Assembly (NCBI GenBank): GCA_951406725.2
Contig: OX597825.1
Location: 79,856,001-79,920,000 of the forward strand
DNA: 64,000 nt
Direction: 5' to 3'
From: Octopus vulgaris
Lineage: Eukaryota
Part shown: piece after piece, positions 1-64,000 of the stretch
Layout of the letters: each line of letters begins with the position of its first letter
Position numbering within the stretch: the first letter of the stretch is position 1
Made by a program: the position numbers and the translations under genes
Notes under the pieces: model-generated
What the model saw: only the letters and a program-made list of their open reading frames with translations
What the model was told of the DNA's origin: nothing
The model's database searches: none

Positions 1-427
1 CTGGCTTTTCTCAAAACTCAACTCTAAATTTAATGACAATTTAATAACTGCATCAAGAATATCTGAATGAGTTTAACCTTTTGTTACCACATTACTATTC
101 AAATAGTCTTTGTTTTAATTAATGTTGGAAATAATGAAGAATTCAGTTGAATAAATTTGTCCTTCTTAAGCTGATGTTTTGCAGTTTAATAACTGCACTA
201 AGAATATCTGAATGAAGGACAGAGAGTTAAGCAAGGTTAACAAACTTAATGTAGTAACACACCCACACCAAAATATCTAATTAACTCTTAATATCATACT
301 GAAAACTGTCCAAGTCAAAGTCCAGCTTTGTAATGATTCTGTGAAAGAACAAATTGATTGAGAAAGGATTAAAGTTTTCTCCTTTACATTAGACAGTTTC
401 TCATTTTCTTCAGAATGAATTCTTTTA

Positions 428-777
428 CATGAAGTATATTTGCCACCCAAATGTGGTTAACCCTTAAGGGTCGATGCTACTGTAGTTTGTAGCCCCAGAA
501 AATCATCTCCTCCAGCTGGCTATTGACACACTATCTGTGCTCTATCAGTATTTGCAAAGGGAAGTCATCATTCCCATCTCCAGCCTGACGTGATACATAT
601 GAACCCGAGTTTCTGGGTATTGACCTGTCATCAGCTTATGACAACCATCGGTTGGCAATGGGAAATGATTCTCAATGCAAATATATACTTTTTCCTGTGA
701 CGAAAAGTCACTGATCTCGAGTCAGTAGCATCAACCCTTAAGGGTTAGCCACATTTAGGTGGCAAATATACTTCACG
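428..777. mobile_element. Inverted-repeat (MITE-like) element, ~54-bp terminal IRs; paralog at 47051-47400
   Basis: catgaagtatatttgccacccaaatgtggttaacccttaagggtcgatgctactg (428-482) is the near-perfect reverse complement of 723-777. Confidence 0.6.
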
Positions 778-779
778 AT

Positions 780-1027
780 AGTACGTTTAAATATTTGTTG
801 TGCAAGATTTTTTATGTGAAGTCGTGTGTTGAAACAGATATTGTTATATTTCGGAATGGTCATATTGCCAGTTTAGCCAATAAAAACACACGCACTATAT
901 ATTTGGCCGAAATAAGATTAAGATTAATGTAAAAAATAAATATCACTGAAGCAAAATAACACCAAATATATAGTGCGTGTGTTTTTATTGGCTAAACTGG
1001 CAATATGACCATTCCGAAATATAACAA
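780..1027. mobile_element. Copy-A-specific 248-bp insertion with internal ~66-bp inverted repeat and 12-bp TSD
   Basis: TSD atacttcacgat at 768-779 and 1028-1039; single site in copy B near 47391-47402; 841-906 is the reverse complement of ~962-1027. Confidence 0.85.
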
Positions 1028-1089
1028 ATACTTCACGATGTTGTGCTGCTACTGTTTATATCTCGCTCAGAGATTTATTATTGAATTCT

Positions 1090-1468
1090 TTTACCTTTTA
1101 CCTTTTACTTGTTTCAGTCATTAAACTGTAGCCATGCTGGGGGCACCACCTTGAAGAATTCTAGTCAAACTAAACGACCTCAGCACTTAATATCCTTTAA
1201 GCCTGATACTTATTCTATCGGTGTGTTTTGCTGAATTAAGTTATGGGCATGTAAACACACCAATACCAGTTGTCAAGCAGTGGTTGGGAATGTACACAGA
1301 CACAAAGACACACATGCACCTATATATATATGTATAGATATATATATATGACAGGCTTCTTTCAGTTTCCATCTATCAAATCCACTCCTAAGGTTTTGGT
1401 TGGCCCGACACGATAGTAAGAGACACTTGCCCAAGGTGGAATGTAATGGGACTGAACCCGGAACCTGG
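1090..1468 (-). mobile_element. tRNA-derived SINE with internal (TA)n; paralog at 47452-49525 split by a Tc1
   Basis: Minus strand shows B-box-like ggttcagtccc and ccttgggcaagtgtct head and gactgaaacaagtaaaag tail; same family at 25158-25345/26515-26675. Confidence 0.75.
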
Positions 1469-1961
1469 AACAATGTGAAAATTTGTTTATTTACTTGTAG
1501 TATAGTGTCATAGTATAGGAATTTAAGCGTTAAAAATTACACTCATTATTGAAAGAAAAATCATTTGTATTAATAATAATCTTCAAAAGGAATAAAGACT
1601 ACTTCAACAAACTGTTTAAAAATTCTAATGGTACAATGTAACAGAAAGAATCTGAGATCTAGTTAGAACAGATATCACTATACTTTACTGCAGTGGTCTA
1701 ATAAGACAAAACATACCGAGGGTTAAACTCCATACTTACCAATAACCTGACTCTCTTCCTAAAGCATGTCTCCATTCAATTCTTTATCAATTTTTATTTT
1801 GACAGCAATTATCACAAAAAGTTATAGATTTCCTTTTAATTATATTAGTAATTTTTAATGAAGATAATTTTGCTTTTGATTATTAAGTTACATATATTAG
1901 GTTCCGTTTAAGTTTACATAAACTGTTGGTTAATTGAGTATCTTATTGTTTTCTTCTTTAG

Positions 1962-2025
1962 TTATTGGCCTCTCTGCAGTCCTCACGTCATTTTTGATCA
2001 TCATCATCATCATACTCTGTATCAG
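1962..2025 (+). CDS. Gene A (paralog) transmembrane exon, (V)IGLSAVLTSFLIIIIIILCI(R)
   Basis: ttcttctttag acceptor, cag|gtaaag donor, identical to 50020-50083. Confidence 0.88.
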
Positions 2026-2176
2026 GTAAAGCTTGTATATTATTAATCTATTTCCTTTTTGTGTTTATATGTGTGTGGGCTTATGTTTATGTGCATATAT
2101 GTGTTTGAATTTGTGTGTGTGTTTGTTTAAAGAACAGGAAATGGGACATTACCAAAGTATGTGCATGTGTGTAGGA

Positions 2177-2213
<37 letters not shown>

Positions 2214-2754
2214 CAAAGGTAATAAACACAACAAACGGAAATCATCAAAGTTAAATTTGCAGGAAAAGGATGATAGTACAACAACAGCAAACAGTACAAA
2301 ACAAGATACACAGATCATTCGCAGCCAATTGCTTCTTCAATTGGAGTCTAGAATGTCCATATAGTTTGGTCTGATTCTCTTTAATACTACTTGAAACCAG
2401 TTGGGTCAAGGGCTTAAGCTGAAGTCATTAAGCCCCTGAGCAAGGCAAATGAATGTACATATACAAACACAAGGAAATGACAAACAGACAGGGTCTTTCA
2501 ACTATCAAACGAATGTAACAAGAAATAGAATTATACATATACAATGGACCAAAGGAAAATAATTATTCAATTACAACAAAAATAAAACTAAGCAGAGTCT
2601 TTCTCCTATTAGACAGTGTAAGTAAGCTAGCTCAAGGGAAAAGGAAAGGGAAAATTTTAACCAGCCAGGTGGTGAGACAGAACAGATGTGACTGACCTCA
2701 AAGGCAGTCAGCAGAAGAAGGATGACAATGCATAAACCAGACAGCAATATATGA

Positions 2755-2875
2755 ATATATATTATGTTATATTATATTATATTACATTATTATTATATTA
2801 TATTATATTATATTATATTATATTATATTATATTATATCATATCATATCATGTTATATTATATATATAGATATAG
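2755..2875. repeat. (ATTAT)n microsatellite; paralog ~50815-50935
   Basis: Direct reading. Confidence 0.9.
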
Positions 2876-2876
2876 A

Positions 2877-3600
2877 TATTGGATTGGCCAAAAAACTTGT
2901 GCCTAGTTTTAATCAAAAATTAGGCACAAGTTTTAAACAAAATGATTTATTCAATCAATGATATAATCATATTTTTGTTCCAGTATCTTCCAATATCCAT
3001 TATACCTTGTTCGATGAATTTCTTGACTTTACTAGCATAAAAAATTTTCATGATGAATTTTTACATTCTCCTCAGAGTTGAAGGTCTGTTCATTTAATGA
3101 ATTTTGAAGAAACTTAAACAGGTGGAAATCTGAAGGCACCAGTTCAATATTTGAATATTGAGGGTGTGGCAAATTAACCCAGCCAATCCCTAGTAAATTC
3201 TGTCATGTCTACATAGAAGTGTGCAGTCTGGCATTGTCCTAATGAAAGACATTACCCTAATGATTAGCAAGTGCTGGATGCTTCTGGTGGATCACTGCAT
3301 TTAATTTGTCCAGCTAGTTATGGTACACATCAGAATTGATAGCCCTATCTGTCCAAAGTAGCGTGTAAAAGATGACATCTTTCCAGTTCCACCTAACTGA
3401 AAACATAATCTTCTTTAGGCAAAGTCCTGCTTTGGAGGTTGTTTGTGGTAGTTTGCAGCACTTCCCTTGCGATATTTTGTGCTTTACATCATTATAGATT
3501 ATCTAACTTCAGTCTGTGAACTTGTGAGAAAACAGGATGTATTTTGCATGCTCAGGACTACTCTGAAAATGGAGACTGAAAACAAAAATTATCAACACCT
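2877..3600 (-). mobile_element. Decayed mariner element; paralog ~50936-51660
   Basis: TIR-like tattggattggccaaaaa; minus strand near 3120-3170 encodes HPQYS..LVPSDFHLF, a decayed HPPYSPDLAPSDFHLF mariner motif. Confidence 0.6.
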
Positions 3601-3728
3601 CACGCTGTTTTATTTTTAAAAAATCAAGACAAGAAAAGTAGCAGAAACCTACAGGAAGATATGCACCGTGTACAGAAAGGATGCTGTTGCAGAGCATGTC
3701 TCAGAAATAGTTTTCAAGATTTCAATCA

Positions 3729-3850
3729 GGCATGGCCTAGTGGTTAGTGTGTTGCATTCATGATTGTCAGATGATGGGTTCAATTCCCAGATTGGGTGGT
3801 GTGTGGTGTTTTTGAGCAAAGCACTTCACTTCACATTACTCTAGTGCTGA
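3729..3850 (+). mobile_element. SINE tRNA-like head
   Basis: A-box tggcctagtgg, B-box gggttcaattccc, followed by ttgagcaaagcacttc SINE body. Confidence 0.65.
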
Positions 3851-4599
3851 GTAGGGACCAGTTAATCAAAAAATAAGATCAAGCGTTTCCTTTGTGCATC
3901 ATAAAATGTATGTTGTTTTGACTTGCTATAAAGGATGGACTACAGCAAATATTCTGCTCAATACCACAGATTTGCTCGTCAGTTGCTTGATCTTAACTAG
4001 TTGAGCATTATTTGCTTTTGTGGCTGACAATATGTGCATCTCTAATCATGAGCAGAAGTAATGGGGGAGCATCATAGCCATGTGTTGAGGGGAATTCTTT
4101 GGTGCTTGAATAATTCACGCCGGAACTATGGGTGTTTTGTTCATCCTTAAAAAAACCTTATTTGGGGATCTTTTGAGCAGGATAGGCTACTCAACCTGAA
4201 GAAAATTCTAACTGGACCTTACCTGCAAGGTCATGTATTGTTTATGTTGATGAGATCAACATGCTGTACACATATGGTTGTGATGCATAGATCTGGTGTA
4301 CCCTTATCAGATGGGTATTCATGATGGGCATATTGGGCTTTGTATATATATATATATACTCACAAACAAGCGTGCATTCCCATACACAAGCACACTTACA
4401 CAAATATGCATGCATACATATAAGTGGGTGTTTGTATGCACAGGGCAAAAAAATCAGTGAGAAATGGGGAGAGAGAAAGAGAGAGATGTTTTCATCTAGT
4501 TGTACATACATACAGACAGACAGACATATACGCACACAGGTGTGCATGTGCACACACCCACACACATACCTTTCACCACACATATATTGTCTATTGCAG

Positions 4600-5130
4600 A
4601 TATAATATACTCAAAAACAAAAGAAGCAAAGATTACATGCCAACTCATCAAGTCTGTCAAGTCAACCAAGTCAATCAAGCTGATAAAGTTGATGAAATCG
4701 ACCAAGCTGATCAAGTTGATGAAATTGGCCAAGATTATGAAGTCTATGAAACCATTCGTTTGCTTTTATATATTTAAAGAAGGCAGTAGCAAATATTTTG
4801 ACATATACAAAGTAGGAATTTTCACCTTTTTGAATTCTGTGTTTGCTTTTATATTTTAAGAGACAGTAGCAAATATTTTGACATATTCAAAGTAAGAATT
4901 TTCACCTTTTTGAATTCTGTGTTTGCTTTTATATTTTAAGAAGACAGTAGCAAATATTTTGACATATACAAAGTAGGAATTTTCACCTTTTTGAATTCTG
5001 TGTTTGCTTTTTATCAGACTCAGTTTATGACCAAGAAATTGGATTTCAATTATCCTCTCTACAGCAAAACCCTGGGGGTCCATATGAAAACCAAAATCCA
5101 GGATCAGCGCATTACATCACGGTAATTTGA
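4600..5130 (+). CDS. Gene A terminal (cytoplasmic tail) exon, interrupted by insertion 4758-5017; ends at TAA 4775-4777 if unspliced or TGA 5128-5130 if the insert is spliced out
   Basis: ctattgcag acceptor at 4599; paralogous to 56561-56867; YNILKNKRSKDYMPTHQVCQ...DYEVYETI then SVYDQEIGFQLSSLQQNPGGPYENQNPGSAHYITVI*. Confidence 0.75.
4758..5013 (+). repeat. ~3 units of the 81-bp exon-6-junction minisatellite inserted in gene A last exon
   Basis: gtagcaaatattttgacata at 4786, 4866, 4947; same unit as 36311-36620; absent at the equivalent position (~56714-56755) in gene B. Confidence 0.95.
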
Positions 5131-5236
5131 TGACATTGATGAAAAAGTAGTGCTATAGATAGAAACCCCTCCTCATCTCGTTGATAATCCTGATATTGAA
5201 CAACTCTACACACAACTAATCACACACACACACACA

Positions 5237-5350
5237 TTTGCTTTTATATTTTAAGAAGACAGTAGCAAATATTTTGACATATACAAAGTAGGAATTTTCA
5301 TCTTTTTGAGATTCTGTGTTTGCTTTTTTATATTTTAAAGAAAGACAGTA
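5237..5350 (+). repeat. Second insertion (~1.4 units) of the 81-bp minisatellite, in gene A 3' UTR
   Basis: tttgcttttatattttaagaagacagtagc...aaagacagta replaces agagtcataaatg seen at ~56971-56983 in copy B. Confidence 0.9.
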
Positions 5351-5423
5351 TTACAGAGAAACAATTTGATGAAATTTTACTTAGCAATAAGAAAATTTCT
5401 AAGATCTTGCATGCCTTCATTAA

Positions 5424-5643
5424 CCCTTTAGCGTTCAAATTAATATGTCATAAGTAATCCTTATTCATTTACAATTAAAAAAATTTATTTGATATTATCT
5501 TGTAGTTTCAAAATTTGAAAGATGTAATTGTTTGTTTTTAGAATGACATTGCAGGGTAGGTGTGAGATACTGGTTCTGGCCAGTTTGAGCATAAAATGAG
5601 TAGAATATTCAGGCCGGATATAGCCGGTTTAAACACTAAAGGG
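5424..5643. mobile_element. piggyBac-type MITE (TTAA site), copy A only
   Basis: TTAA-ccctttagcgttcaaa ... tttaaacactaaaggg-TTAA; single TTAA empty site at 57051-57054. Confidence 0.88.
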
Positions 5644-5732
5644 TTAATGCAAAATGTAAAAAATCCTACAAAATAGTGCTTTTTTATGAGTACTACAAGA
5701 TTACTTGAATCCATGTATTGTAACTTAAATAT

Positions 5733-5769
<37 letters not shown>

Positions 5770-6140
5770 AATGTAAATTTAATAAAAGAAAATGGGGAAA
5801 AAAGAATATTGTGGATACTTGGTTAAATTTATTTGAAATCACATTGAGAAAGTATTACATATAAGATTCAGGATATGAAGGGATCGGATCAATGAAAGAA
5901 ATAAGCAAAGAATTAACTTTACATATGTTTCAGTCTGGTTTTAAGTTTGAATTATCAGCATTCAAACTATTTTAGATGTAAAAAAAAGCCCATATTTAGT
6001 CAGATATCTTCAAAAGTAGATGTGTACTTTCAGGTGTTGAACAATGAAATAAATCAAGGTGACGACTGTGTTTTCAAATATTCAAACATAAACAATAATT
6101 TATAAGGATGTCAAGTTCATGTGAGGAGATATTATACATT

Positions 6141-6265
6141 CCTTTCTACTCTAGGCACAAGGCCTGACATTTTGGGGGAGGAGGCCAGTCAATTAAATCG
6201 ACCCTAGTATGCAACTGGTACTTAATTTATCAACCCCGAAAGGATGAAAGGTAAAGCCGACCTCA
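6141..6265 (-). mobile_element. 5'-truncated SINE with 15-bp TSD; paralog ~57533-57657
   Basis: TSD gagatattatacatt at 6126-6140 and 6266-6280; related + strand fragment at 15455-15595. Confidence 0.85.
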
Positions 6266-6546
6266 GAGATATTATACATTGAAATTTTGCTAAAATACTA
6301 TAACATATTTGAAAAATATACATATAAGGGATTAAGGGACATAAATAAGTTATTTAATTATAATAATGAGAGATAAAATAGACTTTTGAGGGGAAAAAAC
6401 AGAAATGATTTTGGGAAATAAAAGAGGAAAATAACTCTATATGTACTATAAGTATTATCTATAATTTCTATGTACTAACATATTATTTTTAATACTACCT
6501 CACCAAATATGTTACATGCAGTCTAGATAACACACATATTAAAATA

Positions 6547-7038
6547 AATTAAACAAATTGTCAAGATTATAGCAAAAAAGATAATTCTTCTTTAGCAAAA
6601 GGTATCTATCCCTTGTGTTATGACTGAGTCAGTTAAACTGAAAATCTTAAACTTTCCTTTGCTGATGTAGAAGTGTGACTGTGATCTGGCCGATTCTTTA
6701 TAATCAACCTCTGAACATTCTGTTTAGATACTGCTTGATCTATTCTGCCAATGATTATTTTTTGATTTGTCTGTTGATCATATAGAAAATCGTGTTCTTT
6801 CTGTGGTACTTTTTTGCCTCTGCAGGAATTGTCAAATAAAATTTTTAAACACATTACATTCTGTTTGAAACAATGGTACATTTTTTTCTACTTTTCACAG
6901 ATTTTAGTAATGCTTGGTACTTTAGATAAAAGTTTAAGATTTTTGGTTTAACTGACTCAATCATAGCTCAAGGGATTGATGTCTTTTGCCAAAGAAGAAT
7001 TATCTTTTCCGCTACAATCTTGACAATTTGTTTAATTG
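6547..7038. mobile_element. DNA-transposase-like fragment bracketed by ~110-bp inverted duplication; paralog ~57939-58430
   Basis: 6547-6655 is the imperfect reverse complement of 6929-7038; ORF 6633-6881 has LFD..C..KKVP..E..FL.DQ....K..IG.ID, a motif I associate with invertebrate DNA transposases (family not assigned). Confidence 0.45.
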
Positions 7039-7677
7039 AAGGATCTCTCTCAACTACATTCTTTTCTTTTTCTCATTCAAATCAAAAATACATTAGTATG
7101 TACTTGTAAGTTGACAAAACTTGCTCGCTAAGATCACATGGAGTACCAAATATTGGGCATTCAGTACCAAGATGTATGATTGGTTTATGAGGTCATCACT
7201 ACATGTAAACAACACTAAATTTAACACGATCATTAATTTTAATGCAATGGCCTAAAGTCAAAGTACAAAGCAGAAAACTTCACACACGTACGACATACAT
7301 CTATACACAATGACTGTTGCAGTGGCACTGGAGAGAAGCTCACACTCCCATTCTCTTTTAGTCAATGTGGAACCTCAAGATATTAGCCAGTTGTATTGAA
7401 ATTTGGCATGCAACCTCTTAAGTATACTATACTTACTGTTTTGCATTCTGCTATGTAGAAATATGTATTTGTTACAACTTATAATCCATGAAATCTAAAA
7501 TTCAACCAAAAATAGTGATTTTAAAAATTTTCAATTGCTTTGCGGAGCCTGAAAAAATATTTAACTGCAAAGTTTCTTTAAACCCTAATTTGCAACAAAA
7601 TATTGATTTTTGGTTTCAATAATTGTTGCATTGGGTGTGGCAGCACACCCAATACGACAACTACTATATGCCACTGA

Positions 7678-7711
<34 letters not shown>

Positions 7712-7747
7712 TAAAACAAATATGAAAATGGAAAAAAAAGAAATAGA

Positions 7748-8590
7748 CTAAAAACATTCGGACAGATAGACAATACAAAGGCAGACAAGAGAAACAACAG
7801 TTAGAAAGACAGGCAAAAAAAGACAGGTCATTCATGGCCTTCTTTCTTCAGTCAAGTACCAGGCATCATGACCATTTCAGGCAGTTACACTTGAGGTGGT
7901 TCGATCTGGTTGCCTCCAAAAAAGTCTAAGCTAAGAGCATTAGACCCCGTTGTAAGAAAGCTAGCGAATGTGTACGACAACAAAGACAAAAAACGGAGAA
8001 CATGGTACACAATTACGAATACAAACAAAAGAAATAACAACAGGTGTCTTTCGACTGAGAACGAATCAAACTGAGCTGGTGTGTATGGCGAGCCTAAAGG
8101 CAGGAACATAGAAGATGGACATAAGAGGTGTTGGCAGTTGATGGTCAGGCCAAGAAAGAAAGGTCATGGCTGGCCAGGACACTGGTCTTATGGAAGGAGG
8201 AGAGATGGGTAGGGGGCAGTGGGATTGAAGGATTAGAAAAAAAATCAGACAAAGAAAAAGGTACAGGGGAAATAAACAAGTGGGAAATAGTGGTCGTTAA
8301 AGAAAGAGAGGGCCAAGAAATGTGAGAGAGGAGAGAGAAAAAAGGAAGACAGAGAGAGGGGACTACAAGATAGAGTAAGAGTCATACAAAATTTAGATAC
8401 ACACCTACTATAAGGTGAGCACAAGTGTGTATGTACGCTGCTATATGTATATATAAATATAAAAATTGAACAAAAATGCAATAGAGGACACTAAAAACAT
8501 TCAGACAGATCGACGATACAAAAGTGGACAAGAGAAACAACAATTACAAGGACAGGCAAAAAAGCAGGTTATTCGTAGCCTTCTTTCTTC
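7748..8590. mobile_element. Decayed element with ~100-bp direct terminal repeats (Penelope pLTR-like); paralog ~59139-59980
   Basis: actaaaaacattc(g/a)gacagat...gccttctttcttc at 7748-7850 and 8490-8590. Confidence 0.45.
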
Positions 8591-8829
8591 ATGACAATAA
8601 AATGTCCATGTTTAACAATTTGGCTGTTTAAAGAAGTTTTGGAAATTATTTTTTTACTCTTTCAATCAATGATGCTTTCACCAATAAAATTTGAATAATA
8701 TATTATGTCATGAATAATTTTATAACTAATACATTGAACAATTTCTCATTATTCTTAAATTAAGAATAAAAAAAAAAATTAAATTATTTCTCCTGTTTAA
8801 ATTTATTATTTATTTATGCATTTATATAT

Positions 8830-9015
8830 TTATTAGTATTGTTGTAAATACACTCCTTAGAGCTTCTGATTTCACTTGCTCTGGCTGATTCTGTAAGAGT
8901 GGGAAACGACCTATGATCAAGGGTCAAACAGTATCTTCTTACATGAGACCTAACATTAAACTGTCTCAAAATCCTTGCTGTCCCCAATAAAGTAGTTTTC
9001 TGAGCATATTCTGTC
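8830..9015 (-). mobile_element. 3' end of a restriction-like-endonuclease non-LTR retrotransposon (R4/Dong-like)
   Basis: C-terminal AQKTTLLGTARILRQ motif followed by A-rich tail. Confidence 0.5.
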
Positions 9016-10619
9016 CTCATATTAATCCAAGATTTTTCATCTTGTACTGGGGACCAGCACGAGCTCTGCGGAGCATGTTGAACATGTGGCTGATGCTGTT
9101 CTTTGCTGCTGCCTCTAGGCACTTGGCTTTTTCTGTCCAGAATGTCTCCCACTTATCTGTGATGGCCTTGTTGCATATCCATTTGAGGTGGTGGTACTTA
9201 TTCATTTTACTGTGCTGGTGAGCCTTGTAGTGGCAGTTGATTCTCTCCTGCATCTGCTATGAAATTCAGGGTCACTTAGAAAGAGGTCTTGAGTTTACCA
9301 AGACATCAAGTGCAGACTAGTTGATACTTGATTTAAAGAGATCCCAGTTATTGGTCTCATCCTTGACCAGAGTGTTGAAGTGATTGGCAATATAATGTGT
9401 AAGAGTAGAAGTGATGTTGGGATCACAGAAACAGGATGAGTTAAGGCGGACCTGGTACTTTGTGGTGGGGCCCACTTCAACTTGAGTGTCACAGTCGGCA
9501 GTTAATGGTTGGTATTGCTGAGTTGATCTCTGTAGACCTGGCAGTTAGTGAGAAATTACCTCCAGCAGTGGGAGATGATGATGTAGTCAATTGCCTACAA
9601 TTAGAGATTGTTGTCGTGGCTTAGGAGATGCTGGTGATTATTGCTGTCACTGGCGAATGGGTTGGTGTAGGTTGTATCAATAGACTGGTCTGGAGTGGGC
9701 TGGTCGAAATTTGGAGTAATTTATATTTGAGGTATTTTCTCCCTAAGTTCACTCTGCTACAATAATAGCAATAGGCATGTAATTTTTTTATCCTCTAGTT
9801 CTGATGAAAAACTTAATATGATCAGTAGGGTAGAACATCTTAGAAAGGAAAATAGTGTAATCACCAAAAATATGATGAAGTCAGACTAAATAGGCAGGAG
9901 TTATCATGGAAAAGTATTACATATAGCACACCATGTACCATAACATGCAATGCATTTCAATTCACCATATGACATAATATCCCATGATTTTATTATATTT
10001 AATACTAGAGGGTAAGTTTATAATGAATATGACACCAAAATTAACTTCCACCATCATAGTTTAAGTATGGCACTGATCATATTATGACACCAACTCTAGT
10101 GAAGTTCCTATATAGCTTACAGGACAATGAAACCTGGTGGGAGGTGGTGGTCAGCTTTATGCTAGATGAGGGGTTAAAGCATGAGAGAGTGAGAGGGAGA
10201 GTAGAGTAGGGTTCTTGTGGGGGATCTGTATGGTTCCTCACATTTAGCAGGAGACAGGGAAAAAGAGAAAATGAATTGAACAGTTGGACCTTCAAAGAGA
10301 TAATGGTGAATAGAGGTCCAGGTGTTCCCCACAAGGCAAAAGGTGAACAGAAGTTGGTGGGTGGGTGGGTGATTTACGAGATTGCATATGGGAGCAGGAG
10401 ATGAGAGTATGGAGAGGCAGATTGAAACTGTAAAAATTGGGTCAGTTTGAAGAATGGATGATTGATGAGCCATGAATTGAGGAAGAAAGAGGCAGCAGGG
10501 TAATAATGATGATACATTTGGCCAAAGATGGAAAGAGAGAGAGAGAGAGAGAGACATTGTTTCAAAGGTGGGGGTGAATCACTGTAACTTATGGGTGGAG
10601 AGCATATTAAACATAGCAC

Positions 10620-11410
10620 TTTCTAGACTTAGTTTCACTGAGGAGGGTGTGTCTTTTTGAGAACCTCATATTGTCAGACATTCCAGCCTTTTGTCAGCTT
10701 CTCTGTGAGACTTAGGGTCCTGAGGACAGCCTTCACTACTTTATCCCATGTCTTTCTGTATCTCCCTCTTCTGCAAGTTCCACCCATATTTAGCAATCTG
10801 CACTTCTTTGTATAGCTCTCCTTGTCCAGGCGCATCACATATCCATACTAGCACAATCATCTTTCTTGCACACACCATCTGATACGTCTAATGCCCAATT
10901 TTCTCTCAGCACTTTTTTCCTGTGTCTTTCATGCACACTCACATTGAATATCTAGCAGAGCATGCTCACCTCATCTTTTCTAATCCTCTGAATTCAAAGC
11001 CCATGTCTCAATATCATGCAGTATTGCACTTCTAATACAAGCATCATACAATCTACCCTTCACTCTTAGGAAAAAGACCTTTGTTGTCAGCAATGGTGGT
11101 AACTCCCTGAACTTTCTCCGACCTGTTCTTATTTTTGCTACTATACTTTCAAAGCAGCTGCCTTCTTTGCTAATAACATCCTCAAAGGAATAAAAGCTAT
11201 CACCTACTTGTCCTAAGCCATCTGGACACTTAAGAGAAACGATTTCCTGTAAACTCCTACATATTGCTTCAGTGTATCTATTATGTATGAAGCTTATGTT
11301 TATTCTATTTCTGTATATTGAGCAAGGCCATTTCCCAGATGGTACCAGGGTCATGCCTTCTTTCCTACTTACTAAAATTTTCGACTTTGTTAGGTTTACC
11401 ATTAAGCCCT
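10620..11410 (-). mobile_element. RTE-clade LINE fragment; paralog 61521-62300
   Basis: VNLTKSKIL..GKWPC..RVKGRLYDACIRSAILHDIETWAL, homologous to RTE copies at 30741-31661 and 43619-45910. Confidence 0.85.
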
Positions 11411-12078
11411 CTTAATGTTAGGTTAAGCATCCTGAAAGAAACAAATAAAGAGGAAAATGTTAATTTTCAACAATGAAACAATAAGAGATTGTCTTGTGGT
11501 GTGTCAAGGTGAAGTGGGTTAATACAAGTATAATGCATTATGATGTCAATGAAATGAAGCATAAGCCATACAGGATCTTTGATGTCAGTTAATTTCCTAA
11601 TTTAGCATAATTGAAAGCGAGGTAATTTCAATACATAAGTCAAGTAGAAACAAATGAAATGAGAACAAATAAAAGCGAGGGAAGGAAAGAGAAACAAGGA
11701 TAATGAAGTGTTTTGTTTAAGGATATTCATGCTATAAGATACAAATCACAAATCTTGTGGACTATATCTCTGGGAGTCAAATATCAAATATTCCATTGTG
11801 TATACAATTTTTCTATTTAGCAGATTGAAGATGATGCAATACCACACAAATTTACAGGAATATTTTCATAATTTTTCCTATTTTATCTAAAATTTAGCAA
11901 ATTAATTGAACACAATTTTATCTTTTCTATATCTGATAAATATCTAGGAAAATAATATTTGATACTGCTTTTATTCTGCTTAGAATAACAAGAAAAAAAA
12001 GAGTCACGAGAAATCAGCAGAATCAAATAATATAAGCAGTAGGGAAAAGCAACTAACATCGGTAGACAGGTTAACTCA

Positions 12079-12123
12079 TCTCTGATGATGGGATATCATT
12101 ATTTTCCTGAAACAGCTGTAAGA
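12079..12123 (+). ncRNA. Minimal type I hammerhead ribozyme motif (Penelope-associated)
   Basis: tct-CTGATGA-t-ggga..tcct-GAAAC-agct-GTA-aga: intact core, palindromic stem III. Confidence 0.65.
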
Positions 12124-13199
12124 CCACTTTTCTATTTATAAATGGCCTAGGAATATCACATTGTCTTGGCCTTGTTATCTTCCTTTATTTAACATATACA
12201 TGCTTACATATGACCTGCCTTAGACTCCTCATTCATGCTGTTATTGAACTGGGAGCTTAACAGTGGTCTTTCCACAGCTCTTACATAGCTATACTTGCCT
12301 TTTAGGTCTTCTGGATACCAAATCCTCTCACATTATTATTATATATTGTTACGATCAAGCAAATTCTTAGCTATAAAAGGAATGAACTTCTGAATGCAAC
12401 AACAAGGATGAAATTATGTAACAAAAATGTATTTTATATAAGTCAGTTAAAAGATATATTTGATATTTTAGGGATCCATTTGCAAATAAGTTAATCTCCA
12501 AAGAATTTCATGTCCAGTATTTGATTGTTCAAAGTTATATTGTAAACGATCCGATCCGTATGAGCTCTCTCTCATATTTTTTACTATCCATGCAATGCCG
12601 TTGCTGTATATTCAACTCTCCTCTGGATTTTCCTTTTTCTCTTTTTGACAGGAGGTCAATGAGATTAACTCATCTCGTTCATTAACAGGAAGTAAACAAG
12701 ATTACCTGTCTCGTACCTTGCTAACTTTCTGTATGTATATATATACATACATACGTCATTTCAACTCTGCCAAAAAAATGTCATTATATATCTCTCATCA
12801 CAAATGCTTATCTCCCCTCAACCAGATTCTGAAGTTTCATTCAGAAAACATTCTAAGTTCTCTTCCTTCATTATATTGTCTCATTATTTGCACTGATTAT
12901 AGATATAAATAACTATATAAAATCCACAGCTTGATGGTCACCACAGCAGTCTTAGCCTGCTGAGTCACTGTGGTCCAAAATCCAAGCCTAAGCTGGAGGA
13001 TTGGAATGTGCAGCTGAGCTTTGCTATGTCAAGGATTGGTTTAGGTAGCCACTTGAGAGAATGCTTCTCTTCCTTATTGATGTATGTGTGCGTGTTTATG
13101 TATGTGTGTGTGTGTGTGTGTGAGTTTAGGACTGTGTTTGTATTTATAATGGATTTATCTGTGTATTCATGTATGCTTATCTATATATGGGCGTGTATA

Positions 13200-14545
13200 T
13201 AAACTTAGATATGTTTCGACCAAAGATTGGTCCAGGCCATGTCTAACTTAATAGCACCACCTGATAGGATTATTCGAATCCTGTTTAAGTCAAGTTTTGT
13301 TCAAGTAGTGAGTTCTTGTTGGATGAGTTGTATCCAATTATGGGTGGCTTATCTGGTATTCTTTGAAGGAATCTATCCAGACACTGTTTAAAGTTGATGG
13401 GATCCTTTTCCTCTTTGATCTCTCTCGGGACAATGTTAAATAGGGCAGGGCCTGTTGAGGAAAAGAAATTATGTTGCAGTGTATATGTATGTTGTGATCT
13501 TGAATTGGGCAGGGGACGTATAGCCCGTGGTCCAAGTCTTGGATGAACCTTGAAGCTAATGTTTAGGTCGTTTGGGCATAGTTGGCGGTATATTTTCCAC
13601 ATCGTACAAATGATGTACCGCTCACGGCGACGTTGGAGGGAGTAAAGTTTCAAGGCTTTAAGGCGATCCCAATAATCGAGAGCAGCCATGCCTTCAATTC
13701 GTTTAGTGAGTGCCCTCTGGGGTGACTCAATTCTGGAGATGTTTTGTCTTGTGTGAGGAGACCACAGTGGGCAGCAGTATTCAAGGTGTGGCCGTACAAA
13801 GGAGGAAAAAAGTGGTATGATGACACCTTGTTCTCTGGACCGGAAAGTTCTTAAGATCCAGGAACTCATCCTACGAGCTATATCGACCTTCTTGTTGATG
13901 TGTGCACTCCAACTGAGATCGTCATCAACAATTACACCCAGGTCTCTGATATTGTTAGAGGCTGTGAGCGGTTCCCTGAAGGAAGAGAGTATGGCTGTTT
14001 TAGTGAGGAGTTTCTTCCAAAATGCATCAGCTCAAATTTTCCCTCGTTCAGTTGCATTTTGTTTCTGTCTGCCCATTGACTCACAGCATATAGATCAGAA
14101 TGGAGTTGAGTTCAGTCTGCTTCTTCATTGACGATTTGCTGGAGCTTGGTGTCATCAGCAAATATTTTCACTTTGCAGTAATGTACGACACTGGAAAGGT
14201 CGTTTATGTAGATTATGAAGAGTAGCGTGCCCAAGACAGTCCCCTGGGGGACACCGCTGGTGACTTTTGCTGGGCTTGAGTGGACTCCATCAACTACAAC
14301 ATGTTGTGTTCTATTCGCCAGGAAATACTTGATCCAGTGTAGAACTTTTCCACGGATTCCAACATTTGCCAATTTTGAGAGTAGGATATTATGGTCTACC
14401 CTGTCGAACGCTTTACTGAAGTCAAGATATATGACATCAGAGTTCGAACCTGTTCCCAAGGCTTTGAGTACATCTTCAATGTGGTGTAAGAGCTGTGTTA
14501 GACAGTCCCTGCCACAGCGAAAGCCATGCTGATTTGCATTTAGGA
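13200..14545 (-). mobile_element. 5'-truncated CR1/Jockey-group LINE (RT C-terminal half plus 3' UTR stem-loop)
   Basis: YLDFSKAFDRVDH, SGVPQGTVLG, YINDL, FADDTKL, RPHLEYCCPLWSP; frameshifted between ORFs 14112-14459 and 13285-13869; 3' hairpin gaccaa-tct-ttggtc. Confidence 0.93.
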
Positions 14546-14812
14546 GTTATATATATAATTGTTCTTTATTAAAACACAGTAAAAACATCCTAATTTTCTT
14601 TTCTTTTTATATCTTTCATTTCTTTTATTTCTTTTATATTCGACTTAACTGGACAAGTTCATAAATAGCGGAATTAACCATTGGCCCAGCCTTAAGTGAC
14701 TAAATTTGGAAACATTCACAATTACAAACAGCTGCCTGGTTGTCTCTCTTTGTATCAAAATCATTTTAACTATCTGTCTGTTTCTCTCCCCCCTCTCTCT
14801 CTCCTTCATCCC

Positions 14813-14866
<54 letters not shown>

Positions 14867-16104
14867 CTTATTTGTAACACTGAAAGAAAGGTATATCACA
14901 TACATGCATTTGTAAATATATATTTCTGTGTGTGTAAACAAAGTGAGGGAGAGACATAAAAAGACAGGCAAAAAGGGAGCAAGAGATGAATTCTTGGAGA
15001 CAAAATGTAAGTTATTAATCATCCTTTCTTAAATTATTAATTATTTTGAATCTTTTCCTTCTTTATATCAGAGCTACCAAAAAGTAATGTTGCCTTTTGA
15101 GTAATGAGTTCAAATTATCATAATTCCTATCGTAAATATATTTATTCCTTCAAAATATAATTGCCATCATAAGGAATAGCATTTTTACCATTTCTAAACC
15201 AGTTTTTCTGATTTCTCAGGCAAAAATTTAGGTTCTTTAGAAGAGAAGATGTTTACGGTGTTTCAAAACTGTCTCTGCTTTTGAATGGTTTTCCACTGGT
15301 AAAATGTCCAAGTGATCTAAATAAGTAAACATCAGATGGCACTAGGTCTGGTGATTAGAGAGGGTGAGACAGAGCTTCCTCACCCAATGAGTTTATCCAT
15401 TTAAAAAAAAATTTTAGCTTATCTTCACTGAATGCGACTATGCATTATGTTGTAGAATTCAAATTCCGCCAAGCTTGACTTTACTTTTTATCTTTTAGGG
15501 TTGATAGAACAAGTACCAGTCAAGTAGTGGGGTCGATGTAATTGACTAGTCATTCCCCTCAAAAACAACTGGCCCTGTGCCAAAATTTGAAATTATTTAT
15601 CATGTTGCAGTATGAGTTCCTCTCCCTTGACAGGATCTGATTATTGTTTTGAGCAAAAGTTGATAGACACATTCAAGTTGTTGGCAAAATAGAATTCTGT
15701 GGTGATACTTTTCCCTTTTTCCAATAATTCAAAGTGAATAATGTCTATTGTATTCCACTAAATGCACTGCAAAATCTTCTTTGGATGTTGGAACTGGAAT
15801 TCATTTGACAATAGCCAGTGCTTCTTAGACATTTTATTGGCATATCTATTTCTCATTACCCAATATATATCAGTTAAGAAAAGATGTCTGTTTATTCTTG
15901 ATTAGGAAATTGTTGAATGCATTGCTTTATTCTCAGGGTACAGCGCATGAGGTACCTGCTTCCCTTTTCTACACACATTCCAAATCTGCTTGTGATGATC
16001 TTGTGCAATGGACCAAGGTTTATTAAGCCTCCAGGAAAATGCAGGTGTGGCTACTCAAGAATTCTACCATTAAAACACTTTTATACCTTTGCTATGTTTT
16101 TCTA

Positions 16105-16163
<59 letters not shown>

Positions 16164-16298
16164 GATCGCTAGCCACTAGATCTTTTTCTATTTTCTCTCC
16201 CTGTTTATTTCTGTATTCCTTTGTGTTGGGTACACTACCAGCAGTATATTGGATAGGTACTAGCCCTTAGTTGGTTTCTCAAACTCTAACTCAAACAG

Positions 16299-16344
<46 letters not shown>

Positions 16345-16356
<12 letters not shown>

Positions 16357-17140
16357 ATATTAGGGAATAAATCCAAATTTACAGGGAAAAAATCAGATTT
16401 AGGATTAAATCCAATTTTATAGTAAAATATTATATAATATTAATTCGAGACAAAACCACTATTTTGCAAAACAAACAAGGAAAGACTTAATCAATACATA
16501 AAATTTTGGATTTGTCGAACATACTGCACAATTACTTTGACAGGTGATTCTATCAAATGGATATGATCTGCATAATGCCGATTTGATAGTCCTACCTGTC
16601 TTTTCTACAACTTTAACTTTTAGGCCCGTAGTGCGCAGGACTTTCTTGAATGCCTTACTTAGCTCGTTCTTAGGTGTAGCGTCAACGAACATCACTCCGT
16701 GAAATCTCCTGTTATCGTACCAAGTAACGTTTCTCATCTTTTTGTTGGTGTCCCTCTCTAACCTATTCCAGAACTTGTTGCGGTACAGGGGGCATATACC
16801 GTTTTCGTCGTTCCTTAGAATGCGTTCGAATCTAGCTTTCGCTCCTTTGTACACCCTGACTCTATCGTCTTGTGTGTATCCGGAGCGTTGCATTCGGAAT
16901 ATGTAGTGCTGGATGTGTTGTTGTCGTTCTTGTGGTTGGCATAGTGGTGATACATTCCTCATTACTCTAACTAAGTCTGCCACTAGGATGTTGAGTTTGG
17001 CACTATCCGACATAGCTGAGTCGCTACGGATTACTAGTGGATTAGCCATCGGTTTCTGATAGTGTGAGTGGAGTATACAGGGTTTAATGGTACCATTAAC
17101 CATAGCATCTTCCATCCATAGCTCAGTATCTAGTATCCTA
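16345..17140 (-). mobile_element. Penelope-like element fragment (RT thumb to pre-GIY-YIG Cys linker) fused to an AT-rich terminal module
   Basis: LDTELW..HYQKPMAN..SAMS..K..IL..R..RN.S, MQRSGY, PLYR, C-x3-C-x2-C; CpG-rich and stop-free over ~640 bp. Confidence 0.8.
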
Positions 17141-17994
17141 GATACAGAACATTGAGCAACAGTCATGATGTTGGTGTCACCATGTGTAGTTGGTGATCGA
17201 TATAGATGAGTTGGTGAATGAAGATCTATTTCGTTGGTTGCATGAATAATTGAAGCAAAACCCATGAAATTTTAACTGAAATAGTCACCATTGCACACAA
17301 AGATGATCACTATGGAATATTTACAACTAACAACATTAATAATTACAGACTGGGAAAAAAGAATAAAGCATTTGAAGAAGTTCCTTATAAAATATTGTGT
17401 GAATGTTCAGTTTGGTCTGTCCAAGAACCTGGAGTTGTCTGTGCAAATGTCTGGAAACATCAGATGGCAAGAATGGAGGCATATGTCACTCAGCTGCAAA
17501 GAGTTTCATACCATAGCAATTTTTTATAGGTGACAAGATGAATATTCTAGAAGACTAAACCATGTCACAACTTGAAGGTGATTGGTTGCTTAATAGACTG
17601 ATCATGTGAAACTATTGTGATTCAGTCGTGATGACTAACTGGTTATTTAGTGGTTGGGTTTCAAATCACTGCTACATTAGCATTTTGATACCAGGAATGA
17701 ATCATCATGATACAGATAACTTTTGGCCAATATTCAGGTGGCTTCCAGTCTGCCATGTCTGCTGACTTTATCTCAACTACAACTTTAATCTTTATGCTCT
17801 CCAATGCCATTGACTGATTGACTGTTCATCAATACATGAAGCTGTTCTTGGTAAAGATATAAAAGAAATCCTCTTTAGTCCAAATACCACCTCTCTCACT
17901 ATATATATAGTGAGAGAGAGAGAGAGAGAGAGAGAGAGTGAGAAAGAGAGGTGGTATTTGGGTTGAAGAGAATTAATATATATATATATATATT

Positions 17995-18030
<36 letters not shown>

Positions 18031-18190
18031 GTCTTCATCGTTTAACTTCCGCTTTCCATGCTAGCATGGGTTGGATGATTCAACCAGGGTCTGGGAAGCC
18101 AGGAGGCTGCCCCAGGCTCCAGTCTGATCTGGCAGTGCTTCTATAGCTGGATGCCCTTCCTAACGCCAACCACTCCGTGAGTGTATTGGG
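17995..18190 (-). mobile_element. RTE LINE 3' tail with (GAT)n; further tails at ~24850, 35230, 36805, 37150
   Basis: (cat)n-cgtttaac(g/t)tcc-gctttccatgctagcatgggttgga, the same terminus as the long RTE copies. Confidence 0.85.
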
Positions 18191-18968
18191 AATATATAAA
18201 ATTTGCTAGGTTACAGGTTAAAATAACCATCTAAAGGATAAAAGTATCCATTATATAACTGGTGTATTACCTATGTTTAACCATGGGCATACATATGCAA
18301 GCATATTATACTCATAAACTACAGGTAAAGACAAGGATAAACAGGAGTTTATCAGGAATCAAAATTTAAAGCAAACAGAGAATAGAGAAATATTGATGAA
18401 CAGCAATTGACTTACATAGATTATTACTTATTAATACCATATAGATAGACTGCATCCCATCTAACAGCTGTTTCTGTTTCCAATGTTGTATGGTATTGCC
18501 ATTGATAGGCTAAAAATATTTATCATATTTGGTAATAAAGCAGGTTGACTAAAGACTGTGGAGTGGAACTTCATATGTTGTGCCACATATACCATTTTCC
18601 CATTCAATTATTTATTTATCTTATCCCATTTAACGGTCTTATTTATCTTACCCCATTTAACTAACAATAGTGCATTGGGATCAATATAATCAAGTAGTCC
18701 CTTCTCCCCAAATTTCAGGATATGTGTCTATATATGAAAGGATTATAGGATTGAAATATCAACTGACAAAAGGCTATAATTTATTCTGTTTTCTCCTTTA
18801 CAGTTTGTAAATACAGTTCAACAGATGAAAGTAAAGAAATTAATAATACCCATCATTAAGAACATTTGATATAGAAATTCTAATCAACTTTATTTACAAA
18901 AGATCTTAAAAGAAATAGAAGGAAAAACACTATTTGTTAAGAATACTCACTTCATTCCATCTACCACT

Positions 18969-18990
18969 ATGTTACTGCTATCATTTTCAA
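18969..18990 (+). CDS. Gene B putative first coding exon portion (MLLLSFS; exon probably 18804-18990)
   Basis: ttctcctttacag acceptor at 18803; caa|gtatgt phase-1 donor matches exon 2; hydrophobic N-terminus, but the signal peptide is short so the start is uncertain. Confidence 0.5.
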
Positions 18991-19829
18991 GTATGTTAGT
19001 ATTCATATTAATCCATTTTACAAGTAAGTCCTCTTTGTTTTTTATATTTAATTGTGCAATCATGGCTGTGTTTGATCAAAAAGTTTGTTTTCAGGACAGT
19101 TTCTGTTGTATGGTACCTTGGATTACTGTCTTGCACAGTAGTCTCAGGCTGACTAGAGACTGTGGAGTGGAACTTCATATGTGGAGATTTGTAGAAGCTG
19201 CTTGTAGAGTCCATTTTTGTTCCTATTCTTGGGTGGTGGACTTCATCTATTACTTGGTTCAAACCTCCTCAAAACCAAACCACCTGAAATTGCACCTGTT
19301 TATATGATAGTAACTACCTGTTTTAATGTACTTGAAATTAAAACCTGGCATCTAAATTTCATGTTAATTTGTGTTTAAAACATAAGCTTGAAAATAACTA
19401 CATTATTTTACTGAATTCTTCATCATTTTCAATATGAATAGACAAAGGCAACATAAATATGGTAACATAAATGTGAAAGTGATCTCAGTTAAAACATCAT
19501 AATTGGTAGAGAAACAGAAAGTAGGAATCCATCAGAGAGAGCATTCCTATTACAGACTTCAATCTCCTCTCAATTTAATGTCACCAAATGGTCCTTAGGT
19601 ACCTTTTAAAAAAAAAGTGTTTTCTTTTACATATTAAGATGCACACACACACACACACACAGAGGTTAATAGTATAATGCTATATCTAAATACTATATGA
19701 ATACGGGTGTGTGAGTCCATGGAAGTGTGTCTGAAATCACACATCCATGTCCAAGAAATTCTTTGTCATGCATTCAAACAGGTTTTTTTTATTCATTTTG
19801 TATTGTTCTGTGGTAGAGTCTGAACATTT

Positions 19830-20900
19830 GTAAAATGGTCAAATTTTACAAAAACCATGGATTCCAAACAATATCTTCTTATATCCTTCATTCTAAACAT
19901 AAGAAAAAGAAAAAAAACATTCCCTCCAACTTAGCAGAAAGGATTTGCACGATTGTGTCAAATGTTAAAAAACATAATCAAAGTCTGAAAGGCCAGATCA
20001 AGTGTGAGGAAAAGTGCTGTTGCAGCACGCTGCTTTATTTAGCATTTATCAGTATATTTCTGGGTCCTCTTGTGTGACCAGTTGAACATAGTCCCAGTCA
20101 GTTTCTATCTACGTGAGATACCTTCTCATCTGCCATGACCATGTGGCATATGGTAAACCAGCATGAGCCATTTACACAGACTGGAAGAGCTGAAAGAAAT
20201 ACTAATTGAAAGAGCATTTCCATTCAATCTTATTGTGAATGGAATAGAAAGAGTAAAAATGTTTATATCTCCATTTTCTTAGAAAAGTAAAAAGTAAAGC
20301 CCCTCACAAAATGTTTTACTTTATGTCTCTACATTTAAACCAAGAAATAGTGAAATATTTAACTACGTACAAAACAACGAACCTTGAAAATCAAAAAATG
20401 GAAAAATTACTAGAAAATCAATTTGTTATTGAAAACAAAAGGTAACCAAAGACTTACAAGAATATTCTAACTTTCAGCAAAGCTTTTCAAACAATTGCCC
20501 AACCCCATGATTTCTAAATGTGGTAGCCTGAACTGTGGTACATGTCTGTACTTAAATGATAGCTTGGAATTCAAATTTAAGCACAGACATGTCTTCAAAG
20601 TAAAATAAAATTTCTCTTGCAACTTCTTATACTCAATTTATGCCATAACAAACTGTAGAAACTGCATCAGACTGATGGGATTATCACTTTGTGGACAATT
20701 GATGATGCACAAGCAAGAAATAAGGGGAGAAAAAAGAAAGAAAGAAACAGGAACACATAGTAACTTATACTGAAATGGAACCACCCAATTTAAAGATTTT
20801 TCCATTTTACAAATGCTCAGATTCTACCATGTAACATCTATGAACAAATAAAGGAAGAAAATTTATTATGAAATAAAAGCCTTGCTGGAATAATTGACAA
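19830..20900 (+). mobile_element. Decayed Penelope-like element (RT thumb and GIY-YIG region)
   Basis: YILHSKH..KNIPSNLAERICTIVSN thumb motif; CGSLNCGTCLYL Cys linker. Confidence 0.6.
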
Positions 20901-21114
20901 ACAATTTCAGGCAACTTAGGATACACTTGTATGGACACACATGCACACGCGCACACACACACATATTCACATAGTTTTTGATATATACAATCTACCATTA
21001 ACTCATGTGTGCATGGGTGCAAGTCATTATGTATGTGTGTGTGTATGAGAATATATGTATGTGTGTATGAGTAAATATGAACGTGTGTATCTATGTTTGT
21101 GTCTTTGTATTTAT

Positions 21115-21376
21115 TATAAGGGCTATTTGGTTGTTGTTGCTAGTAATCTTGATGGATTACCAAAGTAGGCACTCCAAAATATAAGGGCTATTTGGTTGTT
21201 GTTGCTAGTAATCTTGATGGATTACCAAAGTAGGCACTCCAAAATATAAGGGCTATTTGGTTGTTGTTGCTAGTAATCTTGATGGATTACCAAAGTAGGC
21301 ACTCCAAAATATAAGGGCTATTTGGTTATTGTTGCTAGTAATCATGATGGATTACTAAAGAAGGCACTTTGAAATA
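21115..21376. repeat. 65-bp tandem repeat x4 (three near-identical units, fourth diverged)
   Basis: gggctatttggtt at 21120, 21185, 21250, 21315. Confidence 0.95.
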
Positions 21377-22529
21377 TTTTTGACAAGCCTGAAACCAAAG
21401 TTCAACTAACCACTCCTTGTCTTACATGAAAGAATAATTATTAATCTATCTACCTATATTGCTGATTCTCTCCATGTATCTGCCTATCAATCTCTCTAGG
21501 GCAGTCCTTCATTTAAAAATCCTATCTTGTCACTCAAATTTCTAATGTACCCTTCCTAACCTTACAGTCTAAAGGCCATATCCTTTCATATTTTGTGTTT
21601 TATCTTGTTACCCTAGTTGTGTGTCCAGTTACAAAACTCTAACCCTTTATATTGCAAACACTATAGCTACTTTCACTTTATAAATCCACAACTACAATGG
21701 ATAAAACCAGTTATGTAAGTTAATAACATTGGATAGATTTAAATGAATTAAATTTGTCATGAAATATTACCATATTTCTCCTAATGTAACTGTGCATTTT
21801 TACCCATTTTAAAAATTTATATAACATTTGTACAGAAACTTTTAACACTTTTCCATCCATCCATCCATTCATCCATCCATATGATGGCTATGGTGGTGGT
21901 GGTGATGATGATGATGATGATTATGGTGGTAGTGGTGGTGGTTACGAGGATGATGATGGCAAGGATAATAATGATGTAGAGGTGGTGAAGTTTCATTTGA
22001 GAAATTATTCTTTTGTTGAGAGCTTTTTGACTTCTCTCTCTCTCTCTCTCTCTCTTATTTTTCTTTTTGCATTTTAGCATTGATCTAAAGGACATTGAAA
22101 TGTAAAAGACAATGGTAGACAAATTTTGACCATAGTGATTAAGTAACTCTTTCTGCTGCTTTAACATCAACCACTCAGTCATGAAATTAGAGTGGATGTT
22201 GTTAAAAAAATTACCTAGATTCAAATTTAAGTTTGATTCATGAAAAAAACATGCAAAAAGGGAAAAGAAAATTTTCTTTAGAAAAAATTAGTAAAGAATC
22301 CAAATTTACATGATTATTCATATTCTCATGTTATTTTCAAAAACAATTTCCATGTTCTTTACTAGTTTTCTTTGAATAACTAGACTGGTGCACCAGCTCG
22401 GCCACAGCATCTGATTGAAACCAATAACTGAATATTGGAATAGAACAGTTGACTAACTATTCACATTGTATTGTAAAAGTTTTTAGATGTTACAAAGATA
22501 AATTTGTTTCCCTTTTTTCTATTTGCCAG

Positions 22530-22726
22530 ATACTCATGCCACAATATGGGATGTAAAAGTTTGTCATACTGTGGTGTATCGCTCTTCAGTTCGCATGATT
22601 CTTAACAAGAAATTCGTAAGAGAAGTGGCAGCTTCAAAAGATCCTAAATGTTTTGAAATTACATTTAAATTGAATGATGAAGTAAAACCAAGTTATATTA
22701 AGCTACCTTACCCTATGGCTTATAAG
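22530..22726 (+). CDS. Gene B exon 2 (domain 1 N-part): THATIWDVKVCH...YPMAYK
   Basis: ttttttctatttgccag acceptor, aag|gtaagt donor, open, phase 1 to 0. Confidence 0.85.
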
Positions 22727-23798
22727 GTAAGTAAATTAAAACACACACGCATACACACATATGTATGCACATGCATTCATGCACACACACACTAATATAC
22801 CTATTTTATCAAAATTTATTCTATTTTAAATGAAATAAGATTAAACTGGTATTTTATAACACCAATAGCATAGTACACATTCTAAAAAAAAGAAAAACAT
22901 ACAGAAATTATGTAATGTCTTCACTTGACTGCTGTTTCAGAAAAGCAAAAGTTATGTAACAGTTGGCTTTCTTTGCAGGTATTCAATATATCTCTTATTA
23001 TAAAAGGCAGATTTTATCTGCCTCCCTTTGTCACTTATAGAAATCTACAATATAGGATTTCTTCAATTACAATTTACCTAGCATTTTTAAGAGTAGAATG
23101 CATCGGGTCATGCCAGGTCCAGTTTTTAAAATTTAAAACCAATTAAGCAAAATTTACAGAAAACTCACATTCTGGTGTGTATGTCAAATGCTTTTCTTAG
23201 TCTGGTTTACAGCACATGCAAACGCACACACACAGTGTACAACGAATAAAGTGAAACTAGATGTAATATTTGTTTCTGTCTATCACGCTGATAGATACAT
23301 GAGTAAAATGTATGGCAAGCTAAGAGATAAGAGTGAGTGAAAATGTTCTTGGAAGAGAGTAAATAGCGACAGAGTGATTTGAGGAAGACTAAACTGAAAG
23401 TATGAAACAGTGTTTATGTATAAACAGACGACACTTATATATAGTTATTAATAAATGTATGCATCCGTTTAACCCTTTCGTTACCAAACCGCCCGAATTT
23501 ACCTATTCATATTTAAATGAGAATATCAGAGTAAATCTCTTTAGTACATTCGTGAAAACACGTATTATACTTCGTAAACACTTCAAATACAGTTTTGTAC
23601 AAAAATCGAAGTGTAATTTTAATTCCGTGAATTATGGGAGATTTTTTTCCGAAATTTGTTCCTATTGTGTTTTCAAAATTTGTAATTCTGACAAAAAATG
23701 GATACGAATTTCATTATATCAAGCAGTGAGTCAGAATTCGAAGGATTTTCTACTGAAGACCTTCATAAATCTAACTCTATGACTGAAAAAAAAAAGCA

Positions 23799-24193
23799 TC
23801 TTTATATAAGAGTGAAGTTGTGTGTCTGTCTCCTACGATTTAGATTCGTAACTACTCCCACATTTTGCGGTGCAGTTTAACCAAAAGCGGGTATCTTATA
23901 GTCGTGATTCATATCGAGCCCTTCTGGGTATTAGCGCGCATCTACGATGAGTCTACGATTTAAAATAAATTTACCATCATATTTTTCCATTTTAATGCAG
24001 TTTTTTTCGCTTTTATATAAGGGAAGTAACTCTCTAAAAATATCTACGATGTGTCAACGATTTAAAAAAAATTTACCTTAATTTTTTTTCAATTTTTAAT
24101 GCATTTTTTTGCTATTTTTTGGCTATAACTCTCTAAAAATGCTTATATAGTTATTTCCCTTACAACCCGAGTAACGCCGGGCGATACTGCTAG
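23799..24193 (+). mobile_element. Non-autonomous Helitron
   Basis: A|TC 5' end, subterminal hairpin cccgagtaacgccggg (24166-24181), CTAG|T 3' end, no TSD. Confidence 0.75.
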
Positions 24194-24353
24194 TTTGAAT
24201 ATAAACTTGGATGCAAAGAGCTTGAAAATTTTCATCTATAAGGAATTGAACTTAATGCCCTTTGTATAAGTTTTATCTCTGAACTATGCAATAAAAGCTG
24301 ATGTAAACATTAAATATTAAATTAATAAGTTAGAAGACTAGAAAATAATAAGT

Positions 24354-24393
<40 letters not shown>

Positions 24394-24654
24394 CGCGCAC
24401 GTATGTTAATATTTGTTTTTATGTCAAGTTATATATAGGAGCCGTGTAACATTAAACTGAAAGGTAATTTCATATTTTTACCAGATACATACATATATTG
24501 GGTTGGTGCATAATCATTGCAGCTTTTTTTCAACAAATTTTATTCAACAAAAGCAATAAGAATACTTAACAAAGAAATCTTTAAATGACGGTCTGACCAT
24601 CTGCCAAGCAAATAGGAAGCAGTAATTGAACTATATTTAAGAGATGAGGAATTA

Positions 24655-24850
24655 TGTACATTATTTACATTCGACGGATATTTCTCCTCATTTTGTTTGT
24701 TGTTAACACAATGTTTCAGCTGATATACCCTCCAGCTTTCTTCAGGTGTCTTGGGGAACCTGGGTTCTCATTGCTAAGGTATGAACATTATGTTAACAAC
24801 AAACAAGATGAGGACAAATATCTGTCAAATGTAAATAATGTAAATAATGT
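24655..24850. mobile_element. Penelope-type inverted-repeat remnant containing a hammerhead motif
   Basis: 24657-24708 inverted at 24791-24850; hammerhead on minus strand 24705-24750. Confidence 0.65.
24705..24750 (-). ncRNA. Minimal hammerhead ribozyme motif (stem III mutated)
   Basis: gacac-CTGAAGA-a-agctg..cagct-GAAAC-att-gtgtt; stems I and II pair. Confidence 0.55.
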
Positions 24851-25376
24851 ATCATCATCATCGTTTAACGTCCACTTTCCATGCTGGCATGGGTTGGATG
24901 GTTTGACTGAGCACTGGCAAGTCAGGAGGCTGCATCAGTCTCCAGTCTGATCAGGCACTAAGAATAAAGGAAAGGTGAAATTACTTCCTGCTTTTATAGC
25001 AAGTTGATGCAGGTAGTTTATCCTGTCCCTCTCTGACTTAGTTCATACAACTGAAAAAAAACAGCATTATTTATGGATGACCCAATATTTGAAAAAATGA
25101 ATAGGAATGGCTTTTCTGATCATTTTCCCACTTTAATAATTAGATTCTTTTATTTTTTTACTCTGTTACTTGTTTCAGTCATTTGACTATGGCCATGCTG
25201 GAGAATCAGCTTTTAGTTGAAGAAATTGACTCCTGGAATTTTTCTTTGTAAGCTTGGTTCTTATTCTGTTGGTCTCTTCTGCCAACCTGCCAGGTTATAC
25301 GGATGTAAATGCACAACAACAGTTGTCAAGCGATGGTGGTGGGAACAAACACACATACATATATATATATACATAT

Positions 25377-25534
25377 ATTTTCCTTTAAAAATGATTTTAT
25401 TCTTTTCTTTTTTCTTTCTTTTTCTTGCAGTCATCTTTAAAATCCTTGTATATAGCACATGCACATACACACAAAGAGGCATAATAATTGTAAGATTAAT
25501 ATGCTCAACAACAAAGATCAATATTATCAGTTCA
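25377..25534 (+). repeat. Copy of intron-3 sequence 27395-27602 inserted in a SINE microsatellite
   Basis: attttcctttaaaaatg...attatcagttca shared; the CA-rich middle is shorter here. Confidence 0.9.
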
Positions 25535-25544
25535 TATATACATA

Positions 25545-25597
<53 letters not shown>

Positions 25598-25604
25598 ATG
25601 TATA

Positions 25605-26471
25605 TCATCATCATCATCATCATCGTTTAACGTCCGTTTTCCGCACTAGCATGGGTTTGACTGTTCGAACGGGGTCTGGGAAGCCAGGGGCTGCACCAGG
25701 CTCCAGTCTGATCTGGCAGTGTTTCTACAGCTGGATGCCCTTCCTAATGCCAACCACTCTGGAAGTGTAGTGGGTGCTTTTTATGTGCCACCGGCACAGG
25801 TATCACAACTACTATTTCCGTTGATATTTATTTCGATGTCCATGTACTTGACTCAATAGGTCTCCTCAAGCACAGCGGGGTGTTCTGAAATCCAAGGTAC
25901 TTTGAATGGGCAGGGGCTATGTGGACAGGTGCAGGAAACAGGCCGGGTTTTGCAGTCACAGCATATCTCCAGAGATCTCGGTCCTTCGTCATTGCCTCTT
26001 TGAGGCCCAACGCTCTGAGGTCATGCTTGACTACCTCAGCCCATGTCTTCCTGGGACTACCTCTCCCCCTGATACCTTCAACTGTTTGGGAGCGGCACTT
26101 TTTCACACATCTCTCATCCATCCGCAGTACATGACCCTACCATCGCAAGCGTCGATCTTGCACACAACATCTGATGCTTCTTATGTCCAGCATTTTTCTC
26201 AGGGTGCTTACCCTCTGTCTTGCACGCTCTCTGACAATACACATCCAGCGGATCATGCTAGCTTCATTTCTTTTAAGTCTACGCATGTCCTCTGCAGTCA
26301 CAGCCCATGTTGCACTACTGTCAAGCATGGCAGTTTGCACACATGCATCATACAATCTACCTTTCACTCTGAGCGAGAGACCTTTTGTCACCAGTAGGGG
26401 TAGGAGCTTTCTAAACTTTTCCCAGGCTATTCGTATTCTAGTGGTGACACTCTCTGAGCATTCACCTCCAC

Positions 26472-26475
<4 letters not shown>
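25605..26475 (-). mobile_element. RTE LINE 3' fragment nested in a SINE
   Basis: KGLSLRVKGRLYDACVQTAML, RRLRW, GIRGRGSPRKTW; (GAT)n tail. Confidence 0.9.
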
Positions 26476-26515
<40 letters not shown>

Positions 26516-27013
26516 GACGGAATTATTCCAGTTTTTGTCTACCAGATCCATAAACAAACATTTGGTCAGCCCTCGGCTATAGTAGAAGACACTTTCCCCG
26601 GGTGCCACACAGTGGGACTGAACCCAGAACCATGTGGTTGGGAAGCAACCTTCTTACCACATAGCCACACCTGCGCCTAAAATTATAGGGAGGCTTCTAT
26701 GACCAGATAATGATAAAAGTGGTTTTCAAACTGTTATTTTAGAGTTTGTTATTCACTGTTTAAATAGGGAATGTTTAATTACAAACATACACACATACAT
26801 ACAAACACTAACCAACTCCGGACATATATATACATACATAAACATATATATAGAGAGATGTAGATGCACATACATATACATGCATAACAATGTACACACG
26901 CACACAAAAATATAGGACCTTACATAAACATAGACATAGAGAAACATTAACACACATATACGTATATTCATGCATGTGTGTGTGTATAAATACTTATACA
27001 TGAGTACACACAT

Positions 27014-27044
<31 letters not shown>

Positions 27045-27301
27045 TATGTATACATATTCATATATGAATGTGTGCACGTGTGTGTACACAGCTTCAAAGC
27101 AATCTTGGATTGAGAAACATAATACAAGCTGTACACTATAAAAGTTTTACTGTCATTGTCATGAATAACCTCATGATCATGATGATGATAATGATGATGA
27201 TCATCATCGTGATAGTCATCATGATCACCATTGTTATCATCATCATCAAATTATTTTAAATATTGCTCTGTTGTTAACTTTGCTGAATCATTCTGTTTTA
27301 G

Positions 27302-27389
27302 GCATTTGTTCAAAATCACCATCTTCATGAAATGTATGTTGCTAAGTGCCAGGCAGATTGTTCAACAGTTGATTCTGAATTAGAAAGAT
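27302..27389 (+). CDS. Gene B exon 3 (domain 1 C-part): AFVQNHHLHEMYVAKCQADCSTVDSELER
   Basis: ttctgttttag acceptor, gat|gtaaga donor; phase 0 to 1 bridges exons 2 and 4 (t+gg = Trp). Confidence 0.8.
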
Positions 27390-29339
27390 GTAAGATTTTC
27401 CTTTAAAAATGATTTTATTCTTTTCTTTTTTCTTTCTTTTTCTTGCATTCATCTTTAAAATCCATGTATACAGCACACACACATACACACACACACACAC
27501 ACACAGACCACATCCCTCCACACCCCACACACCCACACCCAAAGAAGCATAATAATTGTAAGATTAATATGCTCAACAACAAAGATCAATATTATCAGTT
27601 CAAATTTTATTGTTGCTATTCAATCCCTAGGAAAGACACATTATTCTACATTTAGTGGTTCAATCCACAGTTGTGTAGTCAGCAGAAGAAAGAAAAACAG
27701 CAGTAAAATCAATATCTCCAGTCAATCACATGTCATTAGTGAAATTTTCGACAACTTTTCCAATCAATGTTGACACATGAAAATGGATATAAAAAGATTG
27801 TTCTGAGTTTAAAACATTGTATAATCTAAGGGTTGATACACTACCTGATGCATACAAACAATTCTTAATTAATTGAAATTTCCTTTTTATGTAGGGGGAA
27901 GAAAATGAAAATCTAGTTGCAATTGTTGGCAACTCTCAAGGAAAAGGGGAGATCATTTTTTAAAATTTAGAATTAATTTTTCAAAGTAATTTGCAGGTGA
28001 GAAGTGCAACGATGAGTGTTCTGTCTGTTAGGCATCGGTATAGCTTAGTTACTCCAAGTTACAATGTTTTTAATATGTAAAAACAGTTACAAATAATTTT
28101 AGGCTGGTATATTTTCTATAATTAAATAAAAAATATGAGCTAAGGTTGATAACACAAATGGACCCATGGCATGGATTTATATAAAATAAATTATAAAGAT
28201 GATATACTGAATTTCATGTAGAATATTCTAAATTAAGTGAAAATTTCACACTAAACTGAAGAGAAAATAAAATTCTATAGTAATTGTTAATAACATTCAA
28301 AGAAAAGGTGAAATAATTTCAAAAAATTAGATGAATACTCAAAGTTAATGTACATAATATAGGAGCACCTCATCCAAAATTGAAACAAAGGATAACTATG
28401 GGCATATTTCAGTCTATTAGACCTCATCAGCATAGAATAGTTTACTCTAGCCTGATTAACCAGTTGACAGAAGTTAATTTTTTAATTCATAAATTACAAT
28501 GGTTAAAATTATTTAAAACTATTTTCTCTATATTAGAAGAAAGACCTAAAGAACAGATTAGTCTGTAGACATTATCATTTTGACTGTCCAGGTAATTTAA
28601 TGCTTCCATATTTCTGCACAACTTATCCTTCTCATATGCTTTATTTTTATTTCCAGTCTTTTTTTATTATTTAATGTTGCACAAGAAATTCCTGTTTAAT
28701 GGAAACCTTTTTGAGTAAATGTTAGCATTCTACTCTATAAAAATCTTCTGCATTCACCACCCATGTTTCAATACAATGAGGCAGTGTTTCACAAAGTAGG
28801 TGATACTGACCTTGAAGTGTGTGAAAATTTATATGGCCACTGGGGCAAGGGGACAATAGGAAGGAGCAATAGATACATCTTTACAGTTTTTTTAATCTTT
28901 GTTTCATATTTAAATATTAAATCTTAAAATAATTTTAGATATGTAATTATTAGAAACTACTTGTTGTTCACAATCATAATGATGACAATAACAAGAACAA
29001 ATCAACGATATTAAAAGACTATGAAATTAAATGAATAATTAAACAAAACTGATTATATACTATCTATGGCATGAAATTTATAAACAGTAAACTTAAATTC
29101 AATTTAAAAGATATTGTCAAAATTTTGAGTATTTCCATACATGAAATAAAGACAGCTACTGCACTTGTAGCAATATGTAATGCCCTGGCTGTTTGTTAAT
29201 CACATGATTTATTCACATCTATAACTAGACATATTTAAACTTGCATGTTGCTGGGAAAACAGCATATGTGCTTGTGAATATATAGAAACTATTACTAGAA
29301 ACTGGTAGCTACATCAGTATATATGTGACATAATGAATA

Positions 29340-29715
29340 AGAACAAACAATAACTCTGAGCACCTTTTCAAACTCCACCTGTCTAATACCTGTGGACATA
29401 TTTACAAAGTCAGAAAACAGCACAGCTCCCATGACTTCAGGAAACATTTTTTCACGCTGAGAGTTGCTGAAGCATGGAACAAACTGCCAGCATCAGTTGT
29501 TAGTTGTCAGAGCACTGCATCCTTCAAAACTTCCATGCTATCTGATATTTGCCAACACTACACCTGATTTTCTGCCCTCCATACACACACAAGCATGTAT
29601 CTGACTCATACATTGTTCACTTTCCAGACATTTTTACATTACTGCATGTACTTTATATGCACTTTCTGACAAGTTGCAGTGCACCTGAGCACTGTATACA
29701 ATAATTTCATTATTT
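29340..29715 (+). mobile_element. CR1 LINE 3' end
   Basis: FFTLRVAEAWNKLPASVV; tail gcacctgagcactgtatacaataatttcattatt, repeated at ~37460-37495. Confidence 0.75.
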
Positions 29716-29979
29716 TATATTATACAAGTGTGACTGAAGTGATGTACTAAAAGTTCAAGTAATCACCTTTGACCATAAATCTATTTGGAGCTTTATTAGT
29801 CTAGCTTAATATTAAGTATATGTACATTAAAGATGGGGTGGTTAAATCTTAGCAAGAGAGCATTGAATCATACCAAGGGGTATGATGAAGTGTTAATGAA
29901 AGAAAAGGGGTTACGGTTTAATAAAATTTGGGAAGACCTGTTATAAGACATTAACATTCTTTACATATATAGTTCACCA

Positions 29980-31645
29980 TTCATCATCATCATCATCATT
30001 GTTTAATGACCACTTTCTATGCTGGCATGTGTTAGACGATTTGACTGAGGATTTGTGAGCTGGATGGCTACACCCGGCTGCAATCTGATCTGACAGAATT
30101 TCAACAGCTGGATGCCGTTCCTAATGCCAGCCACTCCAAGAGTGTAGTGGGTGCTTTTATGTGCCACCAGCATGAGGGTGAGTCAGGTGGTACTGACAAT
30201 GGCCAGGCTCAAATGGTGTTTATTACGTGTCACATGCACAGGAGCCAGTCCAGTGGCACTGGCAACGACCTCGCTTGAATATTGCTTTTCACGTGCCACC
30301 GGCACAAGTACCAGTAAGGCAATGCTGGTAACGATCACGCTCAAATGCTGCTTTTTACGTGCCACCGGCATGGGAGCCAGTCAGCAGCCCTGACAACGAT
30401 CATGCTCGGATGGTGCTCTTAGCGCTCCACTAGCATGGAGGCCAGTCATGTGGTGCTGTCATCAAATTTGATTTTGATTTTACTTGCCTCAACAGGTCTT
30501 CACAAGCACAGTTTAGTGTCCAATGAAGGAAAGGTATGCATAAGTGGGCTGGTTACACTCCTGGCATAAGCCACAGGTTATGGTCTCACTTGGCTTGCTG
30601 GTTCTTCTCAAGCACAGTATATTTCCAAAGGTCTCAGTCACTAGTCATTACCTCTGTGAAACCTAATGTTCAAATGTCATGCTTCACCACCTCATCCCAG
30701 GTCTTCTTGGGTTTGCCTCTTCCACAGGTTCCCTCAAATGCTAGGGTGTGGCATTTTTCACACAGCTATCTTCATCCATTCTCACCATATGACCATACCA
30801 GTGCAGTCGTCTCTCTTGCATGCCACATCTGATGCTTCTTAGGTCCAACTTTTCTCTCAAGGCACTTACACTCTGTTGAGTATGTACATTGACATTACAC
30901 ATCAATCGGACCGCACTGGCTTCATTTCTTACAAGCTTATGCATATCCTCAGCAGTCACAGCCCATGTTTCACTGCCGTGAAGCATCTCTGTTTGTAAAC
31001 ATGCGTCATACAGTCCACCTTTTACTCTGAGCGAGAGGCCCTTTGTCACCAGCAGAGGTAGGATCTCTCTGAACTTTGCTCAGGCTATTCTTATTCTAGC
31101 AGCTACACTTTCAGAGCACCCACCCCCACTACTGACTTGGTCACCTAGGTAATGGAAGCTATCAACTACTTCTAGTTTTTCTCCCTGGAATGTGGCAGAA
31201 GTTGTTCTCTGCACATTTTCAGGGTTTATTGCTCCTGAGCATCTGCCACATACAAAAACTATCTTCCCAGTTAGCCTTCCTTTGATGTTGCTGCACTTCT
31301 TATGTATCCATAGCTTACACTGGGTACATCTTATAGAGTTTCTACCTATGCCTTTACTACAGATCAAGCAGGGCCATCTACCTGAAGGGATTTGTGGTTT
31401 GTCTGCCTTCCTACTTATTAGGACTTTGGTTTTAGCTAGGTTGACTCTAAAGCCCTTCGATTCTAATCCTTGCTTCCACACCTGAAACTGGTCCTCTAGT
31501 TCTGATAGAAACTCAGCAATTAGAGCAAGGTCATTAGCACAGAGGAGCTCCCAGGTGCATCCTGTCTTGAGTTTCTCTGTTATTGCCTGGAAGACTATGA
31601 TAAATAGGAGGGGGCTGAGGACTGAACCTTGGTGGACCCATCCTT
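29980..31645 (-). mobile_element. RTE LINE (RT C-terminal part plus internally repetitive 3' UTR)
   Basis: VHQGSVLSPLLF, LLCANDL (YADD decayed), GRWPC..C..C..WIHKKC, LHGSETW. Confidence 0.93.
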
Positions 31646-31835
31646 TGAGCATTTTCCACATGAAAAGAAGTGTCCTAATCTGTATTGGAAGAGCAGAGAA
31701 AGTAAATGGCTTTCAATCATATTCTAATAATTTCATTTTAAATCCGCTCTTCTTATAAAACAATTATTGTGTTATGATTATTAATTTTGAAATGTTGTTT
31801 TCACTGATGGGCAAATTTGTTCTGTTACTTTCTAG

Positions 31836-32041
31836 GGGTACACTGGAAAATGTCAGTTATACATAGTAAGATGTATGACAATGATGAATATTCTTTTGAA
31901 ATAAAGCCTTATGGTAAAAACTACTTAAAGTTTAGAGCAAATTATAAAACAACACATGCACCGTTCTTTCTCCCAACGGAAATGAATACAAAGTCAAGAT
32001 TAGAGTTATCGACAACAGGAAAATTTTGGCTGGACAAGACT
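31836..32041 (+). CDS. Gene B exon 4 (domain 2 N-part): VHWKMSVIH...GKFWLDKT
   Basis: ttactttctag acceptor, act|gtgagt donor, phase 1 to 0, open. Confidence 0.87.
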
Positions 32042-32967
32042 GTGAGTAAACCCTATATTAATTATTGAATTAGTTAGTTATTCAATTAGAAAAGAGTATA
32101 ACTGCTTGACTCAACTCCAATATACTACTTGTTTTCAACGTGACAGACTGGTAGAATCATTTGCTGTTTAGTGGCATTTCATCCATCTTTACATTCAGAA
32201 TACAAATTCTGTCTTTCATTCTTTCAGTGTCAGAAATACCATTTAAACACTGGGGTTCAATGTCTCAACTTATCCCCTCCCACAAACTTACTCAACTTGT
32301 TCCAAAATTTGAAACCAATTTATTACTTGTTTTTAGGGTTTCTGGATTTGAGTAAATAAAATAAGTTACATACATGTATGCCCACACATAATTCAGTAAA
32401 ACGCACTGCTGTGCATTGATGATTATTCTTTCCTCTTCTAGAAAGCAGATAGTTTGGATGAATGACTTAACATCACTGTTCTGTGTTCACTTCATGCCAG
32501 GCCTAAGTTTACCATTTATCCTTTTTGCTGTTTATTCTGTGTTATGAAAGATGCTACTGGAACTATCTGTTCCCTATCCTACCTACAATGACCTCATCCT
32601 TCCTAACAGTCAACATTTTTCTTTCTTCTCTTTACCTAACTGTCACTTAGTGTTTTCTCTATTTCTACATTCAGTTCTACATGAATTTATGATTTAGAAT
32701 AGAATAATATTTTCAAGATGAATATACTAAGATGACAAGACCAGTTTCCTTCTCTGCTACCATCATCTGTTGCTCAGCTGCTGAAAACATGGCCTTGTTG
32801 ACTATTTATAAAGCTATCAATATTTGTAGAGATAGAATTGCTGAGTGGATGGATAAGTTAATTATTTCTCATCTGTTTAATTACTGGATCCAGAACAAAA
32901 TGACACCTGTCTAAACCTATATAATTCCTGGAGATATTAATTTTGTTGTTTTTTTCTTTTACTTTAG

Positions 32968-33061
32968 ATCAAACTGAAAAACATGGAAACTTCCAAAATA
33001 TATTCCTGTATTTATCTTCTTAAACAAAGTAATCCTTACCATGAGTGTTCATTGAGAAGTG
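32968..33061 (+). CDS. Gene B exon 5 (domain 2 C-part): IKLKNMETSKIYSCIYLLKQSNPYHECSLRS
   Basis: Long polypyrimidine acceptor, gtg|gtaagt donor, 94 nt, phase 0 to 1. Confidence 0.88.
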
Positions 33062-33867
33062 GTAAGTTGATAGAAGGCATTTCTTATGTCACTTCATTAG
33101 AAACTATGAAGTAGTTCTACCTTGCTGCCTGTGTGGCTTTTACAAGTTGTTAATGATAAAAAAAAGAGAGTGAGCAAGGTGAATTCTAAATGATTCATGC
33201 TGCTGTGTTGATTTACCATCAACAGTTAATCTTCCAAACTCCAAAACCAGATTCCAACTGAAAGATGTAAAACTAAACAATATTTCATAGCTCTACATTG
33301 AGATTCTGTCATATATCCAGTTATAGTTGTCGGTGGTGATGGTAGTGGCAACGGCATTTTGATGTTCACTTTGCCATGCCTGCTTGAATCAGAAGAGAAT
33401 TCATTAATTAGATGTTTTTTGGATGGATGCTCTTCCTGTCACCAACCCTTACATGTTTCCAAATATTGTAATATTTCATTATGGTCAGTATATAATTTGT
33501 GGAAGGTTTGATACAAAGGACACAGCTTGCATGATGGTGATGCTCATTTTACAACTACTGTATGATGTTAAGGGGACAAAACTACCATCGTGTGTGTGTG
33601 TGCATGTGTATGCGAGTGATTTCAGTTTCTGTCTTTTAAATCCAGGGGCAATAGTGGAAGACACTTGCCTGTGATGCTATGCAGATAGCCTTCCTCAAAT
33701 CTGAAATATTTTAGATAATAATACTATAACTGAGAGTATTGACCTGAACTATTTCTGTTTCATCTCTGAACTCCATTATAACACATACAAACATTTTTCC
33801 AGCCAATTATTTTTGAAATCTATTTTTGAGAGGCAATGTCAGACAAAAAGAAAAGCTCTTTTGCTCC

Positions 33868-34683
33868 TGTGGTGTATGCGAGAGATTCGAAATAAAGGCA
33901 CCTACCTTCTCTTCGCTCAGATGGAGACCCTTCAGCGGTAATGGATCCTTCAACACAGCCCGATCCAAACGCTAGAAATAGCAGCTGCTTTTCCCAACCT
34001 TAACAACGGCGACCTCGATTGAAAGGCAGAATCCTGCCCTAACTACGCGCGCATCACTTCTGCCGCGTATTCGTCCACCTGTCCTCCCATCCATCTAATC
34101 GTACCCAGCTTAGCAAAAGCTGTGTACTCACACTCTCTGTAGGCATCCCTCAGACGTTGCTCTATCTTTTCCTCACTCAGACGTTCTTTCTCGTCCATCT
34201 CAAGATATAGCGTCAACGCGCTCCCTTCCAAATACAGCACCATAAGACTTGCCACATTGCTTATACCTTGCAGTCTTGCCACCAGCCTGATTTTACGCAT
34301 CCAGGTCACTACATCACCTTCACCATTAAAGGGTCTGATAATGTTGCTGGCGATCCTGATTTTCGCCGCCATTGTGGTGACGTCTTATATGGAGAGCCGA
34401 AATAGCTTGTGGTGTATGCGAGAGATTCGAAATAAAGGCACCTTCCTTCTCTTCGCTCAGATGGAGACCCTTCAGCGATAGTGGATCTTTCAACACAGCT
34501 CGACCCGAACGCTAGAAATAGCAGCTGCTTTTCCCAACCTTAACAACGTGCTGGCCTGTCTTACTCACTCAGCGACCTCGATCGAAAGGCAGAATCCTGC
34601 CCTACCTGCACACTCGTCACTGCTGCCCCTTCCGGTCAGCCCCAAGTTCCGGTCAGCTCCCCAGCTGCTGACGTCATCCCACA
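33868..34683 (-). mobile_element. Internally deleted Ty3/Gypsy-type LTR retrotransposon (5' LTR 34408-34683, gag 34372-34043, partial 3' LTR 33868-34041)
   Basis: TGT..ACA LTR ends, 5-bp TSD gctcc (33863-33867, 34684-34688), gag N-terminus IRPFNGEGDVVTWMRKIRLVARLQ..LYLEGSAL. Confidence 0.9.
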
Positions 34684-34914
34684 GCTCCTAAGGGCAACAT
34701 GGAACATTCTAAAATGTTTTGCTGGTGATCCTGATCTTGGAATTTTGCTCTTTATAGAAACCTTGTGTCTTTAGATACTCAATGAAAATTATCTTTTTAA
34801 TGCCCATTTTCATCCCTCAGCTTTGTCTCTCCAAGTGATTATTCTTATTGTAACAGGCAATTATGATTTGACTTATGAGGTATTCCTGCTGTTATCTTTT
34901 GACAGTTTCACTAT

Positions 34915-35820
34915 TTCTTGATTCACATACATAATGTACATACAACAAATTCTATATTTAAAATGTTTAGTCTCATTAGTAAACATTGTTGATGATAATT
35001 CTGTCTTATATAAATTATTCAACTCATTAAACATAACTCAACTTTAAATGTTACAGCTACCATTCCTTTATTTCTTAACCTTTTTAATACCAACTAGTCT
35101 GAAACAAACCCTAGTTCTATGATACAAATTCCTTGTTTTAAAGTGATTTTAACGACAACTACCATTTCTTTATTTTGTTATTTCTTGATTCATATACGTA
35201 ACATACATACAACAAATTCCTCCTCACCATCATCATTTAACATCCATTGTCCATGCTGGCATGAGTTGGACGGTTTGACCAGGGCTAGTAAGCTGGGAGG
35301 CTGCACCAGACTCCAGTCTAATTTGACATGGTTTCCTACAGATTGATGTCCATTTGAATGCCAAACACCCCAAGAGTGCAATGAGTGCTTTTATGTGCCA
35401 CTGGTATTAGTGTCATTTGCATAAAACCGGTACCTGCCATGACTGCGATTTTACTCAGTTTGATGGGTCTTCTTCTCAAGTAAGACATAATGCCAAAGGT
35501 CTTGGTCATTGCCACTGAAAGACCCAATACTCAAAAGGAACTCAGTCACTTTGCCTCCATGAAGCACAACACTCAAAAAGAACTAGGCCAATTTGTCTCC
35601 ATGAGGCCTGTCATTTTGTATTATAAATGTTTAGTCTCATTAGTAAAGATTGATGATAATTCTTTCTTTTATTACTTATTCAACTCATTAAATATAAGTA
35701 CAAATATTACAACTACCATTCCTTTATTTCTTAACCCATTCTATACCAAACAACCTGAAACAAACACTAGTTCTATGATACAAATTCCTTGTCTTAAAGT
35801 GACCTTAATGACAACCTTTC
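34915..35820. repeat. ~270-bp local tandem duplication interrupted by an RTE tail
   Basis: 34916-34952 matches 35182-35219; 34960-35160 matches 35625-35815. Confidence 0.7.
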
Positions 35821-36112
35821 ATTAAAATTCCATGTTAATTCATATTCCAAACATCAGCATAATAATGGCAAAGTTACTTAATAAATTCTTCATTATTGTC
35901 AAAATTAAATGAAATTAAACATATTTCAACAGAAACATGATGACACAAAGGTTAATGTTAAGAAAATCAGTCGTTTTCTGCTGACGAATAACTCAAATCT
36001 CTAAATGTCAAATAAGTCATCATTTTTCTTGCAGCACATTTCTTTTGTTAATGTATCACAGCTACTATTTAATTTTTTCATTGCTCTTTTCATTTTCTCC
36101 TTTCTTCTTTAG

Positions 36113-36345
36113 ATCTTGAGTGGAAAATAGAACTAAGCTCTCTATCCAAACTAATTAAAAATATAGAAGAAATAAAGATATCTGTTGGAGTGACTGGCAG
36201 TGGAACAAATTCTTCACAAAGTCTAACATTCAAAAAGTTAGCTTATCTCCCAACATTCTCTGCTTTTACTAATATAGGAAAAATAGGCATTGGTGAGGCT
36301 GAAATATACTTTAAAGACAGTAGCAAATCTTTTGACATATCCAAA
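36113..36345 (+). CDS. Gene B exon 6 (domain 3 N-part): LEWKIELSS...FKDSSKSFDISK
   Basis: tttcttctttag acceptor, aaa|gtaaga donor, phase 1 to 0, open. Confidence 0.88.
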
Positions 36346-36620
36346 GTAAGAATTTTCACCTTTTTGAATTCTGTGTTTGCTTTTTTATTTTAAGAAGACA
36401 GTAACAAATATTTTGACATATTCAAAGTAAGAATTTTCACCTTTTTGAATTCTGTGTTTGCTTTTATATTTTAAGAAGACAGTAGCAAATATTTTGACAT
36501 ATTCAAAGTAAGAATTTTCACCTTTTTGAATTCTGTGTTTGCTTTTATATTTTAAGAAGGCAGTAGCAAATATTTTGACATATTCAAAGTAAGAATTTTT
36601 ACCTTGAATTCTGTTTGCTA
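36311..36620 (+). repeat. 81-bp minisatellite x4 spanning the exon 6 / intron 6 junction
   Basis: gta(g/a)caaat at 36320, 36401, 36482, 36563; each unit carries aaa|gtaaga. Confidence 0.95.
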
Positions 36621-37507
36621 TTAAAGATTTATTTATTTATTTATTTATTTATTTACTGTCATTGTTATTGTTAAAGCCCTGATCAGTCTTGATTCAGTGG
36701 ACCTAGATTCAAATACATTCAACTATGACCACCATGTTTGTTTCCCAGATGTATGTACTCGTGACCTTTATTCAGTGTGTCCTTCTTTTCTAAGACAGTA
36801 CAACATCATCATTTAACGTCCATTATCCATGGTTTGGGTTGGATGGTTTGACCAGGGCTAGTAAGCTGTGGGACTGCACCAAACTCTAGTCTGATTTGGC
36901 ATGGTTTCTGCAGCTGGATAACCTTCATAACACCAACCAGCCAATGTGATTTAAAGGAGATTTGGCATTTATTTATAGACAGTCAACTAATCACATAGAG
37001 GCTTCCCTCATTAACTGGAGTAATTATTTTGTGTAGGTGTCAGTGTGTATGTGTTTGAGTATGTTTGTGTTTGTGTGTGTGTGTGTGTATGAAGATACAT
37101 AATCCTCATCATCATCATCATTATCACCACCACTATCATTGTTATCATCCTTTTATGACCTCTTTTGATGCTGGCATGGGTTGGATTGGTACACCACAGT
37201 CTGAGTAGGTTATTATTCACAATTAAATGTTCTCACTTTGCATATATATATATGTGTGTGTGTTCCTGAGTGTGTATGCATGTGTATATGTGTGTGTATG
37301 TGTGTGTATAATGACAAAAGTCCTCTCTCTCACGCAAATAAAATGAATGGACCAGACTCATAAAGTCAAAAACTGCTCTTCTATCAATGTAGACATTTGT
37401 GTTAATTTAAATATGTATTAAAACTAATCAGCTTGAAATTTTCTTTTATGATGGTGGTATACCTGAGCACTGTATACAATAATTTCATTATTATTATGAT
37501 TTTTCAG

Positions 37508-37601
37508 ATTGTCTTGACAAGAATACATACTAAAGAAGAATACGGTTGTGTTAACATACATAAGACAATCCCAGCTAAATATTCATGTAAACTACAGAAA
37601 A
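37508..37601 (+). CDS. Gene B exon 7 (domain 3 C-part): IVLTRIHTKEEYGCVNIHKTIPAKYSCKLQK
   Basis: ttttcag acceptor, aaa|gtaaga donor, 94 nt like exon 5 with the same YxC-x12-CxL spacing. Confidence 0.88.
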
Positions 37602-37627
37602 GTAAGATTTCATTGAACAACTAAATC

Positions 37628-39452
37628 ATGATGACAGTTCTATTCCTTCATTGATGTATTTTTAACAAAGCTGTATAAAATTATTTTACTTTTTATAGTT
37701 TATGTAGAATTTGTTTCTCTTTCGAATGATATAGGTATTATATATCTTTCTACAATTTAAATAATGTTAATATGCAATTAAATGAAATTGTTAGAAATTG
37801 TTGGCAAAATAAGTTTAAGACCAAACCAAAACTATGCAAATTAATAAGCTAAATAAATGTGTGGTCATATGGCTGGTCGTACTGCACTGCTTTGTTTAAT
37901 AATTGAACATTGTTACACATTAATTCACTATGGGAAAGCGTTGTAGTATCAGCCCAATCACTAGATCAAAGATCATGCTGCTTCATCAGCAAAATGTGTC
38001 CTTTGTGAACACTAGCAAGCAATTAGGACACAGTAAAATGGCTTGTGTTCAAGCATGGAGGCTTTATCAAGCCACAAGCCAATACAAAGATTGGCAAAAA
38101 ATGGGTACGCCAAGAAAAACAACAGTATAGATGGATTGCTGAATTCATAGGCTCTCTCAAGGTAACCAAATGCTAACAACAGTGGACGTTTGCAAGCAAT
38201 TATCTGATGAAACTGACATGAACTTTACACCACAAACTGTCAGAAACAGTCTAAAAATTTGGACTGTTTGGCTGAATCTCTTGAAAAAGCTGATAATTTC
38301 TGCGACTAACTGGCAGAAGCAGATGAAGTTTGCTAAAAGCCATATTGAATGGACAACCGAAGACTAGCCAAAAGATTTTGGAGCAATGAATCCCACTTCT
38401 GCATCTTTGGATCAGATGGATAGACTTATTTTAGATGCCGTTCAACTGAATAATTCCATCCTAAATGTGTCAAGAAAACCATGCGAGCAGCAGGTGGTGG
38501 GGTAATGGTGTATGCTACAATCAATAACTTAGGTTGATGGCAGACTGAACAGTATAGGTTAGCTGCAATTAGTAAATGAAAATGTGCTGCCATATTTAAA
38601 TAATCAGATGCCAAGGAGATCTATTTTCCAGCAGGACAATTGCCCTGTTCATAAGGCTAGGGAAGTTTTGCAATATTTTGAGTGCATTAATATGGTGGTT
38701 ATTGAGTGGCCTCCACAGAGCCCAGATTTGAATCTGATAGAAAACTTATGAAATTAGGTTTCTAAAGGAATTCATGCTAAAAAAAACAACAAATTTGTCC
38801 CTATTATATAATTTTTTGAAGGAATATGGCAGAACATTCCAAGTGAATTTTGTGCTCAACTGTTGAACTCCATGTCCCACCGTTGTAAGGCTGTAATTGA
38901 AAATAATGGCTATAGAATGTGGTGTATGCGAGAGATTCAAAATAAAGGCACCTACCTTCTCTTTGCTCAAACGAAGACCTTTCAGCGATAATAGATCCTT
39001 CAACGCAGCCCGACCCAAACACTAGAAATAGCAGCTGCTTCTCCCCTATGTTAACAAAGTGCTCACGTATCTTACTCGCTCGGTGACGTCAATTGAAAAA
39101 GGCCGAATCCTGCCCTGCCTGCGCGCGCGTCTATCCTGCCCCTTCCGGTCAGCTCCCCAGCTGCTGACGTCATCCCACATAGAACTCGATACTAATAATA
39201 AATTTTTGTTCATTGATCATTTCTGCTGTAAATTTTCAATTTAAACAAAATAATGTTGGTATGGTCTTAAATTTATTTTGTGCATTAAAATTATTCAAAT
39301 TGTAGAAAGATATATAACACTTATATCATTCAAAAGAGAAAAAAATTCTACATAGACTGTAAAAAGTAAAATAATTTTATAGTTTTGTTAAAAGTGAATT
39401 AATGAAGGAATAGAACTGTCATCATCGCTCTGAAACTTATTTTGGCCAGTGT
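37628..39452 (+). mobile_element. Decayed Tc1 element carrying a solo LTR
   Basis: Long inverted repeats 37628-37758 / 39297-39425, right end ..ggccagtg-TA; remnants GTPRKTT, FQQDNCPVH, WPPQSPDLNLIEN. Confidence 0.85.
38918..39179 (-). mobile_element. Solo LTR of the same family as 33868-34683
   Basis: TGT..ACA, 5-bp TSD tagaa (38913-38917, 39180-39184). Confidence 0.92.
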
Positions 39453-39559
39453 ATGTGGTACAGCTATTAGAAGGGAGTTAACCCTTTTGTAATGATTCAA
39501 GGCAGCATTAGAAATGTGAAATTAAGGAAATTTAAGGAAAAAGATGCATAGATTTCAAA

Positions 39560-40605
39560 TATTTAATTTTTTTATGAATGCCTGTTCTCAAAATGATGAC
39601 CATTCTGCCCCAGGCACTGCTGATAACTTGGAGCTATGAAGTTGCAACATATCAAAAATACATTTCATTTGGTATTTGTGTACAATTTTGTTCAATGTCT
39701 AGTCTCAGGTTATCAACAGCTGCTAATTTTGTATTGTAGACATTATCTTTTAAGTATCCCCATAAAAAATGTCACAGGGAGTGAGGTCTGGTGAATGTAG
39801 AAGATATTCTACAGAACCTCCTCTTCCAATCCACCTGTTTGACAGAATGTCATCCCAGTAGGCTCTTATATAACTATGGAAGTGTTGGGGTGCCCCAGCT
39901 AGCAGAAAATAAAACTCCACATCTTCAAAGTCTCCTTGAATGCTTGGTATGACAGATTGTTGCACCAAGTTCAAGTAAATGGGACCAATTGCAATACTGT
40001 CAAAGAATGGTCCAATGAATCCTTTTGTTGATAAGCTACACCATAATGCTACTCCTAGTAAATTAACATGAGATTCTTCTATAATATTTAAATTCTCAGG
40101 TCCCTAATAGGTGCAGTTGTGGTTGTTAATTAGGCCATTTAATTTAAATGTAGCCTCGTCACTCCAATCTTTGTTGGAAAGAATACCTCTTCTACACATC
40201 TTACCAAGTGCCACTCATAAAACTCCACTCGAGAACATGGACTATTCTTGGAATGTAACTTTTCCACTGACAGTGCTTGAAAATGTGAACACTTGATTTT
40301 GAAACAAACGCCTCATGACTTGCTTGCCAGAGATTTTCTGGAACTCCAGCAATATGTTTCTAGTGCCCTTTCTTGCTTTGTGGGACTCGACAATGTCCAG
40401 TCTTCTGGAACATTTCTTGTGGACATTCTGAACAGTTCCATTTGGTTCACAATGATGGTAAATTGTATAGTGTATCTGTTTTAAAACTCTCTCCTAAACT
40501 TCCAGTAGCGCTTAGAACAAATTTTATTTTGTTCACAGATTATTTTTAATGCGTTGAATCTAAAAAGAAATGAAAATTGAGTATAGACTTTTAGGAAGTC
40601 GCTGT
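39560..40605 (-). mobile_element. Decayed Tc1/mariner-superfamily element (rosa/DD41D-like motifs)
   Basis: [20 protein letters not shown], decayed RSPDLTPxDFxLWG; end tacagcgacttcc. Confidence 0.65.
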
Positions 40606-40712
40606 ATATATACACAAAATGTGTGTGTGTTTGTGTGTGTGCATGTGTGTGCGTGTGTATACATACATAAGCACGCGCACTAAAAGACTTATTTTCTAAA
40701 TTTATATTTCAG

Positions 40713-40942
40713 GCAAAAATTGGTTGTTGAAAGTTATTTCTCCTGAAGAACATGAACGAAATTTCGATGTGGAAATAATTCAAGACACTCTATCTTCTTC
40801 TTTCACTAGAAATTTACAATGGAAATATGTTTATCCTTATGGAAATACTTATATAAAATATTTTAATCTGAAGACATATGAGAAAAATGAAATCATGAAA
40901 TTAAAATTCCACTTTTTGGATAAATTTCTGAGAATCAATGAA
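40713..40942 (+). CDS. Gene B exon 8 (domain 4 N-part): KNWLLKVISPEEH...FLRINE
   Basis: tatatttcag acceptor, gaa|gtaaaa donor, phase 1 to 0, open. Confidence 0.82.
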
Positions 40943-41046
40943 GTAAAAATATTTTCTTTACATATTTTAAAATATTTAAATATTATAGGCAAGCACATTG
41001 CATGTTTTATGAAAGTGAATTTGATGTTTCAAATCTATAATTTCAG

Positions 41047-41146
41047 ATAAGTGTGATCAGCAATTACTCGGAGTATCAATTTAAAACAAATGTAGAAGGA
41101 AAATTTCAGATTTTCTCGGTGACAGAATTTTCTCGAATAACAAAAG
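41047..41146 (+). CDS. Gene B exon 9 (domain 4 C-part): ISVISNYSEYQFKTNVEGKFQIFSVTEFSRITK
   Basis: aattttcag acceptor, aag|gtatat donor, phase 0 to 1. Confidence 0.82.
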
Positions 41147-41242
41147 GTATATGGTTGTCTGAAATTGTCATGCTTAAATATTGTTCATTTTAAATGCCAG
41201 TTATCAGCATCAGTATATATGAACACACACATACATTCAATT

Positions 41243-41712
41243 CATCATCATCGTCGTTTAGCATCTGCTTTCCATGCTAGCATGGGTTGGACGATTTGAC
41301 TGAGGACTGGCAAGCCAGATGGCTGCAGTAGGTTCCAATCTTGATCTGGCAGAGTTTCTACAGCTGGATGCCCTTCCTAATGCCAACCACTCCGAGAGTG
41401 TAGTGGGTGCTTTTACATGCCACTGGCACGGGGGCCAGTCAGGTGGTACGGGCAGCAGCCCTGCTCAAATGGTGTTTTTTACATGCCACCTGCACAGGAG
41501 GCAGTCCAGCGGCACTGGCAACGACCTCGCTCAAATGCTTTTTTAAGTGCCAGTAAGGTGATGCTGGTAACGATCATGCTTGAATGGTGCTTTTTACATG
41601 CCACCAGCACGGAAGCCAGTTAGCTGCTCTGGCAACGATCACGCTCGAATGGTGCTCTTAGCACTCTGCTAGCATGGATGCCAGTCATCGAATTTGATTT
41701 CGATTTCGATTT
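41243..41712 (-). mobile_element. RTE LINE 3' UTR fragment
   Basis: Matches 42975-43500 and 29995-30480. Confidence 0.85.
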
Positions 41713-41859
41713 TATCATATATATAAACATACATGCACACATATTTTCATCACAAATACACAAGCATAAACTTGTTGTGTGGATAATGCAGGGAAAAGCC
41801 TACTCAGAAGTATCTTTCAGAGGAAATCCAGTCTGGGAGTGATATTGTCAATGTCCAGG

Positions 41860-42845
41860 AATCAAAAATAAAATTATCAGAAGTTTCCAGTTCAAAACAT
41901 TGTGCAAAGTCAAACATTTTGGTTTTGAGGTGATAAAATGCATACATATCAAAATGTTGCCAGACTAGTTCTGTAGCACGCCAACAGATGGTAGTACATG
42001 GTTGTGTTTGCAACAACACCTAGAAGTGACCTTCATGGGATGGTGTGCCACGCAACACTGCTGTGTTTACTTTACAAGTTGAGAAATTTTTGTTTTTGTG
42101 ATTAGATGTATACTGTAGTCTGTGATTTTGAGATGGACAAGAACAAAGAGCCAACGGGAAATTTTGCATTAAGCTTGGGAAGTCTACTACAGAGACATTG
42201 AGCATGCTTTGGTAAATTTATGGTGATGAGGCAATGGGTCATACACAATGTTTCAAGTGGCAGAGGAGCTTCAAAAGCAGAAAAGTATCCCTAGAAGATG
42301 AGTGATCTTGAAGACCTACTGCAAATATCACACCTGGAAATGTGGAGAAAATTCATCAGTTTGTGCATGAGGATCATCAGAGGACAATCAAAGATGTTTT
42401 GAGGCATTTCAGGGAGGACATTTGGTGAAAGTGACAAGATTTGTGGAGTACGAAGAATTGGATTCTACATGATGACAATGCACCCTGTCATAAGCTCTCA
42501 TTACTCATGGGTTTCTCACCAAAAACAGCATGGTATTGCTTCCACACCTACCCTATTTACCAGATTTAGCACCTGCAGCCTTCCATCTTTTCCACGAGAT
42601 GAAAATGCAGCTCAAAAGTTACTGTTTTAACACCACTGTCGAGATCCAAGGTGAATTGCAGAATATCCTTTACTCACTTATGGAAACCAACTTCCAGACC
42701 AGATTCCAAAAGTGGCAGGAATGCTGGGACCAGTCAATTGCTGTGCAAGGCGACCATTTCAAAAGCGATGATGGTAAAACTTAGGTAAATAATTTAGTTT
42801 TTTATTAAAAATAACTAGTCCTGGAACTTTTTGCTACCACCACAT
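41860..42845 (+). mobile_element. Decayed mariner element
   Basis: EQRANGKFCIKLGKS, WILHDDNAPCH, HLPYLPDLAPAAFHLF..MK..LK. Confidence 0.8.
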
Positions 42846-42959
42846 ACATGCATTTGTACATACATACATTTATATGCATATGTACATACATATGTACATA
42901 CTTACATACACGCATATGTAGATATATATGTACATACACACATATGTAGATATATATAT

Positions 42960-45910
42960 ATCATCATCATCATCATCGTTTAATGTCCGCTTTCCATGCT
43001 AGCATGGGTTGGACGAATGACTGAGGGCTGGCGAACCAGATGGCTGCACCAGGCTTCAATCTTGATCTGGCAGAGTTTCTACAGCTTGATGCCCTTCCTA
43101 ACACCAACCACTCCGAGAGTGTAGTGGGTGCTTTTACGTGTCACCGGCACGGGGCCAGTCAGGTGGTACTGGCAACGACCTCACTCAAATCTTTTACACA
43201 TGCCACCAGCACAGGTGCCAGTAAGGCAATGCTGGTAACGATCACGCTCGAATGGTGTCTTTTATGTGCCACCTGCACGGAGGCCAGATAGCCGCTCTGG
43301 CAAGGATCACGCTCGTATGGTGCTCTTTAAGGCGACACTGGTAATGATCATGCTCGAATGGTGCCTTTTAAGTGCCACTGGCATGGAAGCCAGTTAGCCA
43401 CTCTGTCAATGATCACATTCGTAAAGTGCTCTTTGCACCCCGCTAGCACGGACGCCAGTCATCAAATTTGATTTTGATTTTTGATTTTAAATTTTTGATT
43501 TCACTTGCCTCAACAGGTCTTTGCAAGCAGAGTTTTACTGTCCAAAGAAGGAAAAGGTACACATAAGTGGGCTGGTTACGCCCCTGGCATAGGCCATGAG
43601 ATTATGGTCTCATTTGGCTTACCGGGTCTTCTCAAGCATAGCATATTTCCAAAAGTCTCGGTCTCTAGTCATTTCCTCAGTGAGGCCTAAAGTTCGAAGG
43701 TCGTGCTTCACCACCTCGTCCCAGGTCTTCCTGGGTCTACCTCTTCCATAGGTTCCCTCGACCGCAAGGGTGTGGGACTTTTTCACACTGCTGTCCTCAT
43801 CCATTCTCACCACATGACCATACCAGCGCAGTCATCTCTTTTGCACACCACATCTGATACTTCTTAGGCCCAACATTTCTCTCAAGGTACTTACACTCTG
43901 TCGAGTATGCACACTGTCATTACACATCCATCAGATCATACTGGCTTCATTCCTTGCAAGCTTACGCATGTCCTCAGCAGTCACAGCCCATGTTTCACTG
44001 CCATGTAGCATGGCTGTTCGTACATATGCGTCATACAGTCTACCTTTTACTCTGAGCGAGAGGCCCTTTGTCACTAGCAGAGGTAAGAGCTTGCTGAACT
44101 TTGCCCAAGGTAACGGTAACGGAAGCTATCAACTACTTCTAGTTTTTCTCCCTGGAATGTGGTGGAAGTTGTTCTCTGCACATTTTCAGCACCTGAGCAT
44201 TTGCCACATACGAAACTATCTTCCCAGTTAGCCTCCCTTTGATATTGCTGCACCTCTTATGTGTCCATAGCTTACACTGAGTACATCTTATAGAGTTTCT
44301 ACCTACGCCTTTTCTACAGATCGAGTAGGGCCATCAACCTGAAGGGATTTGTGGTTTGCCTACCTTCCTATTTATTAGGACTTTGGTTTTAGCTAGGTTG
44401 ACTCTAAGACCCTTCAATTCTAATCCTTGTTTCCACACCTGAAACTTCTCCTCTAGTTCTGATAGTGACTCAGCAATTAGAGCAAGGTCATCAGCATAGA
44501 GGAGCTCCCAGGGGCATCCTGTCTTGAATTCTTCTGTTATTGCCTGGAGGACTATGATAAATAGGAGGGGGCTGAGAACTGATCCTTGGTGGACCCCAAC
44601 CTCTACCCTGAATTCAATGTACTCGTTGCCAACCCTTACCTTACTTACAGCATCCCTGTACATGGCTTGCACTACTCTCACTAACCATTCATCTATCCCT
44701 AGTTTCCTCATTGACCACCAGATAAGGGATCAGGGGACCCTGTCAAAGGCTTTCTCCATGTCAATGAAAGCCAGGTACAGGGGCTTATCTTTGGCTAGGT
44801 ACTTCTTCTGCAGCTGTCTTACCAGAAATATGGCATCAGTCGTGCTTTTCCCTGGCACGAAACCAAACTGCATCTCATCCAAGCAGACTCTCTCCCTAAT
44901 CAGTTGGGCTATACGACCCTCTCCGTAACCTTCATTACCTGATCCAACAGCTTGATACCTCTGTAATTATTTGTATCTAAAGCGTCACCTTTACCTTTGT
45001 AGCAGTTGACTATTATGCTGCTACACCAGTCATTGGGAATGACTCCTTCATGTATCACCTGGTTAACTATATGGGTGACTAGTCAATAGCCAACACTGCC
45101 AGATATTTTGAGCATCTCTGCAGTAATTCCTGATGGGCCTGGGGCTTTCCATGTCTTCATACTTCTAATTGCCTTATCTACCAAGGTACTGTCAATTTGG
45201 ATAGCTGGTCCCTCTGTTGGGTCAACATTTGGCAGACTCTCTTTCTCACATTCATTTTCTTTATTCAGGAACCTTTCATAGTGGCATCTCCAGACCTCTC
45301 TCTTAGCATCCTCAATTAGTGCAAGTGAATCATCATCCATGCGAACACATTTCTCTCCTACCACATCATGATTCTCTCTCATACACTGTCTTACAACACG
45401 AAATACCTCAAGTCTTTCGTCCTTGCGGCACAGAACATTGGCCAATTTTTTCTTATCTGCTTCCTCTCTGGCTAAATAAACCTGCCTCCTAGCTTCCCTC
45501 CTGGCAGTCTGATAAACTTCCCAGCTACCACCGTTCTTCCAAGCCTGTTTCTTTTGTCTAATAGCCCTGTCAACAACAATGTTCCACTACCACGTTATTT
45601 TGGGTCAAGATGGGACTTTGCACCATCCACAGATCTGGTCGGTGGCCCTTAGCAGGTTGTCCCGTAGGAACCTCCAGTTGTCTTCTATACCATGTGAAGC
45701 TATATTCCCTTCTATTTCATCAAAGGCTTTGAGTAATATGTCTCTAAATCTCTGTCCATTTGCGGGATCTTTAAGTCTCCAGACTCTTCTCCTTGCTGGT
45801 CGCCTTCTGGGCAACCATTTAGCCCTTACCCAGAAGTCACTAACTACCAGCCTATGTTGTGGGGTACATTCTTCGCCTGGGAAGGTTTTGGCATTTATAA
45901 GCAGCCATCT
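42960..45910 (-). mobile_element. ~3-kb RTE LINE (end of endonuclease region, RT, 3' UTR), frameshifted
   Basis: QHRLVVSDF, KAPGPSGITAEMLK, GVHQGSVLSPLLF, LLYADDLAL, GRGRPRKTW. Confidence 0.95.
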
Positions 45911-46310
45911 TATACAAACATACATACATATATATGTACATAAATACACCTCTGTGTGTAAATATATTTGCATACACACACACGTATGTTGGTGACTGGA
46001 AGAACATCTAGTCATAGAAAATCTGCCTCAATAAATTCCATCTGTTCCATGCAAGAATGGAAAAGTGGATATCAAAATGATGCTGATGATGATGTTAGCT
46101 ATCTGTTCATCATTTGATGTTGCCATCAACTATTTCTTGTTTCCAAAAATTTATCACAAACTGAATGGTTCTCCCAAATTGGTGGCATCAATGATTGAAA
46201 TGGACAATCTTTACATGAAACAGGATTGAACTTCTCAGATCAATAATTGTGTTAGAGTGTTTCAGAGATATTTTTGCCAATTTCTAATAAATATTTTGTC
46301 TACTTTTCAG

Positions 46311-46352
46311 AGAAACTACACAGGAATGAAACAAATGTCTCCATAATAATAG
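46311..46352 (+). CDS. Gene B exon 10 (stalk): (E)KLHRNETNVSIII
   Basis: tacttttcag acceptor, tag|gtaatt donor, phase 1 to 1; sequons NET and NVS; runs into the TM helix. Confidence 0.8.
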
Positions 46353-47673
46353 GTAATTATTTTCATTTTTTCATGTATCATCTCATAATTTTTGTTTATC
46401 AAGTTTTCATTTGGCAACCTCATCGCTCTGATTTCAGTCCCATTGCACAACACCAAGAGCAGATGTCATTCATTATAGCACTGCGCCAACTAACTGAAGC
46501 CTTGAGAGGATATTAGGAAGTTAGAGACTCTTTAATTATTCTCTGACTATCATTGGAATGGTATCCACTTAATGTCAAGTGTTGAAAATCTGTTTCACAT
46601 CATATCATTGTTTGATAGCAATAGAAACTGGCTTTTCTCAAAACTCAACTCTAAATTTAATGACAATTTAATAACTGCATCAAGAATATCTGAATGAGTT
46701 TAACCTTTTGTTACCACATTACTATTCAAATAGTCTTTGTTTTAATTAATGTTGGAAATAATGAAGAATTCAGTTGAATAAATTTGTCCTTCTTAAGCTG
46801 ATGTTTTGCAGTTTAATAACTGCACTAAGAATATCTGAATGAAGGACAGAGAGTTAAGTGAGGTTAACAAACTTAATGTAGTAACACACCCACACCAAAA
46901 TATCTAATTAACTCTTAATATCATACTGAAAACTGCCCAAGTCAAAGTCCAGCTTTGTAATGATTCTGTGAAAGAACAAATTGATTGAGAAGGGATTAGA
47001 GTTTTCTCCCTTACATTAGTTTCTCATTTTCTTCAGAATGAATTCTTTTACATGAAGTATATTTGCCACCTAAATGTGGTTAACCCTTAAGGGTCGATGC
47101 TACTGTAGCTTGTAGCCCCAGAAAGACATCTCCTCCAGCTGGCTATTGACACACTATCTGTGCTCTATCAGTATTTGCAAAGGGAAGTCATCATTCCCAT
47201 CTCCAGCCTGACGTGATACATATGAACTCGCATTTCTGGGTATTGACCTGTCATCAGCTTATGACAACCACCGGTTGGCAATGGGAAATGATTCTCAATG
47301 CAAATATATACTTTTTCCTGTGACGAAAAGTCACTGATCTTGAGTCAGTAGCATCAACCCTTAAGGGTTAGCCACATTTAGGTGTCAAATATACTTCACG
47401 ATGTCATGCTGCTACTGTTTATATCTCGCTCAGAGATTTATTATTGAATTCTTTTACCTTTTACCTTTTACTTGTTTCAGTCATTAGATTGTAGCCATGC
47501 TGGGGGCACCACCTTGAAGAATTCTAGTCAAACTAAACGACCTCAGTACTTAATATCCTTTAAGCCTGATACTTATTCTATCGGTGTGTTTTGCTGAATT
47601 AAGTTATGGGCATGTAAATACACCAATACCAGTTGTCAAGCAGTGGCTGGAAATGTACAAAGACACACATGCA

Positions 47674-47723
<50 letters not shown>

Positions 47724-47724
<1 letters not shown>

Positions 47725-49351
47725 TTTTGCGGCCAAAATGTTCAGAACGGCATTGTTTTTGCCAGAAAAGTAGGTATTAGTTTTTAACAAAATTGTTTTA
47801 TGTTCTACAATTTTCACAGACAATAAATACAATATTAATTGTTATTGTCTGATGTAATTTTGATGTAATTTGAGAGGATAATACAAAAGGTATGGATGAT
47901 TTAGTGATTTACTGCAAAACCTATGGCGGGCAAAATTATCAGAACGGTTGAAAACATAACAAAATAATCAAAAATGACAGAGAATACTGGAATTATTTAA
48001 TATTTAGTGTGAAGCCCTTTAGCTTCAATCACACTTTGACATCTTCGACTGCATGAGGAAATAAAATTTTCAATTTCTTGCTAGGTGATCTTATTCCATT
48101 CTTCCTGAAGGGCATTCCATAATTGCTCGGTTGTTTTAGGATTTCTGGCTTTCAAACTTTCTCCTAGAATATTCCACACATTTTCAATAGGATTGAGATC
48201 TGGGCTTTGAGCAGGCCAATCCATAATAATAACCTTTTCAGCCTTGAGGAAGTTCATGACCACCTTAGCCTTGTGACATGGGGCATTGTCCTGCATGAAT
48301 ATGGGTGGTCGCTTAGTTGAATTTCTCAGCACAGGCAAGACATGATCTTTTACAAGTTGTCTATAAACTCCTGCATTTACCTTTCCATGTAATCGCACCA
48401 AAGAGCCCACACCATCTCCAGATATCATTCCCCAAATCAGGACACTTCCTCCACCGAATTTAACACAGTCTTAAGGCATTTAGGCGACAATTTTTCACCT
48501 ACTTTTCAATGAACGTACCTTTTCCCATCTGAGCCAAATAACATAAACTTAGATTCATCACTGAAATGCACCGTTTGCCATTTTTCTTGAGACCACAACA
48601 CATGTTCGGTTGCAAAGGTAAGACGACACTTTTTATTTTTGGAGCTGATCAGTGGCTTCACTGCAGGTTCTCTTGCTTGTAGGTTATGTTCAACTAAATG
48701 ATGAAACACAGTTTTTCGACATAACGTTTTCTTCAGTACAATGCTCATTTCCCAAGAAACAGCAGCAGCAGTTTTAAATCTGTCCTTTTTAACCAACTTT
48801 ACCATAGCACAATCTTCTCTCTTGGTCGTTTTTCTTGGCCTACCTGTAGACTTTCTTGCTTTACATGAACCACAATCATCGAAGACCTTAAGAATACCAT
48901 GAAAAACACTTTTTGACTTGTTAACAATCTTTGCAATAGACCCAATACTTAAATTATCCTTCTTTCGAAGCTTAATAATCTGCTGACGAATTGGTAACGG
49001 AGTAAGTGGCATTATATTAACAAAGTACACTGCAGATATTCTTACTAATGTTTAATAAACGAACCATCACGTAAACAAATTCAAAACATTAGAGTTCGCC
49101 AGTTAAATATACTAAAACACGGAGTAAAAGCAACCGTTCTGATCATTTTGGCCGCCATGGGTTTTGCAGTAAATCACTAAATCATCCATAACTTTTGTAT
49201 TATCCGCTCAAATTACACCAAAATCTCAGACAATAACAATTAATATTGTATTTATTGTGTGTGAAAATTACAGAATATAAAACAACTTTGATAAAAACTT
49301 ATACGTACTTTTCTGTTGAAAACAATGCCGTTCTGAACATTTTGGCCGCAA

Positions 49352-49354
<3 letters not shown>
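47724..49354 (-). mobile_element. Full-length Tc1 (DD34E) element with ~225-bp IR/DR-type TIRs, copy B only
   Basis: TA-flanked; TIRs 47724-47950 / 49131-49354 with internal direct repeat gcggccaaaatgttcagaacgg; 1631 bp. Confidence 0.95.
47997..49012 (-). pseudogene. Tc1 transposase pseudogene
   Basis: GRPRKTT, FSDESKF, QDNAPCH, 34 residues from D to E in SPDLNPIE; stops at 48506 and 48081, frameshift near 48465. Confidence 0.92.
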
Positions 49355-49403
<49 letters not shown>

Positions 49404-50019
49404 CAGGCTTCTTTCAGTTTCCATCTATCAAATCCATTTGCAAATAAGGTTTTGGTTGGCCCGACACGATAGTAAGAGACACTTGCCCAAGGTGGAATGT
49501 AGTGGGACTGAACGTGGAACCTGGAACAATGTGAAAATTTGTTTATTTACTTGTAGTATAGTGTCATAGTATAGGAATTTAAGTGTTAAAAATTTTACAC
49601 TCATTATTGAAAGAAAAATCATTTGTATTAATAATAATCTTCAAAAGGAATAAAGACTACTTCAACAAACTGTTTAAAAATTCTAATGGTACAATGTAAC
49701 AGAAAGAATCTGAGATCTAGTTAGAACAGATATCACTATACTTTACTGCAGTGGTCTAATAAGACAAAACATACCGAGGGTTAAGCTCCATACTTACCAA
49801 TAACCTGACTCTCTTCCTAAAGCATGTCTCCATTCAATTCTTTATCAATTTTTATTTTGACAGCAATTATCACAAAAAGTTATAGATTTCCTTTTAATTA
49901 TATTAGTAATTTTTAATGAAGATAATTTTGCTTTTGATTATTAAGTTACATATATTAGGTTCCGTTTAAGTTTACATAAACTGTTGGTTAATTGAGTATC
50001 TTATTGTTTTCTTCTTTAG

Positions 50020-50083
50020 TTATTGGCCTCTCTGCAGTCCTCACGTCATTTTTGATCATCATCATCATCATACTCTGTATCAG
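50020..50083 (+). CDS. Gene B exon 11 (transmembrane)
   Basis: cttctttag acceptor, cag|gtaaag donor; with exon 10 gives SIIIVIGLSAVLTSFLIIIIIILCI followed by basic RYNILKNKRSK. Confidence 0.9.
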
Positions 50084-50234
50084 GTAAAGCTTGTATATTA
50101 TTAATCTATTTCCTTTTTGTGTTTATATGTGTGTGGGCTTATGTTTATGTGCATATATGTGTTTGAATTTGTGTGTGTGTTTGTTTAAAGAACAGGAAAT
50201 GGGACATTACCAAAGTATGTGCATGTGTGTAGGA

Positions 50235-50277
<43 letters not shown>

Positions 50278-52811
50278 CAAAGGTAATAAACACAACAAAC
50301 GGAAATCATCAAAGTTAAATTTGCAGGAAAAGGATGATAGTACAACAACAGCAAACAGTACAAAACAAGATACACAGATCATTCGCAGCCAATTGCTTCT
50401 TCAATTGGAGTCTAGAATGTCCATATAGTTTGGTCTGATTCTCTTTAATACTACTTGAAACCTGTTGGGTCAAGGGCTTAAGCTGAAGTCATTAAGCCCC
50501 TGAGCAAGGCAAATGAATGTACATATACAAACACAAGGAAATGACAAACAGACAGGGTCTTTCAACTATCAAACGAATGTAACAAGAAATAGAATTATAC
50601 ATATACAATGGACCAAAGGAAAATAATTATTCAATTACAACAAAAATAAAACAAAGCAGAGTCTTTCTCCTATTAGACAGTGTAAGTAAGCTAGCTCAAG
50701 GGAAAAGGAAAGGGAAAATCTTAACCAGCCAGGTGGTGAGACAGAACAGATGTGACTGACCTCAAAGGCAGTCAACAGAAAAAGGATGACAATGCATAAA
50801 CCAGACAGCAATATATGAATATATATTATATTATATTATATTATATTACATTATTATTATATTATATTATATTATATTATATTATATTATATTATATCAT
50901 ATTATATCATGTTATATTATATATATAGATATAGATATTGGATTGGCCAAAAAACTTGTGCCTAGTTTTAATCAAAAATTAGGCACAAGTTTTAAACAAA
51001 ATGATTTATTCAATCAATGATATAATCATATTTTTGTTCCAGTATCTTCCAATATCCATTATACCTTGTTCGATGAATTTCTTGACTTTACTAGCATAAA
51101 AACTTTTCATGATGAATTTTTACATTCTCCTCAGAGTTGAAGGTCTGTTCATTTAATGAATTTTGAAGAAACTTAAACAGGTGGAAATCTGAAGGCACCA
51201 GTTCAATATTTGAATATTGAGGGTGTGGCAAACTAACCCAGCCAATCCCTAGTAAATTCTGTCATGTCTACAAAGAAGTGTGCAGTCTGGCATTGTCCTA
51301 ATGAAAGACATTACCCTAATGATTAGCAAGTGCTGGATGCTTCTGGTGGATCACTGCATTTAATTTGTCCAGCTGGTTATGGTACACATCAGAATTGATA
51401 GCCCTATCTGTCCAAAGTAACGTATAAAAGATGACATCTTTCCAGTTCCACCTAACTGAAAACATAATCTTCTTTAGGCAAAGTCCTGCTTTGGAGGTTG
51501 TTTGTGGTGGTTTGCAGCACTTCCCTCGTGATATTTTGTGCTTTACATCATTATAGATTATCTAACTTCAGTCTGTGAACTTGTGAGAAAACAGGATGTA
51601 TTTTGCATGCTCAGGACTACTCTGAAAATGGAAACTGAAAACAAAAATTATTAACACCTCACGCTATTTTATTTTTAAAAATCAAGACAAGAAAAGTAGC
51701 AGAAACCTGCAGGAAGATATGCACCGTGTACAGAAAGGATGCTGTTGCAGAGCATGTCTCAGAAATAGTTTTCAAGATTTCAATCAGGCATGGCCTAGTG
51801 GTTGGTGTGTTGCACTCATGATTGTCAGATCATGGGTTCAATTCCCAGATTGGGTGGTGTGTGGTGTTTTTGAGCAAAGCACTTCACTTCACATTACTCT
51901 AGTGCTGAGTAGGAACCAGATAATCAAAAAATAGGATCTAACGTTTCCTTTGTGCATCATAAAATGTATGTTGTTTTGCCTTGCTATAAAGGATGGACTA
52001 CAGCAAATATTCTGCTCAATACCACAGATTTGCTCGTCAGTTGCTTGATCTTAACTAGTTGAGCATTATTTGCCTTTGTGGCTGACAATATGTGCATCTC
52101 TAATCACGAGCAGAAGTAATGGGGGAGCATCATAGCCATGTGTTGAGGGGAATTCTTTGGTGCTTGAATAATTCACGTCAGAACTATGGGTGTTTTGTTC
52201 ATCCTTAAACAAACCTTATTTGGGGATCTTTTGAGCAGGATAGGCTACTCAACCTGAAGAAAATTCTAACTGGACCTTACCTGCAAGGTCATGTATTGTT
52301 TATGTTGATATGAGATCAACATGCTGTACACATATGGTTGTGATGCATAGACCTAGTGTACCCTTATCAGATGGGTATTCATGATGGGCATATTGGGCTT
52401 CGTATATTTGTACCCCAGGGTCACTTTGATGACATGCATTGCTCTCTCACTCAATGATAATGATAATAATAATTAAAGTGACGTACAAAGGATATATTTA
52501 TCATGAAAAGGTGGAAGAAGAGGTATGATAGGTTGCAATGATTGTGTAGAAAGTGAAACAAAAAGTTTTGGTTGGTATATTCAGAACAGTACAGAACTAT
52601 TATTTCATGGGAGTTAAATTGGCTGTAAGATTTTTAAAGAGATGATTAAAGATTCTGGGACAGTTGAATAATTTGGGTCAAATCTAATTGGTTATTCGAC
52701 GTACACATTTCTGATATATGTCAGTAATGACTTTCTCACTGGTACACTTGTCTGTATATTGCATAAATGTAATTCTTTTTCCCTATATAAATTGAACTTC
52801 ATACTCAAGTC

Positions 52812-52886
52812 CTGATGAAGCAATAAGATATTATTCAAGCACTCAACTATGAGTCCACTGCATCTTATAGCAGAAAAAGCTGTAAG
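52812..52886 (+). ncRNA. Decayed hammerhead ribozyme motif with long stem II
   Basis: CTGATGA-a-gcaataagat..atcttatagc-a-GAAAaagctGTA. Confidence 0.45.
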
Positions 52887-53284
52887 CTAATGAAGTTCAT
52901 AACATAACCATTGTTTTTCTTGTGTCATCTCTTTTTCTTATATATATATTGAATATAGAGTCTGGTAAGTTACAATTTTATTTATCTTATAATAAAGTTA
53001 AGTTTATATATTTTGTTATATTTCTGTTATAATTTCGTTAAATTATAATTTTGTTATATTAATCTATTTGTATGTAATCTCTTTATATTTGAAATAGATT
53101 TATTTAGTTGTTTATTTAATCTATTTTATTTATGTGTGTGTGTATATAGGTGTATATGTATATATTGAGTATTGTATGTATGTACATGTATGTATGTGTG
53201 TGCATATGTGTATGTGTGTGTATATATGTATGTATATATGTATATGTATGTATGTGTGTATGTATGTGTATATGTATATATATG

Positions 53285-53317
<33 letters not shown>

Positions 53318-55132
53318 GTATATATATATATGTATATGTATGCATATTTTTATATATTTATGTATACGTATGTATAGTTATACTGCAAACTTTTGATAAG
53401 TATTTTATAGATTTGGTTATGATCACTAATTTTAGCTTATAACTATAAGAGTATGGGGAAAGACTTTATAGTATGATGAGGGGTTACTATATAAAAAATT
53501 TTTTTTATATATTTATTAATCATATAAGATTTTTAGGATATATTTAATAATTAGTGGTTTTTAATCATTTAAATTATTTAATTTATTTTGTATTAAGTAT
53601 TATTTATCATAGTTATTTTATTAATAAATATTATAGTATAGAGAGATTTTATTCTTTATTTGTGACTTCATTCTATTTACACTGATAAACCATTAATGTT
53701 CACATCCACAATCTCATTGATAAAGCATATGTTCCTCATGCTTAATGAATTCTTCAACAATTTATTCTTTTTTTGCTAATAACGTAATTCCACGAGTATT
53801 CTTATAAACGCTGTAAAGACGTTTTCCAATTCAAAATTTTAGTTCATTACTAAACCTCGCTAAGATAGGTATTTATTTATATTTAAGATCTTCAAATTGT
53901 AAATTTTAATATTTTATAAGTCTTTGGTGTAATAATATTTTCCTTATGTAAATATCGTTGTTTATGTAATGATCTAATTATCGTAATTTTCTATATTATT
54001 AGATATTAAATTTAAGTTTATTCGTAAGATACTACTTAGCGATAGATTTGTTGTTTGATAGCAAGTATACGAGGTGTATAAAGTTAGGCTTTTGTATATA
54101 CATGTTTTAATAGTATTAATTGTAGTTTTAAATTTCTTATAATTAAATTAGTTAAACTTTGATAAACTTAGATATGTTTCGACTAAAGATTGGTCCAGGC
54201 CATGTTTAATTTAATAGCATAACTTAGTTATTATCTTTTTAAATTGATATTCGCTAGTTATTCCCATTGATAATTATATTTATAGTATTTATAGTATTTA
54301 TTCGATACTATATTACTACGAATTGATTATTTCTATAAGTATTTTACATAAGATTTCCGAAAGTTTGTTTAAGTTTGTTTATTTGTATTTTTGAAATTAG
54401 CTATTTCATCTTTAAATATGAAAAATTAATTTATTAGGTTTTTATATATGTGCATATATATTTATTTATAGAGATTATTTTAGATTTTAATTATAATATT
54501 TATTTATATACATTTATATATTTTCATTGATAATTTATATATAATAGTCATTTTTAAATATTTATGTAATTAGATATAGATTTTTACCGATATTAGATTA
54601 TTGGTGGGTTTCCTACCTTATAAATTAAAATTAATATTTAACATTATAGTCGATTTTGATATAATCATAATTGTTAAGTTTTATGTTTCTAGTTTGATAA
54701 TAGAGTTTATTATAAGTAAAATTATTATATTATTTATATCTTAAAAATATTGTTTAAATATTTCTGATTATTTTTAAATATTTCAATTAACCTGAATATT
54801 GACTGTAACTATAACTCGAATTATTAATTGAATTTAAATTATTGTTATTCGAATTGGTACAGCCATGAAACGATCGTAGTGTTTTACTCTTTATCTTTTA
54901 TTAAACTTTTAATATTTTTGATATATTTAAAATAATATAAATTAAATTAATTTTATGTATTGGCTTATGTTTTTCACTGTTTGATTTGCCTAATAGTGGT
55001 TTTATCTCTAATTTAATATAATATAATATAATATATTTATACTATAAAATTGGATTTGATCCTAAATCTGATTTTTCCCTGTAAGTTTGGATTTATTCCC
55101 TAATATTTTATTATTAATATATATATAGACAA

Positions 55133-55134
55133 AC

Positions 55135-55202
<68 letters not shown>
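55133..55202. repeat. (GATA)n microsatellite
   Basis: Direct reading. Confidence 0.95.
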
Positions 55203-55249
55203 TGGAGGAGATAGAGATAAAGGAAAGGAAAAAAATGTTTTAGTAGGTT

Positions 55250-55897
55250 TAGTAGACCTTTGGAAATATGCTGTGCGTGAAAAGACCAGGCAGGACAAGT
55301 GAGTCCAGCCCACTTATGCATGCCTTTCCTCCCTTGGACACACAAAGACCTGTTGAGGCAAGCGAAGTCGATATCGAACCTCATCCGACGACAGGCACCT
55401 ATGCCAACCCCTTTGCTTGCGAAGACCTGTTGGGGCAAGTGAAATCGGAATCGAAATTGAACCAATCCTATGACTGGCACCCGGCAGATGCTAGGACCCC
55501 TGGACTGGAGATACGTAAAAAGCACTATCCGAATCGTGGCCGATGCCAGCGCCGCCTCGACTGGCTTCCGTGTCGGTGGCACATAAAAAGCACCATCCGA
55601 ATCGTGGCCGAAGCCAGTGCCGCCTTGACTGGCTTCCGTGCAGGTGACACGTAAAATGCACCAATCCGACCGTGGCCGATGCCAGCCTCGCCTGGCACCA
55701 GTGCAGGTGGCACATAAAAGGCACCCACTACACTCACGGAGTGGTTGGCGTTAGGAAGGGCATCCAGCTGTAGAAACATTGCCAGATAAGACCGGAGCGT
55801 GGTGCAGCTTTCTGGCTTCCCAGATCCCCGATCGAACCGTCCAACCCATACTAGCATGGAGAACGGACGTTAAACGATGATGATGATGATGATGATG
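55250..55897 (+). mobile_element. CpG-rich RTE LINE 3' end, sense orientation
   Basis: Ends ctagcatggagaacggacgttaaac(gat)n; internal ~62-bp 3' UTR repeats. Confidence 0.88.
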
Positions 55898-55934
55898 TAT
55901 ATATATAAATATGTGTATATATATGTATATATAT

Positions 55935-56002
<68 letters not shown>

Positions 56003-56560
56003 GTATGCATAATTGGATGAAAACAGCTTTCTCTCTCTTTCTCTCTCTCCCTTTCTCCCTGCTTTTTTTTTTGACGATGCACACAAACACCAAATTGAGT
56101 CGCCATGATTGTTCACAAACTCCATATTTTTTTTTGTTCTCTATTTCCTCATGTTCATTTCTGTTGAAGAGTGTAGACTCGAAATATAAAAAACTTTCTC
56201 ACCTTCCCAAGCATCAAACTAATACACCGGCTTGTTGTTTATACACGGGTCTTCGTCTTTTGTTTTTCTGTAAATTTCAACTATATAAATATATATATAC
56301 TCACAAACAAGCGTGCATTCCCATACACAAGCACACTTACACAAATATGCATGCATACATATAAGTGGGTGTTTGTATGCACAGGGCAAAAAAATCAGTG
56401 AGAAATGGGGCGAGAGAAAGAGAGAGATGTTTCCATCAAGTTGTACATACATACATACATACAGACAGACAGACAGACAAACAGACATATACACACACAG
56501 GTGTGCATGTGCACACACCCACACACATACCTATCACCACACATATATTGTCTATTGCAG

Positions 56561-56867
56561 ATATAATATACTCAAAAACAAAAGAAGCAAAGATTACATG
56601 CCAACTCATCAAGTCTGTCAAGTCAACCAAGTCAATCAAGCTGTTCAAGTTGATGAAATCGACCAAGCTGATCAAGTTGATGAAATTGGCCAAGATAATG
56701 TAGTCTATGAAACCTTGCCTGAAGAGAATATCCGGTGTGCCGTGCAAAATTCAGAATCAGTTTATGACCAAGAAATTGGATTACAATTATCCTCTCCACA
56801 GCAAAACCCTGGGGGTCCATATGAAAACCAAGATCCAGGATCAGCGTATTACATCATGGTAAATTGA
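56561..56867 (+). CDS. Gene B exon 12 (cytoplasmic tail with ITIM-like VVYETL, SVYDQE, PYENQ, AYYIMV)
   Basis: tctattgcag acceptor, phase 2 matches exon 11 (ag+a = Arg), open to TGA 56865-56867. Confidence 0.9.
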
Positions 56868-57016
56868 TGACATTGATGAAAAAGTAGTGCTATAGGTAGA
56901 AACCCCTCCTCACCTCGTTGATAATCCTGATATTGAACAATTCTACACACAACTAATCACACACACACACAGAGTCATAAATGACAGAGAAACAATTTGA
57001 TGAAATTTTACTTAGC

Positions 57017-57179
57017 AATAAAAAAATTTCTAAGATCTTGCATGCCTTCATTAATGCAAAATGTAAAAAATCCTACAAAATAGTGCTTTTTTATGAGTAC
57101 TACAAGATTACTAGAATCCATGTATTGTGACTTAAATATACATATATATATATATATGTATAAATGTAAATTTAATAAA
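57017..57179 (+). promoter_or_regulatory. Candidate polyadenylation signals of gene B (AATAAA at 57017 and 57174)
   Basis: Hexamers 150 and 307 nt after the stop; weak evidence in AT-rich DNA; the first reads AATAAG in copy A. Confidence 0.3.
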
Positions 57180-59069
57180 AGAAAATGGGGAAAAAAAATA
57201 TTGTGGATACTTGGTTAAATTTATTTGAAATCACATTGAGAAAGTATTACATATAAGATTCAGGATATGAAGGGATCGGATCAATGAAAGAAATAAGCAA
57301 AGAATTAACTTTACATATGTTTCAGTCTGGTTTTAAGTTTGAATTATCAGCATTCAAACTATTTTAGATGTAAAAAAAAGCCCATATTTAGTCAGATATC
57401 TTCAAAAGTAGATGTGTACTTTCAGGTGTTGAACAATGAAATAAATCAAGGTGACGACTGTGTTTTCAAATATTCAAACATAAACAATAATTTATAAGGA
57501 TGTCAAGTTCATGTGAGGAGATATTATACATTCCTTTCTACTCTAGGCACAAGGCCTGACATTTTGGGGGAGGAGGCCAGTCAATTAGATCGACCCTGGT
57601 ATGCAACTGGTACTAAATTTATCAACCCCGAAAGGATGAAAGGTAAAGCCGACCTCAGAGATATTATACATTGAAATTTTGCTAAAATACTATAACGTAT
57701 TTGAAAAATATACATATAAGGGATTAAGGGACATAAATAAGTCATTTAATTATAATAATGAGAGATAAAATAGACTTTTGAGGGGAAAAAACAGAAATGA
57801 TTTTGGGAAATAAAAGAGGAAAATAACTCTATATGTACTATCAGTATTATCTATAATTTCTATGTACTAACATATTATTTTTAATACTACCTCACCAAAT
57901 ATGTTACATGCAGTCTAGATAACACACATATTAAAATAAATTAAACAAATTGTCAAGATTATAGCAAAAAAGATAATTCTTCTTTAGCAAAAGGTATCTA
58001 TCCCTTGTGTTATGACTGAGTCAGTTAAACTGAAAATCTTAAACTTTCCTTTGCTGATGTAGAAGTGTGACTGTGATCTGGCCGATTCTTTATAATCAAC
58101 CTCTGAACATTCTGTTTAGATACTGCTTGATCTATTCTGCCAATGATTATTTTTTGATTTGTCTGTTGATCATATAGAAAATCGTGTTCTCTCTGTGGTA
58201 CTTTTTTGCCTCTGCAGGGACTGTCAAATAAAATTTTTAAACACATTACATTCTGTTTGAAACAATGGTACATTTTTTTCTACTTTTCACAGATTTTAGT
58301 AATGCTTGGTACTTTAGATAAAAGTTTAAGATTTTTGGTTTAACTGACTCAATCATAGCTCAAGGGATTGATGTCTTTTGCCAAAGAAGAATTATCTTTT
58401 CTGCAACAATCTTGACAATTTGTTTAATTGAAGGATCTCTCTCAACTACATTCTTTTCTTTTTCTCATTCAAATCAAAAATACATTAGTATGTACTTGTA
58501 AGTTGACAAAACTTGCTCGCTAAGATCACATGGAGTACCAAATATTGGGCATTCAATACCAAGATGTATTATTGGCTTATGAGGTCATCACTACATGTAA
58601 ACAACACTAAATTTAACACGATCATTAATTTTAATGCAATGGCCTAAAGTCAAAGTACAAAGCAGAAAACTTCACACACGTACGACATACATCTACACAC
58701 AATGACTGTTGCAGTGACACTGGAGAGAAGCTCACACTCCCATTCTCTTTTAGTCAATGTGGAACCTCAAGATATTAGCCAGTTGTATTGAAATTTGGCA
58801 TGCAACCTCTTAAGGATACTATACTTACTGTTTTGCATTCTGCTATGTAGAAATATGTATTTGTTACAACTTATAATCCATGAAATTTAAAATTCAACCA
58901 AAAATAGTGATTTTAAAAATTTTCAATTGCTTTGCGGAGCCTGAAAAAATATTTAACTGCAAAGTTTCTTTAAACCCTAATTTGCAACAAAATATTGATT
59001 TTTGGTTTCAATAATTGTTGCATTGGGTGTGGCAGCACACCCAATACGACAACTACTATATGCCACTGA

Positions 59070-59103
<34 letters not shown>

Positions 59104-60959
59104 TAAAACAAATATGAAAATGGAAAAAAAGAAATAGACTAAAAACATTCGGACAGATAGACAATACAAAGGCAGACAAGAGAAACAACAGTTAGAAAGA
59201 CAGGCAAAAAAAGACAGGTCATTCATGGCCTTCTTTCTTCAGTCAAGTACCAGGCATCATGACCATTTCAGGCAGTTACACTTGAGGTGGTTCGATCTGG
59301 TTGCCTCCAAAAAGTCTAAGCTAAGAGCATTAGACCCCGTTGTAAGAAAGCTAGCGAATGTGTACGACAACAAAGACAAAAAACGGAGAACATGGTACAC
59401 AATTACGAATACAAACAAAAGAAATAACAACAGGTGTCTTTCGACTGAGAACGAATCAAACTGAGCTGGTGTGTATGGAGAGCCTAAAGGCAGGAACATA
59501 GAAGATGGACATAAGAGGTGTTGGCAGTTGATGGTCAGGCCAAGAAAGAAAGATCATGGCTGGCCAGGACACTGGTCTTATGGAAGGAGGAGAGATGGGT
59601 AGGGGGCAGCAGGATTGAAGGATTAGAAAAATAATCAGACAAAGAAAAAGGTACAGGGGAAATAAACAAGTGGGAAATAGTGGTCGTTAAAGAAAGAGAG
59701 GGCCAAGAAATGTGAGAGAGGAGAGAGAAAAAAGGAAGACAGAGAGAAGGGACTACAAGATAGAGTAAGAGTCATACAAAATTTAGATACACACCTACTA
59801 TAAGGTGAGCACAAGTGTGTATGTACGCTGCTATATGTATATATAAATATAAAAATTGAACAAAAATGCAATAGAGGACACTAAAAACATTCAGACAGAT
59901 CGACGATACAAAAGTGGACAAGAGAAACAACAATTACAAGGACAGGCAAAAAAGCAGGTTATTCGTAGCCTTCTTTCTTCATGACAATAAAATGTCCATG
60001 TTTAACAATTTGGCTGTTTAAAGAAGTTTTGGAAATTATGTTTTTACTCTTTCAATCAATGATGCTTTCACCAATAAAATTTGAATAATATATTATGTCA
60101 TGAATAATTTTACAACTAATACATTGAACAATTTCTCATTATTCTTAAATTAAGAATTAAAAAAAAAATTAAATTATTTCTCCTGTTTAAATTTATTATT
60201 TATTTATTTATGCATTTATATATTTATTAGTATTGTTGTAAATACACTCCTTAGAGCTTCTGATTTCACTTGCTCTGGCTGATTCTGTAAGAGTGGGAAA
60301 CGACCTATGATCAAGGGTCAAACAGTATCTTCTTACATGAGACCTAACATTAAACTGTCTCAAAATCCTTGCTGTCCCCAATAAAGTAGTTTTCTGAGCA
60401 TATTCTGTCCTCATATTAATCCAAGATTTTTCATCTTGTACTGGGGACCAGCACGAGCTCTGCGGAGCATGTTGAACATGTGGCTGATGCTGTTCTTTTC
60501 TGTCCAGAATGTCTCCCACTTATCTGTGATGGCCTTGTTGCATATCCATTTGAGGTGGTGGTACTTATTCATTTTACTGTGCTGGTGAGCCTTGTAGTGG
60601 CAGTTGATTCTCTCCTGCACCTGCTATGAAATTCAGGGTCACTTAGAAAGAGGTCTTGAGTTTACCAAGACATCAAGTGCTGACTAGTTGATACTTGATT
60701 TAAAGAGATCCCAGTTATTGGTCTCATCCTTGGCCAGGGTGTTGAAGTGATTGGCAATATAATGTGTAAGAGTAGAAGTGATGTTGGGATCACAAAAACA
60801 GGATGAGTTAAGGCGGACCTGGTACTTTGTGGTGGGGCCCACTTCAACTTGAGTGTCACAGTCGGCAGTTAATGGTTGGTATTGCTGAGTTGATCTCTGT
60901 AGACCTGGCAGTTAGTGAGAAATTACCTCCAGCAGTGGGAGATGATGATGTAGTCAATT

Positions 60960-61023
60960 TCCTTACACAAATATGCATGCATACATATAAGTGGGTGTTT
61001 GTATGCACAGGGAAAAAAAATCA
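60960..61023 (+). repeat. Templated insertion copied from 56336-56400 at a ~544-bp deletion junction
   Basis: cttacacaaatatgcatgc...aaaatcagtg replaces copy-A 9593-10136. Confidence 0.92.
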
Positions 61024-62970
61024 GTGGGAGGTGGTGGTCAGCTTTATGCTAGATGAGGGGTTAAAGCATGAGAGAGTGAGAGGGAGAGTAGAGTAGGGTT
61101 CTTGTGGGGGATCTGTATGGTTTCTCACATTTAGCAGGAGACAGGGAAAAAGAGAAAATGAATTGAACAGTTGGACCTTCAAAGAGATAATGGTGAATAG
61201 AGGCCCAGGTGTTCCCCACAAGGCAGGTGAACAGAAGTTGGTGGGTGGGTGGGTGATTTACGAGATTGCATATGGGAGCAGGAAATGAGAGTATGAGAGT
61301 ATGGAGAGGCAGATTGAAACTGTAAAAATTGGGTCAGTTTGAAGAATGGATGATTGATGAGCCATGAATTGGGGAAGAAAAAGACAGCAGGGTAATAATG
61401 ATGATACATTTGGCCAAAGATGGAAAGAGAGAGAGAGAGAGAGAGACATTGTTTCAAAGGTGGGGGTGAATCACTGTAACTTATGGGTGGAGAGCATATT
61501 AAACATAGCACTTTCTAGATTTAGTTTCGCTGAGGAGGGTGTGTCTTTTTGAGAACCTCATATTGCCAGAGATTCCAGCCTTTTGTCAGCTTCTCTGTGA
61601 GACTTAGGGTCCTGAGGACAGCCTTCACTACTTTATCCCATGTCTTTCTGTATCTCCCTCTTCTGTAAGTTCCACCCATATTTAGCAATCTGCACTTCTT
61701 TGTATAGCTCTCCTTGTCCAGGCGCATCACATATCCATACTAGCACAATCATCTTTCTTGCACACACCATCTGATACGTCTAATGCCCAATTTTCTCTCA
61801 GCACTTTTTTCCTGTGTCTTTCATGCACACTCACATTGAATATCTAGCAGAGCATGCTCACCTCATCTTTTCTAATCCTCTGAATTCAAAGCCCATGTCT
61901 CAATATCATGCAGTATTGCACTTCTAATACAAGCATCATACAATCTACCCTTCACTCTTAGGAAAAAGACCTTTGTTGTCAGCAATGGTGGTAACTCCCT
62001 GAACTTTCTCCGACCTGTTCTTATTTTTGCTACTATACTTTCAAAGCAGCTGCCTTCTTTGCTAATAACATCCTCAAAGGAATAAAAGCTATCACCTACA
62101 TGTCCTAAGCCATCTGGACACTTAAGAGAAACGATTTCCTGTAAACTCCTACATATTGCTTCAGTGTATCTATTATGTATGAAGCTTATGTTTATTCTAT
62201 TTCTGTATATTGAGCAAGGCCATTTCCCAGATGGTACCAGGGTCATGCCTTCTTTCCTACTTACTAAAATTTTCGACTTTGTTAGGTTTACCATTAAGCC
62301 CTCTTAATGTTAGGTTAAGCATCCTGAAAGAAACAAATAAAGAGGAAAATGTTAATTTTCAACAATGAAACAATAAGAGATTGTCTTGTGGTGTGTCAAG
62401 GTGAAGTGGGTTAATACAAGTATAATGCATTATGATGTCAATGAAATGAAGCATAAGCCATACAGGATCTTTGATGTCAGTTAATTTCCTAATTTAGCAT
62501 AATTGAAAGCGAGGTAATTTCAATACATAAGTCAAGTAGAAACAAATGAAATGAGAACAAATAAAAGCGAGGGAAGGAAAGAGAAACAAGGATAATGAAG
62601 TGTTTTGTTTAAGGATATTCATGCTATAAGATACAAATCACAAATCTTGTGGACTATATCTCTGGGAGTCAAATATCAAATATTCCATTGTGTATACAAT
62701 TTTTCTATTTAGCAGATTGAAGATGATGCAATACCACACAAATTTACAGGAATATTTTCATAATTTTTCCTATTTTATCTAAAATTTAGCAAATTAATTG
62801 AACACAATTTTATCTTTTCTATATCTGATAAATATCTAGGAAAATAATATTTGATACTGCTTTTATTCTGCTTAGAATAACAAGAAAAAAAAGAGTCACG
62901 AGAAATCAGCAGAATCAAATAATATAAGCAGTAGGGAAAAGCAACTAACATCGGTAGACAGGTTAACTCA

Positions 62971-63015
62971 TCTCTGATGATGGGATATCATTATTTTCCT
63001 GAAACAGCTGTAAGA
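62971..63015 (+). ncRNA. Minimal hammerhead ribozyme motif (duplicate of 12079-12123)
   Basis: Identical sequence. Confidence 0.65.
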
Positions 63016-64000
63016 CCACTTTTCTATTTATAAATGGCCTAGGAATATCACATTGTCTTGGCCTTGTTATCTTCCTTTATTTAACATATACATGCTTACA
63101 TATGACCTGCCTTAGACTCCTCATTCATGCTGTTATTGAACTGGGAGCTTAACAGTGGTCTTTCCACAGCTCTTACATAGCTATACTTGCCTTTTAGGTC
63201 TTCTGGATACCAAATCCTCTCACATTATTATTATATATTGTTACGATCAAGCAAATTCTTAGCTATAAAAGGAATGAACTTCTGAATGCAACAACAAGGA
63301 TGAAATTATGTAACAAAAATGTATTTTATATAAGTCAATTAAAAGATATATTTGATATTTTAGGGATCCATTTGCAAATAAGTTAATCTCCAAAGAATTT
63401 CATGTCCAGTATTTGATTGTTCAAAGTTATATTGTAAACGATCCGATCCGTATGAGCTCTCTCTCATATTTTTTACTATCCATGCAATGCCGTTGCTGTA
63501 TATTCAACTCTCCTCTGGATTTTCCTTTTTCTCTTTTTGACAGGAGGTCAATGAGATTAACTCATCTCGTTCATTAACAGGAAGTAAACGAGATTACCTG
63601 TCTCGTACCTTGCTAACTTTCTGTATGTATATATATACATACATACGTCATTTCAACTCTGCCAAAAAAATGTCATTATATATCTCTCATCACAAATGCT
63701 TATCTCCCCTCAACCAGATTCTGAAGTTTCATTCAGAAAACATTCTAAGTTCTCTTCCTTCATTATATTGTCTCATTATTTGCACTGATTATAGATATAA
63801 ATAACTATATAAAATCCACAGCTTGATGGTCACCACAGCAGTCTTAGCCTGCTGAGTCACTGTGGTCCAAAATCCAAGCCTAAGCTGGAGGATTGGAATG
63901 TTCAGCTGAGCTTTGCTGTGTCAAGGATCGGTTTAGGTAGCCACTTGAGAGAATGCTTCTCTTCCTTATTGATGTATGTGTGCCTGTTTATGTATGTGTG

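Follow-up and report, generated by a model that had tools for sequence, protein, structure and literature searches.

A clustered octopod gene family encoding single-pass surface proteins with predicted PLAT-like modules and a diversifying outermost domain

We analysed a window of 64,000 nucleotides of Octopus vulgaris DNA (contig OX597825.1, positions 79,856,001 to 79,920,000), which holds the gene studied here, copy B, and the TM (transmembrane) and tail exons of its upstream paralogue, copy A. A first-pass annotation had joined 12 GT-AG exons into a 1677-nt open reading frame of 558 aa. This join was confirmed: 12/12 exons lie at those coordinates, all 11 introns are GT-AG, the phases match throughout and the sole stop is terminal. 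One boundary required correction. The exon-1 donor of that model, GTATGT at 18990, truncates the signal peptide; an alternative donor, GTAAGT at 19023, leaves the phase unchanged and yields 569 aa with a full signal peptide. Its use raises peak 11-residue hydropathy from 1.05 to 2.35, and it agrees with how XP_029643555.1 (O. sinensis) and XP_014775771.1 (O. bimaculoides) begin. The 569-aa model aligns with the O. bimaculoides protein at 84% identity over 569 columns with 1 gap position, and because this alignment is colinear, the exon junctions are not due to chance. Junction support comes from annotated models of other Octopus species, and by this comparison the gene is genuine. We set aside P0001 as structure evidence, as this read-through model runs three genes together and omits exons 7-8. 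The topology is single-pass, as first described, with a signal peptide, four modules and one TM exon. The features of the window are:

1962..2025, + strand: TM exon of copy A (upstream paralogue), from copy comparison
4600..5130, + strand: tail exon of copy A, split at ~4758-5011 by an 81-bp minisatellite, from copy comparison
18969..19023, + strand: exon 1 (corrected; 55 nt, phase 1), signal peptide; GTAAGT donor at 19024, annotated orthologue N-termini agree
22530..22726, + strand: exon 2, module 1 long exon (phase 1-0), membrane-distal, diversifying most strongly by codon test; Z 9.2 to the DENND5A/R6IP1 PLAT
27302..27389, + strand: exon 3, module 1 short exon (phase 0-1), from its GT-AG join
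31836..32041, + strand: exon 4, module 2 long exon, PLAT fold inferred with no direct match, from splice join, model and alignments
32000..33000, unstranded: approximate crossover zone, 5' side C-like and 3' side A-like by shared-site counts
32968..33061, + strand: exon 5, module 2 short exon with Cys pair C196/C209, from splice join
36113..36345, + strand: exon 6, module 3 long exon, from splice join and module-3 structure matches
36314..36605, unstranded: 81-bp minisatellite originating from the exon 6/intron 6 junction, from repeat and copy comparison
37508..37601, + strand: exon 7, module 3 short exon with Cys pair C305/C318, from splice join
40713..40942, + strand: exon 8, module 4 long exon, membrane-proximal and most conserved; Z 9.2 to the lipoprotein lipase PLAT
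41047..41146, + strand: exon 9, module 4 short exon, from splice join
46311..46352, + strand: exon 10, short stalk with two N-glycosylation sequons, from splice join
50020..50083, + strand: exon 11, uncharged TM helix with juxtamembrane Cys466, left out of isoforms in two other Octopus species, from splice join and annotated isoforms
56561..56867, + strand: exon 12, cytoplasmic tail and stop, with Y517 VVYETL, Y555 GPYENQ and Y564 AYYIM, from splice join and tail alignment
56920..56952, + strand: out-of-frame relic, 3' of the stop, of a DIEQLYTQP motif that Argonauta and a distant paralogue encode, from tail alignment

The gene belongs to a tandem array, as had been claimed: three full copies (A, B and C) lie within ~145 kb, and the octopus genome holds at least 15 loci of the family. 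Copy B shares 64 sites with C and 7 with A in exons 2-4, versus 25 with A and 7 with C in exons 5-11. By these shared-site counts copy B is a crossover chimera of its neighbours A and C, and the copy comparison shows that recombination put the tip of copy C onto the tyrosine-rich tail of copy A. The tail of copy C itself retains 2/6 distal tyrosines. Searching 1.84 billion representatives with a profile yielded 33 matches. The last three cover the TM region only, and the two of these that we looked up (a fish protocadherin and a nematode protein) are unrelated; among the 16 of the remaining 30 that we looked up, the family was seen in Octopus and Argonauta only, with no squid, cuttlefish or other mollusc. 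A word-based search started from the Argonauta alignment recovered nothing beyond that alignment's first sequence, which is weak evidence. The loci, the species spread and the tail comparison together bear out a clustered, lineage-restricted family with a fast-changing tail.

The ectodomain had been described as four two-exon modules, each a long phase 1-0 exon and a short phase 0-1 exon with a W-led start, and all of these are present. Aligned against each other, the modules show no significant resemblance in sequence, the best HHalign probability being 5%. In the whole-protein model, the best 7 of 48,161 chains were all PLAT proteins, placed on modules 1 and 4 (Z 8.3-9.2, rmsd 2.4-3.2, 91-100 residues aligned). 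A separate module-3 model (pLDDT 85) had PLAT proteins as its best 9 structure matches, with rank 1 at Z 9.8, rmsd 3.2 and 104 residues aligned, and the top non-PLAT chain at Z 5.8. Foldseek on this module listed a PLAT-bearing protein in every row (probability 1.0, best E 2.6e-4). Modules 1, 3 and 4 are predicted to be two-sheet, eight-stranded beta-sandwiches like those of solved PLAT domains (best PLAT Z 9.2, 9.8 and 9.2, respectively; rmsd 2.6-3.2; 95-104 residues aligned); a Z of 8-10 is near the 'common' range of the structure tool, yet the matches are all of one family and well above the next. Cytokine-receptor FN3/Ig chains, the fold that would have spoken against PLAT, reached Z 4.4-5.1, at least 3 units lower. 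Module 2 has eight strands in the model and the same exon phases, but no PLAT chain aligned to it in the full-length model.

Profile methods did not recover this relationship. PF01477 exceeded its curated cut-off in 0/10 exon translations and 0/6 full proteins and was absent among the 25 listed, of 46 families in all, for the 33 members; no locus of the family is among the 16 PF01477 matches in the octopus genome; and module profiles showed no significant similarity to octopus PLATs (HHalign probability <1%). The best profile pair, module 2 versus the PLAT of a Pfam-positive gene on G000:C19, was one of 8 tests and was equalled by 7/300 shuffles. Gene structure offers a further comparison, one that does not depend on fold prediction. 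The C19 gene has a long phase 1-0 exon paired with an 88-nt phase 0-1 exon, as in the modules, and the module 2 intron is in register with its PLAT in a low-probability global alignment. A phase-1 start with a phase-0 intron in strand 6 occurs in 2/16 Pfam-positive PLAT matches of the genome (C19 and C11), and lipoxygenase-type PLATs have no such intron. We therefore retain the proposed PLAT-like ectodomain for modules 1, 3 and 4, on structure prediction and the shared intron position, and extend it to module 2 by inference; the four outer modules are predicted to be degenerate PLAT domains.

Known PLAT proteins differ from this one in several respects. PLAT/LH2 (PF01477; lipoprotein and pancreatic lipase, lipoxygenase, DENND5A/R6IP1; 6u7m, 2oxe, 1lox, 3cwz) is the closest match to the ~100-residue predicted sandwich, and lipase PLATs are extracellular, like the modules. 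However, the modules show 8-18% identity, no Pfam match and loss of the canonical loop motifs, and they form a tandem of four that is anchored in the membrane and joined to no enzyme. Two uncharacterised mucin-stalk type I genes of the octopus genome with a single PLAT (G000:C19:57.20-57.21 Mb and G000:C23:3.59 Mb) also place it outside one TM; a signal peptide was seen for the C23 gene, and the 5' end of the C19 gene was not found. These proteins have one canonical PLAT, a long Ser/Thr stalk and a very short tail, unlike the studied gene, and in sequence their PLATs do not resemble any of the four modules significantly. LOXHD1 is a single-copy, conserved protein with many canonical tandem PLAT repeats and no signal peptide or TM. 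We rejected this identity, given the degenerate modules, signal peptide and TM of the studied protein; the canonical multi-PLAT locus, which we infer to be LOXHD1, sits elsewhere (G000:C11), and one of its exons has phase 1-0 boundaries. Polycystin-1 and sea urchin REJ are membrane proteins bearing PLAT as well, but Pfam found no REJ, GPS or PKD domains here, the modules lie between the signal peptide and the sole TM, and the polycystin-1/REJ PLAT is placed intracellularly, after TM1 (PMC1934368). Single PLAT domain proteins of Tetranychus form a divergent, clustered, lineage-specific expansion mostly missed by the Pfam model; they are short, and no TM or signalling tail is described for them (PMC6288829).

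Other searches gave no identity. Pfam returned weak TM-type matches only, sequence search of solved structures matched no known family, ESM Atlas gave no usable match, and Foldseek on a whole 553-residue model was uninformative (TM-score ~0.1). An origin from a lipase C-terminal domain found no support at 4 octopus lipase loci, where 20 kb of downstream sequence gave no significant match. The UniRef name 'Vitellogenin domain-containing' of one isoform was rejected, as it is without Pfam backing. We found no description of the family in the literature searched, though the O. bimaculoides genome paper or further supplements may mention it; 6 LOC ids had no match in literature full texts, and 6 O. 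sinensis ids are absent from 3 supplements of PMC9712504.

The reported TM exon is there, as are the sequences VVYETL, YENQ and YYIM. TM-skipping isoforms are annotated for orthologues in two other Octopus species, and the TM helix lacks a charged residue of the kind that marks pairing with DAP12/FcR-gamma-type adaptors. In the tail alignment, one column holds Tyr in 12/15 tails and YxN in 9/15, so that the Grb2-type YxN site holds up; the p85-type YxxM site is not retained (YYII and YYIT elsewhere). YxN occurs 12 times versus 4.3 expected by shuffling, and acidic and hydrophobic-minus-1 tyrosine contexts are also enriched, but the tails are related by descent and shuffle P-values are therefore too optimistic.

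We compared selection across the modules with a home-written codon model, at 57-75 codons per exon. M0 omega was 1.50, 0.84, 1.18 and 0.56 for modules 1-4, and the module-1 LR of 17.7 exceeded every one of 140 neutral simulations (max 11.9), a control that covers module 1 only and is recombination-free; gene conversion and chimerism, both present here, can inflate such a signal. Control lipoxygenase-type PLAT exons gave omega 0.24 and LR 0. By this codon analysis, positive selection is shown to be strongest in membrane-distal module 1, and module 4 is under purifying selection. The pattern lends support to the suggested immune or recognition role, and is also compatible with gamete recognition, allorecognition or a pathogen entry receptor escaping its ligand.

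We hypothesize that this single-pass surface protein with degenerate PLAT modules is a diversifying recognition receptor signalling through tail tyrosines and SH2 adaptors, and we put the chances of this at about even. The outermost domain is changing unusually fast, and a recognition receptor is therefore likely. Module 1 would bind a ligand, probably foreign or variable; the tail tyrosines would be phosphorylated by Src-type kinases, which we propose because the protein has neither a catalytic domain nor a charged TM residue; and the phosphotyrosines would recruit SH2 adaptors such as Grb2. Forms without the TM or without most tyrosines may act as decoys.

The alternative that survives best, which we nonetheless consider unlikely, is a self-recognition or adhesion code, in which module 1 binds like modules on other cells, homophilically or in a paralogue-specific manner as in Hydractinia Alr, and new identities arise by diversification. 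What counts against it is that octopuses live alone, without colony fusion, and that ~15 loci make a small code. The module-1 exons of copies B and C, which differ by 7 non-synonymous and 0 synonymous changes, speak for it. Comparable clustered receptors are found in the vertebrate CEACAM, LILR and NITR families. PMC9546547 and PMC12582321 describe Hydractinia Alr and Botryllus FcoR as type I proteins of lineage-restricted, clustered families, whose distal domain varies, whose tails carry divergent tyrosine motifs, and which show splice variants and recombination between genes, and the studied family resembles this layout in its clustering, distal diversification, tyrosine tails, soluble forms and intergenic recombination. 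All of these receptors have Ig or FN3 domains and canonical ITIM, ITAM or hemITAM motifs, whereas the studied family is built on PLAT-like modules, and its tyrosine sites are for the most part YxN and acidic YxxL or YxxP.

It is rather improbable that the gene encodes a reproductive recognition protein of sperm, egg or reproductive tract, diversifying by sexual selection or conflict. Gamete proteins are typically lineage-restricted and duplicated with a fast distal domain, and omega above 1 in module 1 fits; however, multi-tyrosine tails kept from Argonauta to Octopus, with soluble isoforms, suit signalling receptors better.

A sensor of lipid, lipoprotein or membrane surfaces, using PLAT as lipases and lipoxygenases do, would accord with the predicted fold, and had been suggested; we think there is little chance of it. 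The loop motifs TG-x4-[AS]-x-T-[DN] and F-x-x-G are tied to calcium and membrane binding. By inspection they are present in most canonical PLAT exons of the genome and in 0/4 modules, and lipid sensing is disfavoured because they are missing. Positive selection is also unexpected with an invariant lipid ligand. The lipoprotein lipase PLAT works extracellularly with a lipid-binding Trp-rich loop, but also binds a protein, GPIHBP1, according to PMC9457329.

The first-pass title named an ITIM-bearing tail, and a classical ITIM inhibitory receptor recruiting SHP-type phosphatases appears very unlikely. Y517 VVYETL (515-520) fits [ILVS]xYxx[ILV] in copy B, and the YET[L/I/F] core is kept in 4/5 clade members. 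VVYETL itself is private to copy B, with EVYETI in copy A, EVYETL in O. bimaculoides, EVYETF in one O. sinensis gene and a deletion in copy C; the full consensus is found in 1/5 clade members and 2/15 tails, versus 2.43 expected by shuffling (P 0.70). Lack of conservation of VVYETL among paralogues and orthologues is the outcome that the first-pass annotation had itself named as refuting its reading. The motif is single, not tandem, and lies inside a clade-specific insertion adjoining a 27-nt tandem repeat.

Least probable of all, extra copies could be assembly duplicates or decaying pseudogenes evolving fast under relaxed constraint, as the 97-99% identity of A and B over many kb, the interrupted tail exon of A and omega ~1 at many sites might suggest, but the long exons examined are all open, splice phases are retained in most paralogues, the C-type, B-type 5' and A/B-type 3' gene models of O. 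sinensis are distinct, neutrality does not explain omega above 1, and module 4 is under purifying selection.

Returning to the diversifying recognition receptor, we tentatively suggest a more specific version: octopods may have built variable immune or self/non-self receptors on PLAT, from a shuffled two-exon extracellular module that multiplied to four, lost its lipid-binding loops and came under diversifying selection, with unequal crossover swapping tips and tails to give signalling, signalling-poor and soluble versions with near-identical tips, functionally analogous to vertebrate paired receptors. Diversified tyrosine-motif receptor families sit on Ig, C-type lectin and LRR scaffolds; PLAT as a scaffold for variable immune or self/non-self receptors would, possibly, be one not described before. 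If so, tandem extracellular PLAT is a new scaffold for diversified receptors, and a domain usually attached to enzymes or binding membranes in the cytosol has been recruited as a variable binding head. The immune and self-recognition receptors of cephalopods are poorly defined, and this family offers ~15 concrete candidates, with the selected module 1 usable as bait and copies B and C, which have a near-identical tip and different tails, as a natural pair for signalling tests.

We found the 12 exons that the first-pass annotation had joined into the window gene (copy B, 18969..56867) in place, with GT-AG boundaries at 11/11 introns, consistent phases and an open join of 558 codons. Proteins entered in databases under the names Octopus vulgaris, O. 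sinensis and O. bimaculoides match these exons. The first exon is longer in the RefSeq X1 isoforms of O. sinensis and O. bimaculoides, and a GTAAGT donor at 19024 in the window yields such an exon (18969-19023), with which the protein has 569 aa and a complete signal peptide. Aligned with XP_014775771.1 (569 columns, 1 gap position), this corrected protein shows 84% identity; with XP_029643555.1 it shows 87%. It is laid out as follows:

Signal peptide: N-terminal, before module 1 at residue ~19
Module 1: residues about 19-113
Module 2: residues about 114-213
Module 3: residues about 214-322
Module 4: residues about 323-432
Stalk: 14 residues, between module 4 and the TM helix
TM helix: uncharged; juxtamembrane Cys plus basic patch
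Cytoplasmic tail: ~100 residues, disordered

Skipping of exon 11 in the window gene leaves a TM-less product of 493 aa, and both O. sinensis and O. bimaculoides have annotated TM-less isoforms. Given how such models are built, the several isoforms annotated in these two species suggest that transcripts support them. A strong acceptor-like site at ~18803, 166 nt 5' of the ATG, suggests a non-coding exon upstream.

Sequence methods, including Pfam, detected no PLAT relationship for the modules, and the canonical loop motifs of the genome's Pfam PLATs are missing from all four. The ectodomain is all-beta in a full model (19-row alignment, mean pLDDT 69), and its best seven matches among 48,161 chains were all PLAT proteins: lipoprotein lipase to module 4 (Z 9.2, rmsd 3.2, 100 aligned), R6IP1 to module 1 (Z 9.2, rmsd 2.6, 95 aligned), four lipoxygenases and pancreatic lipase-related protein 2. 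Module 3 modelled alone (27 rows, pLDDT 85) had PLAT proteins as its nine best matches, at Z 9.8 to 5.9 against 5.8 for the best other fold, and PLAT proteins in all listed Foldseek rows. Module 2 gave no direct PLAT structural match in the full-model search of 48,161 chains; it is a putative PLAT module, with eight predicted strands, the exon phases of the other modules and a C-x12-C ending as in module 3. The PLAT-like ectodomain proposed earlier is upheld as a predicted fold by best structural match for modules 1, 3 and 4, and is putative for module 2.

Gene structure supports PLAT separately from structure prediction. Pfam detects PLAT at 16 places in the genome. The match on C19 is a phase 1-0 exon of 248 nt whose end reads W-Y-L-V-K; next come a phase 0-1 exon of 88 nt and, further 3', a phase-1 exon encoding a Ser/Thr stalk and TM helix. 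A multi-PLAT locus on C11 has one exon with the same boundaries, and an intronless ORF on C23 encodes a signal peptide, canonical PLAT, mucin stalk and TM. A phase 1-1 extracellular PLAT module is thus present in the genome, and the four modules may plausibly derive from it; since such genes exist on C19 and C23, extracellular PLAT on a membrane protein is not unique to the receptor family. The C19 and C23 genes (G000:C19:57202194-57211540, L110; G000:C23, L080:1024-3057) encode uncharacterised type I membrane proteins with a single canonical extracellular PLAT, a Ser/Thr-rich stalk and, ahead of the TM, a common juxtamembrane motif (ELTVD..LS..KR.K.SA.D.R.SA.AIG); the intronless one on C23 may be a retrocopy. 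At least six clustered lipoxygenase-type PLAT exons lie at G000:C20:70.11-70.47 Mb (L071-L077), under purifying selection.

A genome search with the module-3 exon gave 16 matches at no fewer than 15 loci (10 on C12, 2 on C10, 3 on C26). The tandem array described in the first-pass annotation was borne out, with the window gene between two copies:

C12 79.814-79.861 Mb: copy A, full tandem copy
C12 79.926-79.956 Mb: copy C, full tandem copy

A profile search of 1.84 billion representatives yielded 33 proteins. Of the 30 whose match is not confined to the TM region, 16 were identified, and the named hits with an ectodomain match come from three Octopus species and Argonauta hians, which has two genes of the family (26% and 33% identical). 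In a quick-method tree the 25 Octopus rows fall into several cross-species clades, with the two Argonauta proteins separate from them; most duplication would thus predate these species, and some is recent. Module number varies, since module 2 is duplicated in a five-module paralogue (G000:C12:84046978-84049971; protein models P0014, P0015) and module 4 is absent from models P0012 and P0017. Inverted pairs of members lie at G000:C10:16.84-16.91 Mb and G000:C26:34.89-34.96 Mb, the latter with identical exon-search scores. A duplicated 78-nt segment (window 12652-12729 and 63544-63621) is an exon in P0001, a read-through model fusing the three tandem genes; it could be non-coding, or an artefact of prediction.

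Mean protein identity among 11-12 paralogues is 31% for module 1, 39% for modules 2 and 3, and 51% for module 4. We fitted codon models to in-genome long exons (12/12, 14/15, 15/16 and 11/13 loci for modules 1-4) after removing short or duplicate rows. M0 omega was 1.50, 0.84, 1.18 and 0.56, and the M2a-versus-M1a LR 17.7, 17.1, 13.6 and 14.3, figures that come from our own implementation on short alignments, under no-recombination models although recombination is present. M2a placed ~40% of module 1 sites in a class with omega 2.7. Neutral simulations for module 1 reached the observed LR or omega in 0/140 cases and exceeded the nominal 5% threshold in 4/140, and six clustered lipoxygenase-type PLAT exons, used as a control, gave omega 0.24 and LR 0.

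Over exons 2-4 and the associated introns copy B resembles C, and from roughly exon 5 through the window end it resembles A, the product expected of unequal crossover between A and C. Because B follows C over exons 2-4, their tips are near-identical; module 1 differs by seven non-synonymous and no synonymous changes. The tail of copy C lacks the YETL, YEN and YYIM tyrosines, and the tail exon of copy A is interrupted by an 81-bp minisatellite that originated from the end of exon 6 and its splice donor:

Window 36314-36605, 4758-5011 and 5237-5350: 81-bp minisatellite
G000:C12:79834440-79843668 and 79852952-79855543: 81-bp minisatellite

In copy A intron 6 it spans ~9 kb (about 100 or more units), followed by a second copy of exon 6 that lacks a phase-1 acceptor. 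An element in window intron 10 (about 47705-49372), with inverted ends and broken transposase frames, is missing from copy A; on its motifs we take it to be Tc1/mariner-like. Decayed fragments in introns and the intergenic region (window 13285-14546, 16459-17271, 30741-31712, 34043-34384, 44334-46027) are, on their motifs, presumably reverse-transcriptase (LINE-like, Penelope-like) and gag-like.

From 29 candidate tails we compared 15, taking one for each gene and excluding isoforms, near-duplicates and TM-less models; one of the 15, P0051, looks mis-predicted. YxN, a Grb2-binding site, occurs 12 times versus 4.3 expected, [IVL]Y[EADST] 17 versus 3.3, and acidic residues close to Tyr number 77 versus 48; acidic-I/V-Y is a Src-type substrate. 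Because the tails are related, P-values overstate the case, and positional retention is better evidence: one aligned column has Tyr in 12/15 tails and YxN in 9/15 (among them Argonauta IYQN and window gene PYEN), the rest of the tail being poorly alignable. The Grb2-type site and fast-changing tail of the first-pass annotation thus stand; its YxxM site (YYIM) is unconserved, and its ITIM fails. VVYETL sits in an insertion specific to the A/B/C clade; the other four members seen have EVYETI, EVYETL, EVYETF or a deletion there, and the consensus occurs in 2/15 tails (expected 2.43, P 0.70). DIEQLYTQP, common to Argonauta and one O. bimaculoides paralogue, persists out of frame 3' of the window gene's stop.

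Gene structure, selection, motif retention and chimerism are shown here. The mechanism we rate best, at about an even chance, is variable-ligand recognition, Src-type phosphorylation, SH2 adaptors and decoy or tuner forms. A rigid four-domain ectodomain would display module 1, aided by module 3, to a variable ligand; receptor clustering would lead to tail phosphorylation by Src-type kinases; Grb2-type and other SH2 adaptors would then bind, and tail-poor and soluble forms may serve as decoys or tuners. A self-recognition or adhesion code is improbable, and a reproductive protein more so. A lipid sensor is quite unlikely; the lipoprotein lipase PLAT binds both lipid and the protein GPIHBP1 (PMC9457329). 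A classical ITIM receptor, its consensus confined to two tails, is very unlikely. Decay or assembly duplication is the least probable: the listed long-exon matches contain no internal stops, and in most the homologous position still has its phase-1 acceptor and phase-0 donor.

Polycystins carry their PLAT inside the cell (PMC1934368), and spider mites have an expansion of single-domain PLAT proteins (PMC6288829); passages of PMC9068888 contain no mention of PLAT. We found no literature account of the receptor family; closed journals or supplements may contain one. The octopus family would work like Hydractinia Alr and Botryllus FcoR (PMC9546547, PMC12582321) but lies outside the Ig superfamily. 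We regard it as a known kind of system, a diversifying tyrosine-motif receptor, built on an unusual scaffold.

Follow-up and report, generated by a model that had tools for sequence, protein, structure and literature searches.

Three routes of priming are textbook knowledge for LTR elements: from the 3' end of a tRNA, from half of a tRNA that has been cut in its anticodon stem, and by self-priming. In the copia/Ty5/Tca type the site pairs with tRNA-iMet or tRNA-Arg in the region of the anticodon stem and the tRNA is cut near nt 39/40, and the self-primer of Tf1 is 11 nt long. tRNA contacts away from the 3' end are known in Ty1 and Ty3. Canonical 3'-CCA priming, as in retroviruses, most Ty3/gypsy elements, and lennie/Saci2, relies on a tRNA-complementary site of 8-18 nt behind the 5' LTR; in lennie, this site matches the 3' end of tRNA-Leu and lies 4 bases from the LTR, and insertions are flanked by 4-bp target-site duplications (TSDs) (excerpt of PMC4558846). 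In copia, Ty5, and Candida Tca, a 5' tRNA piece primes and the site matches a region other than the tRNA 3' end (excerpts of PMC4139406 and PMC7773854). Tf1-type priming pairs a 5' RNA segment to the site and then cleaves it (excerpt of PMC4600332), and a role for RNase H in that cleavage is indicated by the title of a reference in the same source.

Against these systems we set an LTR retrotransposon on the minus strand of the window, that is, the whole 64-kb stretch of repeat-rich animal DNA that was analyzed (Table 1). The element spans 816 bp, is flanked on both sides by GCTCC, and shows the direct LTRs with TG...CA ends, the TSD, and the gag of an LTR retrotransposon. An internal deletion took the remaining gag, pol, the PPT, and the beginning of the 3' LTR, and because most of gag, pol, and the PPT are gone, this copy is dead. 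The 3' LTR remnant differs from the 5' LTR by 8 mismatches in 170 aligned bases and by one 23-nt indel. The TSD is 5 bp long in both insertions seen, the element (GCTCC) and a solo LTR of the same family (TAGAA). A Pfam search with the gag piece of the window returned 0 families, an Rfam search of positions 33800-34750 gave nothing near a cut-off, and no tRNA genes were found within the window.

Table 1. Features of the element and of the related solo LTR (positions are those of the window).
Feature	Position	Strand	Remarks
5' LTR, TGT...ACA, 276 bp	34408..34683	-	outer end: mixed-sequence loose ends at 34683/34684 in 4/4 runs
Predicted primer-binding site, adjoining the LTR	34396..34407	-	exact complement of tRNA-Phe(GAA) nt 1-12
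Leader (23 nt) from site to gag ATG	34373..34395	-	unconserved
gag 5' part, 109 codons (P0001)	34046..34372	-	ends at the internal deletion
3' LTR remnant, last ~197 bp	33868..34064	-	inner boundary approximate
Target-site duplication GCTCC, left copy	33863..33867	.	
Target-site duplication GCTCC, right copy	34684..34688	.	
Solo LTR, same family, 5-bp TSD TAGAA	38918..39179	-	fixes both LTR ends

The surroundings of the element are rich in other repeats. The solo LTR (79% identical) sits inside a probable Tc1/mariner element with inverted repeats at 37674-37771 and 39284-39381. Long direct repeats that are 98-99% identical and lie about 48-51 kb apart (1321-4347 and 49373-52407; 5644-9599 and 57051-60967; 10137-13108 and 61024-64000) point to a tandem segmental duplication of recent origin or to an assembly duplicate. 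Fragments at 13285-14031, 16459-17271, 31080-31712, 45083-45586, and 48506-49051 resemble non-LTR reverse transcriptases, a Penelope-like element, and a Tc1 transposase, labels that were judged by eye from translations.

The predicted primer-binding site reads GCCGAAATAGCT (34396-34407), and the LTR (TGTGGTGT) begins at 34408. A prior sequence-only reading had placed this 12-mer directly against the 5' LTR without an intervening TGG, and the sequence bears this out, with the boundary set by the TSDs and the solo LTR: since the solo LTR terminates at the same base, the 12-mer comprises the first bases outside the LTR. In the window element, the 30 nt next to the LTR end contain no TGG. The reading's further claim that animal tRNA-Phe(GAA) begins with the matching 12 bases agrees with the human tRNA, whose start is identical (excerpt of PMC11706605). 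The 12-mer is perfectly complementary to human tRNA-Phe(GAA) nt 1-12, with U12 toward the LTR, the priming orientation that the reading had described. By chance, 0.004 exact matches to the 12-mer would be expected in the whole window; the chance that nt 1-12 of any of 100 tRNAs match at this fixed place is about 6e-6, or about 1e-3 when a match is allowed in any register.

The same reading had extended the likeness into the D-arm through GGAGAGC at 34391-34397. That heptamer is present, but its resemblance to the D-arm is incidental and unconserved, and we rejected the extension. Contigs from four runs representing four organisms, with hundreds of pieces each, cover the whole stretch, and position 34395, which directly follows the 12-mer, is T in 5294/7084, 652/820, and 425/686 depth units in three runs and in 68/133 in the fourth; the T breaks the D-arm likeness. 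Moreover, the 12 bases that follow the site are unconserved among relatives. None of the 40 variant rows listed, out of a longer list with 128 further rows, falls inside 34396-34407. The loose ends of mixed sequence at the outer LTR end in these contigs mark many insertions of the family. A reading of the site as a Pol III A-box was likewise rejected, as no more than TAGCT is shared and the next LTR bases vary between relatives. The LTR also contains an 8-nt same-sense copy of the site core (34515-34522, the complement of tRNA-Phe nt 4-11), retained at the corresponding place in all three LTRs, which may be a second tRNA contact or due to chance.

Relatives of the family are numerous. The gag piece has 551 relatives among representatives at 50% identity, with Aplysia, Argonauta, Petrolisthes, and Oratosquilla as hosts where these are named, and many of the protein matches lie on contigs of 4.0-4.3 kb. 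The size of the Cigr-1 element, about 4.2 kb, would fit this clade. The presence of Cigr-1 in molluscs has been described (excerpt of PMC6238403). For six further loci, selected only by gag or pol protein similarity, DNA was obtained: metagenomes supplied three (3 confirmed among 169 pattern matches), bacterial assemblies two (2 of 40), and the same assemblies then one more. The junction comparison comprised six loci (the window element, L002, L003, L004, L035, and L036), with L034, which begins inside gag and has no junction, left out and L037 being the same contig as L035. In L002 and L004, the site is preceded by the end of pol, a run rich in purines, and a TG...CA segment; the LTR ends of L003, L035, and L036 were placed from a common CTACA-like end without a TSD, and L036 reads AAA there rather than CA.

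After the LTR end, L002 reads AGCTATCGCGGC, L003 reads AGCTATCACGGC, L004 reads AGCTATCCCGGC, L036 reads AGCTATCCGGGC, and L035 reads AGCTAGCCGGTA. Site positions 1-5 (AGCTA) and position 10 (G) are identical in all six junctions and positions 11-12 in five, among loci whose gag identities are 25-56%. Pairwise identity among the six averages 9.3/12 within the site, 7.0/12 at the LTR end, and 3.1/12 over the 12 bases that follow the site, and conservation breaks off where the tRNA 5' end breaks off. Conservation of the 12-mer at the junction had been put forward as a check on the earlier reading, and the register is indeed kept in 6/6. One finding it had named as contrary evidence, a conventional TGG primer-binding site in relatives, appears in none of the six: no TGG stands at the LTR end or a few bases from it, and the nearest ones, at offsets of 12, 17, and 25, each lie inside the start of gag.

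Several observations accompany this set of loci. The contigs of L002 and L004 run in the order pol end, one LTR, site, gag, compatible with one-LTR circles, tandem copies, or collapsed repeats. L034, L035, and L036 are eukaryotic LTR elements found in two bacterial metagenome-assembled genomes, and those bins therefore carry host DNA. A candidate from a protein scan of viral contigs (L001) was dropped as a false match to a cold-shock-like phage gene, and two further loci (L038 and L039) were set aside, their gag matches being weak (E 6e-7 and 5e-4), without pol similarity to the clade in the locus or a located LTR junction. Further protein scans of viral contigs found no relatives, a gag scan of genome contigs found none, the junction pattern gave 17 chance matches in viral contigs, all without gag, and the plasmids and phages searched gave no matches.

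Translated traces of the junction are carried by gag proteins as well. With junction peptides derived mechanically from the DNA pattern, a junction translation was found upstream of gag in 27 of the 60 proteins that have an upstream extension (shuffles: mean 1.3, maximum 5); in the other 33 the mechanical motif is absent, some of these extensions holding one-residue variants and some being too short to reach. This count replaced a first one of 34/60, which was set aside because its pattern had been picked after the data were viewed. Among independent later proteins with extensions of at least 15 residues, 3 of 5 carry the junction peptide; 8 of the 15 later proteins are cluster mates of earlier ones and hence not independent. 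Judged from the sequences compared, the complement of tRNA nt 1-12 in priming position is a real, conserved, and clade-wide feature.

The identity of the tRNA is less uniform than its register. A 12-nt 5' fragment of tRNA-Phe had been proposed as the primer, and while the register of the site is supported in all six junctions, Phe is not universal, as two relatives match tRNA-Lys. L036 is fully complementary to tRNA-Lys(UUU) nt 1-12 (12/12), and L035 to tRNA-Lys(CUU) nt 3-12 (10/10), with nt 1-2 unpaired, the mammalian tRNA-Lys 5' starts in Table 2 of PMC10878346 (seen as an excerpt) serving as reference. L002 and L003 match human tRNA-Phe at 10/12 positions and L004 matches Lys(UUU) at 11/12, the junctions of L002-L004 each differing from human tRNA-Phe at 2/12 positions; all of these references are human or mammalian starts that may differ from the host tRNAs of each locus. 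The complements of L002-L004 are identical to nt 1-12 of genuine tRNA genes carried by viral contigs (42/120 loci), found with a search pattern that required the match and in tRNAs that are not those of the hosts. tRNAs in the two contaminated bacterial assemblies looked bacterial or phage-like, and none was usable as a host tRNA. AGCTA itself cannot name the isoacceptor because tRNA nt 8-12 are common to many tRNAs.

As the aligned junctions read, the isoacceptor changes among relatives while the primer end stays at U12. That the middle of the site tracks tRNA acceptor stems and the U12 end is constant is the strongest argument for selection to pair with the tRNA 5' end. Alternatively, the site could be a conserved cis element, such as an extended integrase or packaging signal, whose tRNA match is coincidental; the fair conservation of the 12 bases inside the LTR end would suit such an element. 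We regard this as very improbable: two distinct tRNA 5' ends are each matched at 12/12 positions, when chance would yield even one such match at about 6e-6, and the varying middle follows real acceptor-stem differences.

Comparison with the described routes sets the locus apart from each. Canonical 3'-CCA priming shares with it a tRNA-complementary site behind the 5' LTR, but here there is no TGG and the opposite end of the tRNA is matched; Saci2 and lennie differ in both site and TSD (excerpts of PMC4558846 and PMC12471100). The copia, Ty5, and Tca elements of the Ty1/copia group resemble it in the matching of a tRNA region other than the 3' end and in a primer that would likewise be a 5' tRNA piece, but the site here pairs with nt 1-12 of Phe or Lys rather than with the anticodon stem, and the order is PR-RT-RH-IN, with IN last and not before RT. 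There is also a likeness to Tf1/sushi elements (Tf1, Tj1), in which the site adjoins the LTR without a TGG and an RNA has to be cut at the edge of the duplex for its first 11-12 nt to serve as primer. The difference is that the pairing RNA here would be a host tRNA and not the element's own transcript.

Self-priming by the 5' end of the transcript, another contrary finding that the sequence-only reading had named, was examined in each locus. The best upstream complement of the 12-mer reaches 7-9/12 and pairs no better than shuffles in 6/6 (p 0.19-0.72), so that a self-complement is found in 0/6; for L003, L035, and L036 these values refer to the upstream DNA available. One possible pairing, confined to the window element, joins site positions 8-18 to LTR nt 20-31 (uncorrected p 0.013); together with the Tf1-like placement, it speaks for self-priming. 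Yet it leaves out the 7 bases adjoining the LTR and takes in the variable base 34395. It also comes from a set of 24 tests and has no counterpart in the other five loci, and we consider self-priming of the Tf1/sushi type extremely unlikely.

We propose that minus-strand DNA synthesis in this clade probably starts at the 3'-OH of U12 of a host tRNA, with the U12-ended primer made on the template. Nucleotides 1-12 of the tRNA (Phe in the window, Lys in two relatives) would anneal to the site once the 5' acceptor strand and the 5' D-stem strand have been prised open, for which the zinc knuckles of Gag may act as chaperone. The annealed tRNA would then be cut between nt 12 and 13, leaving a 3'-OH on U12. 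In energetic terms, the 12-mer duplex is computed at -18.7 to -23.5 kcal/mol, which outweighs the 11.5 kcal/mol for opening the same bases in a model of unmodified tRNA-Phe. As DNA synthesis requires a 3'-OH at nt 12, we infer with reasonable confidence a cut that separates nt 12 from nt 13 of the tRNA. The candidate for the cutter is the element's own RNase H, which would carry out the Tf1 step in trans, on a tRNA; provided that cleavage occurs, this assignment is plausible, falling just short of probable.

The same primer could instead be made by the host, as a tRF-5a of 14-16 nt or through an RNase P-like cut, and trimmed to U12 or to G10; in the latter case AG would be left over, a 2-nt spacer for integrase to remove. 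tRF-5a of this length exist, including Lys-TTT 1:14 (excerpt of PMC10878346), and gypsy elements commonly have a short gap separating the LTR from the site (excerpt of PMC4139406). The shortest 5' tRNA fragments in the table of PMC10878346, as excerpted, end at nt 14-16; because nt 13-14 (C13-A14) are unpairable with the LTR end, cutting or trimming at the duplex edge would still be required. In addition, AG matches C11-U12 in 6/6, which a free spacer need not do. A host-made primer thus seems unlikely to us.

A cut in the tRNA is not something that can be read from sequence, and the site might bind the 5' strand of an uncut tRNA for packaging, dimerization, or structural anchoring, like the bipartite contacts of Ty3 and Ty1 that lie away from the tRNA 3' end. 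DNA synthesis would in that case begin at a different hydroxyl, such as a 2'-OH branch at U12 or that of a primer attached at some other position. We find this decidedly unlikely: the match stops exactly at the LTR, in priming orientation, in 6/6, there is no TGG site at the LTR end, and no second primer site was seen.

Cleavage of the annealed tRNA at U12 by the element, which remains our preferred reading, draws attention to its RNase H. Acquired RNase H domains are known inside the Ty3/gypsy superfamily, and an archaeal-type RNase H behind a tether is known from plant Tat and oomycete Archon/Chronos elements. The full-length relatives P0004, P0024, P0271, and P0293 have a CCHC gag and the order PR-RT-DUF7047-RH-IN, and so display the PR-RT-RH-IN order and CCHC gag of Ty3/gypsy (Metaviridae); the window copy has no pol. 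In pol proteins of the clade, RVT_1 scores are low (22-33 bits), the RNase H matches Pfam RVT_3 in 20/20 and RNase_H in 12/20, with RT_RNaseH not listed, an atypical profile for Ty3/gypsy, and the D-E-D-D residues are retained in 76-77 of 77.

A structure model of the RNase H (pLDDT 91.7) gave its highest-scoring alignment to Halobacterium RNase H1 (Z 17.7, rmsd 2.0, 122 residues aligned), followed by LC11-RNase H1 (15.1) and Sulfolobus RNase HI (14.9), with lower Z scores for CaMV (13.1), HIV-1 (12.4-12.7), and Ty3 RT (9.4). The best NCBIfam matches are archaeal RNase HI, weak and far below the cut-off, and a sequence search with the RNase H against the PDB gave nothing significant. The RNase H of the clade is thus predicted to be closest to archaeal RNase HI, and the full-length relatives are predicted to carry an intact enzyme of this type behind a tether domain. 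The combination of tether (DUF7047) and predicted archaeal-type RNase H (L004 60-734) is unusual for animal LTR elements. It resembles that of Tat and Archon/Chronos, but these are compared here by features alone, and the present elements differ in their animal hosts, their size of about 4 kb, and their non-canonical primer site. Since Sulfolobus RNase HI cuts dsRNA and LC11-RNase H1 does not, an archaeal fold permits but does not prove RNA:RNA cleavage.

A description of priming by tRNA nt 1-12 was not found in the open literature as excerpted, a scope outside which subscription papers, Repbase, and GyDB lie, and the excerpted parts of PMC7472051, PMC4402516, PMC3670739, PMC12140624, PMC3286476, and PMC2774666 do not mention it. 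An earlier description may nevertheless exist, although we think this somewhat unlikely. A survey of 1512 elements matched primer-binding sites to the last 12 nt of tRNAs only (excerpt of PMC13524379). More tentatively, the elements may form a compact and widespread animal LTR clade with a priming mode of its own, in which tRNA nt 1-12 are cut after U12 by an archaeal-type RNase H and whose sites would have been overlooked because primer-binding-site finders test tRNA 3' ends only.

In sum, should the proposed cut be confirmed, priming from nt 1-12 would extend tRNA-fragment priming by a further form. If true, it would add a fourth register, at nt 1-12, to the known routes, along with an RT-associated cleavage of tRNA at the D-stem, and missing calls of primer-binding sites would be explained. 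Very short 5' tRNA fragments might then arise from the elements, and 5' rather than 3' tRNA fragments would be predicted to be able to silence the clade.
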